DNA from: a virus
Virus record (IMG/VR): IMGVR_UViG_3300013006_000027
Coordinates: 1-64,000 of that record
Length of the DNA: 64,000 nucleotides
Reading direction: 5' to 3' (one strand)
Of the stretch, positions 1 to 64,000 are shown one piece after another. The notes under the pieces are model-generated. The model saw only the letters and a list, made by a program, of their open reading frames with translations, did not search any database and was not told where the DNA came from. The number at the start of each line of letters is the position of its first letter. The stretch's first letter is position 1. The translations under genes and the position numbers were made by a program.

Positions 1-60
1 ACAACTACAGCAGGTCCAGGTACAACTACGACAACTACAGCAGGTCCAGGTACAACTACG
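1..60 (+). repeat. 30-bp tandem repeat encoding the TTTAGPGTTT linker
   Basis: acaactacagcaggtccaggtacaactacg twice exactly; another 30-bp duplication at 385-444. Confidence 0.9.
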
Positions 61-2319
61 ACAACTACGGCAGCACCAGGCCCAACCATAATACAGTATA
101 CGTTAACAAATATAGGAACAGAAGGACTAACTATTCAGTCAATGACCTTCAACGATCCTCCAAATATAGGTCATATTGCTAATTTAATAAATTTAGGTGG
201 TTCTAGTGCTGAGACCGGTAATGCATCATTAGTCTATAACTTTCCCGCAAGTACAACACAAACTTTTACTCTAGATTATACTAATTCTGGAGCTGCCCCG
301 GGAACATATCTTGGTAATGTAATTATTGGCGGTAGTAATAGTACCAGTCAAACTATAAATAGTACCATTACGGTCGTTGGAGGAGGTACTACTTCAACTA
401 CAACAGCAGGACCAGGTACTACTTCAACTACAACAGCAGGACCATCACCATCTGGAGTCGGGGCTATATTTGGATTTGGTGCTGATGCCTCATCTGCATA
501 TCTTTCAACGACCAATCTAGTGTCTGCCACTGGTGTTGTTGCTGCTGATGTTACTAGTGTTGGCACTGGTAGATTTGGTCTAGCAGCAGCTAGTTATGGC
601 GGTGATAAAGCTATATTTGGATTTGGAACCGCTGTTCTCTTGTTTGTTCCGTTGCAAGATTGTAATATAACCAATCTAGTAAATAATCTTGGTGTTGTTG
701 CTACAGATAATTCTGGTGTTGGTACTGCAAGGGGGGGTCTAGCAGCAGCAGGATATGGTGGCGATAAAGCTATATTTGGATTTGGTGAAATCAATAGTAG
801 TGGTTATACCCCTGTAAATATGACCAATCTAGTAACTAATACTGGTGTTGTTGCTACCGACCAATCCGCATTAACTGGTACAGCAAGATATCAACTAGCA
901 GCAGCAGGATATGGTGGCGATAAAGCTATATTTGGATTTGGTCAGGATTTCTATCCAGGGACTGTCTTTTCAATAACCAATCTAGTAGATAATCTTGGTG
1001 TTGTTGTTGCTGACCAAACCGCATTAACTGGTACCGCAAGGCAAGGTCTAGCCGCAGCAGGGTATGGTGGCGATAAAGCTATATTTGGATTTGGCTCTAA
1101 TAGTAGTGGTTATACCACTGTAAATATAACCAATCTAGTAAATAATCTTGGTGTTGTTGCTACAGATACCACTGGTGTTGGTACCGCAAGGCAAGGTCTA
1201 GCCGCAGCAGGATATGGTGGCGATAAAGCTATATTTGGATTTGGTTATACCGGTTCTTCCTACACTAACATAACTAATTTAGTATCTAATACTGGAGTTG
1301 TTGTTGCTGATCAAACCGCATTAACTGGTACTGCAAGATCGGCTTTAGCAGGAGCTAGTCTTGGTAGTGCAGTCACACCTACAACTACAACTACTACAAC
1401 AGCAGCACCTTCTGGGCCTACACAGGCTATATTTGGATTTGGAAGTGATCCACTTAATGACGTTTCAACAACCAACCTAGTAGATAGTAATGGTGTTGTT
1501 GCTGCTAACCAAACTGCATTAACTGGTACTCCGAGGAGTGGTTTAGCAGCAGCAGGATATGGCGGTGATAAGGCTATATTTGGATTTGGTTATGCATACC
1601 CTGCAGGTAATTATTCAGTAACCAATCTAGTAGATAATCTTGGTGTTGTAGTTGCAGATACACCCGGTGTTGGTACTCCAAGAAGAAGTGTGGCGGCAGC
1701 AGGATATGGTACTGATAAAGCTATATTTGGATTTGGATTTACTGGCACTTCTGTTTCAATAACCAATCTAGTAAATAATCTTGGTGTTGTTTCTGCTGAT
1801 CAAGCCTTATTAACTGGTACTCCAAGAGGTAATTTAGCAGCAGCAGGATTTGGTGTTGATCAAGCTATATTTGGATTTGGAGTTACGGGCACCAGTACTA
1901 CTTTATCAACAACCAACCTAGTATCTAATACTGGTGTTGTTTCTGCTGATCAAACTGCATTAACTGGTACTCCGAGGGCTAGTTTAGCAGCAGCAGGATA
2001 TGGCGGTGATAAAGCTATATTTGGATTTGGTTTTGATAATGGTACTTTTACACCGCTTTCAGTAACCAACCTAGTAGATAATCTTGGTGTTGTTGCTACA
2101 GATACCTCTGGTGTTGGTACTCCAAGGTCTGGTTTAGCAGCAGCAGGATATGGTACTGATAAAGCTATATTTGGATTTGGTACTACTCTGAGTAGTAGTG
2201 GTGGTACTAAGGTATCAATAACCAATCTAGTAAATAATCTTGGTGTTGTTGCTGTTGACCAAACTGCATTGACTGGTACTGCAAGAAGTGCTCTAGCAGC
2301 AGCTAGTTTTGGTACCTAA
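1..2319 (+). CDS. 5'-partial virion surface protein: Thr-rich linker, Ig-like (ASH/choice-of-anchor D-like) domain, two 6-bladed Kelch-like beta-propellers
   Basis: Frame is open from base 1 (TTTAGPGTTTT...YTLTNIGTEGLTIQSM), so it extends beyond the ORF-track start at 142; 12 repeats of AIFGFG-x(7-13)-ITNLV.N.GVV.TD..GVGTARxxLAAAGYGGDK in two groups of six. Confidence 0.85.
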   Translation, partial: TTTAGPGTTTTTTAGPGTTTTTTAAPGPTIIQYTLTNIGTEGLTIQSMTFNDPPNIGHIANLINLGGSSAETGNASLVYNFPASTTQTFTLDYTNSGAAPGTYLGNVIIGGSNSTSQTINSTITVVGGGTTSTTTAGPGTTSTTTAGPSPSGVGAIFGFGADASSAYLSTTNLVSATGVVAADVTSVGTGRFGLAAASYGGDKAIFGFGTAVLLFVPLQDCNITNLVNNLGVVATDNSGVGTARGGLAAAGYGGDKAIFGFGEINSSGYTPVNMTNLVTNTGVVATDQSALTGTARYQLAAAGYGGDKAIFGFGQDFYPGTVFSITNLVDNLGVVVADQTALTGTARQGLAAAGYGGDKAIFGFGSNSSGYTTVNITNLVNNLGVVATDTTGVGTARQGLAAAGYGGDKAIFGFGYTGSSYTNITNLVSNTGVVVADQTALTGTARSALAGASLGSAVTPTTTTTTTAAPSGPTQAIFGFGSDPLNDVSTTNLVDSNGVVAANQTALTGTPRSGLAAAGYGGDKAIFGFGYAYPAGNYSVTNLVDNLGVVVADTPGVGTPRRSVAAAGYGTDKAIFGFGFTGTSVSITNLVNNLGVVSADQALLTGTPRGNLAAAGFGVDQAIFGFGVTGTSTTLSTTNLVSNTGVVSADQTALTGTPRASLAAAGYGGDKAIFGFGFDNGTFTPLSVTNLVDNLGVVATDTSGVGTPRSGLAAAGYGTDKAIFGFGTTLSSSGGTKVSITNLVNNLGVVAVDQTALTGTARSALAAASFGT

Positions 2320-2326
2320 CTATTAG

Positions 2327-2370
2327 TATTCATACGCATATTGGATCATTGTAACAAGTTTATTATGAGA
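2327..2370. repeat. 44-bp dispersed repeat, copy 1 (copy 2 at 5757-5800)
   Basis: tattcatacgcatattggatcattgtaacaagtttattatgaga; 41/44 identical to copy 2; each lies 7 nt after the stop of a propeller gene. Confidence 0.9.
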
Positions 2371-2410
2371 GAATAGCAATATTATAAATGAATAATTATA
2401 TATTTACTAT

Positions 2411-2418
2411 GATAAATA
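2411..2418 (+). promoter_or_regulatory. T4-type late promoter core
   Basis: GATAAATA 16 nt before ATG; (A/C)TAAATA recurs before many structural genes (6625, 12616, 19967, 20722, 23163, 23892, 25459, 44321, 47554, 50355, 50844, 51795, 53860, 57110; minus strand 62600). Confidence 0.7.
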
Positions 2419-2434
2419 TATAAAAGATGAATAT

Positions 2435-5400
2435 ATGGCAGCAAGACAATTTACATTAAGAAATGCTGGAACAAGTAGTTTAGTTATACAGTCAGTGACT
2501 TTTAATGGTCTTTCTGGCATTGGTCATACCGCTAATTTGGTAAATTTAGGTGGTTCAAGCACCGAGACTGGTAATGCAACGTTGTCGTATACTCTTGCTT
2601 CAAATACTGTGCAAACTTTTACAGTAGATTATTATGACGCAGGCGCCGGCCTTGGAACATATACCGGTAATATAGTAATTGGTTGTAGCAATAATGTCAG
2701 TTCAACTACTATATCTAGTACAGTTCGGATTAATCCAACAACTACTACTACAACATCTACTACTACAACATCTACTACTACAACAACCACACGAGCACCT
2801 ACTACAACAACTACACGAGGACCTACTACAACAACTACAACAGCAGGACCAGGTACAACTACAACCACACGAGCACCTACAACTACAACTACAACTACAG
2901 CAGCTCCATTATCTGGAGCTAGGGCTATATTTGGATTTGGTAGCAATGGCTCTCTTAATTTTCTTGCTATAACTAATAAAGTATCTGATACTGGTGTTGT
3001 ACAGACCGATATTACTTATCCGTTTAGTACTCCAAGATATGGCGCGGCAGCAGCAGGATTTGGAGGAGATCAAGCTATATTTGGATTTGGTCAAATTAAA
3101 ATTGCTAACGTCTTCATCCCGACTTCTATAACCAATCTAGTAGATAATACTGGTGTTGTTGCTACTGATACTGAGGGTGTTGGTACTGCAAGATATAGTC
3201 TAGCAGCAACAGGATATGGCGGTGATAAGGCTATATTTGGATTTGGTGAAACTAGTGGTCCTACCGTTGTCTCCATGACCAACCTAGTAGATAATACAGG
3301 TGTTGTTGCCACTGATACTACAGGTGTTGGTACTCCAAGGCGAAGTTTGGCAGCAGCTAGTTATGGTTATGATAAGGCTATATTTGGATTTGGCGTTCGA
3401 ACTGGTGGGGCGACTTCTATAACCAATCTAGTATCTAATCTCGGTGTTGTTGCTACTGACCAAACCACATTAACTGGTACAGCAAGGCAAGGTCTAGCAG
3501 CCGCAGGATATGGGTATGATAAAGCTATATTTGGATTTGGTTGGGATATTAATCTTATTTATGTTTCAATAACCAATAAAGTAACTAATACCGGAGTAAT
3601 TGCCGCAGATATTACTAGTGTTGGTACTGCAAGGCAAGGTCTAGCAGGATCAGGCTATGGCAGTGATACAGCTATATTTGGATTTGGTAGTTCCAATGGT
3701 CCTGTTTATTATTCAATAACCAATCTAGTATCTAATCTTGGTGTTGTTGCTACTGATACTGCTGGTGTTGGTACTGCAAGGTCGTTTCTTGCAGCAGCAA
3801 GATTTGGTGCTACTGTAGTTCCACCTAGTACTACCACAACAACGGCAGGACCACCAGCTGGACTTAATGCTATATTTGGATTTGGACGGGTCGATGGAGA
3901 TGGTTATTTTTCAATGACCAATAAAGTATCTGATACTGGCGTTGTTGCTACAGATACTACTGGTGTTGGTACTGCAAGAAATAGGTTAGCAGCAGCAGGA
4001 TTTGGCGGTAATAAAGCTATATTTGGATTTGGAGACCGCGGTGGTGAATTTGGTACTTCCATAACTAATACTGTATCTGATCAAGGGGTTGTTGCTACAG
4101 ATACCGCTGGTGTTGGTACAGGAAGGATGGATCTAGCAGCAGCAGGATATGGCAGTGATAAAGCTATATTTGGATTTGGACATGTCAATTTCGCCGAGAC
4201 TGAGTTATCAATAACCAATCTAGTAGATAATACAGGTGTTGTTGCCACTGATACTACAGGTGTTGGTACTGCAAGATATGGTTTAGCAGCCGCAAGTTAT
4301 GGCGGTGATAAAGCTATATTTGGATTTGGACAGGCCAATTTAATCAATGTTTCAATGACTAATCTAGTATCTAATCTCGGTGTTGTTGCTACTGATACTA
4401 CTGGTGTTGGTACTGCAAGACATTATCTAGCCGCAGCAGGATATGGTAGTGGTCAGGCTATATTTGGATATGGTCTAATCAGTGGTTATGTTTCAGTAAC
4501 TAATTTAGTATCTGATCAAGGGGTTGTTGCTACAGATACCGCTGGTGTCGGCAGTGCAAGGGGTTATCTAGCAGCAGCAGGATTTGGTGGCGATCAGGCT
4601 ATTTTTGGATTTGGAACTGTTTCTGGCGGCGGTTCTGGTACTGCAATAACTAATCTAGTAAATAATCTCGGTGTTGTTGCTACTGATACAGCCGGTGTTG
4701 GTACTGGAAGATGGGGACTAGCAGCAGCAAGTTATGGCAGTGGATCCGCACCAATCAATACCACGACTACAACCACATCAGGATCTACAACTACTAGTAC
4801 AACCACATCAGGATCTACAACTACTAGTACAACCACATCAGGATCTACAACTACGACAACGGCAGCACCATCAACTGGATTTAGAGCTATATTTGGATTT
4901 GGGTATGTTTCATTTAGTACTAATATAACTAATCTAGTATCTAATACTGGTGTTGTTTCTACAGATACCGCTGGTGTTGGTACTGAAAGGGAAAGTCTAG
5001 CAGCAGCCGGGTATGGTGGTGATCGAGCTATATTTGGATTTGGAATAGATACGTCTGGGTACCTGTCGATGACTAATCTAGTATCTAATACTGGTGTTGT
5101 TGCTACTGATACTACTGGTGTTGGTACTACAAGATATTATCTAGCAGCAGCAGGATATGGCGGTGATAAAGCTATATTTGGATTTGGTACTACTGGTAGT
5201 AGAACTAATATAACCAACCTAGTATCTAATACTGGTGTTGTTGCGACAGATACCGCTGGTGTTGGTACTGCATTAAGTACTCTAGCAGCAGCCGGGTATG
5301 GTTATGATAAGGCTATATTTGGATTTGGAGTGGATACCTTATTTGTTACAGTTTCAATAACTAGTCTATTTTCTAATACTGGCATTTTTGTTAGTGAATC

Positions 5401-5749
5401 TACAAGTGTTGGTACTGCAAGGGAAAGTCTAGCAGCAGCAGGATTTGGAGGAGATCAAGCTATATTTGGATTTGGGTACTTGGGCGGTACCGGGGATTTG
5501 TCAATAACCAATCTAGTGTCTAATCTTGGTGTTGTTGCTGCTGACCAAACTGCATTAAATGGTTCTCCAAGATATAATCTAGCGGCAGCAGGGTATGGCG
5601 GTGATAAGGCTATATTTGGATATGGAAGAGCCTTTGGCGCCATTACCAACGTAACCAATCTAGTATCTAATCTTGGTGTTGTTGCTACAGATACTCTTGG
5701 TGTTGGTACTGCACGAGAACGTCTAGCAGCAGCAGGATATGGCACTTGA
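2435..5749 (+). CDS. virion surface protein: Ig-like domain, Thr-rich stalk, three 6-bladed Kelch-like propellers
   Basis: N-terminal domain paralogous to that of the upstream ORF (GH.ANL.NLGGSS.ETGNA); 18 repeats in three groups of six separated by poly-Thr linkers. Confidence 0.85.
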   Translation: MAARQFTLRNAGTSSLVIQSVTFNGLSGIGHTANLVNLGGSSTETGNATLSYTLASNTVQTFTVDYYDAGAGLGTYTGNIVIGCSNNVSSTTISSTVRINPTTTTTTSTTTTSTTTTTTRAPTTTTTRGPTTTTTTAGPGTTTTTRAPTTTTTTTAAPLSGARAIFGFGSNGSLNFLAITNKVSDTGVVQTDITYPFSTPRYGAAAAGFGGDQAIFGFGQIKIANVFIPTSITNLVDNTGVVATDTEGVGTARYSLAATGYGGDKAIFGFGETSGPTVVSMTNLVDNTGVVATDTTGVGTPRRSLAAASYGYDKAIFGFGVRTGGATSITNLVSNLGVVATDQTTLTGTARQGLAAAGYGYDKAIFGFGWDINLIYVSITNKVTNTGVIAADITSVGTARQGLAGSGYGSDTAIFGFGSSNGPVYYSITNLVSNLGVVATDTAGVGTARSFLAAARFGATVVPPSTTTTTAGPPAGLNAIFGFGRVDGDGYFSMTNKVSDTGVVATDTTGVGTARNRLAAAGFGGNKAIFGFGDRGGEFGTSITNTVSDQGVVATDTAGVGTGRMDLAAAGYGSDKAIFGFGHVNFAETELSITNLVDNTGVVATDTTGVGTARYGLAAASYGGDKAIFGFGQANLINVSMTNLVSNLGVVATDTTGVGTARHYLAAAGYGSGQAIFGYGLISGYVSVTNLVSDQGVVATDTAGVGSARGYLAAAGFGGDQAIFGFGTVSGGGSGTAITNLVNNLGVVATDTAGVGTGRWGLAAASYGSGSAPINTTTTTTSGSTTTSTTTSGSTTTSTTTSGSTTTTTAAPSTGFRAIFGFGYVSFSTNITNLVSNTGVVSTDTAGVGTERESLAAAGYGGDRAIFGFGIDTSGYLSMTNLVSNTGVVATDTTGVGTTRYYLAAAGYGGDKAIFGFGTTGSRTNITNLVSNTGVVATDTAGVGTALSTLAAAGYGYDKAIFGFGVDTLFVTVSITSLFSNTGIFVSESTSVGTARESLAAAGFGGDQAIFGFGYLGGTGDLSITNLVSNLGVVAADQTALNGSPRYNLAAAGYGGDKAIFGYGRAFGAITNVTNLVSNLGVVATDTLGVGTARERLAAAGYGT
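4771..4854 (+). repeat. 30-bp tandem repeat (TTSGSTTTST linker), about 2.8 copies
   Basis: aaccacatcaggatctacaactactagtac repeated. Confidence 0.9.
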
Positions 5750-5756
5750 TTATCTT

Positions 5757-5800
5757 TATTCATACGCATATTGGATCATTCTAACAAGTTTGATATGAGA
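5757..5800. repeat. 44-bp dispersed repeat, copy 2
   Basis: tattcatacgcatattggatcattctaacaagtttgatatgaga. Confidence 0.9.
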
Positions 5801-5920
5801 AAAATATGTTTCATGACTTTTAGATAGGCATATATATTCAATACAGCAAGGATCAATTCATATCATTTCTCTAAAAAGATATGCTATTGTCAATGCTAAC
5901 TTTTTATATAAGGAATATAT

Positions 5921-6562
5921 ATGCCATCAAAATTTAACTCTGAATTTAATTACCGTTACCTGGTCAACGGCGAAACACCTTGGGAAAAAATCAAAATCCT
6001 TAAAGGATTTTTGGAAGGTAGAAAACGTGCTGCTTGTTTGGAAGAAGTTGCCGCAAAAAAACGTTTGGCAAAAGAACTAGAATTGGAAAACTGCAAAAAT
6101 AACAATGCATTACCCCATGTTATCTTAAATTTAGAAGCAGAACTCTTAGAATCTAAATCTTTTGATGAAGGACAAAATGAAGCATGGGAATTAAATCGAC
6201 AAGAAATTGCATTTTTAGAAAGTTTTCTAGCAGAAATATATGAGGTCGCTGAACAAACTAGAATTCCCGGTTATACAGATGAACAAATGTTTGAAGCAAA
6301 TGCTGCATACGAGTTTACTGTTATGCTTGGAAAAGAAATTCAAGCAGAAATTATTGCAAATGGTCGACCATCACCTGCAAAATTAAGAAATGCTATGTCA
6401 AATCCATATACATTTGAAACTTTGAAGAGAGTAGGACTAGTTCCACAAGAAGCAGTCTTATTAGATACTACTGTTCAAAATCCATTAGAGTTGGCATTTA
6501 ATGAAGTTGTTACTGAAACTAAAAATTTACAAATTCAACATAGTAACGTAAAAACAGAGTAA
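5921..6562 (+). CDS. hypothetical alpha-helical protein within the propeller gene cluster
   Basis: 213 aa, AAGGA RBS, E/K-rich helical composition. Confidence 0.8.
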   Translation: MPSKFNSEFNYRYLVNGETPWEKIKILKGFLEGRKRAACLEEVAAKKRLAKELELENCKNNNALPHVILNLEAELLESKSFDEGQNEAWELNRQEIAFLESFLAEIYEVAEQTRIPGYTDEQMFEANAAYEFTVMLGKEIQAEIIANGRPSPAKLRNAMSNPYTFETLKRVGLVPQEAVLLDTTVQNPLELAFNEVVTETKNLQIQHSNVKTE

Positions 6563-6660
6563 TCTTTGTACCTAAAAATCATTTGGTATAAAGATGTACT
6601 GTGCAGGTAAGATAATATAAATTTGATAAATATTCATAGAATATATTTCAGGAATATCCA

Positions 6661-9600
6661 ATGACCTATGCACAGTACAATCTTATAGAAGCATCTGATT
6701 TCAATGCCCTAATTGGTAACAATCCTGGTAATACAGCAAATACACTTAACACTACATGGGCCGTTGGTAACGGTAACGCTGGTTACGGACAGCAGCAGGT
6801 AGCAAATGTTGCTATAGGATATACTGTTGCTAATATTGATTGGGCTACTTTAATTAATAATACCGCAAACTCAGCGGCTCATCAAGGTTCTACAATTACT
6901 AGTGTTACTCCACCTTCTGGCGGAAATACTATAGCATATATTGCTGCGGTTACAAATAATTTAACTACAATTTATAATAATCGTCTTAATGCAGTAGCGC
7001 AAGGGCTGATCCCTGCATCTAACACTGTTACTAGTGGTAACACGTGGACTAGTAATATAGTATTCACTCAGACAGCATCTTTTGCGAATGGTGATGCGGC
7101 TCGATACTTTTTTAATGCAGGTGGACAGTTAGTTATTACCTGTGCTCATCCAACTGGTAGTACAATTAACAATATATTCCATGGTTTAGCTGCAAACATA
7201 GGCAATGTTACATTAAGTTCACCTACAACAGGTGTTATAAATGTTGCCGGTAATTCGTTTAGTGGTATTAGTAAATTAGGAGGAAGTGGACAAACACCTA
7301 GTATACTTACTAACAATGGGTATTATGCGTTGACAACTAGTAACGCAAATGTATTTACACAAATTGATGGTGTGGATTCTACTTTTAGTTCTAGCTATAT
7401 TAATATAAAAGTTAAATCTAATGGAACTCAAGGTAGTTACGGAGATGCAGGAAATGTTATAACATTCTATACTACATGGCAGGAACTACCAGTTGGTACG
7501 ACAGTATCAGCAGGTACGGCAACTACGCTAACTGCGATTTATCCATCAAGTAATAATATTGCCAACACTTGGGGTACGGTAACTGTTCAAGGATCATCAC
7601 CGATCACACCAACAACTACTACTACAACTACAACAGGCCCGGGCACTACAACTACAACTACAGCAGCTCCATCACCAGCTCCAGCTGGATCTGCTATATT
7701 TGGATTTGGATTTGGTACTAAACCGAGTGGTCAAGGTGCACTCAACATGACCAATCTAGTAAATTATTTTGGTGTTGTTGCTACAGATACCACTGGTGTT
7801 GGTACTGAAAGATCTGGTCTAGCAGCAGCAGGATATGGTGTTGGTCAGGCTATATTTGGATTTGGTTACACCGGTGGTGGTACTTATTTTTCGATCACCA
7901 ATCTAGTATCTAGTGCTGGTGTTGTTGCTACAGATACGACTGGTGTTGGTACTGCAAGGCGAGAACTAGCAGCAGCAGGATATGGTAGTGGTCAGGCTAT
8001 ATTTGGATTTGGTGAAGACGCCGGCTCGGTTGCCGTTTCAATAACCAACCTAGTAGATAATACAGGTGTTGTTGCTACTGATACTACTGGTGTTGGTACT
8101 GCAAGGAATGGACTAGCAGCAGCCGAATATGGTGTTGGTCAGGCTATATTTGGATTTGGAAGTTCTTCTGGTGGGTATTATACGAATATAACCAATCTAG
8201 TAAATAATCTTGGTGTTGTTGCTACTGACCAAACTGCATTAACTGGTACTATAAGATCTAGACTAGCAGCCGCAGGATATGGCGGTAATAAAGCTATATT
8301 TGGATTTGGAAATGATGGGGTATCTCATGTTTCAATTACCAATCTAGTATCTAATCTTGGTGTTGTTGCTGCTAACCAAACCGCATTAACTGGCACAGCA
8401 AGATCTAATCTAGCAGCAGCAGGATATGGTGGTGATAAAGCAATATTTGGATTTGGAGCTTTTGGTAGCGGTTTAACCCGAACTTCTATAACCAATCTAG
8501 TATCTAATCTTGGTGTTGTTGCTGCTGATGTTACTGGGGTTGGTACTGCAAGGCAGGACCTTGCAGCAGCAGGATATGGTAGTGGACCCCCACCATTGAC
8601 TACAACTACAACTACAGCAGCTCCAACACCTACACCTGGATCTGCTATATTTGGATTTGGATTGAATAATGTCGGCGATGAAACATCAATAACCAATCTA
8701 GTAAATAATAACGGTGTCGTTAGTAATGATGTTACTAGTGTTGGTACTGCAAGGCGAAGTCCAGCAGCGGCAGGATATGGCACTGATAAGGCTATATTTG
8801 GATTTGGATTTGCAAATCTACTAAGTTACATCGCAATAACTAATCTAGTATCTAATCTTGGTGTGGTTGCCACAGATACTGCTGGTGTTGGTACTCCAAG
8901 ATCTGCTTTAGCAGCAGCAGGATATGGTGGTGATAAAGCTATATTTGGATTTGGTAATGATAATAGTGGTGCACCTTTTTCAATGACCAATCTAGTAAAT
9001 AATCTTGGTGTGGTTGCTGCTGATACCACTGGTGTTGGTACGGCAAGATATGGTCTAGCAGCAGCAGGATTTGGTGTTGGTCAAGCTATATTTGGATTTG
9101 GAAATACTGGCATTGCTGTTTCAATAACCAATCTAGTAGATAATAACGGTGTTATTGTTTCTGAAACTGCTGGTGTTGGTACTGCAAGATATGGTCTAGC
9201 AGCAGCAGGGTATGATAGTGATAAAGCTATATTTGGATTTGGTAGATCATCTAGTTTAACATCAATAACCAATAAAGTATCTAATCTTGGTGTCGTGCAG
9301 GCTGATGTTACCAATCTTAGCTCTACAGCAAGAGATGCTCTAGCAGCAGCAGGATACGGTAGTGGTCAAGCTATATTTGGATTTGGTAGAGTAGGCCCCT
9401 TATCGGGAACTGCTTCGGTTCGAATAATCAATCTAGTAAATAACCTAGGTACTATTGTTAGTGAATCTGCTGGTGTTGGTACTCCAAGGTCTGGACTAGC
9501 AGCAGCAGGGTATGGTGGTGTACCTCCTTCGCCACCTACAACTACAACTACAACTACAATAGGCCCAGGCACTACAACTACTACTACAACCGCAAGTCCA

Positions 9601-11604
9601 GGACCAACTAGAGATGGAAAAGCTATATTTGGATTTGGATTTGCTGGCGGCTCTGATGTTTCAATAACCAATAAAGTAAATAATATTGGTACTGTTACTA
9701 CAGATACTACAGGTGTTGGTACTGCAAGAGTAATACTAGCAGCCGCAAGTTATGGCGGTGATAAAGCTATATTTGGATTTGGACGGGCCGGTGGCATCGA
9801 TGTTTCAATAACCAACCTAGTATCTAATCTTGGTGTTGTTGCCACAGATACAACTGGTGTTGGTACTGCAAGATATGGACTAGCAGCAGCAGGGTATGGT
9901 GGTGATAAAGCTATATTTGGATTTGGGGTGGGATCGCTTGCGTCGTCCACAATAATTAATCTAGTATCTAATACTGGTGTAGTTGCTACAGATACGGCTG
10001 GTGTTGGTACGGCAAGATCTCAACTAGCAGCAGCCGGCTATGGTTATGATAAAGCTATATTTGGATTTGGAGCAAGTGGGGTTGGTTTATTCTCAATAAC
10101 CAATCTAGTAAATAATCTTGGTGTTGTTGCTACAGATACTGCTGGTGTTGGTACTCCGAGGTATGGTCTAGCAGCAGCAGGATATGGTACAGACAAGGCA
10201 ATATTTGGATTTGGTGTTACTAGTAATCCAACTAGTATAACCAATCTAGTATCTAATCTTGGTGTTGTTATTGTTGATCAAGCCGCATTAACTGGTACTG
10301 CAAGATATGGACTAGCAGCAGCAGGATATGGCGGTGATAAAGCTATATTTGGGTTTGGTTTTACCAACATTTCTCTTGGCAACCCTACTAACGTAACCAA
10401 TCTAATAACTAATACTGGTGTGGTTGGCAATGATGTCACTGGTGTTGGTACTGCAAGGTCAGGTCTAGCAGCAGCCGGATATGATAATGTACAACCACTG
10501 AATTATACATTTCCGATACCTGGTACTTACTCTGTAGCACCTATACCCGGCTACCCCTATCTTGCACTAGAATTGGTTGGTGCGGGGGGCGGTGGAGGCG
10601 GCACTGATGGATACGGCGCTAGTTATGCAGGTGGTGGCGGTGGTTCTGGTGGGTATTCTTTTGATATTTTAGATACTACCGGAACAAGTGGTAACTTCAC
10701 TGTAACTGTAGGCGCTGGCGGAACTGCTGCTAGTGCTAGCCTCGACGGTACTGTTTATCCAGGTGTACCTGGCATAACTAGAACTGGTACAAAAAATGCT
10801 GGAACCGGAGGCATATCTTCACTACTATACGGTTTAACAAATTATTATACTGCTCTAGGAGGAGTTGGAGGTACCGGTAATACAGGTAGTAACGATGATG
10901 GTGTGGGCGGAGCTGGCGGTATAGGTAGAACTATTTCTGGTAATCCTGGAGTCACCCCTTCTACTCCGATAGATATTTATCCAGCAGCAGCAGGAGGCGC
11001 TAGCGTATATGGTGGATTTGGTACAGGTGGAGCTAGTCAAAATAGTAACTTTACTTCTAATTCAGATGCAAACTTGCCACAAGCCGGTGGTAATGGTTAT
11101 GTAAGAATGCAATTCTCTAGCACTCTACCTAGTACAACTACTACAACTACTACTGCTGCACCAAGTGGTACTATCAATACTGCATTGTTTACTTACTTAA
11201 CAAATAATAGTTTTTATGGATCAATTTCTGGTGGAACCGATGCTAGCACATATATTTTATTTTATTCTAACGGTAACTTTGCAATTCTTGATCAATCAGG
11301 AACTAATTTAACCAATGGAGCCCCAACTAATCAATATTGGTTCAGTGGGGGATTTGTAACTCCGGGATTAGTCCATTGGTTCAGATTTACACAAACTGCT
11401 GTGAATGGTTATACCGCTACAGCTACAACTGGTTGGATTCAACCAGGAGTCGCCGGGATCGCAGCAGCATATGTAGCAAATAATTATAATGCAACTACAG
11501 ACGCAACTTATACCATAGAAGTTGCGTCAGATTCATCAGGTACTAACATCGTAGCAACCGCTACCGGGGTGTTAATATCCGCAACACAGTACCCTCCCCC
11601 GTAA
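6661..11604 (+). CDS. large virion protein: ~310-aa structural N-terminal domain, three Kelch-like propellers, Gly-rich domain, C-terminal beta domain
   Basis: 1647 aa; late promoter at 6625; 18 blades in three groups of six; GAGGGGG...GGGGGSGGY Gly-rich domain typical of tail fibres. Confidence 0.85.
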   Translation: MTYAQYNLIEASDFNALIGNNPGNTANTLNTTWAVGNGNAGYGQQQVANVAIGYTVANIDWATLINNTANSAAHQGSTITSVTPPSGGNTIAYIAAVTNNLTTIYNNRLNAVAQGLIPASNTVTSGNTWTSNIVFTQTASFANGDAARYFFNAGGQLVITCAHPTGSTINNIFHGLAANIGNVTLSSPTTGVINVAGNSFSGISKLGGSGQTPSILTNNGYYALTTSNANVFTQIDGVDSTFSSSYINIKVKSNGTQGSYGDAGNVITFYTTWQELPVGTTVSAGTATTLTAIYPSSNNIANTWGTVTVQGSSPITPTTTTTTTTGPGTTTTTTAAPSPAPAGSAIFGFGFGTKPSGQGALNMTNLVNYFGVVATDTTGVGTERSGLAAAGYGVGQAIFGFGYTGGGTYFSITNLVSSAGVVATDTTGVGTARRELAAAGYGSGQAIFGFGEDAGSVAVSITNLVDNTGVVATDTTGVGTARNGLAAAEYGVGQAIFGFGSSSGGYYTNITNLVNNLGVVATDQTALTGTIRSRLAAAGYGGNKAIFGFGNDGVSHVSITNLVSNLGVVAANQTALTGTARSNLAAAGYGGDKAIFGFGAFGSGLTRTSITNLVSNLGVVAADVTGVGTARQDLAAAGYGSGPPPLTTTTTTAAPTPTPGSAIFGFGLNNVGDETSITNLVNNNGVVSNDVTSVGTARRSPAAAGYGTDKAIFGFGFANLLSYIAITNLVSNLGVVATDTAGVGTPRSALAAAGYGGDKAIFGFGNDNSGAPFSMTNLVNNLGVVAADTTGVGTARYGLAAAGFGVGQAIFGFGNTGIAVSITNLVDNNGVIVSETAGVGTARYGLAAAGYDSDKAIFGFGRSSSLTSITNKVSNLGVVQADVTNLSSTARDALAAAGYGSGQAIFGFGRVGPLSGTASVRIINLVNNLGTIVSESAGVGTPRSGLAAAGYGGVPPSPPTTTTTTTIGPGTTTTTTTASPGPTRDGKAIFGFGFAGGSDVSITNKVNNIGTVTTDTTGVGTARVILAAASYGGDKAIFGFGRAGGIDVSITNLVSNLGVVATDTTGVGTARYGLAAAGYGGDKAIFGFGVGSLASSTIINLVSNTGVVATDTAGVGTARSQLAAAGYGYDKAIFGFGASGVGLFSITNLVNNLGVVATDTAGVGTPRYGLAAAGYGTDKAIFGFGVTSNPTSITNLVSNLGVVIVDQAALTGTARYGLAAAGYGGDKAIFGFGFTNISLGNPTNVTNLITNTGVVGNDVTGVGTARSGLAAAGYDNVQPLNYTFPIPGTYSVAPIPGYPYLALELVGAGGGGGGTDGYGASYAGGGGGSGGYSFDILDTTGTSGNFTVTVGAGGTAASASLDGTVYPGVPGITRTGTKNAGTGGISSLLYGLTNYYTALGGVGGTGNTGSNDDGVGGAGGIGRTISGNPGVTPSTPIDIYPAAAGGASVYGGFGTGGASQNSNFTSNSDANLPQAGGNGYVRMQFSSTLPSTTTTTTTAAPSGTINTALFTYLTNNSFYGSISGGTDASTYILFYSNGNFAILDQSGTNLTNGAPTNQYWFSGGFVTPGLVHWFRFTQTAVNGYTATATTGWIQPGVAGIAAAYVANNYNATTDATYTIEVASDSSGTNIVATATGVLISATQYPPP

Positions 11605-11613
11605 GTTAAAAAT

Positions 11614-11664
11614 TTATCATCACACTCATAATTAGCTATATAAAGCTATACGGTGTGATGATAA
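11614..11664 (+). promoter_or_regulatory. stem-loop covering the translation-initiation region of the glycosyltransferase gene
   Basis: ttatcatcacac (11614-11625) / gtgtgatgataa (11653-11664), perfect 12-bp inverted repeat ending 1 nt before ATG. Confidence 0.55.
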
Positions 11665-11665
11665 C

Positions 11666-12604
11666 ATGAAAAAAAATCTAAGATTTATTTGCGTACAACC
11701 TGCCATTGATTACTATACTTGGCAAGTTGAAGTTATGATTAATAACTTCATGGAAAAAGGAATAAACCCTAACTACATTGACGTAGTATGTGGTATACAA
11801 AACAATCATGTTCCTGAAAGATGGCAAAAATTAGCTAACCATTATAATATGGTTAGATTCTTCTTCTATAACAATACTAGACAATCACCTGGCTATATTA
11901 GCTCTCTAAGACCACATATAATGAAAAAACATTTTCAAGCTAGACCTGAATTACTAGATGAAGCCATATTCTATCACGATAATGATATCATGTTCACTGA
12001 TCGGATAAACTTTGATCAATTTTTAGAAGACGATATATGGTATGGTTCAGATTGTCGTTGGTATATCTCTCACGATTACATCATTAGCAAAGGTGAAGAT
12101 GTATTGGACGCTATGTGCAATATTGTTAAGATTGACAAATCTTTGGTTAAAGAAAATGAGCTAAACAGTATTGGTGCTCAATACTTAATGAAAAATCTTA
12201 CCGCAGAATTTTGGGAAAACGTTGAACGTGATTGTGAAAAGTTATTTGTGGATATTACTGCTATGAATAACATTAAAAAGCAAGCAAATCCTGGATACCA
12301 TGAATTGCAAATTTGGTGCGCTGATATGTGGGCTGTACTTTGGAATGGATGGAAACTAGGTAACAAAACAGAATGTCATAAAGACCTTAGCTTTAGTTGG
12401 GCTACTTCACCGGCAAGAGAATGGAACGATCATAAAATATTTCATAATGCAGGTGTTACTGGAACAGAAAATGGTCAATTTTACAAAGCTAACTATATGC
12501 AAACATTACCCTACAATCAACCCCTAGAAATAAAGCCTGATTATTGTAGTTACCATTATTGGCTATGGGTACAAAAAGTTGCCCAAATGTCTTGCTTAAC
12601 ATAG
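11666..12604 (+). CDS. GT-A fold glycosyltransferase resembling GT95/GT96 protein O-glycosyltransferases
   Basis: YYTWQVEVM near N-terminus, DxD motif (YHDNDIMF), WCADMWA and C-terminal IFHNAG, matching the Y..WQ / DxD / W..EMY / H layout of HPAT/SGT1-type enzymes. Confidence 0.6.
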   Translation: MKKNLRFICVQPAIDYYTWQVEVMINNFMEKGINPNYIDVVCGIQNNHVPERWQKLANHYNMVRFFFYNNTRQSPGYISSLRPHIMKKHFQARPELLDEAIFYHDNDIMFTDRINFDQFLEDDIWYGSDCRWYISHDYIISKGEDVLDAMCNIVKIDKSLVKENELNSIGAQYLMKNLTAEFWENVERDCEKLFVDITAMNNIKKQANPGYHELQIWCADMWAVLWNGWKLGNKTECHKDLSFSWATSPAREWNDHKIFHNAGVTGTENGQFYKANYMQTLPYNQPLEIKPDYCSYHYWLWVQKVAQMSCLT

Positions 12605-12653
12605 AGCTAAAACTGTATAAATAATATTGTATACTTTATAAAGGAGTTACAAA

Positions 12654-12971
12654 ATGCAAGCAAAAATTTTATCTATATTACTTTTGTTTCCCTTAAGTGC
12701 GATAGCACAACACCATCATCATGGTATGAGACATTTTGATCATCATCAAGCTCATCGTGGAGGATGGGGTTGGGTAGCACCTGCTGTCATCGGCGGGGCT
12801 GTAGTATATGGGTTAACTCGTCCTTCTCCTGTAATAGTTCAACAACCAGTCTACATTCAACAGCCTCCCGTTGTTGTTCAGCCTCAGGTTGTAATTATTG
12901 ATGGAGTAGAGTATACTAAACAAACTATGATAGTAAATGGTGTATCACAAGAAGTTTTGATACGCCAGTAA
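12654..12971 (+). CDS. small exported His-rich / PVVVQ-repeat protein
   Basis: Signal peptide (AIA-Q), Gly-rich hydrophobic segment, AGGAG RBS, TATAAATA at 12616. Confidence 0.75.
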   Translation: MQAKILSILLLFPLSAIAQHHHHGMRHFDHHQAHRGGWGWVAPAVIGGAVVYGLTRPSPVIVQQPVYIQQPPVVVQPQVVIIDGVEYTKQTMIVNGVSQEVLIRQ

Positions 12972-13009
12972 AGAATTGTTGTAAAAACCGAAAGGAAAGA
13001 AGCAAGTTA

Positions 13010-13287
13010 AAAGACGGGCAAGACTCGGGTTCGACTCCCGACCGGTCCACCAAAAGCATACTAGAGTGATGCTGGGGAAGAGTAATAGTCAGCGGTTAAT
13101 AAATCTTCCAAGTATGCTTTTGATGGGCCGGCCATGGTATCGATTGACGGATGAGTAGATGAGTGGACAACACGATAGGCGATGGACGTAATCCAAGCAA
13201 AATCTATAAATGCCAACGATGAGGTATTTGCTATAGCCGCATGAGGCTGAGCCGGAGTAGGAAAGACTCTGTAAAATAACTAACCTG
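13010..13287 (+). ncRNA. ssrA: circularly permuted (two-piece) tmRNA; outer ends approximate
   Basis: Acceptor piece GAC-UCGGG-UUCGACU-CCCGA-CCGGUCC-ACCA ends at 13052; 72-nt intervening segment; coding piece begins GGGCCGG at 13125 (7-bp acceptor stem with G3:U70); tag 13212-13244 ANDEVFAIAA* preceded by ATAAAT. Confidence 0.92.
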
Positions 13288-13288
13288 T

Positions 13289-13315
13289 AATAGGCCCGAA
13301 AGGGCCTATTATTTT
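13289..13315 (+). terminator. intrinsic terminator after tmRNA
   Basis: aataggccc-gaaa-gggcctatt followed by a T-rich run. Confidence 0.85.
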
Positions 13316-13371
13316 GTTGTTTTTCCGCAACAAACCCAAAATTTGACATTAATTGGGTATAAGCGTATACT
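13315..13371 (+). promoter_or_regulatory. sigma70-type early promoter with upstream palindrome
   Basis: TGTTG-N8-CAACA (13315-13332), 10 nt, TTGACA-17-TATACT (13343-13371). Confidence 0.85.
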
Positions 13372-13401
13372 GTATCTATAGTGAGAAACAAGGAGAGCGA
13401 G

Positions 13402-13773
13402 ATGAGCGAACTGACTTACAAGACTTGGGAAGAGTACACTCCGCTTGAGCAGGCTGCAATGACCTACTGGGATATGTACAAGGACGCTTACAATTTCCGC
13501 CCCCGTAGTGTGGACACGTCCAAATGGACACTAGCAGACTTCCAAAAGGAGTTCGAAACCCTGCAGTTTATCATCAACCGCAATGAGGCCCAACGTATCG
13601 AGGACGAGGCTGCGGCTGTCGCCCGTTTCGAAGCCCGTATCGCTAGCATCATCCAATTGGGTGCTAAGGATCGTGCAATGGCACTGCGTTGGATTCACGA
13701 GGCTGAGGACACGGACGGCGACGATGAGTACCTCTGCTACACGGTTGGCATCCCTTATGGATATTTCAAATGA
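13402..13773 (+). CDS. hypothetical early protein
   Basis: AGGAG RBS before ATG 13402; more GC-rich codons than flanking late genes. Confidence 0.8.
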   Translation: MSELTYKTWEEYTPLEQAAMTYWDMYKDAYNFRPRSVDTSKWTLADFQKEFETLQFIINRNEAQRIEDEAAAVARFEARIASIIQLGAKDRAMALRWIHEAEDTDGDDEYLCYTVGIPYGYFK

Positions 13774-13883
13774 CATTCACTTTAACTACCCCAACTGGTA
13801 AGGTCATGCAGTTCTATTTGCAGGCTACGGCTGAATTGTATCAGATACTTTACCAAGGCACAATCACTAAGGCTTCTGCTTGA
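13770..13883 (+). CDS. small hypothetical protein (37 aa, not in ORF track)
   Basis: ATGA overlap with the previous gene; MTFTLTTPTGKVMQFYLQATAELYQILYQGTITKASA*; TGA lies within the next TTGACA. Confidence 0.55.
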   Translation: MTFTLTTPTGKVMQFYLQATAELYQILYQGTITKASA

Positions 13884-13908
13884 CATTAATTCAGGCAGTT
13901 GCTATAAT
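13880..13908 (+). promoter_or_regulatory. sigma70-type early promoter
   Basis: TTGACA-17-TATAAT perfect consensus. Confidence 0.85.
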
Positions 13909-13942
13909 CTTTTTATCGTAGTTTTTTCAACAGGAGTAAGAA

Positions 13943-15043
13943 ATGGCTCAAGTATCTGACAATCTCACCGTTACTAGTGTTCAGGCCCGTAAAGCAATTC
14001 TCAAGGCTTTCAAGGTCAAACGTCCCGTGTTTCTCTGGGGCCCTCCCGGTATCGGTAAGTCTGAGGTTGTTTCTGAAATCACCGAGGAGCTTGGTGGTTT
14101 TATGATTGATTTGCGTATGGCACAAATGGAACCCACTGATATTCGTGGTATTCCTTTCTTCAATAAAGACATTGGCAAGATGGACTGGGCTCCCCCGGTT
14201 GATCTCCCTGACGAGGAACTTGCTAGTCAGTACCCTATCGTCTGTCTGTTCTTGGACGAGATGAATTCGGCTGCCCCTGCTGTACAGGCTGCAGGATATC
14301 AGTTGATTCTCAATCGCCGTGTTGGTAAGTACAAACTTCCTGACAACGTGGTTATTGTTGCGGCAGGCAACCGTGATAGCGATAAGGGTGTTACTTATCG
14401 TATGCCGATGCCCCTTGCTAATCGGTTCTTGCATATTGAAATGCGACCCGATTTTGCTTCGTGGCAGAACTGGGCAGTTAACAAAGGCATCCATAAGGAT
14501 GTGGTTGGTTATCTGTCTTTCGCTAAACAGGATCTCTATGATTTTGATTCAAAGTCCTCTAGCCGCGCATTCGCTACTCCCCGTAGCTGGTGCTTTGTCA
14601 GCGATTTGCTGAATGATGACGAAGACACGGACTCTGATACACTGTTCAACTTGGTCGCAGGTTCTGTAGGTGAAGGTCTTGCTGTTAAGTTTATGGCACA
14701 CCGTAAGGTTGCAGGTCAGATGCCCGAGCCTAGCGATATTCTCGCAGGTAAGGTCAAAGAACTCCGTGTCAAGGAAGTGTCGGCAATGTACTCCCTCACG
14801 ATTAGCCTGTGCTATGAATTGAAGGACGCTCTTGACAACAAACGTGTCAACACCAAACAATTCCACGAAATGGCTGATAATTTCTTCAGCTACATCATGG
14901 CAAACTTTGAAACTGAGTTGGTCGTAATGGGTGCGAAGGTTGCTCTGAAAACGTATCGTCTTCCGATCGAACCCAGTCAGTTGAAACATTTTGATGACTT
15001 CCACAAGAAGTACGGCAAGTACATTGTAGAAGCAGGTAATTAA
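13943..15043 (+). CDS. MoxR-like AAA+ ATPase
   Basis: Walker A GPPGIGKS, Walker B LFLDEMN, AAGN sensor, PLANRF arginine finger, ATPRSW. Confidence 0.9.
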   Translation: MAQVSDNLTVTSVQARKAILKAFKVKRPVFLWGPPGIGKSEVVSEITEELGGFMIDLRMAQMEPTDIRGIPFFNKDIGKMDWAPPVDLPDEELASQYPIVCLFLDEMNSAAPAVQAAGYQLILNRRVGKYKLPDNVVIVAAGNRDSDKGVTYRMPMPLANRFLHIEMRPDFASWQNWAVNKGIHKDVVGYLSFAKQDLYDFDSKSSSRAFATPRSWCFVSDLLNDDEDTDSDTLFNLVAGSVGEGLAVKFMAHRKVAGQMPEPSDILAGKVKELRVKEVSAMYSLTISLCYELKDALDNKRVNTKQFHEMADNFFSYIMANFETELVVMGAKVALKTYRLPIEPSQLKHFDDFHKKYGKYIVEAGN

Positions 15044-15044
15044 T

Positions 15045-15069
15045 AAAAGGGGAGGCAACTCCCTTTTTT
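15045..15069 (+). terminator. intrinsic terminator
   Basis: aaaaggggag-gcaa-ctccc-tttttt. Confidence 0.8.
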
Positions 15070-15072
15070 CAC

Positions 15073-15101
15073 TTGCAATTAAATACGGTATGTGTTATAA
15101 T
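15073..15101 (+). promoter_or_regulatory. sigma70-type promoter
   Basis: TTGCAA-17-TATAAT. Confidence 0.7.
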
Positions 15102-15129
15102 ATAACATATATACGATAAAGGAGTAGGT

Positions 15130-16416
15130 ATGAGTGATGTAGTCGCCCCAACTAAAAAGCGTAAACGTAGTAAAAAATTTGAAAATTTGGTCGGCCCTAC
15201 CGATGCCAAAGTAGACTTCAATGCCCGTGAGCGGTTGGTAACTGCCCGCATTGGTCTGCTTCTCCGTCATTCATTCTTTGGTAACCTTGCAACCCGTATG
15301 CAATTGGTTAACGCCGATGAATGGTGCTCTACAGCCGCTACTGACGGATTGAAATTCTATTACAATTCTCGGTTTATTATGATGCTCAAGCCCAAGGAAG
15401 TTGAATTCTTGGTTGGGCATGAAGTACTTCATGTAGTATACGATCATATTGGTCGTCGAGGCAACCGTGATCCCCAACTTTGGAACATTGCTGATGACTA
15501 CGCGGTTAATGCCGACTTGAAACGGCACAAGGTCGGTGAGTTTATCAAAACGGTTCCTTGCTTGTATGAAGCAAAATATGACGGTAAGAGTGCCGAAGAA
15601 ATCTATGATGACCTTTATGAGAAGGCTGAAAAGATTAACATTGAGGATCATATCGACCAAATGATTGATGATCATATGGAAGGTGAGGGTTCTGAGTCTG
15701 AAGGTGACGGCGAAGAAATTGACGGTAGTGGTAAGGTCAAAGGTCGTCCGAAAATGTCTGGTGAGGAACGTGAACGTGTTCGCCAAGAAGTAAAACAGGC
15801 TATCATCAATGCGGCTTCTTCTGCTGAAGCAGGTTCTATTCCTAAAGGTGTTGAGCGGCTGATCAAACAGCATACTAACCCAATAATGCCTTGGCGTGAA
15901 TTGATTCAGACTAATTTGACAAGTGCTATTCGGACTGACTTTAGCTTTATGCGTCCTAATCGTCGAGGTTGGCATATGGACGCTATCATGCCTGGGATGA
16001 CCCCAGGTGAAGAAATCGATGTTGTAGTTAGCCTTGATATGTCGGGTTCTATTACCGATAAACAAGCTCAGGCATTCTTGGGTGAGATTGCCGGTATGAT
16101 GGATGCGTTTGATGGATATCGGGTGCATGTATTTTGTTTTGATACAGAAACTTACAATCCACAAGACTTTACCAGCGAGAACTTGGATACAATTGATTCA
16201 TATGAACCAGTTGGTGGAGGTGGTACTGATTTTGATTGCATCTTCAGTTATCTTAAAGAAAATGCAATTGTGCCCAAACGTTTGATTGTGTTCACGGATG
16301 GCTACCCTGGTGGTAGCTGGGGAGATCCTGACTATTGTGATACCACATGGATCATTCATGGTGACAAGGATCCTAATCCCCCATTTGGGACGTTTGCACT
16401 ATATGACGGGGCATGA
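15130..16416 (+). CDS. metallopeptidase-like (HExxH) plus VWA domain protein (DUF2201-like), MoxR partner
   Basis: TAATDG, HEVLH, MIDAS DMSGS, GGGGTDF, FTDG. Confidence 0.88.
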   Translation: MSDVVAPTKKRKRSKKFENLVGPTDAKVDFNARERLVTARIGLLLRHSFFGNLATRMQLVNADEWCSTAATDGLKFYYNSRFIMMLKPKEVEFLVGHEVLHVVYDHIGRRGNRDPQLWNIADDYAVNADLKRHKVGEFIKTVPCLYEAKYDGKSAEEIYDDLYEKAEKINIEDHIDQMIDDHMEGEGSESEGDGEEIDGSGKVKGRPKMSGEERERVRQEVKQAIINAASSAEAGSIPKGVERLIKQHTNPIMPWRELIQTNLTSAIRTDFSFMRPNRRGWHMDAIMPGMTPGEEIDVVVSLDMSGSITDKQAQAFLGEIAGMMDAFDGYRVHVFCFDTETYNPQDFTSENLDTIDSYEPVGGGGTDFDCIFSYLKENAIVPKRLIVFTDGYPGGSWGDPDYCDTTWIIHGDKDPNPPFGTFALYDGA

Positions 16417-16651
16417 TCTAATATATGAATCCCCCGATAAGGGGGAAACTATATATGCTAGAAAAGTAGGATCTACTGACAGGGTGTTAATTTCAATGAG
16501 TGAAAAGGCTTGGTCTCGTATCAATGAACAAGAGCAAGTCGAGATTTGGAAAGATATTAGAGGATTAGCAAAAACCAATCCATCGTTGAATGATGTATTG
16601 GATAGATTGTTAGTAGTTTATAACCTTATCAAAAAAGAAAATTCACTATGA
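16403..16651 (+). CDS. hypothetical protein
   Basis: Start trimmed to ATG 16403 (MTGHDLIYESPDKGETIYAR); overlaps both neighbours. Confidence 0.7.
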   Translation: MTGHDLIYESPDKGETIYARKVGSTDRVLISMSEKAWSRINEQEQVEIWKDIRGLAKTNPSLNDVLDRLLVVYNLIKKENSL

Positions 16652-17055
16652 TGTATATTGGTACAAGCTTGGGTGGTTGCTTGCGTAGCATCCTAGATGG
16701 CGAAGTATCCGAGGACCGTGTTTTGACGATTATTACTAGGACTCACTGCGAAACTTACGATTCGTTGGTCAACGTAGTTAAATTGTATTACTCTGAAGGT
16801 AATAACTATGCTAGAAATCCTCAGCGGTACGACTTAACAAAATTTGATTTTGAGACCGTGTTGGATTTAGCTAGTAGGCTTTATAATTCAGGTAGAATTC
16901 ATCAACCTAGGCTTTACTCAGATAGTGATTATTTGCCTATTGCCTTTGCTTTTCAAGAACTTTGGCTCCAAGTAGTACCAACTAATACTAATTCTTCACC
17001 TGCGGTGATTGATGCGTATGAAAAATACAAGATGTTAGATTCTCTAACCCGATGA
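16648..17055 (+). CDS. hypothetical protein
   Basis: 135 aa, ATGA coupling at both ends. Confidence 0.75.
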   Translation: MMYIGTSLGGCLRSILDGEVSEDRVLTIITRTHCETYDSLVNVVKLYYSEGNNYARNPQRYDLTKFDFETVLDLASRLYNSGRIHQPRLYSDSDYLPIAFAFQELWLQVVPTNTNSSPAVIDAYEKYKMLDSLTR

Positions 17056-17285
17056 TAGAGATTGATCCTGTTGTTTGGTTTAGTGATCGGGAGGTTAATT
17101 TTAAACCTCCACATTTCGTTATGACCAACACTCATATTACTGAAGAATCTAAATTTTGGATTTTAAAAAATTTAAAAGGTAGATTTTCATTAATTGAAAA
17201 TGGTTATATAACAAGGAATAAAAAGTTTGTACCTGCTTTTGAAGATCCACAAGAAGCAATTCTTTATGAGTTAGCTTGGTCTTGA
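17052..17285 (+). CDS. small hypothetical protein, possible distant member of the F.L.W family
   Basis: Ends FEDPQEAILYELAWS. Confidence 0.7.
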   Translation: MIEIDPVVWFSDREVNFKPPHFVMTNTHITEESKFWILKNLKGRFSLIENGYITRNKKFVPAFEDPQEAILYELAWS

Positions 17286-17345
17286 TAAATTTTTAGTATA
17301 TAGTAAAAATCAATTAAATAATGATATAATCAAGGAGAATATGAT

Positions 17346-18026
17346 ATGAGTTTTTTAAGACATGTTGGTAAACACGGTGATCGCAAAGTTGCAGTAATCT
17401 TCCGTGAAGTGCCCGGTGAATCACATATGTGCCTAGTCACATATACAGAAACGTTGAATATGCATATTCATGATCCAATTATTAAATGTATTGAAAGTGA
17501 CATTGGTCAGAACAGTCAAAATCTAGCTGATGCATTACATCGTAGCTATACCAAAGACGGTAAACCAATTTTACAAACACTACACCTTGAAGGACAGTTG
17601 AAAAAAGTTCAAACTGCTCAAATTATAATGACTCCTCAACCTAATACTCAAATTAGATTGGATGAACTGAATAAGATTTTAGATGAGATGCAACAAGGTG
17701 AAGAAGCCGTTAAGCGATTAGCTGAAATGGATAAGAGCATGGGAATGCAAACCAAGTCTGAAGTTATTAGAAAGATGCGTGGTCCACAAACACAACCTGC
17801 ATATCCAACTGGTGATGTAATGGGCGATCAGCAATTGGCTAAACAGCGGTTAGATCAAGCAATTAAGATGGAAAGTGAAGCACAAGGTCTTATGTCTGAA
17901 GCAAAACGGTTAAAGGCAGAGGCAAGGTCACTTGATCCTAATGTAGCACCTACTGGGGAAGCATCAGTTGTTGTGGAGGTCCCATCACCAAAAGCAAAAA
18001 AATCAAGAGCTAAAGCGGTTGCATAA
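17346..18026 (+). CDS. hypothetical protein with coiled-coil C-terminus
   Basis: 226 aa, AGGAG RBS. Confidence 0.8.
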   Translation: MSFLRHVGKHGDRKVAVIFREVPGESHMCLVTYTETLNMHIHDPIIKCIESDIGQNSQNLADALHRSYTKDGKPILQTLHLEGQLKKVQTAQIIMTPQPNTQIRLDELNKILDEMQQGEEAVKRLAEMDKSMGMQTKSEVIRKMRGPQTQPAYPTGDVMGDQQLAKQRLDQAIKMESEAQGLMSEAKRLKAEARSLDPNVAPTGEASVVVEVPSPKAKKSRAKAVA

Positions 18027-18322
18027 TGTCACCTGAATTCATTGAAAAATGGGAACACATCCTCGAGGATGTTGAAAAACAAAAAATTCCTATTGGCTTT
18101 ATTAAAAAAGTAGTTATCAAACTAATAGGAAAGAAACAGCAAACTCTGAATATTGAGAAATTTTTAAATCAAGGTTTAGAACCAGAGCAAGTAGAAGATT
18201 TAGTTAATAAAAGATTAACTGAATTGGATGATTTAGTTACTAGCGTAGAATTTATTCTTAATGTACAGAGTATTGCGGACACTGTCCAACCTGAAACGGA
18301 CAGATTATTAGGTAATTTATGA
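18026..18322 (+). CDS. hypothetical protein
   Basis: 98 aa, TAATG coupling. Confidence 0.75.
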   Translation: MSPEFIEKWEHILEDVEKQKIPIGFIKKVVIKLIGKKQQTLNIEKFLNQGLEPEQVEDLVNKRLTELDDLVTSVEFILNVQSIADTVQPETDRLLGNL

Positions 18323-18792
18323 GACTCATTGTTGCCTGTGATCCTAAAGGTGGAATAGGCTATAAGAACAAATTGCCCTGGAGTAAAATCGAGGGCGATT
18401 TGCCAAGATTCAAAAGATTAACTCAGGATAAAACTGTAGTTATGGGTCGCAATACTTGGGATAGTCTTCCAGTAAAACCTTTACCTAACAGATACAATGT
18501 TGTAGTAACTACAAAACCAATTATACTACCTAACAATGTTAAAACAATTGCTCATTTAGATGACTTGAAATATTTTTATGAGCCATGGATAATGGGAGGA
18601 GCAAAGTTAATACAAACATGTTGGGAAAGAATTACTAAAATTCACTTGACCACTACCTTTGCCGAATATGCTTGTGATACTTTTATAGACTTGAAAAAAT
18701 TACGGGGGGAGTTTAGAATTTCACATGAAGAGGTTCGTAGTGACCATACATATGAAATTTGGGACAGAGATCATCCTGATTATTGGAAATAA
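18319..18792 (+). CDS. folA: dihydrofolate reductase
   Basis: IGYKNKLPW, DL.RFK, VVMGRNTWDSL, PLPNR.N.V, IMGGA, CDTF. Confidence 0.95.
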   Translation: MRLIVACDPKGGIGYKNKLPWSKIEGDLPRFKRLTQDKTVVMGRNTWDSLPVKPLPNRYNVVVTTKPIILPNNVKTIAHLDDLKYFYEPWIMGGAKLIQTCWERITKIHLTTTFAEYACDTFIDLKKLRGEFRISHEEVRSDHTYEIWDRDHPDYWK

Positions 18793-18794
18793 AA

Positions 18795-19709
18795 ATGCAA
18801 AATTATCATGATTTGCTTAAAGATATACTAGAGAACGGCGAAACAAAAGACGATAGAACAGGTGTAGGTACAGTATCTGTCTTTGGTAGACAATTAAGAT
18901 TTGATTTACGCAAGGGTTTTCCTGCTGTTACTACTAAAAAGTTAGCATGGAAAGCCTGTGTAGGTGAGTTGTTATGGTTTATTGAAGGTAGTGGTGATGA
19001 ACGTAGATTAGCTGAAATTACACATGGTAGTAAAGATGGTACAGTTACCATATGGACTCCAAATGCATTATCAAGTTATTGGAAACCTAAAGCTAAGTTT
19101 GAAGGTGATTTAGGCAGGGTATATGGTGTACAATGGCGAGATTGGAAACATAATACTCTTAAATCTTCCAAACATTATGTTCAACATAGTAAATCTGATA
19201 AAACTCATTATGATTCAACAGTAATGGAAAGGTCAGTTGACCAATTAGCAAACTTATTAGAAGGATTAAAGACAGACCCTAATGGTCGTAGACATATTCT
19301 TAGTGCATTGAATGTCGGTGAATTAGATCAAATGGCATTGCCACCTTGTCATGTTATGAGCCAATACTATGTGAACAAGAACCGTGAATTAAGTTGTCAT
19401 ATGTACCAAAGATCAGTGGATGTTTTCCTAGGATTGCCCTTTAATATCGCTAGTTATGCTCTACTAACTCATTTGATTGCTCATCATTGTGGTTACAAAG
19501 TTGGGGAATTAATTATCAGTACTGGTGATACACATATCTATACCAATCACATTGATCAAGTTAAGGAACAATTGACCCGAGAACCATTGCCCTTACCTAC
19601 ATTGATGTTACCTGTAGAAAAGAAAGATATTTTTGAAATGACCATGAATGATATTCATTTAGAAGGGTATACCAGTCATGGCCCAATCAAAGCGGAAATG
19701 GCTGTATGA
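18795..19709 (+). CDS. thyA: thymidylate synthase (no intron)
   Basis: DRTGVGT, ELLWF, LGRVYG.QWR, MALPPCH, YQRS.D.FLGLPFNIASY, GDTHIY. Confidence 0.97.
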   Translation: MQNYHDLLKDILENGETKDDRTGVGTVSVFGRQLRFDLRKGFPAVTTKKLAWKACVGELLWFIEGSGDERRLAEITHGSKDGTVTIWTPNALSSYWKPKAKFEGDLGRVYGVQWRDWKHNTLKSSKHYVQHSKSDKTHYDSTVMERSVDQLANLLEGLKTDPNGRRHILSALNVGELDQMALPPCHVMSQYYVNKNRELSCHMYQRSVDVFLGLPFNIASYALLTHLIAHHCGYKVGELIISTGDTHIYTNHIDQVKEQLTREPLPLPTLMLPVEKKDIFEMTMNDIHLEGYTSHGPIKAEMAV

Positions 19710-19954
19710 AAGATTACATTGAAACTAAAGTACACACATTCAGTATAGGTGATGTTGATGATCCTGATATCTATGCTTCTCAGCCTCTTTGGGAATTTCA
19801 ACAGACAGAAAAGGGCAAGTGGATTATGGATAATGCTATAGAGCAACCAACTTGGCATAGGTATGTTGATCATGTACATTTTGGTCATACATATGCTATT
19901 ACAGCTAAATTGCCTAAAGAAAAATATACATTTTTCAAACTTAAGTTTGATTAA
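19706..19954 (+). CDS. small hypothetical protein
   Basis: 82 aa, ATGA overlap, ends TFFKLKFD. Confidence 0.75.
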   Translation: MKDYIETKVHTFSIGDVDDPDIYASQPLWEFQQTEKGKWIMDNAIEQPTWHRYVDHVHFGHTYAITAKLPKEKYTFFKLKFD

Positions 19955-19979
19955 TTGATTCCCGTAGATAAATACGGGT

Positions 19980-20447
19980 ATGTGGATCTTATCTGTTTTA
20001 CCTAGTTACGCTATACATGGTTTATTATCTGTTGGTATTATTGGTGTAATATTAGGCTTTGTATTAGGGTTTATTCCTTTAATCGGGAAATATAAACTTC
20101 CTATTCAAATTATAAGTATATTAGTTCTAACCCTTGCCTTATATTTAGAAGGTGGGTTAGAAAACGAACGGTTATGGCAATTAAAAGTAAAAGAAGTAGA
20201 AGCTAAAGTTGCGGTATCAGAAGTTAAGGCTGTAGAAAAAACTGTAGAAATACAAGAAAAGATTATAAACAAAACTAAAATCATTAAACAAAAGGGCGAT
20301 GATATAATAAAATATATTGATAAGGAAATCGTTAAAAAAGAAGAGATTATCAAGTACATAGAAAATTGCCCGGTGCCACAGGAAATTATTGAACAACATA
20401 ATAAGATTGTAAACTTATCTAGTCAATCCTCAGGAGAGAAGAAATGA
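19980..20447 (+). CDS. inner-membrane spanin (Rz-like)
   Basis: N-terminal TM segments, coiled coil, C-terminal Cys; directly upstream of a lipoprotein. Confidence 0.7.
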   Translation: MWILSVLPSYAIHGLLSVGIIGVILGFVLGFIPLIGKYKLPIQIISILVLTLALYLEGGLENERLWQLKVKEVEAKVAVSEVKAVEKTVEIQEKIINKTKIIKQKGDDIIKYIDKEIVKKEEIIKYIENCPVPQEIIEQHNKIVNLSSQSSGEKK

Positions 20448-20719
20448 GGACTCTTATACCAGTAATATTATTGTTATCTGCCTGTGCTACTACGCCTGTT
20501 CCAGTAGAGCGTAAATTTCCTCCATATCCTAGTGCATTATCAGAAAAATGCGAACCGTTAAAACCTATTGAGCCTGGTGATAAAGTACCTATTACAGACA
20601 TGTTAAAAGTTGTAGTAGAAAACTATGTGAGATATTATAATTGTGCTACCAAAGTTGAGAGTTGGCAAGAATGGTACACCGAACAGAAAAAAATCTTTGA
20701 AAGTGTAAATCAAAAATAA
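20444..20719 (+). CDS. outer-membrane spanin lipoprotein (Rz1-like)
   Basis: Lipobox LLSAC, Pro-rich segment, two further Cys. Confidence 0.75.
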   Translation: MRTLIPVILLLSACATTPVPVERKFPPYPSALSEKCEPLKPIEPGDKVPITDMLKVVVENYVRYYNCATKVESWQEWYTEQKKIFESVNQK

Positions 20720-20749
20720 CTCATAAATACATTATGAGGTTATGAAAAT

Positions 20750-21289
20750 ATGTCTACACAAGAAATCATTAATATAGGTACGTCACCTAATGACGGTCAG
20801 GGTGATCCATTACGCACGGCTTTTGCGAAGATAAACAATAATTTTACCAATTTATTTAATACTACGTTTAGTACCTCTACTGCGTACTCTTTAGGTAATT
20901 CTACTAACCAAGTAATATATACCGCACCTGTTGAAACTTTTACACAGGCAATGCTTCAAATTAGATCAAGCAACCCTTTAACATCGGATAGTCAAGATAT
21001 TACGCTTTCAGCACAAATTACAAATGATAATGCTAGTGTGAGGTTCACTGGATACGGTACTACAATTAATGGTAATGCTATAACTAACTATGATATGGAC
21101 GTGTTTGCCTCTAACGTTCGTGTTTTAGTTAATCCAATTGGAAATGCTACATTACTACATTTTATTTCTTCTCAAGTTACTTTTATTGGTGTCGATGTTC
21201 CTGGTCTAAACATTCAATTAGATGGTTATGTAGATGGATACGATATGTCTACAGAAAATGACTTGTTTATAACAACTGAACAAGCATGA
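20750..21289 (+). CDS. virion protein with T4 gp9/gp10-like N-terminus
   Basis: INIG..PNDG.GDPLR.AF.KIN.NF motif. Confidence 0.75.
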   Translation: MSTQEIINIGTSPNDGQGDPLRTAFAKINNNFTNLFNTTFSTSTAYSLGNSTNQVIYTAPVETFTQAMLQIRSSNPLTSDSQDITLSAQITNDNASVRFTGYGTTINGNAITNYDMDVFASNVRVLVNPIGNATLLHFISSQVTFIGVDVPGLNIQLDGYVDGYDMSTENDLFITTEQA

Positions 21290-21669
21290 GGGCCCATGAA
21301 TTTATTACTGAGAGCGTAGAAGAAAAACTAATGCCCGATCAAGCAGGGGCCCTTCCTGCTACTTATGTAATTCCTGAATTACCAAATCAAGATCCTTATT
21401 TACAATATAGATTTTCAGTAGCGATTGCAGGTGCAAAAGGAGCTGAAAAACGTAAACAAGATGGTGTTAGTAGTATGTCTAGAGAAGGACCATTTGGTGA
21501 AAGCGAGATTGTAGTATCATATGGTCATGATGTAGGTCCATATATTGATGATGCACTTAAATCTATGGGTATGAAAGGAAAGCGTAGAGTATCAACACCT
21601 AAAAGTGAAGAAACTACGGATGTTACTAAAACTAGCCCCATGAAGCCTTTTAAGGGATATAAAAGGTGA
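21286..21669 (+). CDS. putative internal head protein, paralog 1
   Basis: MRAHEFITE start; SPMKPFKGYKR end. Confidence 0.7.
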   Translation: MRAHEFITESVEEKLMPDQAGALPATYVIPELPNQDPYLQYRFSVAIAGAKGAEKRKQDGVSSMSREGPFGESEIVVSYGHDVGPYIDDALKSMGMKGKRRVSTPKSEETTDVTKTSPMKPFKGYKR

Positions 21670-22028
21670 GAGCAAGAGAGTTTATTGCCGAACGCAATTT
21701 ATTTATAATTCCTGAACTAACATCAGGTGATCCTTACCAAATCTATAGATTTGGTGTTGCTATTGCTAGAGCTAGAAGTGAATCAGGAGATTGGGATAAG
21801 GTCAGAGATAGTCAACAAAGAAATGACGGTAAGTTTTCAGGTGAAAGTCCCTTTAGTGAAAATGCTATAGTAGCACCACAATATGAAGATGGATCTATTA
21901 TAAATAAAGCATTGGGATATGAAAATATTCCTGGTGGAAAGAAAGCAATACCAATGTCATCTGGATATGAATTGCCCACTGATAATAAACCTAGTCCATT
22001 GAAACCGTTTAAGGGATATGCAAGATGA
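21666..22028 (+). CDS. putative internal head protein, paralog 2
   Basis: MRAREFIAE start; SPLKPFKGYAR end. Confidence 0.7.
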   Translation: MRAREFIAERNLFIIPELTSGDPYQIYRFGVAIARARSESGDWDKVRDSQQRNDGKFSGESPFSENAIVAPQYEDGSIINKALGYENIPGGKKAIPMSSGYELPTDNKPSPLKPFKGYAR

Positions 22029-22417
22029 GAGCAACAGAATTTATAATTGAAGCAACAGCAGATGATGGATCTCATGGTAAAAGAAAAGGTAAATTGCATC
22101 CGGATGTAAAATCCGCACTTGGTATGATTCATAGAGTAGCCGGTACTGCTGACAGAACATATGATTTAAATCGTGCTATGATGGCAGTTGCTAGTTCAAA
22201 TGGAAAAGAATTTAGTCACCAGCCAGATGGAGAAAGTTGGATTGGCAGAAGTAATATGGCTGCTCCTTATACTAAAGAAGAACATGATATGTTACATCAT
22301 GCTTATAAATCAATTGGTACTCCGGTTCAATCGGCAACAGATGATTTCAGAAGAGAGCCTGACGATACACACAAAGTTAGTCCTCATAAGCCATTCAAGG
22401 GTTATAAAAGAAAATAA
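22025..22417 (+). CDS. putative internal head protein, paralog 3
   Basis: MRATEFIIE start; SPHKPFKGYKRK end. Confidence 0.7.
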   Translation: MRATEFIIEATADDGSHGKRKGKLHPDVKSALGMIHRVAGTADRTYDLNRAMMAVASSNGKEFSHQPDGESWIGRSNMAAPYTKEEHDMLHHAYKSIGTPVQSATDDFRREPDDTHKVSPHKPFKGYKRK

Positions 22418-22469
22418 TTTCATCATCAAAGCCGAGAATAAGTAATTTGTACAAATTACAAGGTTTTCA

Positions 22470-23159
22470 ATGATTGATATTAATAATACCCTAGACCTAG
22501 TAAAACTTAAGTTTTACAACGACTACCTTTACCAATGTCACATATATGATGAAGGCGAAAGTGGATACCATAAACAACTTACTGGTGAAGTTGTAAAATC
22601 TTACGTTGACCCATTAAATTTAGCCAAAGATGCTTTAATTTTAGATTTGGGTTGTGGCCCGGGTTATTTCTTAGATGAAATGAAAGAAAGGGGCTATACC
22701 AATCTAATTGGTGTTACCCTTAGTCCCAATGACGTTAAAATGTGTGAAGATAAAGGCCATACTGTTAAAAAATATGACTTGTCATTCTTGCCACAAGAAC
22801 AAGGTTATTATGATGAAAGTGTAGACTTTATATTTCTAAGACATGCACTAGAACATAGTCCATATCCAATATTTACATTAATGGAATACAATAGGGTATT
22901 AAAACAAAATAGTAAGATTTATATTGAGGTACCTGCTCCTGATTGTGAAAGAAAGCACGAATATAACTTGAATCATTATAGCATTTTTGGTGCTGCTCAG
23001 CTATCAGCATTACTTGAGCGTACTGGATTTAATGTCAACACCTTTAATATATTAGAGTTTAATTTAGAAATACCCAATACCGACGGTGAACCTGTTCCAG
23101 TTAAAGAAAGGTTTTATTGTATAGTTGCCACTAAAGCTAGGCCGCTAGACATTAAATAA
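22470..23159 (+). CDS. class I SAM-dependent methyltransferase
   Basis: ILDLGCGPG, VDFIF.RHALEH, RVLK...IYIEVP. Confidence 0.88.
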   Translation: MIDINNTLDLVKLKFYNDYLYQCHIYDEGESGYHKQLTGEVVKSYVDPLNLAKDALILDLGCGPGYFLDEMKERGYTNLIGVTLSPNDVKMCEDKGHTVKKYDLSFLPQEQGYYDESVDFIFLRHALEHSPYPIFTLMEYNRVLKQNSKIYIEVPAPDCERKHEYNLNHYSIFGAAQLSALLERTGFNVNTFNILEFNLEIPNTDGEPVPVKERFYCIVATKARPLDIK

Positions 23160-23227
23160 AACGATAAATACTCTCTATATGAGAGTATTTTTATGGCTAG
23201 CCGTAAAATTACATAAAGGAATACAAT

Positions 23228-23610
23228 ATGAAACCTAGTGAGATATTACGTAGCTTAGCTGACATGATTGATGCAAGACAGCAAATACAATTGTAGTGCG
23301 TGATGCTAATGGTGCAATCAATGTTAACGGTTGGACAGTAGGAACACATTTAACAGCAGTGAATTACACAGCAACTAATAGTGATTATTGGATTGGCACT
23401 ACAACTAAAAATAAAACCATTACATTGCCCAACGCAGCCAATGGTGCATCTAATGGTAGACAATATCAAATCGTCGATGCAGTTCACACAGGCAACCCTG
23501 GCACTACTATTGCCGCACAAAGTCCTGCTACAGTAGTCGGTAATCAACCTAGTCAACAGGGTCAAATAATAATTGCTACTTATGTGGGTACAACTTGGTA
23601 TTTAAATTAA
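23228..23610 (+). pseudogene. out-of-frame fusion or deletion remnant: short N-terminus joined to a tail-fibre-like fragment
   Basis: Late promoter, AAGGA RBS and ATG 23228 give MKPSEILRSLADMIDARQQIQL*; a second frame open from 23272 reads TANTIVVRDANG...TITLP.A...GTTWY*. Confidence 0.5.
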
Positions 23611-23612
23611 TT

Positions 23613-23882
23613 ATGTTTGATCCTTTCCAACAAGCAAAGATACAGCGTAGCTATTCTAAACTCAGGGATACCGTCCCTGAGAAAGATATGTCATTAGACG
23701 ATTTAAAAAGATTAAGTGGTGCAGGTAAAATTACTGGTGAATCAGCAACAGTAGACCATGAATTAAATGCCAAAAAAGCACAATATATTCGTGAGAATAA
23801 TATCAAGCCAGGTGACCAAGCTTGGTTCAAAGTTATGTTTGCAAAACCACATCTTACTGGCGAAGATCCTTTTTCCAAATAG
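23613..23882 (+). CDS. hypothetical protein upstream of terminase
   Basis: MFDPFQQAK...; LKRLSG and NIKPG...WFK motifs. Confidence 0.7.
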   Translation: MFDPFQQAKIQRSYSKLRDTVPEKDMSLDDLKRLSGAGKITGESATVDHELNAKKAQYIRENNIKPGDQAWFKVMFAKPHLTGEDPFSK

Positions 23883-23903
23883 TAGCCGTTACTAAATAAT
23901 TGT

Positions 23904-25451
23904 ATGAGCGGAACTTCTACATTAGTAAAAACACCGTATGTAAAAACCAAGTTCGCAACACAAAAACAGTTAGACGATTTTATCAAGTGTTGTGATCCTA
24001 AAACAGGTTATCTGTATTTCATGGATAACTTCTTTTATATACAACACCCTACCAAGGGCAGCATGGTCTATCATCCATGGGCTTATCAAGAACGGTTAAT
24101 TCATACATATCATAACTATCGGTTTAGTATTAGCTTGATGCCTCGTCAAAGTGGTAAAAGTACCAGTGCAGCAGGATATTTACTTTGGTATGCCATGTTT
24201 AATCCTGACTCTACGATTCTTATAGCAGCACATAAGTACACTGGCGCACAAGAGATCATGCAAAGGATAAGGTACGCCTACGAAAATTGTCCTGACTATA
24301 TTAAAGCAGGTGTTACTACTTACAATAAAGGCTCACTAGACTTTGAGAATGGAAGTCGTATTGTAAGTGCAACTACTACTGAAAATACAGGTCGTGGTAT
24401 GTCTATCACATTATTGTATTTGGACGAGTTTGCATTCGTTAGACCTACTATTGCTGAACAGTTTTGGACTTCTATTACTCCTACATTATCAACTGGTGGT
24501 AAAGCAATTATCACTAGTACTCCAAACAGTGACGAAGACCAATTTGCTCTTATTTGGAAAGGTGCTAATAAAACAGAAGATTCATATGGTAATCAAACTG
24601 AATTAGGAGTCAATGGCTTTAAAGCCTATAGAGCATACTGGCACGAGCAACCAGGGCGTGATGATAAATGGGCAGAAGAGATGAAAGCCCAATTAGGAGA
24701 AGATCGCTTTAACCGAGAAATCGGTTGCGAATTTATTATCGCGGATGAAACTCTTATTAATCCAAATACACTGATTGAGTTAACTGGAATAGAACCTATA
24801 CAAAGAATGGGCCAAGTTCGTTGGTATAAAAAACCAGAGAAAGGTAACATATATGTTGTTGGTTTAGATCCTAGCTTAGGCACCGGTGGAGATCCTGCAG
24901 CAATTCAAATCTTTGAAGCAAATACTACTACACAAATTGGTGAGTGGAAACACAATAAAACTGACATTCCTAATCAAGTTAAGTTATTGGCACAGATTAA
25001 CAAATATATCATAGAATGCACTAATGAACCTAACAACCTTTATTATTCAATAGAAAATAATAGCATAGGAGAAGCGGCATTAGTATCAATCAACGAATAT
25101 GGTGAATCAAATATCAGTGGTATATTTTTAAGTGAGCCTGGTAAAAAACGTAAAGGATTTAATACTTCACATAAAGTAAAATTAGCTGCCTGTGCTAAAT
25201 TTAAAACTCTATTGGAAAGTAAAAAATTACAAATCAATAGTAGAAGTTTAGTATCAGAGTTAAAAACCTTTATAGCCAGTGGTGGTAGTTATGCGGCTAA
25301 AATAGGCGACACCGATGATTTAGTAATGAGTACACTATTAGTTGTTCGTATGTTACAGCAACTAGGTGACTATCATTATGAATTGGAATCACATATGAGA
25401 GACCATGACGAGTTTATAGCACCGCTCCCATTTTTTGCGGTATTAAATTAA
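23904..25451 (+). CDS. terL: terminase large subunit (T4 gp17-like)
   Basis: PRQSGKS Walker A, LYLDEFAF Walker B, ITSTPN, nuclease VGLDPSLG.GGD, DDLVMS. Confidence 0.95.
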   Translation: MSGTSTLVKTPYVKTKFATQKQLDDFIKCCDPKTGYLYFMDNFFYIQHPTKGSMVYHPWAYQERLIHTYHNYRFSISLMPRQSGKSTSAAGYLLWYAMFNPDSTILIAAHKYTGAQEIMQRIRYAYENCPDYIKAGVTTYNKGSLDFENGSRIVSATTTENTGRGMSITLLYLDEFAFVRPTIAEQFWTSITPTLSTGGKAIITSTPNSDEDQFALIWKGANKTEDSYGNQTELGVNGFKAYRAYWHEQPGRDDKWAEEMKAQLGEDRFNREIGCEFIIADETLINPNTLIELTGIEPIQRMGQVRWYKKPEKGNIYVVGLDPSLGTGGDPAAIQIFEANTTTQIGEWKHNKTDIPNQVKLLAQINKYIIECTNEPNNLYYSIENNSIGEAALVSINEYGESNISGIFLSEPGKKRKGFNTSHKVKLAACAKFKTLLESKKLQINSRSLVSELKTFIASGGSYAAKIGDTDDLVMSTLLVVRMLQQLGDYHYELESHMRDHDEFIAPLPFFAVLN

Positions 25452-25474
25452 TAATTCAGATAAATATTATTACT

Positions 25475-28069
25475 ATGCCTATACAAACTGATACTATTAA
25501 CCGTAGCCTTTATGATTTACTAACCGTAAGATACGATGATGTAACTCCATTAGATTCCGAAGAAAAAACTACCGCACCTGAAGAAGCCGATATTTTCAGA
25601 TTTACTTTTGAAAAAGATGGTGAATCATATGGTAAGGTATATGTCACCATTGATAATAGTAGAAATCTAGTTCTATATTATGGTGATGAAGTAGAAGATA
25701 GTCCCGATACTAATACTTCGGGAACCGAATTTACTGACAGTTGGTCAGGTTTTAGAAATATGCTTAAGCAGTGGTCACAACGTAAGCAATTAGATTTTGA
25801 ATTGAAAAATAAAAATCACTTAGCTAAAGATATGGCTCAAAGAACATATAATAAAGAAAAAGAAAACTTAGGTGAAAGTTATTATCCAATGGGTAAAAGA
25901 GGTAGCTATAGCGATGCCGTGCCCAATGTTAAGATAATTATTCAACATACTCGCCAAATTGGTGAAGGTGAGCAAAGGTATCGTAATATAGATAAAATAT
26001 TTGTAGAAAACACAATGGGTGAAAGATTTGCTGTGCCAAGCAATAAGCCTGGTATAGCCAAAGTATATGCTAGACATATTGCTGAAGGTGGGTCACCTTA
26101 TGACGATAGAGGTCGTCATATTACTTCACTAGTAGAAGAATATACAAAAATGGCTGGCTTTGTTAGAGCCACTAAAAATAAACAGTTTAATGAATCTACC
26201 AATATATTGATACAAGAGGGTGTTAATCATTATCAGGCATTAAGAGAAACACTAAGCAGAATGATCGGCCGTCGTGGTTATAATGCATACTTTGAATCAT
26301 GGCAACCTATCTTAAGTGAAGAAATTACAGAAGAAGTTAGTCTTAACGAACTATTTGTTCAAGAAACAATTGATCCTAGAATTGAGTCAGTAATGCCAAT
26401 TCTTTCTAAATTATATAAAAAGGTAAGTGAAATGAAAGAAATCAATCAATTAGAAGAGTGGGCTGATAGCATAATAAATGAATACGCAGAAAATGATAAT
26501 ATTGGATATATTCAATTATTACAAAGCAAATTAAAAGCAGGTAAACCACTGACCTCCCAAGAAAAAGAAAAACTTAAAGCATATCTTGCAGCTAAGAATT
26601 TAGGATTAAAAGAAGGTGAAACTTCGTCCAATCCAATGGGAATTCCTGAATCTGAGCTTGATGAAGGCAAGGGAGCTATAAGAAAGTTCTTAGCTGGTTT
26701 AGGAATCGTAGGTGCATTGGGAGCATATATTAGTAGTGAAGATGAAGCCATACTACAAAAAATGGCTGTGAAATATGACCAAGCACAGACTTTGGAACAA
26801 AAAGCACAAATCAAGCGAGACATTGAAAGAGTTACCAAAGGTAGTTTAGTCAAAGAAGAAGATTTAGAAGAAAGCGGGTTACAGGCATATCTTGGTAATA
26901 AGAAATATGGCAAAGAAGGTATGGATGCACTACGCAAAGCAGGTCGTGAACATGTTGGTAAGGAAAAAATGGCAGCTATTCGTGCTAAGTATGACAAACT
27001 AGATGAAGAAGATATGGCAGAAAGTTCACAAAGAGTTGATCGTCTTGTTACTAGAGCGTTAAAAATAATGCGTGGGGGAACAACTGCTGATGCTATAGCA
27101 GCATTAAAAACTGTCCTTGGTGAAATGGAGTATAATGAACGTCCACAATTTTATGATTTCTATATTAGGCAAATGGTTGATATGTACGGCAAGCAAGGTA
27201 TGGCGGAAGATTTAGATGCTAACCAAAAGCGTGTAGGACAATTAGGCCCAACCGAAAAGGTAGGACCTAAGGGCGCAGTTGGTAAACTAGTTGGCGCTAG
27301 TGAAAGTATTAGAGAAGGTCAAGAAGACTTAGATACCATCAAACGATTATTGGGTGAAGGGTTAGCAGGAGAATTTGCAGGTGGCACCCTTGGAGGAGTC
27401 GCTGGCAATCTAGCGGGCACCGCAATTGGCGGACCAATTGGTGGAATTGTCGGAGGCGCAGTAGGTGGTGCCGCCGGCGGAATCGCTGGACGTGAATTAA
27501 CCAAAGAAGACCAACTTAATGAGTTTGCCTTTCTTGCACCTGCATTAGCGGCTGGCGCAAGAGCATTATTACCATTATTATCTCGTGCTGGTCCTGCATT
27601 AGGCCGTATGGCATCTACCGCAGGAAAAGCCGGTGCTGAAGTAGCCGGAAAAGCAGCAACTGGAATTGGTAAAGGTGCTGTAGAACTTGGTAAATCAGCA
27701 GCGCAGTCAACAGCCCAAAATGCAGGTAAAGTTGGTTTAGGTGCCGGCATATACTCAATAGCTGATGAGATTGGTAAATCAATTCCTCAAGGCTTGAATA
27801 AAGTTTATACAGATGCAACACAAGCCACTAGCGCATTAACTAGTATTCTTGGTAATGCACTTGATGGCAAAACTATTGGTGAATTAGGAATGGCAGCCGC
27901 TAAATATGCGATACCGTTGGGTATACTATTAGCCGCACTATACGGTGGTAAGAAAATAATTGACCAAGTAATGTCTGAAGGGGAAGATGATAGTATTATG
28001 GGATCAATCGGTAAAACATTTGAAGGTCAAGAAGACTTAGATACTATCAAACGATTATTGGGTAAATAA
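25475..28069 (+). CDS. large mosaic head-associated protein with C-terminal glycine-zipper/hydrophobic region
   Basis: 864 aa; late promoter; many [LIVM]xE sites; GxxxG repeats; duplicated EGQEDLDTIKRLLG. Confidence 0.7.
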   Translation: MPIQTDTINRSLYDLLTVRYDDVTPLDSEEKTTAPEEADIFRFTFEKDGESYGKVYVTIDNSRNLVLYYGDEVEDSPDTNTSGTEFTDSWSGFRNMLKQWSQRKQLDFELKNKNHLAKDMAQRTYNKEKENLGESYYPMGKRGSYSDAVPNVKIIIQHTRQIGEGEQRYRNIDKIFVENTMGERFAVPSNKPGIAKVYARHIAEGGSPYDDRGRHITSLVEEYTKMAGFVRATKNKQFNESTNILIQEGVNHYQALRETLSRMIGRRGYNAYFESWQPILSEEITEEVSLNELFVQETIDPRIESVMPILSKLYKKVSEMKEINQLEEWADSIINEYAENDNIGYIQLLQSKLKAGKPLTSQEKEKLKAYLAAKNLGLKEGETSSNPMGIPESELDEGKGAIRKFLAGLGIVGALGAYISSEDEAILQKMAVKYDQAQTLEQKAQIKRDIERVTKGSLVKEEDLEESGLQAYLGNKKYGKEGMDALRKAGREHVGKEKMAAIRAKYDKLDEEDMAESSQRVDRLVTRALKIMRGGTTADAIAALKTVLGEMEYNERPQFYDFYIRQMVDMYGKQGMAEDLDANQKRVGQLGPTEKVGPKGAVGKLVGASESIREGQEDLDTIKRLLGEGLAGEFAGGTLGGVAGNLAGTAIGGPIGGIVGGAVGGAAGGIAGRELTKEDQLNEFAFLAPALAAGARALLPLLSRAGPALGRMASTAGKAGAEVAGKAATGIGKGAVELGKSAAQSTAQNAGKVGLGAGIYSIADEIGKSIPQGLNKVYTDATQATSALTSILGNALDGKTIGELGMAAAKYAIPLGILLAALYGGKKIIDQVMSEGEDDSIMGSIGKTFEGQEDLDTIKRLLGK
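27314..28063 (+). repeat. 42-bp direct repeats (27314-27355 and 28022-28063) flanking an in-frame module
   Basis: gaaggtcaagaagacttagatac(c/t)atcaaacgattattgggt, one mismatch, 708-bp period. Confidence 0.9.
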
Positions 28070-28077
28070 ACTTCTAA

Positions 28078-28102
28078 AAAACCGCACAAAAAAGTGCGGT
28101 TT
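28078..28102 (+). terminator. hairpin, putative terminator
   Basis: aaaccgcac-aaaaaa-gtgcggttt. Confidence 0.6.
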
Positions 28103-28124
28103 CCCATATATGGGATAAATATAC

Positions 28125-28153
28125 TTGACGGATCGCTGTAAGTAGTTTATACT
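28125..28153 (+). promoter_or_regulatory. sigma70-type promoter for SSB, with late core GATAAATA just upstream
   Basis: TTGACG-17-TATACT. Confidence 0.7.
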
Positions 28154-28226
28154 TACGATTCGTTAGTCACTCATGGTGAGTGGCGAATATTAAACAGAGA
28201 CCATCTCAATTTTAAGGAAAAATATC

Positions 28227-29204
28227 ATGGCATCACTCGCAGAAATCCGCGCTCGTATTGCAGCGCAAGACACAAAAGCACAACGCACCCCCGGTGCTCA
28301 ATCTGATAACTCAATCTACGCTCATTGGAACGCAGAAGAAGGTACAACCGCTACCGTTCGTTTCCTACCAGATGCGAATCCTTCAAATACGTTCTTTTGG
28401 GTAGAACGTCAAATTATTAAACTTGCCTTCAATGGTGTAAAAGGTAGTACCGATTCTAAACGTGTTGAAGTTCAAGTACCATGTCTAGAAATGTACGGTG
28501 ACAGTTGCCCTATTCTAGCAGAGATTCGTCCATGGTATAAGGATGAAACTCTTAAAGAAATGGCTAACAAGTATTGGAAAAAACGTAGTTACTTGTTCCA
28601 AGGTTTTGTACGTCAAAACCCAATTGGTGATGACAAGGTTCCCGCGAATCCTATTCGTCGGTTCGTCATTAGCCCACAAATCTTTACCATCATCAAATCT
28701 AGTTTGATGGATCCTGAAATGGAAGAATTGCCCACTGACTATATGCGCGGTCTTGATTTTAACATCAAGAAAGCTAGTAAAGGTGGCTATGCTGACTACT
28801 CAACTTCTAACTGGGCACGTAAAGAAAGCGCACTAACTCAGGCTGAACAAGATGCTATTGAAGCACATGGTCTTTTCAATCTTACTGAGTTCTTGCCTAA
28901 AAAGCCAAATGAAGCCGAGTTGCGTATCATCAAAGAAATGTTTGATGCTTCAGTAGATGGTCAACCATACGACAATGATCGTTGGGGATCATACTATCGT
29001 CCATATGGGCTAGAAGCACCTACAGGTAATGGTAGTCAAGCAGTTGCTACTGAGGTTAAGGTTAATAATAAACCCGTAGAAGCTATGGAAGAAGATGACC
29101 CTATTGCTTCGGCTGAGCCTATTTCAATTCCTAAAGCACCAGCTGGTGATAAGGCACAAGACATTCTAGCAATGATTCGTGCCCGTCAGAATAAGCCCGC
29201 TTAA
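28227..29204 (+). CDS. single-stranded DNA-binding protein (T4 gp32-like)
   Basis: A.VRFLP, C.E.YGDSCPI, KGGYADYSTSNW, acidic C-terminal region. Confidence 0.9.
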   Translation: MASLAEIRARIAAQDTKAQRTPGAQSDNSIYAHWNAEEGTTATVRFLPDANPSNTFFWVERQIIKLAFNGVKGSTDSKRVEVQVPCLEMYGDSCPILAEIRPWYKDETLKEMANKYWKKRSYLFQGFVRQNPIGDDKVPANPIRRFVISPQIFTIIKSSLMDPEMEELPTDYMRGLDFNIKKASKGGYADYSTSNWARKESALTQAEQDAIEAHGLFNLTEFLPKKPNEAELRIIKEMFDASVDGQPYDNDRWGSYYRPYGLEAPTGNGSQAVATEVKVNNKPVEAMEEDDPIASAEPISIPKAPAGDKAQDILAMIRARQNKPA

Positions 29205-29211
29205 GTAGAGA

Positions 29212-29233
29212 AGGGAGGGTATATACCCTCCCT
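29212..29233 (+). terminator. hairpin after ssb
   Basis: agggagggt-atat-accctccct; no U tract. Confidence 0.55.
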
Positions 29234-29248
29234 ATACAGGAGAACAAT

Positions 29249-29479
29249 ATGACATTACCAGACGAAAGATATCGTGCCTTAAAGCAGGGTAAAAAACTAT
29301 TAGAAGAACTATGTGATCCGGGTCGTACTCCTCGTGTCCCTAGTTTAGTACGGGATAAGGCTAGAACAGCACTTAGGCATTTTCCCAGTGATTATGAAAT
29401 TGACCGAATGGCTGATCAATGTCCAGAGATACTTGATAATCAACCATTTAGTATGTATAATGTTGGATTAAACAGATAA
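29249..29479 (+). CDS. hypothetical protein
   Basis: AGGAG RBS; MTLPDERYRA...TPRVP...LRHFP. Confidence 0.8.
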   Translation: MTLPDERYRALKQGKKLLEELCDPGRTPRVPSLVRDKARTALRHFPSDYEIDRMADQCPEILDNQPFSMYNVGLNR

Positions 29480-29493
29480 TAAGGAAAACTATT

Positions 29494-29685
29494 ATGTCAA
29501 AATTAAGCAAATTAGATAAAGTAAATGAATCAATCACTATCAATCGTTATGACAATGGTTGGATGGTTGAAGTAGGCGGTCGTAATGATGAAAGCGATTG
29601 GAAGAACTGTAAGATTGTATGTAATTCAGAAGAGGAAGTTCTTAACGTAGTTAAAGAATGGAATACAATGGATTTGGACAGTTAA
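29494..29685 (+). CDS. hypothetical protein
   Basis: AAGGA RBS, 63 aa. Confidence 0.75.
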   Translation: MSKLSKLDKVNESITINRYDNGWMVEVGGRNDESDWKNCKIVCNSEEEVLNVVKEWNTMDLDS

Positions 29686-29686
29686 A

Positions 29687-30754
29687 ATGACCAAACCATT
29701 TGATATAAGTAAATTTCGCCGTGACATTACTAAATCTATTGAGGGACTTAGTATCGGGTTCAATGATCCCACTGATTGGATATCTACAGGTAATTTCGCC
29801 CTCAATTATCTTATATCCGGTGATTTTAATAAAGGCGTACCTCTTGGTAAGGTTACTGTCTTTGCCGGAGAATCAGGAGCAGGAAAATCATTCATTTGTT
29901 CAGGAAACCTAGTACGCCATGCACAACAACAGGGTATTTTCGTAGTATTGATTGATACAGAAAATGCCCTTGATGAAAAATGGCTACATGCTTTGGGTGT
30001 ATCTACAGAAGAAGATAAGCTGTTGAAGTTAAATATGGCTATGATTGATGATGTGGGTAAAACTATATCAGAATTTATGAAGACATATAAAGTACTACCT
30101 GAAACTGATAAACCAAAGGTTTTGTTTGTACTTGATAGCTTGGGTATGTTGCTAACTCCCACTGACGTTAATCAATTTGAAGCAGGTGACATGAAAGGTG
30201 ATATGGGTCGTAAGCCCAAAGCATTAACAGCACTTGTGCGTAATTGTGTTAACATGTTTGGTAGTCATAATGTAGGATTAGTTGCTACTAATCATACATA
30301 TGCTAGTCAGGACATGTTTGACCCAGATGATAAAATTTCAGGTGGTCAAGGCTTTGTGTATGCGTCAAGCATTGTTGTTGCTATGAAAAAACTCAAACTC
30401 AAAGAAGACGAGGATGGTAATAAGATTAGTGAGGTACGTGGTATTCGGTCGGCATGTAAGATTATGAAAACTCGTTATGCCAAACCTTTTGAAAGTGTTC
30501 AAGTTAAAATCCCTTATGAAACGGGAATGAGCCCCTATTCAGGTCTACTTGATATGATTGAAAAGGCTGAACTTGTTAAGAAAGAAGGTAACAGTCTTGT
30601 TTACACTACCCTTGATGGAGAAATCATTAAGAAGTTTCGTAAAGCATGGGAAGCAAATGCTGATGGTTGCCTAGATAAAGTAATGACCGAATATAGCCAA
30701 AAAACAACTCGTAAGATAAGTAATGTATTACCTGAGGAGGAAAATGCAGAATGA
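29687..30754 (+). CDS. uvsX: RecA/UvsX recombinase
   Basis: GESGAGKS, IDTENA, VLDSLG, TNHTY, ISGG.G..YASS. Confidence 0.93.
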   Translation: MTKPFDISKFRRDITKSIEGLSIGFNDPTDWISTGNFALNYLISGDFNKGVPLGKVTVFAGESGAGKSFICSGNLVRHAQQQGIFVVLIDTENALDEKWLHALGVSTEEDKLLKLNMAMIDDVGKTISEFMKTYKVLPETDKPKVLFVLDSLGMLLTPTDVNQFEAGDMKGDMGRKPKALTALVRNCVNMFGSHNVGLVATNHTYASQDMFDPDDKISGGQGFVYASSIVVAMKKLKLKEDEDGNKISEVRGIRSACKIMKTRYAKPFESVQVKIPYETGMSPYSGLLDMIEKAELVKKEGNSLVYTTLDGEIIKKFRKAWEANADGCLDKVMTEYSQKTTRKISNVLPEEENAE

Positions 30755-31002
30755 GTCTAGATATTATTTCATCCGTTTGGGATGCATTGAGTACACACAT
30801 TGATTTAAATGAACGCAAGTATGCGGCAGAAACTCTTGTTGATTTTTTAATTGACAATGATTTTCAACCAAATGAAATTTTAGAACACTTTCAGGGTGAT
30901 ACTGAAATGACCCATGCAATCAAAGGTTGGGTCGATCAATATGGTGATGATGATTTTGATTTTGATGACGTAGAAGACGCAGATACAGACGATTGGGATT
31001 AA
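30751..31002 (+). CDS. acidic hypothetical protein
   Basis: 83 aa, Asp-rich tail, GAGGAGG RBS. Confidence 0.75.
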   Translation: MSLDIISSVWDALSTHIDLNERKYAAETLVDFLIDNDFQPNEILEHFQGDTEMTHAIKGWVDQYGDDDFDFDDVEDADTDDWD

Positions 31003-31461
31003 ATGGCAAATTGGTACACACGAATCTCACAAGACTTATCCGTCATACCTGATTTCATAACGTACTACGAATTAGAACTAGTTACTTCTAAAAAAGAGGT
31101 AACAATATACGGCAATGTTGAAAAAAACATTGCCGGCTTACCCGGTATCACTGAAAAACATTTTTCTAACTTACAAGAAATTGAGGCAATATTAAATTAT
31201 CTCAATATTCAATTAAGAAAGATTCGTAGAAAACATTTTCAAAAATATTTGGAGGCATATAATCGGGCTTTAACAAGCCGTGATGCTGAAAAATATGTTG
31301 ATGGTGAAGATGAAGTTATTGATTTTGAAACAATAATTAATGAAGTAGCCTTGATTAGAAATAGATATTTAGGAATCATGAAGGCATTGGAGAGCAAGAA
31401 CTTTATGTTAGGTCATCTAGTTAGATTAAAAACAGCGGGGATGGAAGATTTTACTATCTAA
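31003..31461 (+). CDS. uvsY: UvsY-like recombination mediator
   Basis: 152-aa helical protein after uvsX; AEKYVDGE, IMKALESKNF, TAG near C-terminus. Confidence 0.75.
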   Translation: MANWYTRISQDLSVIPDFITYYELELVTSKKEVTIYGNVEKNIAGLPGITEKHFSNLQEIEAILNYLNIQLRKIRRKHFQKYLEAYNRALTSRDAEKYVDGEDEVIDFETIINEVALIRNRYLGIMKALESKNFMLGHLVRLKTAGMEDFTI

Positions 31462-32179
31462 CGCAATTTGGTCCGTGACCATGCCTGCCGAAATTTGATG
31501 AATCCAAAGTTTTACCACATTTCTCACAGGTCTTTTTTAATCTTGGCGGATGTTTCTTTGTCTTTTTAATAAGCCCTGTGAATATTTTACAATTTTCGCC
31601 GTGCGATCTGTTATAGTTAGCACTATCCATAACGTTATTACAATGGATACAGGTAATTTTTTTCTGAGAACAGTGTAAACCTCTTTCTATTTGTTCTAGA
31701 ACATGTTTTTTATGAAATTCTTTGTTTTGTAAAATCCATGAACCTTCTTTAATTTTTTGTTGGATTATTTTGTCTCGTTCTTTGTTAGCCTTAGTTAAGT
31801 TTTCTTTATTTTGAAAACCTAAAATACCTTTTTGTGCTCTCGCCTGGCTGGACCTTTTTTGAATTTCTCCACCCAATAAATGATGCGTCCCATTAAGAAC
31901 TCTCAGCTTATTTTGTTGTCTATTCAACCTCGTAAGTGTTTCAGGATCTACACCAAGTTTTCTACCAATTAATACACAGGCAGCGTAATCTTTTTGAAAA
32001 AGATGTATATCGTAATGTTCTTGTAAAGTGACCGCTATTAAATTAATTGGATCATTATTATTATGATTCCCATCTACATGATGAATTTCATAACTTCTTC
32101 CGTTTGGTTCTTTTGGAATTTTACCGTAATGATTTTCATAAATCCTACGGTGTTTGTTAGTACCGCAATAAATACACAT
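31454..32179 (-). CDS. HNH homing endonuclease with C-terminal Zn-ribbon repeats
   Basis: YEIHHVDGNHNNNDPINLIAVTLQEHYDIH; two CxxC...H...C motifs; GAGGAG RBS places start at 32179. Confidence 0.9.
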   Translation of the reverse strand: MCIYCGTNKHRRIYENHYGKIPKEPNGRSYEIHHVDGNHNNNDPINLIAVTLQEHYDIHLFQKDYAACVLIGRKLGVDPETLTRLNRQQNKLRVLNGTHHLLGGEIQKRSSQARAQKGILGFQNKENLTKANKERDKIIQQKIKEGSWILQNKEFHKKHVLEQIERGLHCSQKKITCIHCNNVMDSANYNRSHGENCKIFTGLIKKTKKHPPRLKKTCEKCGKTLDSSNFGRHGHGPNCVR

Positions 32180-32246
32180 GCTGATGCTCCTCAATAGCGT
32201 TAGAGTAGTTGGGAATCCCCATTCCGCGAACTACACTTTTATTTAT
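32168..32246 (+). ncRNA. candidate structured cis-antisense RNA / endonuclease leader, copy 1
   Basis: ATAAATA-NN-CAT-G-CTGATGCT-loop-AGCGTTAG-A-GTAGTT-GGGAAT-loop-ATTCC-GCG-AACTAC-ACTTTTATTTAT; covaries with copy at 50248-50327. Confidence 0.65.
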
Positions 32247-32334
32247 CCCGTTTAACTTGTATATTTGATTGTTATGTGCTATTCTTAACAATCATTAAAC
32301 AGCCGGCATGGAAGATATTCAAATAGGATAAAAT

Positions 32335-33207
32335 ATGTCAAATAATATTAATAAAGGGTATTCAACCCAAAATACAATGTGGAATCAACAAATACAACAA
32401 ATAACACCCCTAACTACTGCTCAAATTAGCAATATGACTGCAAGTTATAATCTTGCTAATGCTGTTAATTATCCCAGTATATCCTCTATTAATTTGAATG
32501 ACATTATAAAATCAACAACTGGTTATCATGATGGCAAGTACATTAAAACTTATCAAATTATTGAGGCTGCTGAAGATTTGTTGGTGTTAAGTGTAGCCCA
32601 TAAAAGATTATTGAGTGAAAAGATTTCAGCACTTGCAAAATCATTTGCATTTAGAAATATTCTGGATTCAGTTGTTTTTGAAAATTTAAACGATAATGAC
32701 CGAGAAATCGCTAACTCTATTAGAAAATATTATAGCCAACAAATAATAATGTGGGCGCTTAAAGGAATTAAATTAACAGCATTTAGAGAAGATTTAAAAA
32801 CTTATATTAATGGTGAAGGTAATAAATTTGTAGAAAATACTATTCCATTAGTAACTAAATTGCCTTATTTTTATGATTATGATATTAAATTAGATGAAAT
32901 AAAAAGAGAGTTTACTACAGATACCGAAAGGTTTAATCTTGCTACCAATAATCCTAGTAAGCGAAGTTTCATTTTAACTCCGATTAAATCACTATCTCGT
33001 AAAACTAAAAGAGTAAAGTGTATTGAATATTGGTTGAAAGATAATCATAATCAAGCCTATAAAATAGAAATTGAACATAATAATACTTTACAACACTTAT
33101 GGGATAAAACTTTTAATTCTAGTAAATTAGAAATATTGGGTTACATTAAAGTAAAACGTTTAGATGATTTAAATTATTTTCATATATTTGGTTGGGAAGT
33201 GTTGTAA
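32335..33207 (+). CDS. hypothetical protein
   Basis: 290-aa AT-rich ORF; upstream TTGTAT-17-TATTCT at 32257-32285. Confidence 0.75.
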   Translation: MSNNINKGYSTQNTMWNQQIQQITPLTTAQISNMTASYNLANAVNYPSISSINLNDIIKSTTGYHDGKYIKTYQIIEAAEDLLVLSVAHKRLLSEKISALAKSFAFRNILDSVVFENLNDNDREIANSIRKYYSQQIIMWALKGIKLTAFREDLKTYINGEGNKFVENTIPLVTKLPYFYDYDIKLDEIKREFTTDTERFNLATNNPSKRSFILTPIKSLSRKTKRVKCIEYWLKDNHNQAYKIEIEHNNTLQHLWDKTFNSSKLEILGYIKVKRLDDLNYFHIFGWEVL

Positions 33208-33281
33208 TTTTACTACATCTTGGAAAGTTGACAATAAATGGGCAAGGATGTATAATGAAATTATACGCTAAGAAAACGGAG
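33200..33281 (+). promoter_or_regulatory. repeated early promoter/RBS module with upstream palindrome
   Basis: TGTTG-N8-CTACA, 10 nt, TTGACA-ATAAAT..-TATAAT (33228-33256), then AGAAAACGGAG. Confidence 0.85.
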
Positions 33282-33287
33282 AAGCAA

Positions 33288-33497
33288 ATGGAATTTGAAG
33301 CTACAGTCATTAATACTATTAAACCAATACTAGGCTCAAAAGAATTGGTAGATTTTAGCTATGGCACATTGTTCGTAACCTGTGCCGAAGAGAAAGCCCG
33401 TTGTATTTTTCACACACTTTGTGACAATTTTGGCGGAGTCAACAAAGTCCGCATCAGCAAATGTGGTGAGGAATTTGCCTACGATTTTGTCGCTTGA
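33288..33497 (+). CDS. small early hypothetical protein
   Basis: Start trimmed to ATG after CGGAG; TGA lies inside next TTGACA. Confidence 0.7.
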   Translation: MEFEATVINTIKPILGSKELVDFSYGTLFVTCAEEKARCIFHTLCDNFGGVNKVRISKCGEEFAYDFVA

Positions 33498-33522
33498 CAA
33501 TAAATGGATTTGGATCTATAAT
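33494..33522 (+). promoter_or_regulatory. repeated early promoter
   Basis: TTGACA-ATAAATGGATTTGGATC-TATAAT. Confidence 0.85.
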
Positions 33523-33552
33523 ACTTGTATTGAATCAACAAAAGGTCACAAA

Positions 33553-33753
33553 ATGACACAGTTTATTGCTAAAGGTTACATTGAAAACGGTGACTCAGCC
33601 ATTCTTTGGAGAATGGCCGACTACCACTATCAACTGGAAGTTGGGTTTGGAACACCTAGACAACGGTCCATTGATTTGACGGATACCGAGTACTACGATG
33701 CTTATTGTATGTTGCAGGCAATTTGTATGGATAAAGTGGAAGTTGTTGCGTAA
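33553..33753 (+). CDS. small early hypothetical protein
   Basis: AAAGG RBS; MTQFIAKGYIENG. Confidence 0.7.
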   Translation: MTQFIAKGYIENGDSAILWRMADYHYQLEVGFGTPRQRSIDLTDTEYYDAYCMLQAICMDKVEVVA

Positions 33754-33800
33754 AAACAACATTACCAAAGGTTGACAATAAATCAGGTTCCCTGTATAAT
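33744..33800 (+). promoter_or_regulatory. repeated early promoter with upstream palindrome
   Basis: TGTTG-N8-CAACA (33744-33761), 10 nt, TTGACA-ATAAAT..-TATAAT (33772-33800). Confidence 0.85.
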
Positions 33801-33833
33801 AGAATCTTAGACAGTTAAACAACGGAGTTCAAA

Positions 33834-34091
33834 ATGCGTACACCAACTATCATCAACGGTCTGAAAAACTCTCAAAAATTCCGTGTGATTTTCAAGGGCG
33901 ATGGCTCTGAAAATGACATTGGTATGTACATGACGGTCAAGCAAATGTCCGAAATGTTTGCTACGACCAATGCCCGATCATTGTGTTATGAAGCCCTTGA
34001 GATGTTGGCTTCTGAGCGCCAATCTACAAAAGCCATTGTAGGGCTTGGTACTACAATCCGTGGTAAGCAAATTCAAATTGATTTGATTTAA
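33834..34091 (+). CDS. small early hypothetical protein
   Basis: CGGAG RBS, 85 aa. Confidence 0.75.
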   Translation: MRTPTIINGLKNSQKFRVIFKGDGSENDIGMYMTVKQMSEMFATTNARSLCYEALEMLASERQSTKAIVGLGTTIRGKQIQIDLI

Positions 34092-34102
34092 AAGGAAATA
34101 TA

Positions 34103-34375
34103 ATGAGTAGATTAGCGTTTATTGGCCGACCGTGGGTAGCGTTTGACGCAACAGATTTGCAACACCGAGCTTGGTTCGCAGAGTTTCGAAAATTAGGCAC
34201 TTGGGGAAAGTGTCCTGTGCGATTCATCATTCCAGATGAACACGGTGATCTTATCACTATGATCCAACGACGCTTGATTGATTATTATGTGGGTAAAGAA
34301 TTTGAACCAATTAATGTAACTTCAGCTCCGTTGACCTATAGTCCATTTGATACACCTAAGGCCGTAAATAATTAG
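34103..34375 (+). CDS. hypothetical protein
   Basis: AAGGA RBS; RPWVAFD...HR......TWGKCPVRF. Confidence 0.75.
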   Translation: MSRLAFIGRPWVAFDATDLQHRAWFAEFRKLGTWGKCPVRFIIPDEHGDLITMIQRRLIDYYVGKEFEPINVTSAPLTYSPFDTPKAVNN

Positions 34376-34383
34376 GCTTATTA

Positions 34384-35025
34384 ATGAAGCCTAGAATAGC
34401 ATTATTCCTTAATGATCCAGAATGTTCGGTCATCTGTTGCGCTGGTATATATGAGGCACTATCTGAACAGTATGACATTCGTATCTTTACCAAACACGAC
34501 CTTACTACAAAAATTTTAAAAAAAGCTGATATTATTGCCTTTCCAGGTGGAATTGGTAATAGTGGTTCTTTTGAAGAATTACTTGAAGATAAAGTAGATA
34601 TAGTAAAAGAATACCTAGCCAAAGGTGGCAGATATCTTGGTATTTGCATGGGAGCTTATTGGGCAGGGCATTATTACTTTGATATATTGGATGGAATCAA
34701 GGTTGTACAATATATCAAACGCCGCGATACCGAAATCAAACGTAGTTATGCTACCGTAGCCGAAGTGAATTGGAATGATCATAAAGAAAATATGTATTTC
34801 TACGATGGGTGTGCCTTTATATGTAAACCACATAAACAGAAAACTATTGCTACTTACGCCAACGGTGATCCAATGGCTATTATGCAAAATAGAATTGGCT
34901 TGATTGGTTGTCATCCTGAATCATCATTATCATGGTATCGCCAACCCTATTTAAAACAATATTGGCACGAATTTCGGCACCATGAATTATTATTAAATTT
35001 TGTTAATGACTTAATGGAAAGGTAA
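34384..35025 (+). CDS. class I glutamine amidotransferase-like protein (BPL_N-like)
   Basis: FPGG, GGRYLGICMGAY nucleophile elbow, GCHPE. Confidence 0.85.
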   Translation: MKPRIALFLNDPECSVICCAGIYEALSEQYDIRIFTKHDLTTKILKKADIIAFPGGIGNSGSFEELLEDKVDIVKEYLAKGGRYLGICMGAYWAGHYYFDILDGIKVVQYIKRRDTEIKRSYATVAEVNWNDHKENMYFYDGCAFICKPHKQKTIATYANGDPMAIMQNRIGLIGCHPESSLSWYRQPYLKQYWHEFRHHELLLNFVNDLMER

Positions 35026-35111
35026 TGAATAGTAATCAATTTGATCGTATAATTGCTATTTGGGGTTGGATTATTATAATCATTGTGCTACATTATGAAT
35101 ATGGTAGGTAA
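35025..35111 (+). CDS. possible 28-aa membrane peptide
   Basis: TAATG overlap; MNSNQFDRIIAIWGWIIIIIVLHYEYGR*. Confidence 0.35.
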   Translation: MNSNQFDRIIAIWGWIIIIIVLHYEYGR

Positions 35112-35183
35112 ATTATGATCAGGGTCTATATAAAATGATTTGGAGTGCCATACTGGACAACAAAAAGATACCAAGGAAAAACA

Positions 35184-35396
35184 ATGAGTAAAATTGTACT
35201 AAGTTGTGGGCACGAGGTAAACGACTTTGATCACGCTTATCATATTATGACCAAAGGTACAGATCGTTATGGTGAACGGGCTATTGTATATCAAACTGTC
35301 TGCGGACCTTGTGAAGATCGTTATAGACAACAGGGACAGATTTTTGACTTTGAAGAAGTAGCACATCAGTGGGTTGGTAAGGATAATACCGTATAA
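35184..35396 (+). CDS. small Zn-ribbon-like hypothetical protein
   Basis: AAGGA RBS; LSCGH ... CGPC. Confidence 0.7.
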   Translation: MSKIVLSCGHEVNDFDHAYHIMTKGTDRYGERAIVYQTVCGPCEDRYRQQGQIFDFEEVAHQWVGKDNTV

Positions 35397-35425
35397 AAAC
35401 AATATTAAACCTTTAAGGAATAATT

Positions 35426-35587
35426 ATGAATATTGAATTGGATCGTGAAACAATTAGTGATGAATTATATAACAAACTTCTACAGCATTTTGTGAACAAG
35501 GCAGTGGCACAAGGTGTGTTTGTGACTAAACACACTAAATTCGAAGACTGGGTACTAACCTGTCGTGTAGAAAACACAGTGCATTGA
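35426..35587 (+). CDS. small hypothetical protein (53 aa, not in ORF track)
   Basis: AAGGA RBS; MNIELDRETISDELYNKLL...; TGA inside TTGACA at 35584. Confidence 0.6.
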   Translation: MNIELDRETISDELYNKLLQHFVNKAVAQGVFVTKHTKFEDWVLTCRVENTVH

Positions 35588-35612
35588 CAGGAATTCTGAA
35601 GCCGTGTATACT
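35584..35612 (+). promoter_or_regulatory. early promoter
   Basis: TTGACA-17-TATACT. Confidence 0.8.
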
Positions 35613-35641
35613 TACTAACTTAACTGAAAAAAGGACCTAAC

Positions 35642-35881
35642 ATGTACGACGATAACCTTTCCGAAGATGATTTTGCTAACCTAGATTTTTTGATTGAACT
35701 AGATCCTCAAGGACTACAGGCATGGTTAGACGCCGCAGATAATGATGATTTGGTTTATGCCTTAGAAATTCTTAGGCCACTGATTACCAATTTGACTCTC
35801 AAGGAATTGGCAATCATGGATTTGGTCACTAACACCGATTTGGCAGATGAGGTGGTGGATCGTATCCGTAAGCTTAAGTAA
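35642..35881 (+). CDS. acidic small hypothetical protein
   Basis: AAGGA RBS, 79 aa. Confidence 0.75.
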   Translation: MYDDNLSEDDFANLDFLIELDPQGLQAWLDAADNDDLVYALEILRPLITNLTLKELAIMDLVTNTDLADEVVDRIRKLK

Positions 35882-35891
35882 ATTTCTGCAT

Positions 35892-35945
35892 TTGACAATA
35901 AATAGACACGGGCGTATAATAGACTTATACGCTGAGAAAACGGAG
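35892..35945 (+). promoter_or_regulatory. repeated early promoter/RBS module
   Basis: TTGACA-ATAAAT..-TATAAT ... CTGAGAAAACGGAG. Confidence 0.88.
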
Positions 35946-35951
35946 TTACAA

Positions 35952-36146
35952 ATGAGCGCAATGAGCAATCTTTATACAGAAATCCAAGAACTCCTTGAAG
36001 AAGGATTGTTCCCAACGGTGATCGCAAGTCGGCTTGGTGTTCCTCTGAATTGGGTAGATCAGGTCCGTATGGATTTGGATCCCCCTGATCTGTCACCTGA
36101 CAGTGAGGAGCAGTTCCAAGACTACGATTCAGCTATCGCAGGTTGA
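35952..36146 (+). CDS. small protein with possible HTH
   Basis: ELLEEG..P..IASRLGVPLNWV; TGA inside next TTGACA. Confidence 0.7.
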   Translation: MSAMSNLYTEIQELLEEGLFPTVIASRLGVPLNWVDQVRMDLDPPDLSPDSEEQFQDYDSAIAG

Positions 36147-36196
36147 CAATAAATGGGTTTGGGTGTATAATATATACATACACTGAGAAAACGGAG
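36143..36196 (+). promoter_or_regulatory. repeated early promoter/RBS module
   Basis: TTGACAATAAATGGGTTTGGGTGTATAATATATACATACACTGAGAAAACGGAG. Confidence 0.9.
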
Positions 36197-36202
36197 TAAG
36201 TA

Positions 36203-36397
36203 ATGGTAACACAAACACTGTATAGCAACTCGGTAGATTTTTTTAGCCGATTTGAAGCCGACACTTTTTCTATGGAAATCTTGGATGACACTACTGGTAA
36301 CTGGGAAGGTTACATTGGCGTCGGTGGCGAACTGGTTCAGGCTGCAGGCTTCGATGCTAGCACCGGTAACGGCTGGTACGACGATACCCTGATTTGA
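36203..36397 (+). CDS. small acidic hypothetical protein
   Basis: Bounded by two nearly identical promoter modules; TGA inside next TTGACA. Confidence 0.7.
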   Translation: MVTQTLYSNSVDFFSRFEADTFSMEILDDTTGNWEGYIGVGGELVQAAGFDASTGNGWYDDTLI

Positions 36398-36447
36398 CAA
36401 TAAATGGTTTTGGCTGTATAATATACACATACACTGAGAAAACGGAG
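36394..36447 (+). promoter_or_regulatory. repeated early promoter/RBS module
   Basis: TTGACAATAAATGGTTTTGGCTGTATAATATACACATACACTGAGAAAACGGAG, three differences from the 36143 copy. Confidence 0.9.
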
Positions 36448-36453
36448 TAACAA

Positions 36454-37488
36454 GTGGCACAAGTTCTAGTCAAATACGGCGAGTACCGTAATCTTCCCGT
36501 GATCAATACTAAATTCACCCTTGTCAAGGATTTTCATCAGGGCAAGAAAGGTGCTTACATCACTGTTAAGAACGATGGGCAATTTCCAATCGCTATTAGC
36601 GTGGTTAAGGTTAAAGTAAATAATGTTATGAATGTAGAATATCTTGATGGAGAACCTGTAATGGCGCAAGCTGTGGAATTTAAAGCACTGAAAACCCCCG
36701 CGGTCGAGACCGAGCAAGAAGCAATGGATCGGATCGCTACCCGTTTTCAAATTCTTGATGACATGTCCAAGGCATGTATCAACGGCGATATCCGTGCAAT
36801 GATTGTGTCAGGTCCTCCAGGAGTTGGTAAGTCATTTGGTGTTGAGACCCAGTTGGAAAAGGCTGCAATGTTTGACAAAATTGCAGGCAAACGTGTACGC
36901 TTTGAAATTGTCAAAGGTGCAATGACTCCAATTGGACTGTACTGCACACTGTACAAGTACTCTGATCCAAAGAACGTCCTAGTATTTGACGATTGCGATT
37001 CGGTCTTCCAAGATGATTTGGCTCTGAACATTCTCAAGGCTGCTCTTGACAGTGGTAAACGTCGGCGCATTTGCTGGAACTCGGATAACTCTATGCTTCG
37101 CCGTGAGGGTATCCCCGAGTCATTTGAATTCAAAGGTTCGGCAATTTTTATCACTAACTTGAAATTTGAGAACCTCAAATCCAAGAAATTGCAAGATCAC
37201 CTCGAGGCTCTGCAAAGTCGTTGTCACTTTCTTGACCTAACGATTGATACGGAGCGTGATAAGATTCTTCGGATCAAACAGGTTCATCGTGATTGTGACG
37301 GTGGATTGTTTAAAGACTATGATTTTGAAGGTGACGAGGGCGATCAAATCCTAAACTTCATGGAATCAAATAAGTCTAAACTCCGTGAATTGTCGCTACG
37401 CATGGCACTAAAGATTGCGGATCTGACTAAAGTGTCATCTTCAAACTGGCGTGTACTTGCGGAAAGCACTGTGATGAAACGCGGTTGA
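36454..37488 (+). CDS. AAA+/P-loop ATPase
   Basis: GPPGVGKS, VLVFDDCD, IFITN, ALQSR, ELSLR. Confidence 0.85.
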   Translation: MAQVLVKYGEYRNLPVINTKFTLVKDFHQGKKGAYITVKNDGQFPIAISVVKVKVNNVMNVEYLDGEPVMAQAVEFKALKTPAVETEQEAMDRIATRFQILDDMSKACINGDIRAMIVSGPPGVGKSFGVETQLEKAAMFDKIAGKRVRFEIVKGAMTPIGLYCTLYKYSDPKNVLVFDDCDSVFQDDLALNILKAALDSGKRRRICWNSDNSMLRREGIPESFEFKGSAIFITNLKFENLKSKKLQDHLEALQSRCHFLDLTIDTERDKILRIKQVHRDCDGGLFKDYDFEGDEGDQILNFMESNKSKLRELSLRMALKIADLTKVSSSNWRVLAESTVMKRG

Positions 37489-37515
37489 TAATTTTCTCTC
37501 TCTGAAGTGGTTTTT

Positions 37516-37541
37516 AGGGGGATTTAAATCCCCCTTTTTTT
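37516..37541 (+). terminator. intrinsic terminator
   Basis: agggggatt-ta-aatccccc-ttttttt. Confidence 0.85.
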
Positions 37542-37586
37542 GCCTTTTAACTTGAATAATTTTTTGGATGAGTGTATAATCTATCG

Positions 37587-38354
37587 ATGATAACAGGCAC
37601 CGTTAAGATAATAATTGACAATGATAAGATTTTAATGAGCTTACCATTTTCAAAAACATTTATTAAGGACTTGCGAAGTCAGGAAATCTTTGGTTTATAT
37701 TGGAATTCTGATGCTGTTAGATATGAAACAATATTTTCAACCGATACGTTAAAAAAACTAATCAATACCGTATCTAATCATTTTTCTACTATAGAATATT
37801 GTTCAAATGCAACCAGTGTTATTGATTGTATTAATGAATACACCTCGATTAAATATTGGCAACCTACATTAGTTTGTAGGAATGGTTTTCACTATATTGC
37901 GGCTAGTAATCAACATTTAGATGATGCAATAAAAGATATTCCGTTAAATAGTAATATAAAAACACTTTCGCTACTGGCAGAATACGGAATTGCAATTGAT
38001 CAACAATTAATTGGGTCCGATAATAAATTAATCTTTGCATCTAATTATTATGCTCAATTTGATTATAATAATACAGAGTGTATAACGTATTGGTTAAAGG
38101 AAATCGAGTGCGATTGTGTTATATTTGCAAGCAGACCTTATACTACCGTTGGTACATTTTTATACAATGAGTGTATAAAACAAGGATTACATGTTACTAT
38201 AATGCATGATGAATTGAATTTAGATTTGGAATACAAACAAGTTAAACGGCCGGTTATGATTAGATTTTTGTCTAACCAATATCCGTTCCCCCATAGTTTA
38301 AATATTAAAAAGGTAATTAAAATTACCAATTCTTTACCGGTTGATGTTAAATGA
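37587..38354 (+). CDS. hypothetical protein upstream of UvsW
   Basis: TTGAAT-17-TATAAT (37552-37580) favours start at ATG 37587. Confidence 0.7.
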   Translation: MITGTVKIIIDNDKILMSLPFSKTFIKDLRSQEIFGLYWNSDAVRYETIFSTDTLKKLINTVSNHFSTIEYCSNATSVIDCINEYTSIKYWQPTLVCRNGFHYIAASNQHLDDAIKDIPLNSNIKTLSLLAEYGIAIDQQLIGSDNKLIFASNYYAQFDYNNTECITYWLKEIECDCVIFASRPYTTVGTFLYNECIKQGLHVTIMHDELNLDLEYKQVKRPVMIRFLSNQYPFPHSLNIKKVIKITNSLPVDVK

Positions 38355-39808
38355 AGCAAGTTAAACTAGAAATAAAAGACGAAGTTAATTGTAAATTTGT
38401 CGGTCTAGAACTTAGTGAACGTAAAGCCCTTGTAAAAATGTTTGAATACGAGATACCTGGTGCAAGATATTTACCAAGTGTCCGTTTAGGTAGATGGAAT
38501 GGAAAAGTCAGCTATTTTAGTTTAGGTGGTAGTACATTCATCAATCTATTGCCTGAAATTATTCCTATATTGGATCGTGCTGGATACGACATTGAGTTGG
38601 AAGATATTAGAGAATATCGTACAAACTTTGAATTCAACCAAGTGTCTGAATCTACCTTTTCTCATAAAGTTTGGCCCAAAGGTCATCCTAAAGTAGGTGA
38701 GCCAATTGTACTTAGAGATTATCAGATACAAATTATTAATGACTTTTTAACTAATCCGCAAAGTCTACAAGAAATTGCAACTGGTGCAGGTAAGACTATC
38801 ATGACTGCCGCACTAAGTTACAGTATTGAAAAATACGGTCGTAGTATTGTAATCGTTCCAAATAAAAGTCTAGTTACACAAACTGAAGCAGATTATAAAA
38901 ACCTTGAACTAGATGTTGGTGTTTATTTTGGAGATAGAAAAGAAATAGGAAGAACTCATACTATATGTACTTGGCAAAGCCTTAACAATATGCTTAAAAA
39001 AACAAAAGCAGACGAGGCTGAAGTTCCAATTGGTGAATTTTTAGATGGTGTGGTATGTGTAATGGTTGATGAAGTACATCAAGCAAAAGCCGATGCTCTT
39101 AAAACATTATTAACTGGAGTAATGTCACATATCCCAATTCGTTGGGGATTGACTGGAACTATACCTAAAGCTAAATTTGAAGCACAGGCTTTGTTTGTTA
39201 GTTTAGGTCCCGTAATAAATAAACTCTCAGCTAGCGAATTACAAGATCAGGGAGTTCTTGCTAGGTGTCATGTTAACATTGTTCAATTGCAAGATAAGGT
39301 TGAATTTTCAAATTATCAAAGTGAATTAAAACATCTACTTGAAGACAAAAATAGATTAGATAAAATTGCAGACTTGATAGATAAGATTAAAGATTCAGGT
39401 AATACATTAATTTTAGTAGATAGGGTTAACGCAGGAAATGAAATCGTAAGTAGAATCCCCGACAGTGTTTTTATAAGTGGCGAAACAAAACTTACAGAGA
39501 GAAAGGATGAGTATGATAGTGTGGCGACTAGCAATGGAAAGGTTATTGTGGCGACTTACGGTGTGGCCGCTGTGGGTATTAATATCCCCCGCATTTTTAA
39601 TTTGGTTCTTATTGAGCCCGGAAAAAGCTTTGTCCGTGTTATACAAAGTATCGGGCGAGGCATTAGAAAGGCAGAGGACAAGGATCACGTAATGATTTGG
39701 GATATTACCTCTTCATGTAAATTTGCCAAACGTCATTTGACCCAACGAAAAGCTTTTTATAACGAAGCAAACTATCCTTTTGATGTTGAAAAATTAAATT
39801 ATAAATGA
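38351..39808 (+). CDS. uvsW: SF2 DNA helicase (UvsW-like)
   Basis: LRDYQ, ATGAGKT, VDEVH, GLTGT, GINIP, QSIGRGIR. Confidence 0.92.
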   Translation: MKQVKLEIKDEVNCKFVGLELSERKALVKMFEYEIPGARYLPSVRLGRWNGKVSYFSLGGSTFINLLPEIIPILDRAGYDIELEDIREYRTNFEFNQVSESTFSHKVWPKGHPKVGEPIVLRDYQIQIINDFLTNPQSLQEIATGAGKTIMTAALSYSIEKYGRSIVIVPNKSLVTQTEADYKNLELDVGVYFGDRKEIGRTHTICTWQSLNNMLKKTKADEAEVPIGEFLDGVVCVMVDEVHQAKADALKTLLTGVMSHIPIRWGLTGTIPKAKFEAQALFVSLGPVINKLSASELQDQGVLARCHVNIVQLQDKVEFSNYQSELKHLLEDKNRLDKIADLIDKIKDSGNTLILVDRVNAGNEIVSRIPDSVFISGETKLTERKDEYDSVATSNGKVIVATYGVAAVGINIPRIFNLVLIEPGKSFVRVIQSIGRGIRKAEDKDHVMIWDITSSCKFAKRHLTQRKAFYNEANYPFDVEKLNYK

Positions 39809-39820
39809 TATACTATTAAA

Positions 39821-40321
39821 ATGAACATACTTCTCTTAGACAATACCAAATACAATCTAGAAAATCTTCCTGATGAAATTGACGATCTTAGGTTTGCTAT
39901 ACTAGACAACAGTAATCCTAGCAACGTAGACTATCATTATATCCCACTAATCTTTTTAGAAAGCTTTAATAGTCCTGCGCTTGTACTACAAGTTGGCGAA
40001 CATAAAATTAAAATGCCAGTAGATTGGCAAATATTGATCGGTGAAAAAGAACATGGTGATTTAGAAACACTACCACTGACTAGTATTAACGATAGAGGTT
40101 TTAGTGCATTTGAGTTTAATCCACTTTCATCATTTAGTCCTAGCTTTTTACCAATCGAGATAGTGGATATCTACCATGATGTAACTTGGTATGCACCTAG
40201 ATTAAAGAATGGTCAATTTTTGTGTGTTCCATTAGAGCCCGGCCCTAAACCCCAGTGTGCTTATTTTGTAAAAGAAGTAAGTCGTAATTGTGAATTGGTT
40301 GATTACAATCAGGCGTTTTAA
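39821..40321 (+). CDS. hypothetical protein
   Basis: 166 aa, coupled to the next gene. Confidence 0.8.
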   Translation: MNILLLDNTKYNLENLPDEIDDLRFAILDNSNPSNVDYHYIPLIFLESFNSPALVLQVGEHKIKMPVDWQILIGEKEHGDLETLPLTSINDRGFSAFEFNPLSSFSPSFLPIEIVDIYHDVTWYAPRLKNGQFLCVPLEPGPKPQCAYFVKEVSRNCELVDYNQAF

Positions 40322-40908
40322 TGGCAAAAGAAAAAGTAGCTAGTGACGAAAAATTTGACAAACAAGATTTTGACTTGTTTGAAGCCCTTACTGCTTTGGA
40401 TAAAAAAGACTATGGGTATTATGATAGGTTAACTACAGAACAGCAAAAGAAGTTTGTACCTTTTATGATGCTACACTGGATGAGTGCTATCAAAGGTTCA
40501 AGTGATTTGCAAAGGTATTACTTACAAAGTATAGACTATCATGCTAATAAATATTTCCTTAATGAATCTATTTCTAAACATCCTAAATTACAATGGCTAA
40601 TGTTGTGTGCTAGTAGTCCAGGACTAGGAAAACAGTTTCATCAATGGATTCCTCATATTAAAGATAGAGTAAGTAAACTAAAAGAACCTGCTAAAGCAAA
40701 AGATACTAAAGAATATTTTACTAAAATTTATCCTAAAGCTAACAAGGATGAATTACAAGAAATCACTAGTGCATTTGTTGAATCACAAAATCGTAAGATG
40801 CATTTAGCTAAATTATTCCCTAATCTAAAGCTACAAGATATTGAAGTTTTAAATACATTGATTACCGATGATGATATTAACAACTATGAAAGAGACTCAG
40901 GAAACTAA
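40321..40908 (+). CDS. putative clamp-loader small subunit (T4 gp62-like)
   Basis: F.PFMM..WMS...N...HPKLQW..L...KQFH.WI pattern; size and replication-cluster context. Confidence 0.5.
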   Translation: MAKEKVASDEKFDKQDFDLFEALTALDKKDYGYYDRLTTEQQKKFVPFMMLHWMSAIKGSSDLQRYYLQSIDYHANKYFLNESISKHPKLQWLMLCASSPGLGKQFHQWIPHIKDRVSKLKEPAKAKDTKEYFTKIYPKANKDELQEITSAFVESQNRKMHLAKLFPNLKLQDIEVLNTLITDDDINNYERDSGN

Positions 40909-41584
40909 ATCTCCTTATTCATGTGAGTTTTGTAAGAGATCGTTTATTAGAGAATCCACGGTGCTCAAACATATATGTGAGTATAAACATCGTTGGATGG
41001 ATAAAGATAAGCAAGGCAATAGATTAGGTTTTCAGTCTTGGGTAGAATTTTATAAGAAGAATTCTACCAGTAAAAAACAAAAAACATATGAAGAATTTAT
41101 TCGTAGTGCATATTATATTGCGTTTGTAAAATTTGGATCATATTGTATAGATGTAAATGTATTAAATGTTAGTAGGTATATTGATTGGTTGTTGAAAAAC
41201 CAAATTAAAATTGATTCATGGTGTCAAGATTCTAACTATACTAAATTTCTTATTGAGTATTTGCGTATAGAAGATCCTATGGATGCTATAGCCAGAAGTA
41301 TTGAAACTACTATCAACCTGGCAGAAGTTGAAAGAATTCTTAGCAAAGATTATCTAAGATATGGTAATTCAAATAAAATTTGCTATGCAATTACTACAGG
41401 TAAATTGAGTCCTTGGATTCTTTATCATAGTGCTAGTGGAAAAGAGTTCTTAGACAAACTAGATGAATCGCAAATTAAAATGATCATTGACTATTTGAAT
41501 CCTGAACTATGGGCAATTAAATTTAAACGAGAACCTGAAAAGGTTGATGAAGTTAAATCATTACTAACATTAGCAGGTTATTAA
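40886..41584 (+). CDS. hypothetical protein with N-terminal Zn finger
   Basis: CEFCKRSF.RE....KHIC. Confidence 0.75.
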   Translation: MKETQETKSPYSCEFCKRSFIRESTVLKHICEYKHRWMDKDKQGNRLGFQSWVEFYKKNSTSKKQKTYEEFIRSAYYIAFVKFGSYCIDVNVLNVSRYIDWLLKNQIKIDSWCQDSNYTKFLIEYLRIEDPMDAIARSIETTINLAEVERILSKDYLRYGNSNKICYAITTGKLSPWILYHSASGKEFLDKLDESQIKMIIDYLNPELWAIKFKREPEKVDEVKSLLTLAGY

Positions 41585-41781
41585 TGTCAGATAAACATAA
41601 GGTAAGAATTCCGTGGCGTAAGGGTATGACATTAACAGCTTGGGATGAGATTTGTATTTGGGCTCTTAAAAATTATGGTACACCGGGCTCTAAATATGTA
41701 ACAACCCTGACCGAAGATTATATGGATTTTTTATTTTCAGATGAAAAGGATGCCATACATTTCTCATTAAGATGGTTATGA
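41584..41781 (+). CDS. small F.L.W-family protein
   Basis: W...YG ... FLFSDEKDAIHFSLRWL. Confidence 0.75.
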   Translation: MSDKHKVRIPWRKGMTLTAWDEICIWALKNYGTPGSKYVTTLTEDYMDFLFSDEKDAIHFSLRWL

Positions 41782-42041
41782 CTACCATTAGACCTTTTCA
41801 AGATTATGATGATAATGATCCAAATATTCAACAAAGGGCTAATCGTTGGAAGTATTGGGAAGCATTAAAAACCATACGTAAAGAATATATGGAATCAAAA
41901 AGTGGATTTGATGCATATGAGTTTGAAGATTACTTATTAAATAGGTATGGTATACGAATGAATTTAGTAAGTGGTAATATTACAGATGGATATGAAATAG
42001 TTGATGAAAAAAAATATCTGATATTTTTATTAAAATTTTAA
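41772..42041 (+). CDS. small hypothetical protein
   Basis: Ends DEKKYLIFLLKF. Confidence 0.7.
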   Translation: MVMTTIRPFQDYDDNDPNIQQRANRWKYWEALKTIRKEYMESKSGFDAYEFEDYLLNRYGIRMNLVSGNITDGYEIVDEKKYLIFLLKF

Positions 42042-42253
42042 TGACGGCTGTAATAATAGAAAATAAAAGTAGTAGTGAAATCAGTAGTATTATACATGAA
42101 TTAAAAACACATGGGTTAATTGCTAATGAACATTATGAATTTAGATACTTTCCCGGTACTTGGGATCCTATGCTGGGTGAAATCCCAAAAAAGTGTGAAT
42201 TTAATTTCAAAGATGATAAACTAGCTAGTTGGTTCATGTTGATATGGGGATAG
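42041..42253 (+). CDS. small F.L.W-family protein
   Basis: Ends FNFKDDKLASWFMLIWG. Confidence 0.72.
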   Translation: MTAVIIENKSSSEISSIIHELKTHGLIANEHYEFRYFPGTWDPMLGEIPKKCEFNFKDDKLASWFMLIWG

Positions 42254-42489
42254 CATACAATTATTATGAAGGGGTTACTTGGGAATTGACCAAAGTAGGA
42301 TGGTACGAATGTTGCATCAATTCAGAAAGAGTAGATAGATTTGATCATTTTTCTAATATAATTGAATGGTTGCATGAAAAAATTGATAAGTGTGAACGTC
42401 ATTCTAGATGGATATTGACTCATACAGACATGTGTTTTAAATTTAGGTATGAACGTGATTATTTGCTTTTCATGTTAAGGTGGGGATGA
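42244..42489 (+). CDS. small F.L.W-family protein
   Basis: Start trimmed to MGIAYN; ends FKFRYERDYLLFMLRWG. Confidence 0.72.
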   Translation: MGIAYNYYEGVTWELTKVGWYECCINSERVDRFDHFSNIIEWLHEKIDKCERHSRWILTHTDMCFKFRYERDYLLFMLRWG

Positions 42490-42680
42490 AATTACTAAAG
42501 GCTAATCAAGCTGATAGTCTAGTAGTCATCATAAGAGATTATGAATTTTTTGATGGAGACACTACTGAAGCTATGGATGAATGGTGTTGGCAAACATTTG
42601 GTTATCATCCTAGAGAAGGCATGGTAATGACATTTCGTGAACCTAGCCATACCAATTGGTTTATGTTGAGATGGGGATAG
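42486..42680 (+). CDS. small F.L.W-family protein
   Basis: ATGA overlap; WCWQTFG ... FREPSHTNWFMLRWG. Confidence 0.72.
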   Translation: MKLLKANQADSLVVIIRDYEFFDGDTTEAMDEWCWQTFGYHPREGMVMTFREPSHTNWFMLRWG

Positions 42681-42919
42681 AGAATAAATCGCGCCGAAAA
42701 AAATCAACAGATGATTGGCATACAGTGATTACTGGAAAAGAAAATCACTGGCAGGCAACTCAATGGTGTACTGAACAATTTGGCCGACGCTGGGGTGTTG
42801 TAGATAATCGAGATGGTATATGGTGTTGCTTTTGGGCTGGTCGAGAACAATTTAGTTCTTATAAATGGTATTTTGAAAATGAGTATGATATTATTTGGTT
42901 TACATTGAGGTGGGCATGA
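42671..42919 (+). CDS. small F.L.W-family protein
   Basis: WCTEQFG ... FENEYDIIWFTLRWA. Confidence 0.72.
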   Translation: MGIENKSRRKKSTDDWHTVITGKENHWQATQWCTEQFGRRWGVVDNRDGIWCCFWAGREQFSSYKWYFENEYDIIWFTLRWA

Positions 42920-43335
42920 ATAAACAATTACAAAACATAGACAACATTGGAAACACTTTAGTTGGTGTATTCCATAGAATCGCACTATTTGGCATAGGAG
43001 CTGCTACAATATGGGCAGCTGGATCAGATTTTATAGAAATGTTTAGCCAAACTCGTGCTAGTATTGATGACCTATTACTACTGTTTATCTATTTAGAAAT
43101 TGGGGCTATGGTTGGCATATATTTCAAAACCAACCATATGCCAGTGCGTTTTCTAATTTATATTGCTATTACAGCACTAACCCGGCACATGGTAGATTTG
43201 GTGGCAATTGGGGATGAATCTATGACAAATATATTGACATTGGCAGGGGCAACTCTTATACTTGCTATTAGCTTGTTGCTGATTAGAATGGCCAGTAGTA
43301 AATATCCTAGTAACCAACATGAGGATTTAGGATAA
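42916..43335 (+). CDS. psiE: phosphate-starvation-inducible PsiE-family membrane protein
   Basis: Four TM segments; DLLLLFIYLEIGAMVGIYFKTNHMPVRFLIYIAITALTR. Confidence 0.85.
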   Translation: MNKQLQNIDNIGNTLVGVFHRIALFGIGAATIWAAGSDFIEMFSQTRASIDDLLLLFIYLEIGAMVGIYFKTNHMPVRFLIYIAITALTRHMVDLVAIGDESMTNILTLAGATLILAISLLLIRMASSKYPSNQHEDLG

Positions 43336-43898
43336 TGAAATTTAAATCAGATGTAGATATTGACTTTGGAGATAGAGACTCTATTCTTCGGTATATTAAG
43401 CATACTCCTGCAGCTATGCGTAAAGTTAATCCTATAAGAAAACATGCTACAGGAATTTATGTAACAGATATTCCATATGATCCAATGAATCACATGGCTG
43501 CTATTGATTATGCAGATGCAGAAAATAGAGGTTATTTAAAATTAGATTTTCTTAATGTTCATGTTTACAATAAAGTAAAAAGTGAAGAACATTTAATTGA
43601 ATTGATGAGAGAACCTGATTGGTCTAATTTAAAAAATAAAGCTTTTGTAGAACAGTTAATTCATTTGAATAATCATTATAATTCAATACAAAAGATGCCT
43701 GAACCTATTAATAGTATACCTAGGTTAGCTATGTTTTTAGCTGTTATTAGACCTGCTAAAAAACATTTGATTGGTAGAACTTGGAATGAAATCGCAAAAA
43801 CTGTATGGGATAAGGGAGATGATGGATATCATTTTAAGAAGGCGCATGCCATTTCCTATTCATGGCTCGTAGCAGTGCATATGAATTTATTAGGGTAA
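43335..43898 (+). CDS. miniature DNA polymerase III alpha (DnaE)-like protein
   Basis: SDVDIDF, KHATGIY, GYLKLDFL, AVIRP, YHFKKAHAISY are collinear with DnaE motifs in only 187 aa. Confidence 0.75.
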   Translation: MKFKSDVDIDFGDRDSILRYIKHTPAAMRKVNPIRKHATGIYVTDIPYDPMNHMAAIDYADAENRGYLKLDFLNVHVYNKVKSEEHLIELMREPDWSNLKNKAFVEQLIHLNNHYNSIQKMPEPINSIPRLAMFLAVIRPAKKHLIGRTWNEIAKTVWDKGDDGYHFKKAHAISYSWLVAVHMNLLG

Positions 43899-44270
43899 TC
43901 TTTTTACTAGTGTAATACTACGTTTTTTGGATCTACGTTTATGTAGTTCAGCTAAACTACATACAGGACCATGAATTATAATTAAATTTTTATTTGTAAA
44001 GGTTCTTAAAAAAGGTCTAAACATAGACCATTCTTCTTTTAAAAATAAATTAATAGGTATTAATCTATTACTCTCCCACCACCATGTCTCGCCTAATTTT
44101 AAAAAAATGTTTTTGGCTTCTAAATCAAGTATTGCACCATAATCATATATAGTGGTTACAGTATCATCACGGTTTTGCACTATACCAACATAGTCTTGGT
44201 CGGCATAGGAGCACACTGTAATAAAAGGGTGATGCTCGGTTAATTTAGTAAAAAAATCTTTTTGAACCAT
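43890..44270 (-). CDS. hypothetical protein
   Basis: 126 aa; WWWESNR.IPINLFL; GTAAATA 6 nt before ATG. Confidence 0.75.
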   Translation of the reverse strand: MVQKDFFTKLTEHHPFITVCSYADQDYVGIVQNRDDTVTTIYDYGAILDLEAKNIFLKLGETWWWESNRLIPINLFLKEEWSMFRPFLRTFTNKNLIIIHGPVCSLAELHKRRSKKRSITLVKRLP

Positions 44271-44346
44271 ACAGAATATTTACTCTAGTTTACCCGAATT
44301 AATAATTAAATATATAGAGACTAAATACTAGAAGGAGCTCAAATTT

Positions 44347-45114
44347 GTGTACTCAACCGCAGTATTTCTCTATACGCAGCGACAAATTGTTGTTTTATTA
44401 TCAGGATATTCACCGAGGAGATATATGCCCGTATATGCCAAACCCCTAACCCTTCACAGAGGGGTAGATAACCAAATTCAATTTCAGTTCTTAAACCAAG
44501 AACAGAAACCCGTGGATATAACAGGTAAGCAAATTACATGTAGAATTATTAATTATGAAGGTAATGCAACACTTTTACAAAAGAGTCTTACCTTACAATT
44601 GCCCGCTACAGGTATAGCGGCTCTTGAAGTAAGTGCTGCTGATTTAGTAGCCATTGATCCACAAAAATGCTATTACTCATTAGAAATACCAGTTGGTGCT
44701 TTTGATTATCCTGTTTTCGTAGATCAAAATGCAGGTGCTAGGGGCGACATGTATATCGTTAATTCGGTATTACCTAGCTTTGTTCCCTCAATTGAAGTTA
44801 GTATTCCAACTGGGCAAGCATTTCCTAACAACAATCCAAATCAAAATTCTCAACCTGATGTTACTTATTATTCTAGTGTGATTGAAAGTAGTGATAGTTC
44901 CATACTTACCTTCCAAGTCAAACTAGAAGAATATTATGGGAACGTTGACATTCAAGGTTCTACTATAGTAGATGGAGATTGGTATCCAATTACTAATAAT
45001 ACATATGATGATGTTACTGACACAATTGGGTACACCATTACTGGATTTCATCCTTACGTAAGAATTGGATTTACTAGTAATGCAGGCGCGATAACCAATA
45101 TATTGTCTCGCTAG
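44347..45114 (+). CDS. putative baseplate/structural protein (BppU N-terminal-like)
   Basis: RGVDNQIQFQFLNQEQKPVDITG; late core and AGGAG RBS. Confidence 0.6.
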   Translation: MYSTAVFLYTQRQIVVLLSGYSPRRYMPVYAKPLTLHRGVDNQIQFQFLNQEQKPVDITGKQITCRIINYEGNATLLQKSLTLQLPATGIAALEVSAADLVAIDPQKCYYSLEIPVGAFDYPVFVDQNAGARGDMYIVNSVLPSFVPSIEVSIPTGQAFPNNNPNQNSQPDVTYYSSVIESSDSSILTFQVKLEEYYGNVDIQGSTIVDGDWYPITNNTYDDVTDTIGYTITGFHPYVRIGFTSNAGAITNILSR

Positions 45115-45162
45115 TTCTCCGTTGTAGTTGTTCAATTATTAAATTTATGCTATAATATAGGG

Positions 45163-46137
45163 ATGTTTGATATCCTATCTATTATTCCAGGTAAAAAAAA
45201 GAATACTCAATCTGGATGGACTTCTTTTAATGCCATATGTTGTGGGTATCGGGGGCATAAGCCAGACCAAAGAATGCGGGGTGGTATTAAGTTTGATGGC
45301 GATACTGCGTGGACTATGCATTGCTTTAACTGTCAATTTAAGTGCGGGTTTATCTTAGGTAAAAGTATTTCTCCAAAGACTAGACAGTTGCTACAATGGT
45401 CTGGAATCGAAGATTCTCAGATAACTAAATGGAGTCTAGAAAGTCTACAACATAAAGATTTGTTAGATTATATACGAGTAAAAAAACAAAAAAGTAGAAT
45501 TAAATTTCAGGATCATACATTACCTGAAGGAGAATTAATTGATATTAATAATCCTCAGCACACTGTATTCTCAGAGTATTTGTTGAGTAGAAGTATCAAT
45601 CCTAATAGTTATCCATTTTTAATTACCCCTCACGAAAAAGGTAGAAATGGTAATCGTATCATAATTCCATATACTTATAAAAATAAAATAGTTGGACATA
45701 CTAGTAGATTCTTAGATAATAGAATCCCCAAATATATTAATGAGCAACAACCCGGTTATGTTTTTAATATTGATAGTCAAAAACCTGATTGGCAAGTATG
45801 TATTGTTACTGAGGGAATATTTGATGCACTAAGTATTGATGGGGTGGCAGTAATGCACAATGATATTAATAACGACCAAGCAACATTATTGGGATCATTG
45901 AATAAGCCAATCATACTAGTTCCTGATAGAGATAATACAGGATTAGCGTTATGTGATAAAGCATTAGAGTTAGGATATAAAATTAGTTTACCAAATTGGG
46001 ATATAGATGTTAAAGATGTAAATGATGCAGTAGTAAAATATGGAAAATTACCAACATTGTTAAGTATATTGCAGGCAGCAACTAGTAGTAAAATTAAGAT
46101 AGAATTAAAGAGGAAGCAAATTGCTAAAGGAATATAA
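45163..46137 (+). CDS. DNA primase (T4 gp61-like)
   Basis: Zn domain (CC...HCFNC), RIIIP, TOPRIM VTEGIFDALS, PDRD, KDVND. Confidence 0.9.
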   Translation: MFDILSIIPGKKKNTQSGWTSFNAICCGYRGHKPDQRMRGGIKFDGDTAWTMHCFNCQFKCGFILGKSISPKTRQLLQWSGIEDSQITKWSLESLQHKDLLDYIRVKKQKSRIKFQDHTLPEGELIDINNPQHTVFSEYLLSRSINPNSYPFLITPHEKGRNGNRIIIPYTYKNKIVGHTSRFLDNRIPKYINEQQPGYVFNIDSQKPDWQVCIVTEGIFDALSIDGVAVMHNDINNDQATLLGSLNKPIILVPDRDNTGLALCDKALELGYKISLPNWDIDVKDVNDAVVKYGKLPTLLSILQAATSSKIKIELKRKQIAKGI

Positions 46138-47539
46138 TAGGGACGTTCAATTACTTTTCTTACAAATGATGTTAACCAATGCAGAATTGTATACTAGAGT
46201 AATGAATATTATGAACTCGGATAATTTTGATAGGTCAATTAGACCAGTTGCCGAGTTTATTAAAGAATATAGTACTAAGTATAGCCTGTTGCCCGACATT
46301 ACTCAAATCAAAGCGACTACTGGTATTGACGTTGAGCTAATTGAAGATTTTAGTGATAAACATACTGAATGGTTTCTTGCAGAATTTGAATCATTTACTA
46401 AGCGTCAAGAATTAGAACGTGCGATTCTTAAATCAGCCGACTTGTTAGAGAAGGGTGACTTTGGGCCAGTTGAAAAATTAATTAAAGATGCGGTTCAAAT
46501 CAGTTTACAACGTGACATGGGTACTGACTACTTTGCAGATCCTAAAGCACGTATTAACAAATATTTCAATGCAGGTGGACAACAAAGTACAGGGTGGCCT
46601 CAACTTGATAAACTGTTATATGGTGGTTTTAGTCGTGGTGAACTGAATATTTTTGCAGGTGGATCAGGATCAGGTAAGTCATTAGTAATGATGAACATTG
46701 CACTAAATTGGTTGCAAATGGGTTTGAGCGGAGTATATGTATCATTAGAACTTTCAGAAGAGTTAACTTCACTAAGAACCGATGCAATGTTAACTAGTAT
46801 GAGTACTAGGGATATTCGTAAAGACATTGATTCTACTGAACTCAGAGTTAAAATGGCTGGCAAAAAAGCTGGTCAATATAGAGTTAAAGGTCTTCCAGCG
46901 CAAAGTAATGTCAACGATATTCGTTCATACTTAAAAGAAGTACAAATTCAAACAGGTATGCGTGTAGATTTTGTGATGATTGATTATTTAGATTTAGTTA
47001 TGCCTGTATCTGTTAAAGTTAATCCTAATGATCAGTTTATTAAAGACAAATATGTTTCAGAAGAATTACGTAACTTGGCAAAAGAGTTAGGTATCCTTAT
47101 GGTAACAGCAAGTCAATTGAATAGGTCAGCAGTAGAAGAAATTGAATTTGATCATAGTCATATTGCAGGTGGTATCAGTAAAATTAACACAGCGGATAAC
47201 GTGTTTGGTATTTTCACAAGCCGTAGTATGCGTGAACGTGGACAATATCAAATTCAATGTATGAAAAGTCGTAGTAGTACTGGTGTTGGTCAAAAGATTG
47301 ATTTAGATTATAATATAGAAACTATGCGTATTACTGATAGTGATCCTGAAGGTCATGGAGAACAGCAAAATTCATATACTCCTAAACTCAATCCTAACAA
47401 TATAATGAGTACATTAAAAGCAACATCTATGGTAATAGATCAGTCTACGGGAGAAATATTAGAGCCTGAAAACAAGCGAGTAGTTGCAGATGTGCAAGGA
47501 AGTAAATTAAAATCATTACTTAATTCACTAAAGAAATAA
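46121..47539 (+). CDS. replicative DnaB-family helicase (T4 gp41-like)
   Basis: GGSGSGKS, SLELS, IDYLDL, TASQLNR, MKSR. Confidence 0.93.
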   Translation: MLKEYNRDVQLLFLQMMLTNAELYTRVMNIMNSDNFDRSIRPVAEFIKEYSTKYSLLPDITQIKATTGIDVELIEDFSDKHTEWFLAEFESFTKRQELERAILKSADLLEKGDFGPVEKLIKDAVQISLQRDMGTDYFADPKARINKYFNAGGQQSTGWPQLDKLLYGGFSRGELNIFAGGSGSGKSLVMMNIALNWLQMGLSGVYVSLELSEELTSLRTDAMLTSMSTRDIRKDIDSTELRVKMAGKKAGQYRVKGLPAQSNVNDIRSYLKEVQIQTGMRVDFVMIDYLDLVMPVSVKVNPNDQFIKDKYVSEELRNLAKELGILMVTASQLNRSAVEEIEFDHSHIAGGISKINTADNVFGIFTSRSMRERGQYQIQCMKSRSSTGVGQKIDLDYNIETMRITDSDPEGHGEQQNSYTPKLNPNNIMSTLKATSMVIDQSTGEILEPENKRVVADVQGSKLKSLLNSLKK

Positions 47540-47564
47540 TTATTACATATAGAATAAATATAAT

Positions 47565-47822
47565 ATGCAGAAAAAAACTCGTAGCCTTTTGGAAGAATTA
47601 GAAGCTTTAGGCGATAATCGTGATGTAAATCATATTATTGAGAACCGAGCCCACAACATTATTACCAGTGCTATTAATTTATTAGAACTAATTAATAAGC
47701 ATTATGATAGTGAGAGATCGGAAATCTTAGAAAGAAAGCTATTAAGTGCTATAAAAGGCAGAGACCAAACTAGGTTTGCAAAATCATTAAGGAAGAAAAA
47801 TGAAGCTCCAGGAAATCAATGA
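47565..47822 (+). CDS. hypothetical late protein
   Basis: ATAAATA 4 nt before ATG. Confidence 0.75.
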   Translation: MQKKTRSLLEELEALGDNRDVNHIIENRAHNIITSAINLLELINKHYDSERSEILERKLLSAIKGRDQTRFAKSLRKKNEAPGNQ

Positions 47823-48987
47823 GGCATCGGTAAATGAAGAAGGGATCATAGGGCGTGGTGTTGCCGCTGCTCAGCAGCTTGGTTCTAAACTAATTGGTAG
47901 TGAGTTAAGCCGAATGTCTGTCACTGATAGACATGCCATGAATATCTTTATTAAAGATTTTCTTGATAAAGTTTCAGTTGCATTAGGTGTTGCTGTTAAA
48001 AGTAGCGTAGTTGACCCTACTATAGTAGATACTTCAAGTGTAAGCAGTGGGGGAGGAGCAATTAAACCTACTGGTGCACCATTAAGTCAGTTAGGAAAAC
48101 AAACACAACAACAGATGTTAGCTCAACGAGCGGCTAATGCAGCTCCAGGTACAGGTAGAAAACCTTCAGCTCCTGGTCAACCAGCAGCACCGACGGCTGC
48201 TGCCCCAACAGCACCCACATTACCAGCAGCGCCGGCGGCTCCCGCGACACCATTAACTGATTTTGGCACTGTTGGGGCCAAAAGAGCGGAAAGGGCTCAG
48301 GCAAGAGCAGCGATTCCTGATCCAGATCTTAATGTAGGAAGAAGAGAACCTAAGGTAGGCTCACTAAGTGAAACACAATATCAAAAATTAAATTCAATTT
48401 TTGAAAGCATTCTTCTTACCGAAGCAAAAAGCATAGCTACTTTTGTCAAAGATTTCCTTAATACCAATGTACCACAACTTAATACTAAAGATCCTGATAT
48501 TGCCAAAGCCTTAGATAAACTTATTGCTCAAGTTCAAACTGATTGGACTAAAGATAAAGGTAAAAGTGCATTCACCAAATTAGCACAAGCAGCTTACCTC
48601 TTGGCTAAAGTTCCAACCTCTAGTGGCACTGGTGGACAACTAGGTTCCAAAACACAAGGACCAGCAGGTGCACAAGGACAAGCAGGTGCACAAGGTACTA
48701 GAACTCAGGGAGCAGGTGCTACTCAAGCAGCTCCTGATATAGCACAATATACTAATAATATATTGTCACAAATTAATAGAATGCAAAGAAATGATGCGGA
48801 TGATTTAGATGCTATTATTATGAATTCTTTGCGTAGATTATATAAAGTTAACTCTTCTGCCTATATGGACACTGCACAACATCTTAAAACAATGCTCCAA
48901 ACTAGTGCGCCAGTTACACCTGCACCTACACAAGGCCCACCCAATCTATCAATAGCTAGAGAATCTAAAAACAGAGTTAGAAAATGA
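47800..48987 (+). CDS. putative internal head protein with Ala/Pro- and Gly/Gln-rich segments
   Basis: MKLQEINE start; PAAP runs; short GxxGxx run. Confidence 0.65.
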   Translation: MKLQEINEASVNEEGIIGRGVAAAQQLGSKLIGSELSRMSVTDRHAMNIFIKDFLDKVSVALGVAVKSSVVDPTIVDTSSVSSGGGAIKPTGAPLSQLGKQTQQQMLAQRAANAAPGTGRKPSAPGQPAAPTAAAPTAPTLPAAPAAPATPLTDFGTVGAKRAERAQARAAIPDPDLNVGRREPKVGSLSETQYQKLNSIFESILLTEAKSIATFVKDFLNTNVPQLNTKDPDIAKALDKLIAQVQTDWTKDKGKSAFTKLAQAAYLLAKVPTSSGTGGQLGSKTQGPAGAQGQAGAQGTRTQGAGATQAAPDIAQYTNNILSQINRMQRNDADDLDAIIMNSLRRLYKVNSSAYMDTAQHLKTMLQTSAPVTPAPTQGPPNLSIARESKNRVRK

Positions 48988-50141
48988 ATTTGACTGAATC
49001 ATTAGCCTCTCTTAGAAATAAGTTAGAAACTATTGATGTCCCTTTATTAACTGAAGACAAGGGACACTTGGATCATCCTGAGGATTTGGTATTTTTAGGA
49101 GATGTTACTGGTGCTAATCGGGCAGTAGATGCAATTGCAAAAACAGTTACAAATCCAAAAACTGTTACTATTAAGTGGGATGGATATCCTGCTCTTATAT
49201 TTGGGCGTGATACTAATGGTAAATTTAGTATCATGGACAAACATATGTTCAACAAGAAAGATGGTACTGGAAGACAAGTTTATAGTCCTGAAGAATTTAG
49301 AAAATATGATATAGACCGTGGGGTAGATCGTTCTGATTTACATAGACTAATAGCTGAAATTTGGTCTGGTCTAGAAAAAGCAAGTAATGGAACTAAAGGT
49401 TATTACTGGGGAGACTTACTCTTCAATAAGCCACTAGCCGATAATAATGGATTGTACACATTCAAAGCTAACCCTAATGGCATAACATACACCGTAGACA
49501 TTAATAGCGACACAGGTAAGTTGATGAAAGGCAAAACTGCTGGTATAGCAGTACATCAATATATAACTCCTGAGGCCCCCAATACTGATTCTGCTGTGCC
49601 ATTGGATGGAACGATAGGACAGCTTAAGAACAATAGTAACGTTGCTATTATTCCTAGCAAAATGCCTATTACTCCTAACTTGAAACTAGATCAAAAGTTA
49701 TTAGCTAAAACTAAACAAGATATTTTAAAATATGGTCAGGCTGTTGACCAGTTAATGAATTCAGCACCGCAAGCTAGAAATACATTTAATCAACTGTTTA
49801 CCGTGTATATTAATAAGCGTATTGTAGGTGGTAACTTAAATGATTTATTATCAGGATTTATGGAGTTTATCGCAAGTAGACCCATGACTGACAAGATGAG
49901 AGCCAAGATAGATGAGCATCTACAAGTTAATAAAGAAGGGTTGATTGGTGCATTTACTATATGGATGGATATTTATAATCTTAAGATGAATGTAGTTGAA
50001 CAACTAAACAAAGCCGCTGAAGCTAGTCCTGTAAAAGGATATTTACAAGATGGTACACAAACTCAAGAAGGATTTGTTTCTAATGGTCTTAAGTTTGTAG
50101 ATAGAATGGGCTTCAGCAGACAGAACCTCCAGGGTCGCTGA
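48984..50141 (+). CDS. DUF6267-like protein with ligase-type nucleotidyltransferase motifs
   Basis: HLDHPEDL, TIKWDG, WGDLL, QEGFV, LKFVDR. Confidence 0.6.
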   Translation: MNLTESLASLRNKLETIDVPLLTEDKGHLDHPEDLVFLGDVTGANRAVDAIAKTVTNPKTVTIKWDGYPALIFGRDTNGKFSIMDKHMFNKKDGTGRQVYSPEEFRKYDIDRGVDRSDLHRLIAEIWSGLEKASNGTKGYYWGDLLFNKPLADNNGLYTFKANPNGITYTVDINSDTGKLMKGKTAGIAVHQYITPEAPNTDSAVPLDGTIGQLKNNSNVAIIPSKMPITPNLKLDQKLLAKTKQDILKYGQAVDQLMNSAPQARNTFNQLFTVYINKRIVGGNLNDLLSGFMEFIASRPMTDKMRAKIDEHLQVNKEGLIGAFTIWMDIYNLKMNVVEQLNKAAEASPVKGYLQDGTQTQEGFVSNGLKFVDRMGFSRQNLQGR

Positions 50142-50259
50142 ATAATTTCCACCCTTTATAACTTTTTCTGTCGCCCCTAGACAGCGCAGAAGTATGCCCT
50201 TGACCTAGATATTTGAGGTCAGTTACATTGTGGGTTTTCTTGTATAGATAAATAGTCAT
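50113..50259 (-). pseudogene. internally deleted GIY-YIG homing endonuclease (48 aa, not in ORF track)
   Basis: MTIYLYKKTHNVTDLKYLGQ (GIY-YIG start) fused in frame to GHTSALSRGDRKSYKGWKL (NUMOD1-like end); AAGGA RBS. Confidence 0.75.
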
Positions 50260-50327
50260 GCTGATGTTCCTTTACAACATTAGAGTAGTTGGGGTTTCCG
50301 AGGCCCGCGAACTACACTTTTATTTAT
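50248..50327 (+). ncRNA. candidate structured cis-antisense RNA / endonuclease leader, copy 2
   Basis: ATAAATA-NN-CAT-G-CTGATGTT-loop-AACATTAG-A-GTAGTT-GGGGTTT-ccg-AGGCCC-GCG-AACTAC-ACTTTTATTTAT. Confidence 0.65.
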
Positions 50328-50406
50328 GCTAAACCGATATTTTTTGCCATTTTGTATAAATAATTATATGAGACAGTAGGTCTCAACAAATATAAGGAAT
50401 TTTAAA

Positions 50407-50790
50407 ATGGCTCAATTTACAAAAGTTAATGGTGACTTTCTACCAGTTCTAAACTTAGACACATTTGCATACACAAACAGTGGTGCTAATGCTCTTAGCA
50501 GTGCTAACACAGTTCAACCACAAGGTCCTAAGCTTCAGTACTTTACTGTTACAGGTACAGGCGAGTTAAGTGGTGCTCAAATCAACATCATTACTCAGAC
50601 AGTTCAGCAATTAGCAACAATCTATATCTATGAGTATACCAATACAACAAATGATACATTTGCGTTTGCTTCATATCCAGCTGGTGCTTGGACAACTGGC
50701 ACATTAGACACAGCAGTTAATGCTGCTCTAACTGCTGCAGGTATTGCTAACACAACATCTTCAACAGCTTCAGCTACATTTACAAACTAA
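50407..50790 (+). CDS. small virion structural (decoration-like) protein
   Basis: TATAAATA, strong RBS, T/A/N-rich composition, own terminator. Confidence 0.7.
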   Translation: MAQFTKVNGDFLPVLNLDTFAYTNSGANALSSANTVQPQGPKLQYFTVTGTGELSGAQINIITQTVQQLATIYIYEYTNTTNDTFAFASYPAGAWTTGTLDTAVNAALTAAGIANTTSSTASATFTN

Positions 50791-50807
50791 TTATTAGTTT
50801 TGTATTT

Positions 50808-50839
50808 AAAAGCCCGAGAATTATTCTTGGGCTTTTTTT
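50808..50839 (+). terminator. intrinsic terminator
   Basis: aaaagcccgagaa-tta-ttcttgggc-ttttttt. Confidence 0.85.
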
Positions 50840-50854
50840 ATGGCTAAATAGTTA

Positions 50855-51310
50855 ATGACGTATAGAATACAATGTTATACACTTTTTGATGTAACTAATA
50901 CAGGAGTGCTTAATCGGTCAAAGCCAGCCGATGTTACTGATGAAGATACTTGGCGATTCAAAAGAAACACGCAAGCAAATTTTGATACAGTACTTCAATC
51001 TATATCATTACGTTCACAACCGGATGTACTAAAAAAGCCTGAAAAAATTAATATTCGTTTTGATAAATTTCAGAATTTTGGTTTTTTGTTTGAGCAATTA
51101 GAAGATGAGACTTATCCATGTTGGTATTTTGAATTTGAAGTTTATCATAACAGTGTATTTGACAATGGTATAATAGAGTTTGGCTTTTTATATAGTGATT
51201 GTGATAGAGTGCCAATGATATTGTGTGGTACAGAATGGGATAAGTTGTCTCCATTTTTAGATACTAGTTCTGAATTACGAAACATATATTTTACATTACA
51301 AAATGATTGA
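50855..51310 (+). CDS. hypothetical protein
   Basis: TLFDVT.TG ... RN.Q.NFDT..Q.ISLRSQP. Confidence 0.78.
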   Translation: MTYRIQCYTLFDVTNTGVLNRSKPADVTDEDTWRFKRNTQANFDTVLQSISLRSQPDVLKKPEKINIRFDKFQNFGFLFEQLEDETYPCWYFEFEVYHNSVFDNGIIEFGFLYSDCDRVPMILCGTEWDKLSPFLDTSSELRNIYFTLQND

Positions 51311-51779
51311 AGAAAAAATAGTTGATAAAATTAATAAGTTCTTGACAAAAGAGCTTGTTCAGAATATGGGTGATTTTGTTATTTTTAAAAACGAAAATAA
51401 CATTTATGAGTTGTTTAATCAGTACATAATTCACCCCTATACAAATAATAGTTATAAAATAGTTTGTAAATTTAATTCGGTTGAAAAAACATTTTCTTCT
51501 GTAAAGAATGCGGTTACATGGTGTGTGTTTGATAAGAACCAAAAAATTAATGAATGCAATAGAATTCAAGAGATTGACGTATTTTTGGATAGCATTGAGC
51601 TAGAGACCATACTGTGTAAAAAATATTTAAAGAAACCAAAAAATCTAGATTCAAAGTTACTTTATCTCAACAAACTAAGAGAGAATCAAGAGAAAAAAAA
51701 GAGACTAACTGGGGAATTAGATGAATTTATCAAGTTGTCAAAGTATTGGCAAGACAAGAAATTTATTCGCAAAGACTAA
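51303..51779 (+). CDS. hypothetical protein
   Basis: 158 aa, overlaps previous stop. Confidence 0.72.
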   Translation: MIEEKIVDKINKFLTKELVQNMGDFVIFKNENNIYELFNQYIIHPYTNNSYKIVCKFNSVEKTFSSVKNAVTWCVFDKNQKINECNRIQEIDVFLDSIELETILCKKYLKKPKNLDSKLLYLNKLRENQEKKKRLTGELDEFIKLSKYWQDKKFIRKD

Positions 51780-51824
51780 TAAACATGTGTTTAAGATAAA
51801 TATATTATAGACTGGGAAAATATT

Positions 51825-52505
51825 ATGAAATTAACTGACTTTGATAACAACAGCACCGCACAAAAAGCACTGAATGAAACTTATGCTATACCATTCAATG
51901 TTGAAAAAATGCCGTTGCAAACCGCTGCATCAATGCTTAAGAAGGTAAGAAAGCTTACCAATGAAGCCAAACAGTCAAAAGATTTTTACAAAAATCAGAC
52001 GAATCCTTCTTACATGAAATTAGTTTTCATGGAACAGGCTCTGAATTCTCATTTATATAGCTTAAAGAATTCTCCTAAGCCAAGGATCGTAGTAGAGAAT
52101 GAGGAAGTTGAAAAGTCACAGGTTATTCTAGCAGCACAAGACATGATTGATACAGTTCAAAAAATGTTAGAAGAAGTTAGTGATATGATGGTTAAAGAAC
52201 TTCCTGCTCTAGTAAATAGTATTCAATCTGAAATGGGTGTAAATGAAAGCACACAGTTTAATACGCAAGCAACGGAAGCACTAACATCGTTAAGTAGTTC
52301 AATTCAACAATCTAGAGCAACATTAAATGATGCCTTAAATACACTTACTGGTCAGGGCAATGCGGATGCATTTGCTATGGATACCCCACCTGAAATGGGT
52401 CCACCTGAAGAGGAAGTTCAAGATATTAGTATAGATACTACGGAAGTTCCCGCTGAACAACCTGACCCACAGCCAGTTGGTGGTGCCGGCAGACTAAAGA
52501 GATAA
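51825..52505 (+). CDS. hypothetical late protein (helical, possible prohead core/scaffold)
   Basis: Late promoter at 51795; coiled coil and acidic tail. Confidence 0.65.
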   Translation: MKLTDFDNNSTAQKALNETYAIPFNVEKMPLQTAASMLKKVRKLTNEAKQSKDFYKNQTNPSYMKLVFMEQALNSHLYSLKNSPKPRIVVENEEVEKSQVILAAQDMIDTVQKMLEEVSDMMVKELPALVNSIQSEMGVNESTQFNTQATEALTSLSSSIQQSRATLNDALNTLTGQGNADAFAMDTPPEMGPPEEEVQDISIDTTEVPAEQPDPQPVGGAGRLKR

Positions 52506-52508
52506 TTA

Positions 52509-52844
52509 ATGTTTCTGTCCGAAATTGCGGAACCCAGTCCAAAGATTACTAGATTAGTTACCGTTGTTGACCAGCTTAAAACTGATTTAGACAATGGTAA
52601 AATCAAATCTGAATGGACTGTGGATCAGCTATTGAATTACTTTAGAAAGTATGATATAATTATAGACAAAACTGATTTGTACAAAATGATTAAAAAACCT
52701 CCACTAAAAAATGTAATTTCAAATATTCAAGGTGAAAAAGTAGTGTTTAAAGGGCAAGCTGGTGAAACACCTGATATAGAATCTACTACTCCAGACGATC
52801 AAAAAAAGATAGTCGCTCAAATGGCTAAAAATACACTTAAATGA
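52509..52844 (+). CDS. hypothetical protein
   Basis: MFLSEIAE start; ends VAQMAKNTLK. Confidence 0.72.
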   Translation: MFLSEIAEPSPKITRLVTVVDQLKTDLDNGKIKSEWTVDQLLNYFRKYDIIIDKTDLYKMIKKPPLKNVISNIQGEKVVFKGQAGETPDIESTTPDDQKKIVAQMAKNTLK

Positions 52845-53161
52845 TAACAGCTACTGAAATAGCCGCTACCAAAATAAAACAACAATTAGAACAAAGAGGT
52901 AAAGGGTTAGGAATTAAAATCGGAGTAAAAACGACCGGTTGTTCTGGTCTTGCCTATACCTTAGAATTTGTTGACCAGATAGATCAAACTTACGCTATAT
53001 TTGAAATCAACGGAGCACATATATATGTAGATCCAAAACATGTTCCTTATTTGCAAGGATTAGAAATGGATTGGGTAAAAAAAGGACTAAATGAAGGTTT
53101 TGAATTTATTAACCCGCAGGAAAAAGACCGTTGCGGTTGCGGCGAAAGTTTCAGAATATGA
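52841..53161 (+). CDS. iscA: A-type Fe-S cluster carrier (IscA/HesB family)
   Basis: GVKTTGCSGLAY, GLNEGFEF.NP, CGCGESF. Confidence 0.93.
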   Translation: MITATEIAATKIKQQLEQRGKGLGIKIGVKTTGCSGLAYTLEFVDQIDQTYAIFEINGAHIYVDPKHVPYLQGLEMDWVKKGLNEGFEFINPQEKDRCGCGESFRI

Positions 53162-53841
53162 TAGTAGAAAAATTTAAATATACTGCCCTTGATAGGGCCA
53201 CTGTAGATGGTAGTCGTAAGTATGCTACTCCAGATGGTGAAAAACTCCCTAGTGTTACAACTATATTAGATGCAACTAAGACTGAAGAATCCAAACAGGC
53301 TTTGCAAAATTGGAGAAATAGAGTAGGGCATAAACAAGCTCAAGCTATTACTACTGAGGCTGCAAGTCGAGGTACTAGAATGCACAAATGGTTAGAAAAC
53401 TATATAAAAACAGGTGCTACTGGAGAACCAGGTAGTAATCCATATAGTTTACAAAGCCATCAAATGGCTCATAGTATCATTAGCCAAGGATTAGTAAAGT
53501 GTAACGAGTTTTGGGGCACAGAGGTTTCCTTATACTATCCAAAAATATATGCAGGTACTACTGACTTAGTGGGCCTACATGAAGGTAGCGAGGCTATTAT
53601 GGATCATAAACAAACTAATAAGCCTAAAAAACGTGAATGGATTGATGATTATTTCATTCAATTAGCCGCTTATGCCGCAGCACATGACGAACTATATGGA
53701 ACTAAAATCCGTAAAGGTGTTGTGTTTATGTGTAGCCAAGACAATCAATACCAAGAATTCATTGTAGAAGGCAGTGAATTTGACAAATATTCTGATTTGT
53801 GGTTCAAGCGAGTAGAACAATATTATATGAAGTTCATTTAA
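53158..53841 (+). CDS. PD-(D/E)XK exonuclease
   Basis: LPSVTTIL, RGT.MH, E..LY, YAGTTD, IMDHK, QLAAYA. Confidence 0.85.
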   Translation: MIVEKFKYTALDRATVDGSRKYATPDGEKLPSVTTILDATKTEESKQALQNWRNRVGHKQAQAITTEAASRGTRMHKWLENYIKTGATGEPGSNPYSLQSHQMAHSIISQGLVKCNEFWGTEVSLYYPKIYAGTTDLVGLHEGSEAIMDHKQTNKPKKREWIDDYFIQLAAYAAAHDELYGTKIRKGVVFMCSQDNQYQEFIVEGSEFDKYSDLWFKRVEQYYMKFI

Positions 53842-53894
53842 CTGTCATCAAGGTATTAAGATAAATAATTGTGATACATTAACTAATCACAATT

Positions 53895-56357
53895 ATGGCC
53901 ATAATACAAATCTCAAAAATACAGCAGCGTTCAGGTAATATCGTTGATTTACCTCAACTTGACGAAGCAGAATTTGGTTTTGCATCTGATGTAAAAAAAC
54001 TTTATATAGGTAAAGAATCACCCACTGAAAACATAGAGATACTTACATCTTATTCAAATATCAGCTTTAGTCAAATTGAAGGAGCATGCCAAAGTAATTT
54101 AAATATTGACTGTGCTAATGTAGCTAACGGACAAGTATTGACCTTTACTGGAACTGAATGGACTAATCGTGGTGGAAATCTAGGTGGTTTAATAACATTG
54201 GGCAATGCCGCTGATGTTAAACTTACAGGTGGTCAAGAAAACTATTCACTGATAACAGATGGAACCGGTAATTTATCTTGGGCACCTACTACTGCAATTA
54301 TTGCTACTATTCAAAACGTTACTCAATCAAATCCGGCTGTTGTTACTACCGCAGATAATAATTTTTTTACTAGTGGAGCTCAAATAACGATCACTAACGT
54401 AACAGGGATGACTGAGTTAAATGGTAATACTTATTATGCAAATGTTTTAACAGCAAATACACTTGCATTGTATGCTGATAGATATTTAACTTCCGGTATT
54501 AATTCAACAAGCTATGGTAAATTTCCATTCGCTAATGTAACTGCTACAACAGCAGGCACTAATTACATAACAGTAGCTAATTCAGTACCATTTACAATTA
54601 ATGCTCCTGTAGTATTCACAGGAAATACATTTGGTAATATAACTGCAAATATAATTTATTATGTTCAAGCAGTTCCAACTCCAACTGCAATGGTTATTAC
54701 TACCGCAATAGGAGGTACTCCAGTACCACTTACTACTGCTTCAGGCTCGTGTGGTGTTTATGTAACAGGTGGAAGAATTATTTCTTCTGTCAGCGGAGGT
54801 GCCAGTAACGGAGCAGCCGGTGGATCAAACACTACAGTTCAATATAACCTTACTGGACAATTAGATGGTAATTTAAATTTTACATATGATTACCTTACTA
54901 GTAATTTAACATTAACTGGAAATGCAAATGTTAGTAATTTATTAGTTACAGGTAATGCTCAAATTGATGGGGATTTAGTAGTTAATGGTAATACAACATC
55001 AATTAACGTTACTACATTAAATGTTGAAGATCCTATTATATCATTGGGTAGAGGACCTAATAATACACCACTAACAGGAAATGACGGAAAAGATCGTGGT
55101 GAACAACTTTGGTATTACACAACTTCAGAAAAAGCTGCTTTTATTGGATTTCAAAACAGTACTGGAAACTTTTTAGCGGCTACTGATGTAACAATTACGA
55201 ATGAAATAGTTTCTGTAAATAGTTATGGTAATTTTATACTTGGAAATGTGTATGGTATTAATTTTGTTGCATCAGCTAATGCAGCAATTAACGGAGGTTC
55301 CATAACTTCTACCTCGGCAAACTTTAATTTATTACCTACATCTACTACAGTTAATATTGCTGCTAGCGGAACAGCGGTTAATATTGGAGCTAGTATAGGC
55401 GTTACTAACGTTCTCAATAACTTAGATGTTAATGGCAATGTTAACATTGATGGTGGTAATTTAACAGTAAGTACAAGTACATTTAATCTAGCCAACGCTA
55501 ATGCCACAACAATTAATTTTGGTGGTGATGCATCTAATATTAATATTGGTAATACCAATGCAGGTAATACTACAATTAAAAATAATTTAGTAGTCAATGG
55601 TAATACTACTGTATTAGGATACTTGGCTCCTAGTACAGGTAATTCTAGCACAACTGGTATAATATTTCCCGCTGATCCCGGCGGTGGTACAGGAGACATA
55701 GCTAAGATTCAATATTATGCAGTGACAGGTGAGCAAACTGAGTTACTGATTTCTGTTGGTAATGAATCTACCGATAATATTACACTTACTGCTTCTGGTA
55801 TAGTTAACATAACTAATTCTATGTATGTCGGTGGTAATGCTAATGTCGCAGGTAATACTAATATCACAGGTAATGCTAACGTTGGTAACCTTATTACTAC
55901 TGTAATAACAACAGGCGCTAGTGGAACAGCAGGGACAATAACAGGTAATTGGACATTAACTTCGGGATCTAGATTAGAAGCTACTTATGCTGACTTAGCT
56001 GAGTATTATGTCGCTGATTTTGATTATGAACCAGGCACAGTATTAGAATTTGGTGGAGAATTTGAAGTAACTATAGCTGAAGACAGCACACCGCGCGTAG
56101 CAGGTGTAGTTAGTACAGATCCTGCTTATGTAATGAATTCTTCGTGTGAAGGTGAACACATTGTAGCATTGGCTCTCCAAGGACGCGTTCCTACAAAAGT
56201 CCGCGGCGCTATTAAGAAAGGAGATATGCTTATTAGTGGTGGTGAAGGTTATGCAAAACCTAGTCCTACACCTATCATAGGGACAGTGATAGGTAAAGCA
56301 TTAGAAAACTTTGACGGAATCGAAGGCGTCATTGAAGTCGCAGTCGGAAGATTATAA
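53895..56357 (+). CDS. tail fibre/spike-like structural protein
   Basis: N/T/G-rich beta repeats (GNANV), TQSNPAVVT...GMTELNG domain, C-terminal ADLAEYY...GVVST.PAY...GRVP.KV domain. Confidence 0.78.
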   Translation: MAIIQISKIQQRSGNIVDLPQLDEAEFGFASDVKKLYIGKESPTENIEILTSYSNISFSQIEGACQSNLNIDCANVANGQVLTFTGTEWTNRGGNLGGLITLGNAADVKLTGGQENYSLITDGTGNLSWAPTTAIIATIQNVTQSNPAVVTTADNNFFTSGAQITITNVTGMTELNGNTYYANVLTANTLALYADRYLTSGINSTSYGKFPFANVTATTAGTNYITVANSVPFTINAPVVFTGNTFGNITANIIYYVQAVPTPTAMVITTAIGGTPVPLTTASGSCGVYVTGGRIISSVSGGASNGAAGGSNTTVQYNLTGQLDGNLNFTYDYLTSNLTLTGNANVSNLLVTGNAQIDGDLVVNGNTTSINVTTLNVEDPIISLGRGPNNTPLTGNDGKDRGEQLWYYTTSEKAAFIGFQNSTGNFLAATDVTITNEIVSVNSYGNFILGNVYGINFVASANAAINGGSITSTSANFNLLPTSTTVNIAASGTAVNIGASIGVTNVLNNLDVNGNVNIDGGNLTVSTSTFNLANANATTINFGGDASNINIGNTNAGNTTIKNNLVVNGNTTVLGYLAPSTGNSSTTGIIFPADPGGGTGDIAKIQYYAVTGEQTELLISVGNESTDNITLTASGIVNITNSMYVGGNANVAGNTNITGNANVGNLITTVITTGASGTAGTITGNWTLTSGSRLEATYADLAEYYVADFDYEPGTVLEFGGEFEVTIAEDSTPRVAGVVSTDPAYVMNSSCEGEHIVALALQGRVPTKVRGAIKKGDMLISGGEGYAKPSPTPIIGTVIGKALENFDGIEGVIEVAVGRL

Positions 56358-56370
56358 TAGGAAAAACAAA

Positions 56371-56889
56371 ATGGCATCATATGTATATACGGGAAATTTA
56401 GTATCACAACAATCAGCTAACATTGCTACTGACAAGATTAGAATATCAACTACTGGCACTGGTATTCATGCTGTTACCGGTTATCCTAGAGTAGCTGGTA
56501 CTGGTACAGCAACGGCAGCAACTAACAGTGTAACAGTTACTGGAGTTGGAACAGCATTTAACACTCAACTTGAAGTTGGTGCTTGGATAGGTAATACAAC
56601 CGGAACAACAGTTGGAATAGTGTCAAGTATTGCAAACGCTACTAGCTTAACATTAACTGCTAATGCAGGAGTAGCACTGTCAAATGTTGCATACACTTTC
56701 AATAATGCAGGAGTTCCCTACGCAATCGCCACACAACAGTCACAAATTTTCCCACACCAATCCCAGTTTAATACTGTTTATTGTGGTCAAGGTAATGTAG
56801 TAGCATTTCTTACAACAGGTGGCGGTGCAGGAACTGAATTCAGTATTACTGAATTAGGTATGCCTCACGCGGTTACCGGTACAGAATAA
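56371..56889 (+). CDS. virion structural protein
   Basis: Start trimmed to MASYVYT after AGGA; VTGVGTAF...I...TSLTL tail-protein motif. Confidence 0.7.
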   Translation: MASYVYTGNLVSQQSANIATDKIRISTTGTGIHAVTGYPRVAGTGTATAATNSVTVTGVGTAFNTQLEVGAWIGNTTGTTVGIVSSIANATSLTLTANAGVALSNVAYTFNNAGVPYAIATQQSQIFPHQSQFNTVYCGQGNVVAFLTTGGGAGTEFSITELGMPHAVTGTE

Positions 56890-57096
56890 TTATTCTTTTA
56901 CTCGCCATCCTTTTACCATACGGTGTCTCTCGTGGATCATATTAGATATGTGTCCACTCGGGAGATTATATTTTTCTATTAATTTAGTCCTAGTACAGTT
57001 CTCAATAAGACCGGTAATATGATAAAATTCATAGATTGTAGGGTCAGATAAGTTAACTCTCACTTTTTCTCTTGTAAATTTATGCATGTTGTTCAT
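56890..57096 (-). pseudogene. homing-endonuclease C-terminal (NUMOD1-like) remnant
   Basis: DPTIYEFYH.TG..E.CTR..L..KYNL..GHIS.MI.......KGWR; no nuclease domain. Confidence 0.55.
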
Positions 57097-57109
57097 TTTT
57101 TGGTAAAAT

Positions 57110-57201
57110 GATAAATATATTTACATAGCACAATACGGTGCTTCGTAATGATAACTCATTAACGGCGGTTAGAACCCGCAACCCATATTAGGAGAAATCA
57201 A
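57110..57201 (+). promoter_or_regulatory. late promoter plus structured three-hairpin leader
   Basis: GATAAATA; AGCAC/GTGCT, CGTAATGA/TCATTAACG, GCGG/CCGC; AGGAG. Confidence 0.55.
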
Positions 57202-58638
57202 ATGGGACGCCCTTTAAAAATCGCAAAGGCTCAAACAGTCTTAACAATTACTGACACAGCAACAGCAGGTAGTGTCGTTACAATATCAGGTGGAAATTTA
57301 ACAACTTCACCCACAGTCGGTGTAACATCTGGTATGTCATTTGTACCTGCATCAAGTATCAGTGGTTTAGTAGCTAACACAATATATTATGTTGATACTA
57401 TTTTATCAAATACCACATTCAGCGTTTCAACAACTCAACTAAGTGTTCAACCACGTGTAATGGCTACATTAACTAATTCAACAGGTGGCACGGTTAGCGC
57501 ATCATTTAATGTGGTTGATGCTTACTTCAACAATCCATTAGGTGGCACTGGTTTTCCGACAACAAACAGTAATACATATTCTGTAGTTGGTGGTAATACA
57601 GCTATTATTGGACCACAAGTACTAGCACAAGTTGCTATCGGTATCAATGGCACCGGTACTCTATATTCTACTAGTGGTAACGCAACCGTATTTGGTGTTG
57701 GTACTGATCTTGCTAACACATTATCTGTAGGTTCTGCAATTCAAGTAGGAGTTGCCAACATCAATGGTTCTACTGATTATGTTAATTTAGGATTTGCTGC
57801 TACACTTTCGGGATATGCAAATATTGAAATTTCCAATGCTACTGCTACAGGTAATTTCTTAACAACAGTTGGCAATGCTCAAACATTGTTCGCAAGTAAA
57901 CCAGTTGTATTGACAGCTAACATCGGTGGTTTGGCAGCTGGCACAACATACTTTGTTAATACAATTTCCAACGCGGCCGCATTCAGCGTATCTTCCTATG
58001 TAGGTGGTGCTAACGTTCCATTAACGAATCAAAATGCCACTTCTTATGCTGTACAAGATCGTGTGATATTATCAACTACTGCTGCCACTTCTTATGCAAA
58101 TGTACCATTCGTTTATGCAAATGATGAAGCTGGTTACATTGTACGTCAAAAAGGTAAGCAAAAGTACTTAGTAAAAGGCGGAACAACTGGTTTAACAGCA
58201 CAATGTTTAACAGCAAACGTTGCAAATACAGCATTGACACCAAATTCTATGCGTATTCTTGCTACATATGCTAACTCAACCACTCAAACAGTTCAGTATC
58301 TTTCTGATCACAATGCAGGATTGTTTACTGCTAGTTCTAGTCCTATTGCAACAGCTAATATTGTATCTGCCGGACAACCAACTGGTAACTTGGGATATAT
58401 CAACACAGCTCCAGTAATTGCAACATTCAATAGTGCGGTAACTACCGTAACTGCTGGATCGTTTGTTGTCGGAGTAGCTTATGTTATTGTATCACTTGGT
58501 GATACTGACTGGGCGGCAGTAGGTGCAAATAATGCATCTGTAGGAGCAATCTTCACTGCAACCGGTGTTGGCTCTGGTACAGGTACGGTGTCTATCGCCG
58601 GTGCAATTGGTCCAATCGTAACCATAGCTAACGCATAA
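57202..58638 (+). CDS. virion structural protein
   Basis: MGRPLK start, YIVRQKG..KYLV motif, T/A/N/G-rich. Confidence 0.75.
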   Translation: MGRPLKIAKAQTVLTITDTATAGSVVTISGGNLTTSPTVGVTSGMSFVPASSISGLVANTIYYVDTILSNTTFSVSTTQLSVQPRVMATLTNSTGGTVSASFNVVDAYFNNPLGGTGFPTTNSNTYSVVGGNTAIIGPQVLAQVAIGINGTGTLYSTSGNATVFGVGTDLANTLSVGSAIQVGVANINGSTDYVNLGFAATLSGYANIEISNATATGNFLTTVGNAQTLFASKPVVLTANIGGLAAGTTYFVNTISNAAAFSVSSYVGGANVPLTNQNATSYAVQDRVILSTTAATSYANVPFVYANDEAGYIVRQKGKQKYLVKGGTTGLTAQCLTANVANTALTPNSMRILATYANSTTQTVQYLSDHNAGLFTASSSPIATANIVSAGQPTGNLGYINTAPVIATFNSAVTTVTAGSFVVGVAYVIVSLGDTDWAAVGANNASVGAIFTATGVGSGTGTVSIAGAIGPIVTIANA

Positions 58639-58949
58639 TGGCTATTATAAAAATGACTAAAGCGCAGCAAGTTGAGACTGAAATCGCTGTGCTTCAAGTT
58701 CAAGTTAATAACATTGAAACAAAAATCAATGACATTAAGGAGAGCTTGAAGGAAGTGCATGATTGCGTTCATTTAAACGCTGAGGAAACTCAGCGTTTAA
58801 TTAAAGAATTGCAAGAGTCTAACGAGAAGTCTCATAAAACATTATCTGAAAAGGTCACTGCTTTAGAGAAATGGAGATGGATGTTAATGGGCGCCGGCGT
58901 TGTTATTGGATCTATTGGATTCGATTCTTTAGCAAAATTGCTGAAATAA
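58638..58949 (+). CDS. coiled-coil protein with C-terminal TM (XhlA/holin-like)
   Basis: Heptad repeats then LEKWRWMLMGAGVVIG. Confidence 0.6.
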   Translation: MAIIKMTKAQQVETEIAVLQVQVNNIETKINDIKESLKEVHDCVHLNAEETQRLIKELQESNEKSHKTLSEKVTALEKWRWMLMGAGVVIGSIGFDSLAKLLK

Positions 58950-58975
58950 AAAAGAGAGACTTAGGTCTCTCTTTT
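58950..58975. terminator. bidirectional terminator between convergent blocks
   Basis: aaaagagagac-ttag-gtctctctttt. Confidence 0.8.
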
Positions 58976-59374
58976 CGTAAGTGCATATAATTTTGATTGT
59001 ACAATATCAAAATTAACCGTACTAAATAATCCAGGATGTAATGGTTTAGGATATTGATTTCCTCCGACCCAAGCATATCCACAATGTTCTTCGTTTAGTA
59101 TAGGAATAAATTCTTCTGTTACTGAACAAAAAAATGTGTGATAAGTAAAGGCTTTGTTTACGAATTTTTGTATTGGAATCAGTTTAATGTTTTCAGGAAA
59201 GTAGTTAATCTCTTCTAAACATTCACGTTCTAAACCTTCTAATAGAGTCTCACTTTCTTCAATTTTGCCACCGGGTATACCCCAGTTACCTAAATTTTTA
59301 GGATCTGTTCTAAGAAGATAAAAGAATCTGTCAGTACTTGAACAATAGAAAAATACACCTGCTGATTGGTTCAT
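58961..59374 (-). CDS. NUDIX hydrolase
   Basis: WGIPGGKIEESETLLEGLERECLEEI Nudix box. Confidence 0.9.
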   Translation of the reverse strand: MNQSAGVFFYCSSTDRFFYLLRTDPKNLGNWGIPGGKIEESETLLEGLERECLEEINYFPENIKLIPIQKFVNKAFTYHTFFCSVTEEFIPILNEEHCGYAWVGGNQYPKPLHPGLFSTVNFDIVQSKLYALTKRET

Positions 59375-60741
59375 ATTACTATAGAATAGTCACCTTGATC
59401 ATACCATCCATCTACTGATTTCATCCAAGCTCCATTAATGTATCTATACTGAATATTTGTTGTAAGATTTGTAACGTATTCTACTGTAGTAGAAGTATTA
59501 CTATCAAAAGATACATACCATTGACCTAAACTAGAACTATATTCAATAATGTCATTAGCCGCTGCTACTAAATTTCCCCAAGCTACTGTACTACTACCCG
59601 GTGCACCAATATCTTCGACAATTAAATACCTAACACCATTAATAGGACCTGGTAAGCCTGCATTTGGTCCTGAAGTAAGAGGGTTAACTACACTATAAAC
59701 AGGATCTAACGTATTTTGCGGAAGTGTGTCTGGATCGATATTATAAATTAGTAACCTATCATCAAGTGGATCAGGTACAATAGTACCAACTATGTCAGTT
59801 GACATATATGGATTTTGTAACCATATTTGTGATATGCCAGGTCTTACCGTACCGTAGACATTTAATAAACTTGACCAATACAATGAAGTATTTGGATTTG
59901 TTGGATTGTCTAAATCACTATTAGGAGGATTAAATGGTTGATTAGCAGGTAGTATTTGTAATGTATTGTTTATTAATAGAACTTTGTAACCATATGGCGT
60001 AATTTTTTGTCTGGTCCCTAATAAGAACTCGTCATTTTGCATATCTTCTAATGCAGCGCCCGTATAAATTGAAGCAATGATCTTATGTATAACACCCATT
60101 TTCTTCAACTTAGCAGGCGGAGTTAGCCACACCGGCATGTAAAATTTCCAAGTCATTACATCTATTGGATTATTAGTTCCTTGTGGAATTGATCTACTAG
60201 AGAAAGTTAATCCATCTTGAAATACTGCACTCAACGATGTCCAATCAATATAATTGTCTGTACTTTGAATCTCTAGTGCTGGATTAAACAGTGTACCCAA
60301 TTGTTCTAACAATTCTAATTTTTGATTGTAATTAGTAGTCCAAAAATCTACATTAATTCGTAATGTATATGGAACTGGCATTATTCTTTCAACTGTAAAT
60401 GCTTGCCCTTGAGTAGAATCATAACTTTGAGTTTCTGAATTATATGCTCTTTGTCTTACGTTTATTTTATCAACAAATGTAGGATCTTGAGTCCATCTTT
60501 GATTATATTCCAATCCAGATATATAGTATGTTATTAATGGTGCAGATGGTAAATTACTTGCACTATTATCAGCAATGATAGTAGCGGCTTGTCTACTGCT
60601 ATCACCATACATAATAGGGACTCTAACTAGTATAGGATTTCCTGAAGGATCTTTCCCCTTAGTAACATACCATGAACTGAAAATTTTTGCAAATTGAATT
60701 AAAAATCTTCGTATTTGCTGATCGTAGAAAAATTGTGCCAT
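59371..60741 (-). CDS. tail terminator / sheath stabilizer (T4 gp15-like) with C-terminal extension
   Basis: FFYD.QIRR...F..IFS, VPI.YG, PVPY.L, Q...LLEQ...FNP. Confidence 0.78.
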   Translation of the reverse strand: MAQFFYDQQIRRFLIQFAKIFSSWYVTKGKDPSGNPILVRVPIMYGDSSRQAATIIADNSASNLPSAPLITYYISGLEYNQRWTQDPTFVDKINVRQRAYNSETQSYDSTQGQAFTVERIMPVPYTLRINVDFWTTNYNQKLELLEQLGTLFNPALEIQSTDNYIDWTSLSAVFQDGLTFSSRSIPQGTNNPIDVMTWKFYMPVWLTPPAKLKKMGVIHKIIASIYTGAALEDMQNDEFLLGTRQKITPYGYKVLLINNTLQILPANQPFNPPNSDLDNPTNPNTSLYWSSLLNVYGTVRPGISQIWLQNPYMSTDIVGTIVPDPLDDRLLIYNIDPDTLPQNTLDPVYSVVNPLTSGPNAGLPGPINGVRYLIVEDIGAPGSSTVAWGNLVAAANDIIEYSSSLGQWYVSFDSNTSTTVEYVTNLTTNIQYRYINGAWMKSVDGWYDQGDYSIVI

Positions 60742-60744
60742 GTA

Positions 60745-62595
60745 TTAAACTTTTGGTGGTAGTGGGTCAGGGGCAATTTGCAATATAGTAGATAGGGCTT
60801 GTTTTTGAGGAATAACAGTACCTGTAGTAGACAAGAATACAGTACTATCATTAATAAATCCTGATAATAATGATTTATCATCTTCAGTAAATCCGGTGTC
60901 TGTTCTTACATTACTAGAAATTCTTACCCATATTTTACCACTCCAACGATATAATATCTGAGGTAAATAATCTATACGTAAAAAATAATCTCCGACTTGT
61001 GGATTTTGCGGAAATGAAATTCCTGATCCAGTTGGAGATGCATTAGTATTTGATACACCCACTGCGCCTAAAGCGTCATTTGCAGTAGCTGCCATATTAG
61101 CAGCTTGGACCGCCCCGACTGAGTTTTCAGGTAATGGGTATAATGGTGGAGTATTAGTAATACCAGTTGATATTCCATTTGGTGCAGAACCATCTCCAGT
61201 CATATAACCAATACTATACCCAAATGATCTCGGAGTTGATCTAGCAATGAATTGAAATCTAGGATCACAATCAGCACGGAAATCCATTTGTTGCGAGACT
61301 GTGCCTGTAAACCCGGGTAATTCAGGGTCTTGATCAGCCGTCGCATAAGTGTTATCAGCAGTACCATATGGTCCTATTATCATACCTGTTGATGTAGCAG
61401 ATAATACCATATCTCCTTGAACTGCCCCCGAACCTGAACCTATTACTTCAGGTGCAATTTCTACTAATTGTAGATTAACTTGCATAAATTTATCAATCGG
61501 AGATACTTCGGGAGCCATATCAACTGTCATATCCCAAATACTTTGTACTACATCTTTTTTAATTCTAATTACTGGACTTGGATTTTTATACTGAGCACTT
61601 GTCATAAGTGAAACTGTGCCTGTTGCAACAGTAGAACCAGTAGATGTGGGTACTAACACTCCTACAGGAGGAGCCGGCTGATTATATTTACCTGATAATT
61701 GCGTATTCGTGTCATATACACCGTATGTAGGAACTATATAAAAATTACTTGTATCATAGCCTGATAATGGTACAATTCTAGCTGCTTCATTAAGATTGGC
61801 ATTATTAATCTCAATGTTTCTATTATAAGTTGCTAATATATCTTTTAGGTTTCTTGACAAATCTAATTCCCAATAATTTGGATCAGGAGGGTTAACTCCG
61901 ATTGGTACTTCTTTTGTAGATATATAATTTTTATCACCATATGTAATTACATATCCCGGCGGATATGTTCTATCTTTATCCCATAGTCCTAAATAATTAT
62001 CCTGATTAATTGGTTCAGTTAATATTTGTGAAAATTCTTCACTATCTACTAGTGGTTCGCATTTGATTCTCCATAAATGCGGATACCAAGTTGGAGAAAA
62101 CCCTTCACTTGCATAGTTACTGTCAGTGATTTGATAAAATCTTTTAAGTGCAGTTGGTATTGTTTCTCTAAGAGGATTATAATCTAATAAGTGTGGTAAT
62201 TCTAATACATCCCCGACCATTAATTTACGACCTACAATTTCAATCATGTCATTGTAATGTACCGTAATAAAGATAATGTCATTGTTTAAAAATAAACCAA
62301 ATTGACTTAAATCAAAATCTAAGTTTTGTACACTGTAATGTCCACGTAACCTATATATACTAGTATCGTAAGTTCTATCTCTGTTTTCTAAGAATAACAA
62401 ATCTTGTATATTATTAGGGTTTAATGCATCATACTGAGGTTGGGTATAATCAATTGATGGACCTTGATCTGTAGGACCTAAATACTTATGAATGTATAAA
62501 TCAGTTCCACCCGCAGTAAATTGTTCGGATATATTCCTATCAAAAAAACGATAATCGTTGGATTTTGTGGTATGGTAAAGTGATAAGCGGGGCAT
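60745..62595 (-). CDS. neck/head-closure protein (T4 gp14-like) with inserted domains
   Basis: LSQFGLF..ND..FIT, GDVLELP; CBM5/12-like W....Y..G..ITY segment; adjacent to the gp15-like gene. Confidence 0.65.
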   Translation of the reverse strand: MPRLSLYHTTKSNDYRFFDRNISEQFTAGGTDLYIHKYLGPTDQGPSIDYTQPQYDALNPNNIQDLLFLENRDRTYDTSIYRLRGHYSVQNLDFDLSQFGLFLNNDIIFITVHYNDMIEIVGRKLMVGDVLELPHLLDYNPLRETIPTALKRFYQITDSNYASEGFSPTWYPHLWRIKCEPLVDSEEFSQILTEPINQDNYLGLWDKDRTYPPGYVITYGDKNYISTKEVPIGVNPPDPNYWELDLSRNLKDILATYNRNIEINNANLNEAARIVPLSGYDTSNFYIVPTYGVYDTNTQLSGKYNQPAPPVGVLVPTSTGSTVATGTVSLMTSAQYKNPSPVIRIKKDVVQSIWDMTVDMAPEVSPIDKFMQVNLQLVEIAPEVIGSGSGAVQGDMVLSATSTGMIIGPYGTADNTYATADQDPELPGFTGTVSQQMDFRADCDPRFQFIARSTPRSFGYSIGYMTGDGSAPNGISTGITNTPPLYPLPENSVGAVQAANMAATANDALGAVGVSNTNASPTGSGISFPQNPQVGDYFLRIDYLPQILYRWSGKIWVRISSNVRTDTGFTEDDKSLLSGFINDSTVFLSTTGTVIPQKQALSTILQIAPDPLPPKV

Positions 62596-62607
62596 ACAGT
62601 ATTTATC

Positions 62608-62667
62608 TGTTGTTTCTGTACAACTAAATATCAGAGGCTTGACAGAAATGCCAAGCTAGTGTAAAAT
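62608..62667 (+). promoter_or_regulatory. early promoter with degenerate upstream palindrome
   Basis: TGTTG-N8-CAACT, 13 nt, TTGACA-17-TAAAAT; AACGGAG RBS downstream. Confidence 0.7.
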
Positions 62668-62695
62668 AAGAAATAATCAAGTTAACGGAGTTAGT

Positions 62696-63883
62696 ATGAG
62701 CCGAAAATCAGCGCCCCAGTTTGTTGTGAAAACCCTTAATCCTAAGGATGAGGATTCGAAATATTACGGAACCGAACCCGAGTTTAAAGAGCAACCTACA
62801 GTTGAAGGTCGAACCTCAGCACTATCGAACGGTCTTCGTTGGTACAGCCGATTCTTTGGACGAAAGGATGCTAAAGAATTGCTGATTCAATATACCGAAT
62901 TTAAAGGCAATCCTGAACAAGGTAAACTTTTGCGTAAAGTGGAAGATAGCGAAATTGCAATGTCTCTATGCTGGTTGGCTCGCATGAATATGCGTGGGCT
63001 AGTATTGACTACCGAAGAGCAAACGAAAGTAAACAATGAACTTACTCGGTTGACAGAAACATTCACAAATCCTAAACTTGCTAAAGCAAGTATGACCTCA
63101 GTTGCAAAAGAAGAGGTTAAAGAAACCCCTACTAATCGTCCTAATGTACAAGAAATTATGCGGGAAAAAGCCTCTGAAGTAGCAGGGGAGCTTGAAGGTA
63201 TTTTTGATGAATACATTAAAGATGGTGCAAAAGCTAGCCATAGTTTTAAAATCATTGATGAAGTAAAAAAGAAAAATATTCTATCTCAACATATCAGTAT
63301 CATTAGCGATGTTTGGAAAAAGAAACTAGTAGAGTTTTCATTGGTTCTAGAAGGCAAAGATAGCGACTTAGCTCAAGGTTATGCTTTCTTGACTAAAACT
63401 CAAATCAAAAATATCATCAAATTCATCGAGCAAGTGCTTAGTGAATTGAATAGTTACATCTCTGTTAAAAAGACTACTAGAGCACCTAGGGCACGTAAAC
63501 CTGTTTCAGTAGAGAAACAAGTTTCAAAACTAAAGTACCTCAGGTCTTTTAAAGATGAAGCCCTTAAACTAGACTTGACTAGTATTCATCCTACTAAACT
63601 TCATGGTGCAAGCGAATGTTGGGTTTATGATACTGCAAAGCGTAAGCTTCATCATTATGTGGCTGATGAGTATAGCAAAACGTTTACAGTTAAAGGTAAT
63701 ACTATTTTGGGTTTTGATACTCGTAATAGTGAGATGAAAACACTACGTAAACCCGCTGAACAATTGAAAGAAATTATGGGTAGTAAGCCGGCCGCACGTA
63801 AATACTTCAAAGAGATTAAAGCGGTGGCTACTACCCCAAATGGTAGATTCAATGAAAATCTTATTATTTTAAAGGCATTTTAA
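62696..63883 (+). CDS. hypothetical protein of T4-like phages
   Basis: 395 aa; C-terminal KTLRKP.EQL ... NGRFNE..IIL. Confidence 0.8.
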   Translation: MSRKSAPQFVVKTLNPKDEDSKYYGTEPEFKEQPTVEGRTSALSNGLRWYSRFFGRKDAKELLIQYTEFKGNPEQGKLLRKVEDSEIAMSLCWLARMNMRGLVLTTEEQTKVNNELTRLTETFTNPKLAKASMTSVAKEEVKETPTNRPNVQEIMREKASEVAGELEGIFDEYIKDGAKASHSFKIIDEVKKKNILSQHISIISDVWKKKLVEFSLVLEGKDSDLAQGYAFLTKTQIKNIIKFIEQVLSELNSYISVKKTTRAPRARKPVSVEKQVSKLKYLRSFKDEALKLDLTSIHPTKLHGASECWVYDTAKRKLHHYVADEYSKTFTVKGNTILGFDTRNSEMKTLRKPAEQLKEIMGSKPAARKYFKEIKAVATTPNGRFNENLIILKAF

Positions 63884-63884
63884 T

Positions 63885-64000
63885 ATGACAAAGCAAATTG
63901 ACTTAAACAAGTATAGCGAATTTGTAGAGGCTGTAACTAGCCGAGATAGTAACGATTTAGCATCATTTATCAATCGTTTAGATTACCTAGATGGAATGTG
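63885..64000 (+). CDS. 3'-partial ORF, possibly MazG-like pyrophosphohydrolase
   Basis: MTKQIDLNKYSEFVEAVTSRDSNDLASFINRL...; catalytic motif not in window. Confidence 0.4.
   Translation, partial: MTKQIDLNKYSEFVEAVTSRDSNDLASFINRLDYLDGM

What the first reader, a model, noticed from the sequence alone, without database searches (positions are those of the whole stretch)
460..10490. 48 beta-propeller blades with a constant framework and hypervariable loops (antibody-like repertoire)
Seen: three genes carry 8 domains, each of exactly six ~50-aa repeats. The framework is almost invariant even at synonymous sites (AIFGFG is nearly always gctatatttggatttgg). Two positions vary strongly: the 7-13-aa loop after GFG (all 48 differ, e.g. 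ADASSAYLS, QDFYPGTVFS, WDINLIYVS, HVNFAETELS) and the two residues in T(A/P)R-xx-LAAA. Known: the repeat aligns with Kelch blades (PRxxhAA...K.hhhGG-loop), where these two sites are the DA and BC loops forming the top ligand-binding face. Inference: this is a phage surface-display repertoire in which recombination or gene conversion through identical frameworks shuffles binding loops. Loop-length variation and no visible RT argue against a DGR.
Basis: partly seen in the sequence, partly recalled or inferred. Interest (0 to 1): 0.88.

Follow-up and report, generated by a model that had tools for sequence, protein, structure and literature searches.

The report
Phage Kelch-like propeller binding heads
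Three genes of an uncultured lake-water jumbo-type phage encode eight six-bladed Kelch-like propellers whose scaffold is nearly frozen, even in its codons, while the loops on one face differ in all 48 blades; they are most likely a fixed set of binding heads, not an actively shuffled antibody-like library.

Summary
There are 48 blades (12+18+18) in 8 domains of exactly six. The 17-mer GCTATATTTGGATTTGG is exact in 42 of 48 blades. All 48 BC loops (7-13 aa) are distinct, and the dipeptide after the conserved Arg is also hypervariable.

An AlphaFold model (pLDDT 93) superposes on the KEAP1, KLHL12 and KLHL17 Kelch domains (Z 34, rmsd 2.3 A over about 280 residues). Both variable sites lie in the BC and DA loops, which form the ligand face in Kelch domains.

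Anchored hypervariable codons have pN 0.66, against framework pS 0.28. Loop similarity is uncoupled from framework similarity. Codon identity at shared framework residues is 0.80 within the window and 0.42-0.61 to other phages, which points to lineage-specific amplification or concerted evolution. Gene g1 shows a 3-blade amplification period.

I found no sign of an active diversifier:
- No RT, no loop donors and no detectable conversion tracts.
- Six pairs of near-identical contigs of other family-bearing phages carry identical propellers.
- A 93-94% relative keeps at least three blades, loops included, nearly unchanged.

The family is large, phage-only and absent from Pfam and PHROGs. The propeller usually sits at the C-terminus, and homologues are fused to Mtd_N, Phage_min_tail, collagen and lectin-like domains.

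This scan met the same family before on other DNA and reached similar verdicts. I class it as a new variant of a known kind.

The parts
1..2319 (+). g1, a partial CDS cut at its 5' end by the contig start. It has a Thr/Gly/Pro linker, a ~100-aa N-terminal domain, then propeller 1 (nt 463-1365) and propeller 2 (nt 1426-2316).
   Evidence: Searches give the ORF, its 12 blades and domain limits. A 3-blade periodicity is seen (offsets 3/6/9 = 0.855/0.838/0.848 against about 0.79; permutation p = 0.0004).
2327..2370 (+). First copy of a 44-bp element lying directly after the g1 stop codon.
   Evidence: The 24-nt core occurs exactly twice in the window, after g1 and after g2.
2435..5749 (+). g2 (1104 aa). 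It has an N-terminal ~100-aa domain paralogous to that of g1, a long Thr-rich linker, then propellers 3 (2924-3808), 4 (3869-4738) and 5 (4886-5746).
   Evidence: The first propeller (window:2912-3814) was modelled at pLDDT 93.2 and pTM 0.90.
5757..5800 (+). Second copy of the 44-bp element, directly after the g2 stop codon.
5921..6562 (+). 213-aa ORF between g2 and g3, in the position held by a conserved ~207-aa gene (phrog_11259 in L002) in related phages.
   Evidence: the ORF; the ~207-aa gene in relatives and its PHROG. The window ORF itself matched no PHROG or Pfam family, so the correspondence rests on position and size only.
6661..7620 (+). g3 N-terminal 320-aa module, a helical subdomain followed by a beta-sandwich. 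In most related phages it is a stand-alone ~317-aa gene.
   Evidence: 250 related viral stretches were found. The model has pLDDT 89.7, with no clear fold match.
7693..10485 (+). g3 propellers 6 (7693-8580), 7 (8644-9516) and 8 (9622-10485), joined by Thr/Pro linkers.
   Evidence: The syntenic ortholog in L001 (706 aa) keeps the N- and C-terminal modules but has no propellers.
10486..11604 (+). g3 C-terminal part: a glycine-rich domain, a Thr linker and a ~150-aa C-terminal domain.
   Evidence: There is a weak Gly_rich_2 (PF21722) match, E 1e-3, below the cut-off. A BFVD relative, A0A6J5PIS4, is a 'Glycine-rich domain-containing protein' that also carries the propeller.
11666..12604 (+). Neighbouring 312-aa gene (phrog_4417, function unknown).
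   Evidence: One search gives the PHROG match, and it is syntenic in L001. The glycosyltransferase idea comes from note e1-6057036 and was not tested here.

Best explanation
g1, g2 and g3 are modular appendage proteins of an uncultured lake-water myovirus. Its large terminase is nearest to PA5oct-like jumbo phages.

Each six-repeat unit folds into a closed six-bladed Kelch-type beta-propeller. Each blade places one long BC loop (7-13 aa) and the two residues after the DA-loop arginine on the same top face. Six loops and six dipeptides therefore ring the central depression and form one binding site per propeller.

The eight propellers have eight different faces. They are strung on extended Thr/Pro-rich linkers, which would give multivalent or multi-specific attachment, most likely to host-envelope glycans or proteins.

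The set arose by amplification of blade units (a 3-blade unit in g1) and of whole domains within this lineage. Framework DNA stayed close to one consensus, through concerted evolution and/or codon-level constraint. The face residues changed faster than synonymous sites, which indicates diversifying selection together with small indels.

Shown here: the fold, the location of the variability, the rate asymmetry, the lineage-specific codon homogeneity, and the stability of loops between near-identical relatives.

Inferred: virion display, the nature of the ligand, and gene conversion as the homogenising force.
For: Fold:
- AF2 model, pLDDT 93.2, pTM 0.90.
- Foldseek top hits are KLHL12, KLHL20 and KEAP1 Kelch domains (E about 1e-13, TM about 0.8).
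- VIA-align gives Z 34, rmsd 2.3 A over 278-283 residues, with model residues 1-300 matching KEAP1 324-611.
- In Kelch domains the BC and DA loops form the top substrate pocket (PMC10087726).

Variability and rates:
- Entropy is concentrated in the BC loop and the post-Arg dipeptide.
- Pooled framework pS is 0.278 (dS about 0.35). Codons 7, 8, 43 and 44 have pN 0.655 (dN about 1.5).
- Loop and dipeptide identity are uncorrelated with framework identity (rho -0.04 and -0.03). Loop identity stays at the shuffled level (0.48 against 0.45), even for the 48 blade pairs with at least 90% framework identity.
- Pairs such as g1_7/g1_10 and g1_2/g1_5 have near-identical frameworks and unrelated loops.

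Lineage-specific homogeneity:
- Codon identity at shared framework residues is 0.80 within the window and 0.42-0.61 to other phages.
- The window's majority codons differ from the family majority at several positions. They are spread evenly over all six blade positions.
- g1 has a 3-blade period, p = 0.0004.

Stability of loops:
- Six pairs of 99-100% identical contigs of other phages have identical propeller loops.
- Run X3 holds a relative 93-94% identical in the flanks, with blades g1_2, g1_4 and g1_5 matching at 0-1 differences.

Evidence for a binding-head role:
- In 34 of the first 40 listed relatives of at least 450 aa, the propeller ends within 3 residues of the C-terminus.
- Homologues are fused to Mtd_N, Phage_min_tail, collagen repeats, Laminin_G_3 and fn3.
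- The propeller gene in L113/L138 sits next to a long tail-fibre-like repeat protein.
- Kelch-type propeller proteins are known in jumbo phages, and CBB_552 is found in the virion by mass spectrometry (PMC5259590).

The family is essentially viral: 6 hits among one genome for each of 185,579 prokaryote species, all in MAGs of unrelated phyla. Atlas clusters are 100% Viruses.
Against: - No direct evidence places g1, g2 or g3 in the virion.
- Their N-terminal domains match no known virion family. The g3 N-terminal model has no convincing fold match (best Z 6.2).
- In g3 the propellers are internal, not terminal.
- Gene conversion is not demonstrated. Linkage between framework polymorphisms is nil at all distances, and a PHI-like test is not significant (p = 0.63). 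Blades are star-like, with no positional identity.
- Part of the codon bias is family-wide (GCT, ATA, TTT, GGA, AGA). Codon-level selection or shared ancestry could therefore explain part of the synonymous conservation.
- The contig is estimated to be only 23% complete.
Confidence: 0.6

Rival explanations
1. Active, programmed diversification. A dedicated RT-independent mechanism would rewrite the loops between invariant framework motifs, for example by cassette replacement or targeted hypermutation primed by the invariant 17-mer. That would create a true somatic-like repertoire within the phage population.
For: - Loop and dipeptide divergence is about 4 times framework dS.
- The near-invariant 15-17 nt directly upstream of every loop has third-position diversity of 0.08 or less, while the next codon jumps to 0.61.
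- Blade pairs with 93-96% identical frameworks have loops of different length and sequence, and 3 of the 6 dipeptide bases differ in the closest pairs.
- Contigs in the source-like runs X1 and X2 carry window-like frameworks around loops that are not in the window, at similar depth.
Against: - No RT in the contig, and no donor copies of any loop.
- Loop lengths vary and third codon positions are not template-like, unlike a DGR.
- Near-identical contigs of other family-bearing phages, five of the six pairs from different metagenomes, have identical loops.
- The X3 relative keeps three blades virtually unchanged although its flanks differ by 6-7%.
- The extra loops in X1 and X2 can come from the unsampled roughly 77% of the genome or from co-occurring relatives.
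Confidence: 0.06
2. Same fold and the same evolved variability, but not displayed on the virion. The proteins would be released, or would act inside or on the infected cell, for example as decoys, adaptors that capture host proteins (as poxvirus Kelch proteins do), or matrix or particle binders.
For: - There is no virion-family match for the N-terminal domains of g1, g2 or g3.
- Kelch propellers in eukaryotes and poxviruses are intracellular protein-protein adaptors (hits).
Against: - There is no BTB or other adaptor domain.
- Thr/Pro-rich linkers are typical of extracellular stalks.
- Homologues are fused to tail and fibre modules (Mtd_N, Phage_min_tail, collagen) and to lectin-like domains.
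- The genes lie in synteny with fibre-like and virion structural genes in relatives.
Confidence: 0.15
3. Nothing is special about the DNA. The synonymous conservation would simply reflect a recent burst of duplication from one blade, plus codon preference. The loops would be unconstrained spacers that drift with indels, with no binding function under selection.
For: - The blade relationships are star-like, with no recombination signal.
- Part of the codon preference is family-wide.
- Short loops fall back to a default xTGxxVS form.
Against: - Neutral drift cannot exceed the synonymous rate, yet anchored sites without indels (the dipeptide) have pN 0.63 against framework pS 0.28.
- The variable sites are exactly the ligand-face sites of Kelch domains.
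- Loops are perfectly conserved between near-identical phages and in a 93-94% relative, so they are under constraint once set.
- The same two sites vary across 67 aligned family members.
Confidence: 0.12

Closest known systems
Kelch domains of BTB-Kelch adaptors (KEAP1, KLHL12, KLHL17, KLHL20) and the designed symmetric SAKe6 Kelch proteins
   Same: - Six four-stranded blades of about 50 aa, with the same strand order and the same closure.
- The domain starts with the strand-B equivalent, as KEAP1 does at residue 324.
- There is an Arg before strand A and a Gly pair after strand B.
- The ligand face is made of the BC and DA loops.
- Z 34, rmsd 2.3 A; Foldseek E about 1e-13.
   Different: - Sequence identity is only 10-15%.
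- No Pfam Kelch model passes (best E 0.06, 13 bits against a cut-off of 50), and no PDB sequence or profile match was found.
- The motif is G-[FY]-G rather than GG, and there is no conserved Trp.
- There is no BTB/BACK domain.
- Internal repeat identity is far higher than in cellular Kelch proteins and closer to that of the designed SAKe proteins.
Fungal HNWD/NWD WD40-repeat non-self recognition genes (het-d, het-e) of Podospora anserina (PMC1805685, PMC2873952)
   Same: - Propeller repeats are highly conserved at the DNA level within a genome.
- A few positions per repeat are under diversifying selection.
- Those positions cluster on the interaction face of the propeller.
- Many repeats are spread over several paralogous genes.
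   Different: - The fungal case is a WD40 fold, not Kelch.
- There, repeat number is polymorphic and repeats are demonstrably exchanged within and between loci, with RIP as a proposed extra mutator.
- Here the number is fixed at six per domain, no exchange tracts are detectable, and whole loops of variable length vary, not only single residues.
Kelch-type propeller proteins of jumbo phages (CBB_550/552/554; also reported in Pseudomonas and Yersinia giant phages; BcepSaruman 'Kelch-motif containing protein')
   Same: - They are phage-encoded six-bladed Kelch-type propellers.
- At least one (CBB_552) is a virion component by mass spectrometry (PMC5259590).
- Structural similarity in BFVD is TM 0.6-0.8.
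   Different: - Identity is only 12-24%.
- Some of them are recognised by InterPro/Pfam Kelch models, whereas this family is not.
- No near-frozen scaffold with hypervariable loops has been reported for them in the papers I read.
- tblastn of the propeller (E <= 1e-10) found no match in the 50,697-record phage collection.
DGR variable proteins (Bordetella phage BPP-1 Mtd and relatives)
   Same: - A phage receptor-binding head with a constant scaffold and a variable ligand surface.
- One homologue (P0042) carries the Mtd_N domain in front of the propeller, where Mtd has its C-type lectin variable domain.
   Different: - The fold differs (propeller against C-type lectin).
- There is no RT and no template repeat.
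- Loop length varies and there is no adenine-specific pattern.
- Loops are stable between near-identical genomes.
Five-bladed propeller 'platform' domains of receptor-binding proteins of Gram-positive siphophages (S. aureus phages, Brochothrix phage NF5)
   Same: A beta-propeller that carries the receptor-binding sites in a phage tail or baseplate protein (PMC12917162).
   Different: They have five blades and are not Kelch-like in sequence. They occur as a single copy within a trimeric RBP, and no repeat-level hypervariability is described.

Membership tests
Kelch-type six-bladed beta-propeller (fold level) | Six blades, each a four-stranded antiparallel sheet of about 44-56 residues arranged round a central axis. 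| tested here: met
   The AF2 model has pLDDT 93.2. It matches KEAP1, KLHL17 and KLHL12 at Z 34, rmsd 2.3 A over 278-283 of 301 residues, with Foldseek TM about 0.8.
Kelch-type six-bladed beta-propeller (fold level) | Ring closure by a blade built from both termini, so that the domain begins at a strand other than strand A. | tested here: met
   Every domain begins with AIFGFG (the strand-B equivalent) and ends with LAAAxxG (strand A). The model aligns in register, residues 1-300 to KEAP1 324-611.
Kelch repeat (Pfam Kelch_1-6 / CL0186, sequence level) | A match to a Kelch profile above the curated threshold, with the GG doublet and conserved Tyr, Trp and Arg of the motif. | tested here: not met
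   The only hit is PF24681 at E 0.06, 13 bits against a cut-off of 50. There is no PDB sequence or profile hit to any Kelch protein. The Arg and a G-[FY]-G are present, but there is no conserved Trp.
Diversity-generating retroelement target | A reverse transcriptase and a template repeat near the variable region. | tested here: not met
   PF00078 gives no match in the 78-kb contig, while the control genomes were detected. No second copy of any loop exists in the contig. Caveat: the contig is estimated at 23% of the genome.
Diversity-generating retroelement target | Variation by substitution only, at template adenines, with constant length. | tested here: not met
   Loop length ranges from 7 to 13 aa. 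All three codon positions vary, with no fixed third base.
Concertedly evolving hypervariable propeller repeats (fungal HNWD type) | Repeats more alike within a genome than between genomes at synonymous sites. | tested here: met
   Codon identity is 0.80 within the window against 0.42-0.61 (mean 0.53-0.55) to other phages. The window-specific majority codons occur at all six blade positions.
Concertedly evolving hypervariable propeller repeats (fungal HNWD type) | A few positions per repeat evolve faster than synonymous sites and map to the interaction face. | tested here: met
   pN is 0.655 at codons 7, 8, 43 and 44 against framework pS 0.278. These codons lie in the BC loop and the end of the DA loop, which form the top face.
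Concertedly evolving hypervariable propeller repeats (fungal HNWD type) | Demonstrable exchange of repeats, and repeat-number polymorphism. | tested here: inconclusive
   There is no LD decay and the PHI-like test gives p = 0.63. The number is fixed at six per domain here, and six is the mode in 159 other loci. g1 shows a 3-blade amplification, and one X3 contig shows a different domain junction.
Phage receptor-binding / tail-fibre head domain | A distal (C-terminal) position on proteins whose N-termini are tail or fibre modules. | tested here: met
   This was met for homologues, not for the window's own genes. In 34 of the first 40 relatives of at least 450 aa the propeller is C-terminal. Fusions include Mtd_N, Phage_min_tail and collagen.
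Phage receptor-binding / tail-fibre head domain | Presence in the virion and binding to a host receptor. | not testable with these tools
   This needs proteomics or cryo-EM and binding assays on a cultured relative. No match was found in the phage genome collection searched.

The most novel reading that the evidence does not exclude
The invariant 15-17-nt framework motif directly upstream of each loop, together with complete loop replacement between blades whose frameworks are 93-96% identical, could mark an RT-independent, sequence-guided loop-replacement or hypermutation process. Such a process would act episodically in T4-like jumbo phages: a new kind of phage diversity generator working on a Kelch scaffold.
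Probability: 0.06. Interest if true: 0.9.

Novelty: new variant of a known kind. Interest (0 to 1): 0.55.

Why it matters
This is a very large, phage-only protein family. It has more than 2,000 clusters at 90% identity, 761 at 50%, and hundreds of viral contigs, mostly from lakes. Pfam, PHROGs, NCBIfam and the PDB do not recognise it.

The family behaves like a natural binder scaffold: a frozen Kelch framework with one programmable face. This window holds the largest array seen among the 160 loci compared here, with eight propellers and 48 distinct blades. It also carries one of the two strongest signatures of lineage-specific framework homogenisation.

If the propellers are tail-fibre heads, they are a main host-range determinant of abundant freshwater jumbo-type phages, and a ready-made scaffold for engineered binders. 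The designed symmetric SAKe Kelch proteins are their closest structural matches.

The rate contrast between loops and synonymous framework sites is also a clean natural case for studying how repeat proteins keep a scaffold constant while changing a surface.

Tried and rejected
Genomic contexts of the long-contig homologues (322-348 kb) could not be fetched.
- INPHARED phage records gave no DNA match to the window. tblastn found no match for the propeller or the g3 N-terminal module. No cultured relative or host was found.
- Pfam, PHROGs and NCBIfam gave no family for the propeller, for the g1/g2 N-terminal domain, or for the g3 N- and C-terminal modules.
- The g3 N-terminal model gave only weak beta-sandwich or galectin-like similarities (Foldseek E >= 0.01; VIA best Z 6.2). 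I did not interpret these.
- Tests for gene-conversion tracts (four-gamete fraction, r2 against distance, PHI-like permutation) found no signal. This does not exclude very short tracts.
- Blades show no positional correspondence between domains (diagonal 0.801 against off-diagonal 0.796).
- Matching blades across loci by best framework hit was misleading, because frameworks are too alike. It was replaced by collinear BLAST comparison of loci.
- The reads were only Logan contigs, fragmented by the repeats. They cannot show allele frequencies, blade order or absence of variants. Joints with novel loops could not be assigned to this genome, to its missing part or to co-occurring relatives.
- A search for close orthologues of g2 among 5.8 billion proteins found none above 69% identity. 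Loop turnover in true orthologues could therefore not be measured.
- The prokaryote genome scan gave six hits, all in MAGs of unrelated phyla. I treated these as mis-binned phage contigs and made no host inference.
'Same face' therefore rests on strand order, the register of the KEAP1 superposition and published Kelch topology, not on measured distances.
Full report
**1. What is there**

The window is the first 64 kb of a 78,427-bp linear virus contig. CheckV estimates it at 23% complete. It encodes a large terminase, tail sheath, helicases and an HNH endonuclease. The terminase is closest, at 48.6% identity, to PA5oct-like Pseudomonas jumbo phages. Two lake-water metagenomes hold the stretch almost completely.

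Three + strand ORFs carry the repeats:
- g1, 1..2319, cut at its 5' end by the contig start.
- g2, 2435..5749.
- g3, 6661..11604.

**2. Check of the observation**

The anchor A[IL]FG[FY]G occurs 12, 18 and 18 times. Spacing is 47-53 aa inside domains and 66-96 aa across Thr/Pro-rich linkers. That gives eight domains of exactly six blades, from nt 463 to about 10490.

In a MAFFT alignment of the 48 blades, entropy is 2.4-3.7 bits in the loop after GFG. That loop is 7-13 aa long and differs in all 48 blades. Entropy is 3.1 and 2.8 bits at the two residues after the conserved Arg, and below 2 bits elsewhere.

The 17-mer GCTATATTTGGATTTGG is exact in 42 of 48 blades, against 0 expected. Several fixed codons are not the genome's preferred ones: ATA 47/48 against 26% background, CTA 40/42 against 15%, and GGA 47/48 against 25%.

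The claim of near-invariance at synonymous sites holds for AIFGF only. Over the whole framework, third-position diversity is 0.28 and blades are about 80% identical in DNA. Loops have diversity of 0.60-0.69 at all three codon positions.

**3. Fold and location of the variable sites**

I modelled one domain (window:2912-3814) with an alignment of the seven paralogous domains and 59 homologues. The result was pLDDT 93.2 and pTM 0.90, all-beta.
- Foldseek's best PDB matches are the Kelch domains of KLHL12, KLHL20 and KEAP1 (E about 1e-13, TM about 0.8, 11-15% identity).
- VIA-align gives Z 34 and rmsd 2.3 A over 278-283 residues, to KEAP1, KLHL17, KLHL12 and the designed symmetric SAKe6 proteins. 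The match is in register, with model residues 1-300 on KEAP1 324-611.

Strand assignment from the model's secondary structure and this register:
- LAAAG is strand A.
- AIFGFG is strand B.
- S-ITNLV is strand C.
- GVVATD is strand D.

The hypervariable loop is therefore the BC loop. The dipeptide is the end of the DA loop, just before strand A. In Kelch domains the AB and CD loops face the bottom. The longer DA and BC loops form the top substrate pocket (PMC10087726, section 2.2).

From my recollection of the KEAP1 sequence, its Nrf2-contact residues sit in exactly these two site classes. I did not verify this residue by residue. Model coordinates are not exposed to scripts, so I could not measure distances.

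At sequence level the family is not a Kelch family member:
- The best Pfam hit is E 0.06, far below threshold.
- Neither the sequence nor the profile finds any Kelch protein in the PDB.

**4. How the variability compares with neutral change**

The figures below are pooled Nei-Gojobori counts over all 1,128 blade pairs.

| Codon set | pS | pN | Estimated rate |
|---|---|---|---|
| Framework | 0.278 | 0.122 | dS about 0.35 |
| Codons 7, 8, 43, 44 | 0.566 | 0.655 | dN about 1.5 |
| Dipeptide alone (43, 44) | 0.439 | 0.627 | dN about 1.36 |

Codons 7, 8, 43 and 44 are flanked by invariant residues, so they are not affected by loop misalignment. These sites have changed about four times faster than framework synonymous sites.

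Loop and dipeptide identity are uncorrelated with framework identity (Spearman -0.04 and -0.03). Loop alignments score like shuffled loops (0.48 against 0.45). This holds even for the 48 pairs whose frameworks are at least 90% identical.

Direct alignments show the pattern clearly. In g1_7/g1_10, g1_2/g1_5, g2_10/g2_14 and g1_8/g1_11, long identical runs are interrupted exactly at the dipeptide and the BC loop.

**5. Amplification and homogenisation**

At framework positions where two blades share the residue, codon identity is 0.80 within the window. It is 0.42-0.61 between the window and 19 other non-redundant phage loci. Most other loci have 0.43-0.67 internally, and only L112 (0.88) resembles the window.

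The window's majority codon differs from the family majority at several positions:
- TTT against TAT at F/Y.
- TCT against TCA.
- GTT against GTA.
- CTA against TTA.
- GCA against GCC.
- GGA against GGT.

These states are spread evenly over all six blade positions. Blades show no positional identity between domains (0.801 against 0.796).

Taken together, the 48 blades share a lineage-specific consensus that cuts across the old six-position structure. That is the classical signature of concerted evolution, or of amplification from very few blades. In g1 a genealogical trace survives. Blades i and i+3, i+6 and i+9 are more alike (0.855, 0.838, 0.848 against about 0.79; permutation p = 0.0004), and the long and short DA-loop types repeat with period 3.

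I could not show conversion tracts. Twenty informative framework sites show r2 of 0.02-0.05 at all distances, about half of the site pairs show four gametes, and a PHI-like permutation gives p = 0.63.

Part of the codon bias is also family-wide (GCT 75%, ATA 65%, TTT 97%, GGA 64%, AGA 82% in other phages). Codon-level constraint or shared ancestry therefore contributes.

**6. Is diversification going on now?**

- The contig has no RT (PF00078 gave no match while control genomes were detected).
- No further blades occur outside 463-10490. No second copy of any loop exists, apart from the paralogous loops of g1_3 and g1_5 (26 of 30 nt).
- Loop codons show no template-like pattern.

Among loci fetched from IMG/VR, six pairs of contigs are 99-100% identical over their shared sequence: L112/L120, L132/L151, L089/L095, L103/L106, L082/L083 and L113/L138. 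Five of the pairs come from different metagenomes. Their propeller genes are identical. In L113/L138 the only structural differences lie in the neighbouring fibre-like repeat protein.

Logan contigs were laid on 1-11,700:
- X1 and X2 match exactly.
- X3, from a different study, holds a relative that is about 93-94% identical in the unique flanks (5830-7592 and 10321-11700). Its contigs cover blades g1_2, g1_4 and g1_5, loops included, with 0-1 differences.
- X3 also has one different domain junction, where a g1_12-like blade is followed by a linker and then g1_1.
- All these runs also contain contigs with window-like frameworks around loops absent from the window. These may come from the missing part of the genome or from co-occurring relatives, and contigs cannot tell which.

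On short time scales the loops are therefore stable.

**7. What the family is**

- The domain finds more than 2,192 protein clusters at 90% identity (candidate cap reached). They have 48-64% identity to the query, and almost all are unnamed.
- A profile search of 1.84 billion representatives gives 761 clusters at E <= 1e-3 and 360 at E <= 1e-30.
Six blades per domain is the mode.
- Only six hits occur in one genome for each of 185,579 prokaryote species. All are MAGs of unrelated phyla.
- Atlas clusters are 100% Viruses. One cluster carries a faint PLL-lectin propeller family, PF26607, on 30% of its members.
- BFVD's best matches are 'uncultured Caudovirales phage' proteins. One of them also has a glycine-rich domain, as g3 does.

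In 34 of the first 40 listed relatives of at least 450 aa, the propeller ends at the C-terminus.

Verified partner domains:
- Mtd_N, E 2e-8.
- Phage_min_tail, E 8e-12.
- Collagen repeats.
- Laminin_G_3.
- fn3.

Kelch-type propeller proteins are already known in jumbo phages, and CBB_552 is in the virion by mass spectrometry (PMC5259590).

**8. Local architecture**

The N-terminal 320 aa of g3 is a conserved module. It is found in 250 viral-contig stretches, usually as a stand-alone ~317-aa gene downstream of a ~2,650-aa protein, a ~207-aa gene and a ~410-aa protein. The ~410-aa protein's N-terminus matches a 'virion structural protein' PHROG.

The syntenic ortholog in the closest locus (L001, 72% identity) is 706 aa. 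It keeps the N- and C-terminal modules but has no propellers. The three propellers of g3 are therefore an insertion, or were deleted in L001.

In L041 the g1/g2-type N-terminal domain occurs on proteins without propellers, while other proteins there end in one. The propeller is thus a mobile module, and this phage has accumulated far more copies than any of the other 159 loci examined.

**9. Verdict**

The fold and the one-face location of the variability are supported.

The best reading is a fixed, evolved set of eight binding heads. They were built by amplification on a homogenised scaffold, with diversifying selection on the ligand face.

The 'antibody-like, recombination-shuffled repertoire' reading is only partly supported. 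Homogenisation and amplification are visible. Ongoing shuffling or a dedicated mechanism is not, and short-term stability argues against it.

Earlier follow-ups in this scan, on other genomes, reached similar conclusions about the same family. My tests here were independent of theirs.

Noticed in passing
window 2327-2370 and 5757-5800: A 44-bp element lies directly after the stop codons of g1 and g2. It is about 41/44 identical between the two copies, and its 24-nt core is exact in both and occurs nowhere else in the window. The N-terminal domains of g1 and g2 are much more diverged (roughly half of their residues identical, by eye), so the element is either conserved for a function (terminator or regulatory RNA) or was recently copied.
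   Followed up: partly
window 11666-12604, plus the linkers at about 1-110, 390-460, 1366-1425, 2741-2920, 3815-3868, 4745-4885, 7600-7690, 8581-8643, 9517-9621 and 11100-11160: About ten poly-Thr/Pro/Gly/Ser linkers join the domains, like mucin-type stalks. The next gene (312 aa, phrog_4417, function unknown) is syntenic in L001.
   Followed up: no
L001:10001-12097 compared with window 6661-11604: The closest relative's g3 ortholog (706 aa) has the same N- and C-terminal modules but no propellers. This is a clean example of modular insertion or deletion of about 940 aa inside a conserved gene.
   Followed up: partly
genome contig 77129-78427 (beyond the window's end), and L113:11008-14995 / L138:1180-4557: The contig ends inside a tail-fibre-like protein made of GNITxGNxN-type repeats. 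The same kind of protein lies next to a propeller gene in L113/L138, where two 99-100% identical phages differ by repeat-level indels in that fibre gene but not in the propeller.
   Followed up: partly
window 610-1125 (g1 blades 2-5), as seen in run X3: A relative in a 2022 metagenome from another study is 6-7% diverged in the unique flanking genes. Yet it has 98-171-nt contigs identical, or with one difference, to blades g1_2, g1_4 and g1_5. The propeller blades seem better conserved than their neighbours, or were recently exchanged.
   Followed up: partly
L112 / L120 (IMG/VR contigs of 68.6 and 67.6 kb): This is a second phage whose 21 blades are even more homogenised at synonymous sites (0.88) than those of the window. 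It would make a good second case for testing concerted evolution.
   Followed up: no
window 15130-16416: An HNH endonuclease gene (phrog_1314, E 5e-108) lies a few genes downstream of the propeller block. Other first-reader notes list further homing-endonuclease features, and a possible two-piece tmRNA at 13010-13311. I did not examine these.
   Followed up: no

Follow-up and report, generated by a model that had tools for sequence, protein, structure and literature searches.

A predicted peptidyl-threonine O-glycosyltransferase adjoins poly-threonine repeat proteins in a probable giant phage

The gene at positions 11666-12604 of a viral DNA stretch from the IMG/VR database encodes a predicted peptidyl-threonine O-glycosyltransferase. 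From comparative sequence analysis, and with a probability that we put at roughly 70%, we propose that this enzyme modifies with sugar the threonines in the poly-Thr linkers of the repeat proteins encoded directly upstream. The original prediction, that the phage O-glycosylates its own Thr stalks by means of an enzyme of the GT95/GT96 type, is strongly supported by comparative genomics in its first part. Overall it is supported only partly, as the placement in GT95/GT96 is not established.

Genome fragment and gene neighborhood

The window, by which we mean the whole stretch of DNA that was analyzed, comprises the first 64 kb of the 78.4-kb record IMGVR_UViG_3300013006_000027. Since the completeness of this record is 23% (CheckV), the phage is probably large, and the source is probably an uncultured giant phage. 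Genes for a T4-type large terminase, a gp15-like tail-sheath stabilizer, UvsX, SSB and helicases were identified in the window or record, along with a ThyA-family gene 6 kb downstream of the enzyme gene which is a true thymidylate synthase by NCBIfam equivalog cut-offs and adjoins a DHFR gene. A megablast search with 11-20 kb of the window found no match among isolated phages. The features surrounding the enzyme gene are the following.

1..2319, + strand: 5'-truncated ORF, 772 aa seen, with poly-Thr linkers, a ~97-aa domain and two six-repeat AIFGFG blocks (translation, domain map)
457-10509: eight six-repeat blocks with the repeat motif AIFGFG...ITNLV...GVVATD...GTAR...LAAAGYGGDK (alignment A2)
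2435..5749, + strand: 1104-aa protein with a ~100-aa N-terminal domain, a long poly-Thr stalk and three six-repeat blocks (domain map)
5921..6562, + strand: 213-aa ORF between the repeat proteins, with no poly-Thr and no family match
6661..11604, + strand: 1647-aa protein with a 315-aa N-terminal domain, three six-repeat blocks, a Gly-rich region and a 143-aa C-terminal domain
11666..12604, + strand: soluble GT-A fold DxD glycosyltransferase (phrog_4417), 312 aa, ATG start
12654..12971, + strand: 105-aa ORF with no family match, between the enzyme gene and the terminator-like site
13287..13312, + strand: intrinsic-terminator-like hairpin with an 11-bp stem, 5 G-C pairs and a T-rich tail

The three upstream ORFs (1-2319, 2435-5749 and 6661-11604) contain 5, 10 and 6 strict poly-Thr runs, respectively, for a total of 21, and no other ORF of the 64-kb window contains one. 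In the second ORF the blocks are spaced by poly-Thr/Ser linkers and in the third, which lies just 5' of the enzyme gene, poly-Thr linkers join the domains; all three proteins are candidate glycosylation substrates. A looser rule yields 13 Thr-rich linkers in the same ORFs, and the earlier description of about ten poly-Thr/Pro/Ser linkers upstream of the gene is borne out. The small ORF at 5921..6562 has no homolog in the other loci compared. The gap between ORF 6661-11604 and the enzyme gene is 61 nt long and holds no terminator-like site. The hairpin at 13287-13312 is the strongest + strand terminator-like site 3' of the enzyme gene, a weak site with a 5-bp stem being found at 12879-12891, and the ORF at 12654..12971 is probably the last gene of the enzyme's transcription unit. 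Just 3' of this glycosyltransferase unit, at 13943-16416, we also observed a gene for a MoxR-like AAA ATPase (phrog_1297) followed by one for a DUF2201 metallopeptidase/VWA protein.

Together the three upstream ORFs hold eight blocks of ~300 aa, each composed of six AIFGFG repeats of ~47-50 aa, plus other domains. A model of the six-repeat block, built on the eight paralogous blocks, is all-beta but poor (pLDDT 42), and 'propeller' is used here as a provisional label. The block profile found no match in the PDB, the block found none in isolated phages, and neither the blocks nor ORF 2435-5749 as a whole have a Pfam or PHROG match. More broadly, the upstream repeat proteins of the window match no known virion family (Pfam, PHROG, or carriers from other loci), and its poly-Thr carriers share nothing with those of the other phages and prophages compared. 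By analogy with other loci, we infer that these repeat proteins may be virion parts. ORF 6661-11604 also contains a Gly-rich region at 10530-11127 (~aa 1290-1489) with GGGGGG runs within it (VGAGGGGGGTDGYG), which matches no family and precedes the last poly-Thr linker and the 143-aa C-terminal domain.

The enzyme, its family and its fold

The enzyme matches the full length of phrog_4417, a profile annotated as unknown function, its residues 6-305 aligning with positions 2-291 of the 293 in the profile (E 5e-68), while searches against Pfam and NCBIfam profiles and a sequence search of the PDB gave no match. At E<=0.001, the family comprises at least 2,485 clusters in a set of 5.8 billion proteins, or 865 representatives at 50% identity. 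Phages of Enterococcus, Staphylococcus, Lactobacillus, Lactococcus, Clostridium and Chryseobacterium encode members of it, as do many aquatic giant phages. In many of the enzyme's relatives the domain is joined to a GT2, GT6, GT32-type, GT7C, radical-SAM/SPASM or methyltransferase domain. The motifs first read from ORF 11666-12604, namely YYTWQ (residues 16-20), a DxD motif (DND, residues 105-107, in HDNDIMF) and WCADMW (residues 217-222), are all present and conserved across the family. An alignment of 50 family sequences shows no variation at W19, D107, M221, W222 and H260 and at least 90% conservation at Y16, Q20, D105 and W217, which indicates that these motifs are family signatures and not chance.

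An AlphaFold model of the enzyme (pLDDT 97, pTM 0.93) consists of a single Rossmann-like alpha/beta/alpha GT-A domain. Foldseek returned 269 PDB matches at E<=0.001 which, among the matches listed, were GT-A enzymes throughout, and on the strength of this model the enzyme is a GT-A fold glycosyltransferase. Judged by Z, the top solved folds are LgtC, the Skp1 alpha-galactosyltransferase and glycogenin (14.2-14.4), followed by UGGT, WbbM, LARGE1, a GT6 enzyme and GlyE at 12.7-13.8 and, lower, by A64R, the capsid glycosyltransferase of PBCV-1, at 11.2. The nearest solved folds are thus retaining enzymes of GT8, GT77, GT24 and GT6, suggesting that the enzyme may also use retaining chemistry. It carries the conserved DxD and downstream His of the retaining GT8-like group (D105, D107 and H260), residues which we take to bind the metal, as is established for the corresponding positions of GT8. 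The Pfam GT8 model (PF01501) does not match the enzyme, so its likeness to GT8 is one of fold only. Structural comparison settles the fold but not the acceptor: the best matches are effectively tied at Z ~14, with the lipooligosaccharide enzyme LgtC level with the Skp1 galactosyltransferase and glycogenin, and structure does not discriminate between their acceptors.

We found no hydrophobic segment in the enzyme (maximum KD 0.8), which should therefore act in the cytoplasm. It is the only recognizable glycosyltransferase in the 78-kb record, across which models for GT2, GT1, GT8, epimerase and Tet_JBP gave no match.

The proposed membership in GT95/GT96 fared less well. The Pfam HPAT profile (PF23452) did not match the enzyme at E<=1 or its record at E<=10, nor did it match five phage homologs, five genomes holding relatives or 401 Bacteroidota genomes; its best result among 50 family members was a single sequence at E 0.23. 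The DUF7164 model likewise found no match in the record. However, when named families are compared by language-model features, HPAT comes nearest: of the 30 closest named ESM-Atlas clusters, 22 have PF23452 and 6 have DUF7164, and in one bacterial neighbor cluster (score 0.96) PF23452 is present in 58% of members. We treat kinship of the enzyme with GT95/GT96 as a lead.

Coupling of the enzyme gene to poly-Thr proteins

We searched for poly-Thr tracts around homologs of the enzyme gene in 80 IMG/VR loci whose enzymes are 50-63% identical to that of the window, 77 of them with upstream sequence. A looser criterion, [TSPAG] runs containing five or more T, picks up collagen-like G-X-Y repeats as well, and the main counts use a strict T-run rule. 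The ORF directly upstream on the same strand contains strict poly-Thr in 56 of the 77 loci, with two or more runs in 55 of these, versus 29 of 501 other same-strand ORFs of at least 200 aa in the same loci (odds ratio 43, Fisher p 1e-38, uncorrected for shared ancestry). The enzyme gene thus tracks poly-Thr proteins, as the original prediction would have it. The aquatic carriers are modular, with ~65-aa and ~88-aa domains between long linkers of the TTTTTTAAP type, and since 53 of 57 freshwater carriers (loose rule) have at least one module in common, the aquatic cases are not independent of one another.

Independence comes instead from unrelated lineages in which the same coupling is found. 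Poly-Thr occurs near the enzyme gene in all five isolated phages inspected (Chryseobacterium MA9V-3, Lactobacillus Semele, Enterococcus VPE25, Clostridium phiCTP1 and Lacticaseibacillus R3.3). The enzyme gene lies within the head-tail module in VPE25, phiCTP1 and R3.3, and in Semele it adjoins the annotated major tail protein. Poly-Thr was also found near the enzyme gene in the Bacillota prophages checked (L154-L166), which come from Staphylococcus, Salinicoccus, Salimicrobium, Salinibacillus, Bacillus, Alkalibacillus, Trichococcus and Listeria. In these prophages the tracts form the last 10-20 residues of proteins of ~400 aa, ~110 aa and ~210 aa, and scans against PHROG assign the C-terminal tracts to major head proteins (phrog_10, phrog_840), to major tail proteins (phrog_88, phrog_14018, phrog_1407) and to a virion structural protein (phrog_14478).

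A tree built from 166 enzyme domains divides into a phage half and a Bacteroidota chromosomal half. Within the phage half, almost every deep clade has poly-Thr (14 of 14 in the Bacillota clade). The poly-Thr state changes ~14 times on the enzyme tree, and the association statistics are not independent of phylogeny. The main exception is a tight clade of 12 loci with no poly-Thr within 6 kb of the enzyme gene, 4 of which carry a poly-Thr ORF 7-9 kb upstream.

The six-repeat block allows the same question to be asked from the side of the substrates. At least 371 relatives of the block were found, all in long metagenomic proteins, where it is often fused to Laminin_G_3/ConA-like lectin, TIG, fn3 or collagen-like regions; two match RCC1 models. 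In 80 IMG/VR loci seeded with the block of the window, the enzyme family is absent within 10 kb and strict poly-Thr occurs in none of 170 propeller-type proteins, versus 3 of 3 in the window. The enzyme is also absent from all 21 block-seeded viral records that were searched whole. Four block relatives (L257, L258, L264 and L268) do carry poly-Thr; their contigs end within or ~2 kb past these genes, too short to show whether the enzyme follows, and we count them against our explanation.

Apparent poly-Thr in block-seeded loci lacking the enzyme, including a complete 297-kb phage, proved to be collagen-like repeats and was removed by the strict rule. In several loci (L172-L175, L190, L194-L196 and L230), block relatives and giant neighboring ORFs alike have very long collagen-like G-T/S-S-G triplet repeats. 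The presence of collagen-like repeats in place of poly-Thr points to alternative spacer types within one protein family. In L177 and L179, a 102-aa ORF at 9722-10027 on the - strand consists almost wholly of T-runs; this is probably an antisense reading of a repetitive plus-strand gene and no real gene.

A chromosomal clade in Bacteroidota

The other half of the enzyme tree is chromosomal in Bacteroidota such as Chitinophaga, Pedobacter and Sphingobacterium. Most enzyme domains here form part of a fusion with a GT2/GT7C domain, and no poly-Thr protein is found nearby. A full-length C39-peptidase ABC exporter lies within 8 kb in 30 of 50 Bacteroidota loci versus 2 of 115 single-domain loci, and Cys-rich peptides with a GG leader were identified in 12 of 50 versus 0 of 115. 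Many of these peptides have cores that start with a Thr/Ser-rich stretch, and one locus also has GT11, LanC-like and HlyD genes. The loci with such clusters are as follows.

L099:5503-14187: Bacteroidota cluster
L160:3305-14347: Bacteroidota cluster
L119, L120, L128, L133, L134, L138, L140, L141, L148, L149 and L165: further Bacteroidota cluster loci

By gene content these clusters look like a glycosylated-bacteriocin pathway and are candidates for a new class of O-glycosylated bacteriocins outside Firmicutes. Such a context supports the idea that the enzyme family acts on peptides.

Proposed function and alternatives

We propose that a cytoplasmic, metal-dependent GT-A enzyme would draw on a nucleotide-sugar of the host and attach the sugar to the hydroxyl groups of threonines within the poly-Thr linkers of all three upstream repeat proteins, before or during virion assembly. 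The outcome would be stiff, hydrophilic, protease-resistant and mucin-like stalks between lectin-like or propeller-like modules.

A related possibility is that a host enzyme or another phage enzyme primes the threonines and the enzyme described here extends or finishes the glycan. The fold neighbors Skp1 AgtA, XXYLT1 and UGGT act on an existing glycan and relatives of the enzyme are often fused to a second glycosyltransferase, both of which would fit such a role. We nevertheless consider it unlikely because the 78-kb record holds no second recognizable glycosyltransferase, none other is annotated in the ~11-kb stretches around the gene in Bacillota siphophages of 38-60 kb, and it is this enzyme that consistently tracks poly-Thr across lineages. 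Somewhat less probable still is an enzyme that modifies a glycan of the host envelope (LPS, teichoic acid or capsule), for instance against superinfection, its adjacency to poly-Thr reflecting a late or structural operon. That phages use glycosyltransferases to alter host surfaces is well established, LgtC is tied for the top fold match and WbbM, an O-antigen enzyme, is close. However, the enzyme lacks a membrane segment and is soluble, nothing nearby encodes a flippase or carrier-lipid partner, and its gene sits inside the head and tail modules of strictly lytic phages. An operon effect is also difficult to reconcile with the rarity of poly-Thr among the other ORFs of these structural regions (29/501) and with its consistent absence from propeller proteins that lack the enzyme (0/170).

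Glycosylation of hypermodified bases in the phage DNA is, in our judgment, quite improbable. Phage DNA glycosylation does involve some GT-A enzymes, GT8/A64R-like ones among them, which are often encoded near thymidylate-synthase-like genes (bioRxiv 10.1101/2023.12.21.572611), and the ThyA-family gene downstream of the enzyme could be read in this light. However, that gene scores as a true thymidylate synthase beside DHFR, no TET/JBP dioxygenase was found in the 78-kb record (23% of the genome), and the R...DDD...EDY/F motifs described for DNA-acting GT-A enzymes (bioRxiv 10.1101/2023.12.21.572611) differ from the DxD...H of this enzyme. A role in DNA modification would also leave the coupling to poly-Thr and to bacteriocin-type peptides unexplained. 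Glycosylation of the poly-Thr linkers is thus the reading that we prefer.

Beyond the window, we hypothesize that phrog_4417 and its relatives form a large, previously unrecognized family of soluble peptidyl-threonine O-glycosyltransferases, related on the prokaryotic and viral side to the plant extensin glycosyltransferases (GT95/GT96), with a phage-coat arm and a bacteriocin-like arm in Bacteroidota; we see the odds of this wider proposal as even. The phage arm would prime mucin-like glycan coats on the capsids, tails and fibers of many unrelated phages and the other arm would make O-glycosylated bacteriocin-like peptides in Bacteroidota. In our search of the literature on phage poly-threonine glycosylation, we found no paper on the enzyme family or on poly-Thr tags as acceptors. 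Phage particles are usually taken to be unglycosylated, with mycobacteriophages given as the known exception in PMC11256854. If the family does glycosylate poly-Thr tags, glycan coats would be common on virions, with a bearing on phage stability, adhesion and the immune recognition of therapeutic phages, as well as on how poly-Thr tracts in metagenomic proteins are read. The compact soluble enzyme and its T-run tag would also make a pair for protein glycoengineering. As homologs are present in several cultured phages, the glycosylation claim is directly testable.

Comparison with known systems

The plant and algal hydroxyproline O-arabinosyltransferases (HPATs) and the peptidyl-serine galactosyltransferase add the first sugar to hydroxy amino acids of extended low-complexity peptides, which is the reaction that we likewise propose here, and the GT95/GT96 enzymes have the DxD motif in common with the enzyme of the window. 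However, the plant GT95/GT96 enzymes sit in the Golgi membrane and use Hyp or Ser as the acceptor, whereas the enzyme of the window is soluble and its presumed acceptor is Thr.

Among the enzymes of solved structure, the fold of glycogenin, Skp1 AgtA, GlyE, UGGT and A64R covers the model from residues 1-5 to residues 305-312, and DxD and the downstream His are shared. Two of these act on substrates of a similar kind, GlyE on a Ser-rich repeat protein (a pneumococcal adhesin) and A64R on a viral capsid protein. The retaining GT-A fold neighbors have only 8-11% sequence identity to the enzyme of the window.

The Bacteroidota clade shares its cluster architecture, a C39 exporter with Cys-rich GG-leader peptides, with the glycocins sublancin, glycocin F and enterocin F4-9. 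To our knowledge, the known glycocin transferases are SunS-like GT2 enzymes. Unlike the glycocins, the Bacteroidota clade has a phrog_4417-type domain fused to GT2/GT7C, and this clade is separate from the phage arm. The glycocins described in PMC8620827 and PMC12457901 come from Firmicutes.

The closest comparison among viruses is with the mycobacteriophages. Work by Freeman and colleagues reportedly showed that mycobacteriophage glycosyltransferases modify the phages' own capsid proteins in the cytoplasm, giving a glycan coat. Virion glycosylation in Che8, Rita and other mycobacteriophages is described in PMC11256854. A direct parallel is seen in Bacillota phages that carry the enzyme gene, whose head and tail-tube proteins end in poly-Thr tags. 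The linkage of a glycosyltransferase to virion proteins with a low-complexity region, as in mycobacteriophages, is found in these relatives; the carriers of the window are putative virion proteins. In Che8-type phages, according to PMC11256854, the enzyme genes are located toward the opposite end of the genome, away from the substrate gene. Unlike these, the enzyme gene of the window adjoins its putative substrates, in which the poly-Thr tracts are long, internal, mucin-like linkers of giant modular proteins.

Follow-up and report, generated by a model that had tools for sequence, protein, structure and literature searches.

A portable two-hairpin leader cassette shared by unrelated homing endonuclease genes of lake jumbo phages, with a possible cis-antisense RNA

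Why should one and the same element of about 80 nucleotides precede two unrelated homing endonuclease genes within a single phage genome? The question is raised by the stretch of viral DNA analysed here (64,000 nucleotides, hereafter the window), in which the copies at 32168-32246 and 50248-50327 are identical at 64 of about 80 positions, share one exact 23-mer and are the only two in the 78.4 kb record. The initial annotation had placed this element upstream of an HNH gene and a GIY-YIG remnant and had read it as a portable control module; both placements were found to be right, and the features are collected in Table 1. The product of the HNH gene matches PF13392 HNH_3 (1.1e-10) and phrog_12324, 'intron-like DNA endonuclease' (1.5e-31), and its DNA weakly resembles the I-TevIII-like genes of T4-like phages. 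In the remnant, residues 1-20 are joined to residues 200-228 at an LGQ repeat, and a relative (L037) carries an intact GIY-YIG gene of 230 aa between the same flanking genes, with whose product the remnant aligns by BLASTP over the N-terminal 20 aa and, at 90% identity, over the C-terminal 29 aa.

Table 1. Features of the two element copies and of the genes that follow them (window coordinates).
Feature	Position	Strand	Remarks
Free-standing HNH homing endonuclease, 241 aa, I-TevIII-like	31454..32179	-	Antisense to neighbours; starts M-C-I-Y
Copy 1, outward ATAAATA	32168-32174	+	In codons 2-4 of the HNH gene (M-C-I-Y); putative antisense RNA promoter
Copy 1, start codon	32177-32179		Reads CAT
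Copy 1, predicted antisense RNA of ~67 nt	32180-32246	+	Hairpin 1, hairpin 2, U-rich tail; both ends inferred
Copy 1, hairpin 1	32181-32203	+	8-bp stem
Copy 1, CTCCTC in hairpin 1 loop	32187-32192	+	Complement of the nuclease Shine-Dalgarno GAGGAG
Copy 1, hairpin 2	32205-32234	+	Outer stem GTAGTT/AACTAC invariant, GCG bulge, inner stem variable and covarying
Copy 1, gene-facing ATAAATA	32240-32246	-	TATTTAT on +; late-promoter-like; 5 nt from the base of hairpin 2
GIY-YIG homing endonuclease remnant, 48 aa	50113..50259	-	In-frame internal deletion
Copy 2, outward ATAAATA	50248-50254	+	In codons 2-4 of the GIY-YIG remnant (M-T-I-Y)
Copy 2, start codon	50257-50259		Reads CAT
Copy 2, predicted antisense RNA of ~68 nt	50260-50327	+	Tail overlaps the sense promoter
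Copy 2, hairpin 1	50261-50283	+	
Copy 2, hairpin 2	50285-50315	+	
Copy 2, ATAAATA facing the remnant ORF	50321-50327	-	TATTTAT on +

Searching of IMG/VR in two ways, with an exact 21-mer of the element and with a left-anchored pattern, recovered at least 214 loci in all, and the recurrence of the element with the same anatomy far exceeds chance. A covariance model (CM R1), which scores copy 2 at 92.9 bits, found 3-13 copies per genome in each of five jumbo-phage records of 259-361 kb, and complete relatives of 330-360 kb carry as many as 13. The hosts of the cassette are uncultured lake jumbo phages; lake metatranscriptome contigs with the phage studied here span regions outside the element. 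No Rfam family was matched at the element: the scan of the window with Rfam 15 at gathering scores returned only tmRNA models, at 12943-13314, and a permissive scan of 32100-32320 yielded only noise (E >= 0.56, with scores of 12-18 bits where the gathering scores are 50-75).

In all cases examined, the open reading frame that follows the element encodes a nuclease. Pfam matches on 76 such frames comprise HNH_3 (12), HNH (8), HNH_5 (5) and NUMOD3 (16), together with GIY-YIG, the Vsr-like DUF559 and PvuRts1I-like nucleases, and endonuclease remnants are present in the set as well; the proposal of a module common to unrelated nuclease families is thus borne out across at least five of them. Relative to its neighbours the nuclease is antisense in 28 and co-directional in 16 of 44 contexts, and this mixed orientation means that a plus-strand RNA cannot depend on read-through from host genes.

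Both hairpins had been said to covary, and this holds for the two copies and for the family alike. From copy 1 to copy 2, hairpin 1 exchanges C-G for U-A and U-G for U-A, and hairpin 2 has a different inner stem with the same outer stem and GCG bulge; the loop of hairpin 1 in copy 1 does contain the Shine-Dalgarno complement, as claimed. Across 106 distinct copies, 96.4% of the cells are paired as against 30-56% in slid controls, and double-sided changes occur at 14 of 20 pairs, a level reached by none of 500 shuffles, although these statistics overstate independence because of the relatedness among the copies. The outer stem and the bulge of hairpin 2 are invariant in primary sequence.

The pairing is also asymmetric between the strands, in the direction that the initial annotation had given. 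On the plus strand, antisense to the nuclease, 258 cells are G-U and 34 are A-C; at the polymorphic pair in columns 23-56, UG occurs 64 times, UA 38 times, CG twice and CA never. The mean folding energy of hairpin 1 is -6.7 kcal/mol on the plus and -3.1 kcal/mol on the minus strand, the plus strand being the better in 85 of 85 copies, and in most copies its sense-strand form is interrupted by one or two A-C mismatches; the stability of hairpin 2 is about the same on both strands. Over the whole element the plus-strand fold is the better one in 94 of 105 copies, and minimum-free-energy folding returns two hairpins in all 105, with a predicted RNA of 64-78 nt. For the window copies the plus-strand fold surpasses shuffled sequence (z = -3.0 for copy 1 and -2.2 for copy 2), whereas the minus-strand folds, at z -0.5 to -1.2, are no better than shuffles.

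Strand-asymmetric G-T pairing and an invariant outer stem and bulge in hairpin 2 would equally fit recognition of a folded single DNA strand, as at IS200/IS605 ends or integron attC sites, the hairpins then serving recombination, replication or mobility. We consider this very improbable, for the element is confined to the 5' end of the nuclease gene and lacks a partner at the other end, it coincides exactly with promoter, Shine-Dalgarno sequence and start codon, and the enzymes linked to it are of HNH, GIY-YIG and Vsr-like types, which move through double-strand-break repair, rather than HUH enzymes or integrases.

The motif facing the gene is promoter-like and present as claimed. In the genome G000, of which 94% is coding, 21 of 27 plus-strand ATAAATA sites are intergenic and 18 of these 21 lie 2-53 nt upstream of a start codon, large genes included, which makes ATAAATA the dominant intergenic upstream motif of this phage genome. 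The gene-facing copy lies 60-61 nt upstream of the start codon at both window loci. In the family 65-75 nt separate its first base from the ATG, and it is conserved at fixed spacing in the search that left the motif unconstrained; the first base is mostly A (90 copies), otherwise C (14) or G (2), the A and C forms being those enriched in the intergenic DNA of this genome. All three near-complete relatives encode a late sigma factor of gp55 type (phrog_234, E about 1e-22). Judged by its motif, the gene-facing ATAAATA is probably a T4-type late promoter; Pfam models of gp33 and gp45 found nothing in the complete relatives, so the late-transcription machinery would be only partly T4-like.

A second, opposite ATAAATA had been reported within codons 2-4 at the same spacing, and the larger sample bears this out. 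Among 106 distinct copies the conservation of the internal TAAATA is about 100%. It occupies three reading frames, encoding M-x-I-Y in 60, M-I-F in 11 and M-Y-L in 10. Its synonymous sites are fixed in each of them: in the M-x-I-Y frame the third base of codon 2 is T and isoleucine is ATT in 60 of 60 (backgrounds 32% and 39%), and in the other frames leucine is TTA in 10 of 10 (38%) and isoleucine ATA in 11 of 11 (44%). The distance to hairpin 1 stays at 4-6 nt and mostly 5, frame shifts being compensated by inserted bases behind the start codon. These patterns indicate that the motif is held by constraint at the level of nucleotides and not of protein. In about 25% of copies the antisense-side base before TAAATA is G or T rather than A or C, and neither GTAAATA nor TTAAATA is enriched in the intergenic DNA of this genome.

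Taken together, the family conservation, nuclease association, covariation, strand asymmetry, motif status of ATAAATA and constraint on the internal motif form the basis for regarding the element as a portable cassette of late promoter and leader, which in addition encodes a cis-antisense RNA of 64-78 nt over the Shine-Dalgarno sequence and start codon, an explanation to which we give about even chances. Since the hairpins fold best in the RNA opposite the gene and the promoter motifs face each other, a small antisense RNA is the probable product; its transcription from the internal motif, its ends and the repression of the nuclease are what we infer. On the nuclease strand the cassette would supply the late promoter, a leader beginning at the base of hairpin 2, the GGAG Shine-Dalgarno and the start codon. 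The late-promoter core in codons 2-4 of the other strand would most likely fire outward, giving an RNA that starts at the base of hairpin 1, contains two stable hairpins and a U-rich tail, and is perfectly complementary to the whole nuclease leader, with hairpin 1 presenting the anti-Shine-Dalgarno in its loop. By pairing with the nuclease mRNA, this RNA would keep ribosomes from binding or give rise to a substrate for RNase III, so that expression of the nuclease would be kept low by the logic of IS10 RNA-OUT against RNA-IN. With two promoters that would both be late, there is no evident temporal switch.

The nearest established control lies on the sense strand. In the T-even genes I-TevI, I-TevII, I-TevIII and segB and in Aeh1 mobE, a late promoter is combined with an RNA hairpin, and, as in the present element, a TATAAATA-type late promoter stands directly upstream of the homing endonuclease and structured RNA surrounds the ribosome binding site, with the presumed role of restricting the nuclease (PMC2988022). 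A similar picture was drawn from metagenomes by Dassa et al. in 2009, whose main text reports hairpins in 15 of 16 endonuclease 5' UTRs, 10 of them with TATAAATA, formed by two conserved motifs that pair in a stem, among 'fractured genes' with GIY-YIG and Vsr-like endonucleases from aquatic sources including a freshwater lake, one locus retaining the hairpin after loss of the endonuclease; the interpretation was a sense-strand translational attenuator (PMC2677866). The description given there (PMC2677866) fits the present element, and our set likewise contains the Vsr-like DUF559 nuclease and remnants. The novelty of the element is upheld as to Rfam and reduced by this earlier account, as far as its main text goes, of hairpins plus TATAAATA upstream of free-standing endonucleases; that main text is silent on the arrangement in two hairpins, the asymmetry between strands, the promoter within codons 2-4 and a scale of hundreds of loci with up to 13 per genome (PMC2677866).

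Transferred to the present element, the T4 and Aeh1 mobE paradigm would have the hairpins work in the nuclease mRNA only, TATTTA past the start codon pairing with the late-promoter sequence of read-through transcripts in a three-way junction that would keep Shine-Dalgarno and AUG hidden until the appearance of late transcripts, in which the 5' half is missing. ATAAATA and TATTTAT are indeed mutually complementary, the closing helix is present in the minimum-free-energy fold of copy 2, and hairpin 2 is no less suited to this strand than to the other; yet over 160 leaders the helix AUAAAUA/UAUUUAU has a median pair probability of 0.05, and its outermost pair is without covariation. Where the T4-type promoter sits inside the hairpin, here it lies outside both, 5 nt upstream of hairpin 2 and within no stem, which rules that arrangement out. 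Nor does the start of the transcript change access to the ribosome binding site as it does in T4-type leaders, where the Shine-Dalgarno is strongly sequestered on longer transcripts: the unpaired probability of Shine-Dalgarno plus AUG is 0.46 on read-through and 0.43 on late transcripts, the same in effect (160 leaders). The Shine-Dalgarno here occupies the loop of hairpin 1, which is weak in its mismatched sense-strand form, while covariation preserves G-U on the other strand; the pairing is selected opposite the nuclease, and sense read-through is itself unlikely with the nuclease antisense to its neighbours in most contexts. T4 hairpins are moreover gene-specific, in contrast to one conserved sequence family serving at least five nuclease families. 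We accordingly hold a purely sense-strand leader to be unlikely.

Behind hairpin 2 the sequence reads A-Y-Y-W-W-UAUUUAU, and the U-run is conserved only in part: the ACTTT spacer varies and the remainder is the complement of the sense promoter. The U-rich end assumed by the initial annotation is present but less conserved than supposed; otherwise the sequence-level parts of the control-module interpretation all held on the larger sample. A consensus terminator scan, which does not handle bulged stems, makes no call at either copy. This stretch bears on another reading, in which the element insulates and promotes without antisense regulation: plus-strand hairpins and U-rich tail would stop transcription entering the nuclease gene from the antisense side or stabilise 3' or 5' ends, outward promoters would restore expression of the downstream phage genes, and the cassette would lower the cost of insertion and provide homology for shuffling in the manner of a PeSL. 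T4 endonuclease cassettes are known to embed promoters of neighbouring genes (PMC2988022), many plus-strand genes start 40-110 nt past the element, and an outward sigma70-like promoter (>= 10/12) lies within 70 nt beyond it in 37 of 174 distinct contexts, as against 7-8 in controls. That is only about one context in five; the variable U-run and the terminator scan without a call also count against this reading, the element is equally intact in the 16 co-directional contexts, where there is no host gene for the plus strand to serve, and both the covariation of hairpin 1 and its anti-Shine-Dalgarno loop are left unexplained, so that we see little likelihood in it. The PeSL (promoter-early stem-loop) cassettes of T4-type phages, reportedly described by Arbiol et al. 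in 2010 as scattered repeats of promoter plus stem-loop, are said to comprise sigma70 early promoters and terminators, to have no tie to endonuclease genes and to be potential mediators of modular shuffling; the present element differs in its facing promoters of late type and in including Shine-Dalgarno and start codon.

For the antisense cassette itself the closest precedents are IS10 RNA-OUT/RNA-IN and IS200 art200, in which a selfish element makes a short, stable stem-loop antisense RNA from an outward promoter just inside its enzyme gene, this RNA is complementary to the region of translation initiation, ribosome binding is blocked and the effect rises with copy number (PMC5006887, PMC4513863). 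RNA-OUT, at 69 nt, is of similar size to the RNA predicted here, but homology of sequence and structure is absent, the enzyme is a homing endonuclease instead of a transposase, the promoters are of phage late type, and the predicted overlap covers the entire leader (about 55 nt) with two hairpins; antisense expression and repression, demonstrated for IS10, are here predictions from sequence. An antisense RNA overlapping a homing endonuclease gene has been detected in a T4-like phage, CfrI of cyanophage S-PM2, which is about 225 nt long and links psbA to the endonuclease gene, and which, unlike the element, is not a portable conserved 5' cassette of many endonuclease families (PMC2984593). A bolder form of the antisense reading, which we advance tentatively and would not call probable, is that a hitherto unrecognised family of antisense RNAs of ~65 nt may act in cis as a universal portable brake on homing endonucleases throughout a large clade of gp55-encoding aquatic jumbo phages, the mobile-element family then being defined by its RNA and not by its nuclease. 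Each cassette would then hold two facing late promoters, each transcript starting at the foot of a hairpin. With up to 13 cassettes per genome and invariant segments among them, the RNAs may also act in trans, through multicopy inhibition or cross-talk between co-infecting phages.

Among the selfish elements of large phages homing endonucleases are the main ones, and to our knowledge containment of their toxicity is known for only a handful of T-even genes, where it is gene-specific and acts in the sense mRNA. The occurrence of one module on at least five nuclease families in hundreds of phage genomes suggests that regulatory cassettes, too, are moving units. The covariance model provides a sensitive marker for free-standing endonucleases and their decayed remnants in metagenomes, and where toxic nucleases have to be expressed within tight limits, the cassette, at 80 bp, is a compact candidate part. 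Should the antisense RNA prove real, it would constitute the first RNA-OUT-like system for homing endonucleases and a new, abundant family of phage small RNAs that is absent from Rfam.

The two leader stretches were found to share one build, as the initial annotation had described, and they are the only two copies in the whole 78,427-bp viral record (G000). Read on the plus strand, i.e. antisense to the nuclease genes, the element opens with ATAAATA, followed by 2–3 bases and a CAT that is the start codon of the minus-strand gene. Hairpin 1 comes next, with an 8-bp stem and a loop complementary to the gene's Shine-Dalgarno (SD) sequence, and after a single A it is followed by hairpin 2, whose stem is GTAGTT/AACTAC in its outer part and variable in its inner part, with a GCG bulge. 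The element closes with ACTTT and then TATTTAT, the ATAAATA of the minus strand. The 48-aa ORF behind copy 2 derives from a 230-aa GIY-YIG nuclease by an internal, in-frame deletion that joined residues 1–20 to 200–228 at an LGQ repeat; the deletion runs cleanly between two LGQ repeats, and besides the leader it spared 20 codons at the beginning of the gene and 29 at its end. The related contig L037 carries the intact gene between the same two flanking genes, and on the opposite strand the DUF6267 gene overlaps, with its end, the 3' end of the remnant. At copy 1, the end of the UvsY-like gene recurs past the nuclease as an orphan, and the limits of the inserted HNH cassette were therefore drawn between the two. 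Judged by this repeat, the cassette either carried in a recoded copy of the 3' end of its target gene or left one behind.

Positions of the features under discussion (window coordinates unless a record or contig is named)
Feature	Position	Strand	Remark
tmRNA gene	12943-13314	+	Rfam beta_tmRNA 106 bits, tmRNA_permuted 110 bits
UvsY-like gene end (...TAGMEDFTI*)	31429-31461		
HNH_3 nuclease, I-TevIII-like	31454-32179	-	led by copy 1
Inserted HNH cassette	about 31454-32298		
Element copy 1	32168-32246		
9-bp hairpin (TGATTGTTA...TAACAATCA)	32266-32295		between sense promoter motif and right edge of cassette
Orphan UvsY-like end (TAGMEDIQIG*)	32299-32331		
48-aa GIY-YIG remnant ORF	50113-50259	-	led by copy 2
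Element copy 2	50248-50327		
CTAAATA, examples	G000 23893, 44322, 50845, 62625, 65171, 72945		
Intact 230-aa GIY-YIG gene	L037:5104-5793		
Solo elements	L004/L022/L054/L075, L029:1137-1157, L048:5359-5379, L009/L071		truncated

The element belongs to a large family that extends beyond this phage. In IMG/VR, no fewer than 117 loci contain an exact 21-mer of its right half, and no fewer than 118 stretches, mostly new, fit a pattern anchored on the left half, giving at least 214 loci together. The covariance model (CM R1) was built from the 37 copies of the gap-free alignment A3, because the MAFFT alignment A2 misaligned the variable stems, and it returned 115 full-length matches in 100 sources; its counts for five large genomes were 13, 4, 13, 8 and 3. 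A simple pattern reads 6 of the 13 copies in the large relative G001, and these differ both in their variable stems and in nuclease family. Among 50,697 cultured phage records no match to the 96-nt element was obtained (E up to 1), nor to the surroundings of copy 2, and across 185,579 bacterial and archaeal species genomes the element occurred in four MAG contigs only (L215–L218), all binned as Bacteroidota, a binning that carries no information on a host or a prophage. It matched no Rfam family, and a literature search with strings of its sequence retrieved unrelated primers only.

The full element always stands at the 5' start of a nuclease gene, and these genes belong to many families, which bears out the earlier proposal of a portable module on unrelated nucleases. 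The distance from the sense-side ATAAATA to the ATG was 65–75 nt in the first 117 loci. Pfam assignments on 76 complete downstream ORFs gave HNH_3 (12), HNH (8), HNH_5 (5) and NUMOD3 (16), together with GIY-YIG, DUF559 (Vsr-like), PvuRts1I-like N and I-TevI DNA-binding domains; most of the other downstream ORFs have GIY-YIG-like N-termini, as judged by eye. Truncated 'solo' elements were also observed, in which hairpin 2 and the sense promoter motif (or less) are retained while hairpin 1 and the nuclease are missing, and they probably mark places from which an endonuclease gene has been lost.

The covariation claimed from two copies holds on the wider alignment. Across 106 distinct copies aligned to CM R1, standard pairs occupy 96.4% of cells and two-sided changes occur at 14 of 20 pairs (196 cells); sliding the 3' partners lowers pairing to 30–56%, and none of 500 column shuffles reached any of five measures, a figure that is not a probability since the copies are inter-related. 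One inner pair of hairpin 2 occurs as AU, UA, GC and CG. The case that both hairpins are under selection for pairing is strong, and it is the number of distinct pair types that keeps it so.

The strand on which this pairing takes place could be read from the wobble states. Plus-strand G-U cells number 258 against 34 for A-C, or 152 against 34 without one invariant G-U pair, and the polymorphic pair of hairpin 1 is UG in 64 copies, UA in 38, CG in two, and AU and GC in one each, never CA, the wobble state of the sense strand. For hairpin 1 the mean folding energy is -6.7 kcal/mol on the plus strand and -3.1 on the sense strand, with the plus strand the more stable in all 85 copies compared; across the entire leader span this is so in 94 of 105. 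In the two copies of G000 the plus-strand fold beats shuffles (z -2.2 to -3.0) and the minus-strand fold is no better than shuffles (z -0.5 to -1.2). The initial annotation had confined working G-U pairs to the plus strand. For hairpin 2 alone the strands are nearly symmetric, although a G-C to G-U change in 16 copies of that hairpin is tolerated on the plus strand only. These states and energies place the pairing on the strand antisense to the nuclease. A small protein encoded on the plus strand was rejected, as the CATG start is lost in CATT/CATA variants and changes in stem length shift the frame.

The distribution of ATAAATA in G000 points to a promoter motif of this phage. In a genome that is 94% coding, 21 of 27 plus-strand sites are intergenic, 18 of these lying 2–53 nt before a start codon, very large genes included, and two of the six coding sites are those inside the two nuclease starts. 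CTAAATA is likewise enriched between genes (6 intergenic, 5 coding), and GTAAATA and TTAAATA showed no intergenic enrichment in this record. ATAAATA matches the T4-type late promoter TATAAATA and also the cyanophage late promoter form NATAAATA (PMC2984593). A late promoter role fits the gp55 homologue of the relatives that carry the element, among which are complete genomes of 333–361 kb, one with terminal repeats: a T4 gp55-type late sigma factor was found in 3 of 3 near-complete genomes (phrog_234, E about 1e-22). It was not found among 10 ORFs of G000 in a first PHROG pass, this record being only about 23% complete by CheckV. The gp33 and gp45 Pfam models (PF16805, PF02916) matched nothing in G000 or five large relatives, which is uninformative because the controls were equally without a match. 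G000 further encodes UvsX, a UvsY-like protein, a primase, DnaB, a DUF6267 protein and a tmRNA of betaproteobacterial type, which may hint at the host lineage.

Within the element, the motif facing the gene is conserved, its TATTTAT lying a fixed 5 nt from hairpin 2 with a variable spacer in a right half that was unconstrained in the search; 90 copies begin this motif with A, 14 with C and 2 with G, and the A and C forms are the two that are enriched between genes. The opposing motif, TAAATA in codons 2–4, is about 100% conserved and is read in three frames, M-x-I-Y (60), the one named in the initial annotation, M-I-F (11) and M-Y-L (10). In M-x-I-Y codon 2 ends in T in 60/60 (background 32%), Ile is ATT in 60/60 (39%) and Tyr is TAT in 56/60 (66%), while elsewhere Leu is TTA in 10/10 (38%) and Ile is ATA in 11/11 (44%). 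A smaller frame offset is accompanied by one or two extra bases between the start codon and hairpin 1, and the TAAATA–GCTG distance therefore holds at 4–6 nt, mostly 5. A protein-level cause was rejected, since the motif is kept through three frames and at synonymous positions. The weak point of the promoter reading is the base before the internal TAAATA: about a quarter of copies have G or T there.

Two face-to-face late promoters 72 bp apart would be the most economical reading of this arrangement. The sense transcript would be the nuclease mRNA, and the antisense transcript, predicted at 64–78 nt with a U-rich end, would be fully complementary to the nuclease leader, form two hairpins (105 of 105 copies) and carry an anti-SD in the loop of hairpin 1. 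T4 late transcripts begin about 6 nt past the last A of TATAAATA; if this distance holds here, each of the two transcripts would have the first base of a hairpin as its 5' end. Neighbouring genes run antisense to the nuclease in 28 contexts and in its direction in 16; a plus-strand RNA therefore needs a promoter of its own, a need that the internal motif fits. The cis-antisense RNA of the initial annotation is supported at the sequence level, the transcript itself remaining a prediction. In lake-water metatranscriptomes, three runs contained 9–11% of the words of window 28000-36000 and yielded a few short contigs identical to this phage, none of which lay over 32005-32271; since contigs carry neither strand nor ends, this weighs neither for nor against the transcript.

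Other roles for the hairpins agree less well with these data. The T4/mobE model, in which the promoter lies within a hairpin that sequesters the SD, does not fit, as the promoter here lies outside the hairpins, ribosome-binding-site accessibility is equal (0.46 in read-through versus 0.43 in late transcripts) and the helix of ATAAATA with TATTTAT forms at a median probability of 0.05. That closing helix was also rejected as a selected stem, its pair probability being low and its sole variable pair showing no covariation. A sigma70-like outward promoter (at least 10/12 matches) was observed within 70 nt past the element in 37 of 174 distinct contexts (21%), compared with 7–8 (4–5%) in reverse-complement or shuffled controls, often as TTGAC about 10 nt past TATTTAT (e.g. 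L012, L093, L104), and the next gene may often receive an early promoter from the cassette. A pure insulator or promoter cassette would fit both this promoter and the U-rich tail, but leaves hairpin 1 and the co-directional contexts unexplained. A role as single-stranded DNA, already held less likely, is unlikely given the nature of the enzymes involved and the presence of the element at one end only.

The antisense RNA predicted from the facing promoters shares its design with art200 of IS200 (PMC4513863) and with RNA-OUT of IS10, which is 69 nt long, blocks ribosome binding and acts more strongly with copy number (PMC5006887). The T4-like cyanophage S-PM2 has a detected antisense RNA that overlaps a homing endonuclease gene (PMC2984593). 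Dassa et al. 2009 (PMC2677866) examined 16 5' UTRs of free-standing GIY-YIG and Vsr-like endonucleases, which interrupt genes of ocean and lake metagenomes, and report hairpins in 15. Ten of the hairpins included TATAAATA, two conserved motifs paired in the stem, and the hairpins were interpreted as translational attenuators. The motif described there is very probably identical to this one or a sister of it. What appears to be new is how large the family is, the covarying two-hairpin model, the evidence that places the fold on the antisense strand, and a putative promoter motif written into codons 2–4. The element is a new RNA family that belongs among the regulatory leaders of homing endonucleases and probably among the cis-antisense controls of the enzymes of selfish elements.
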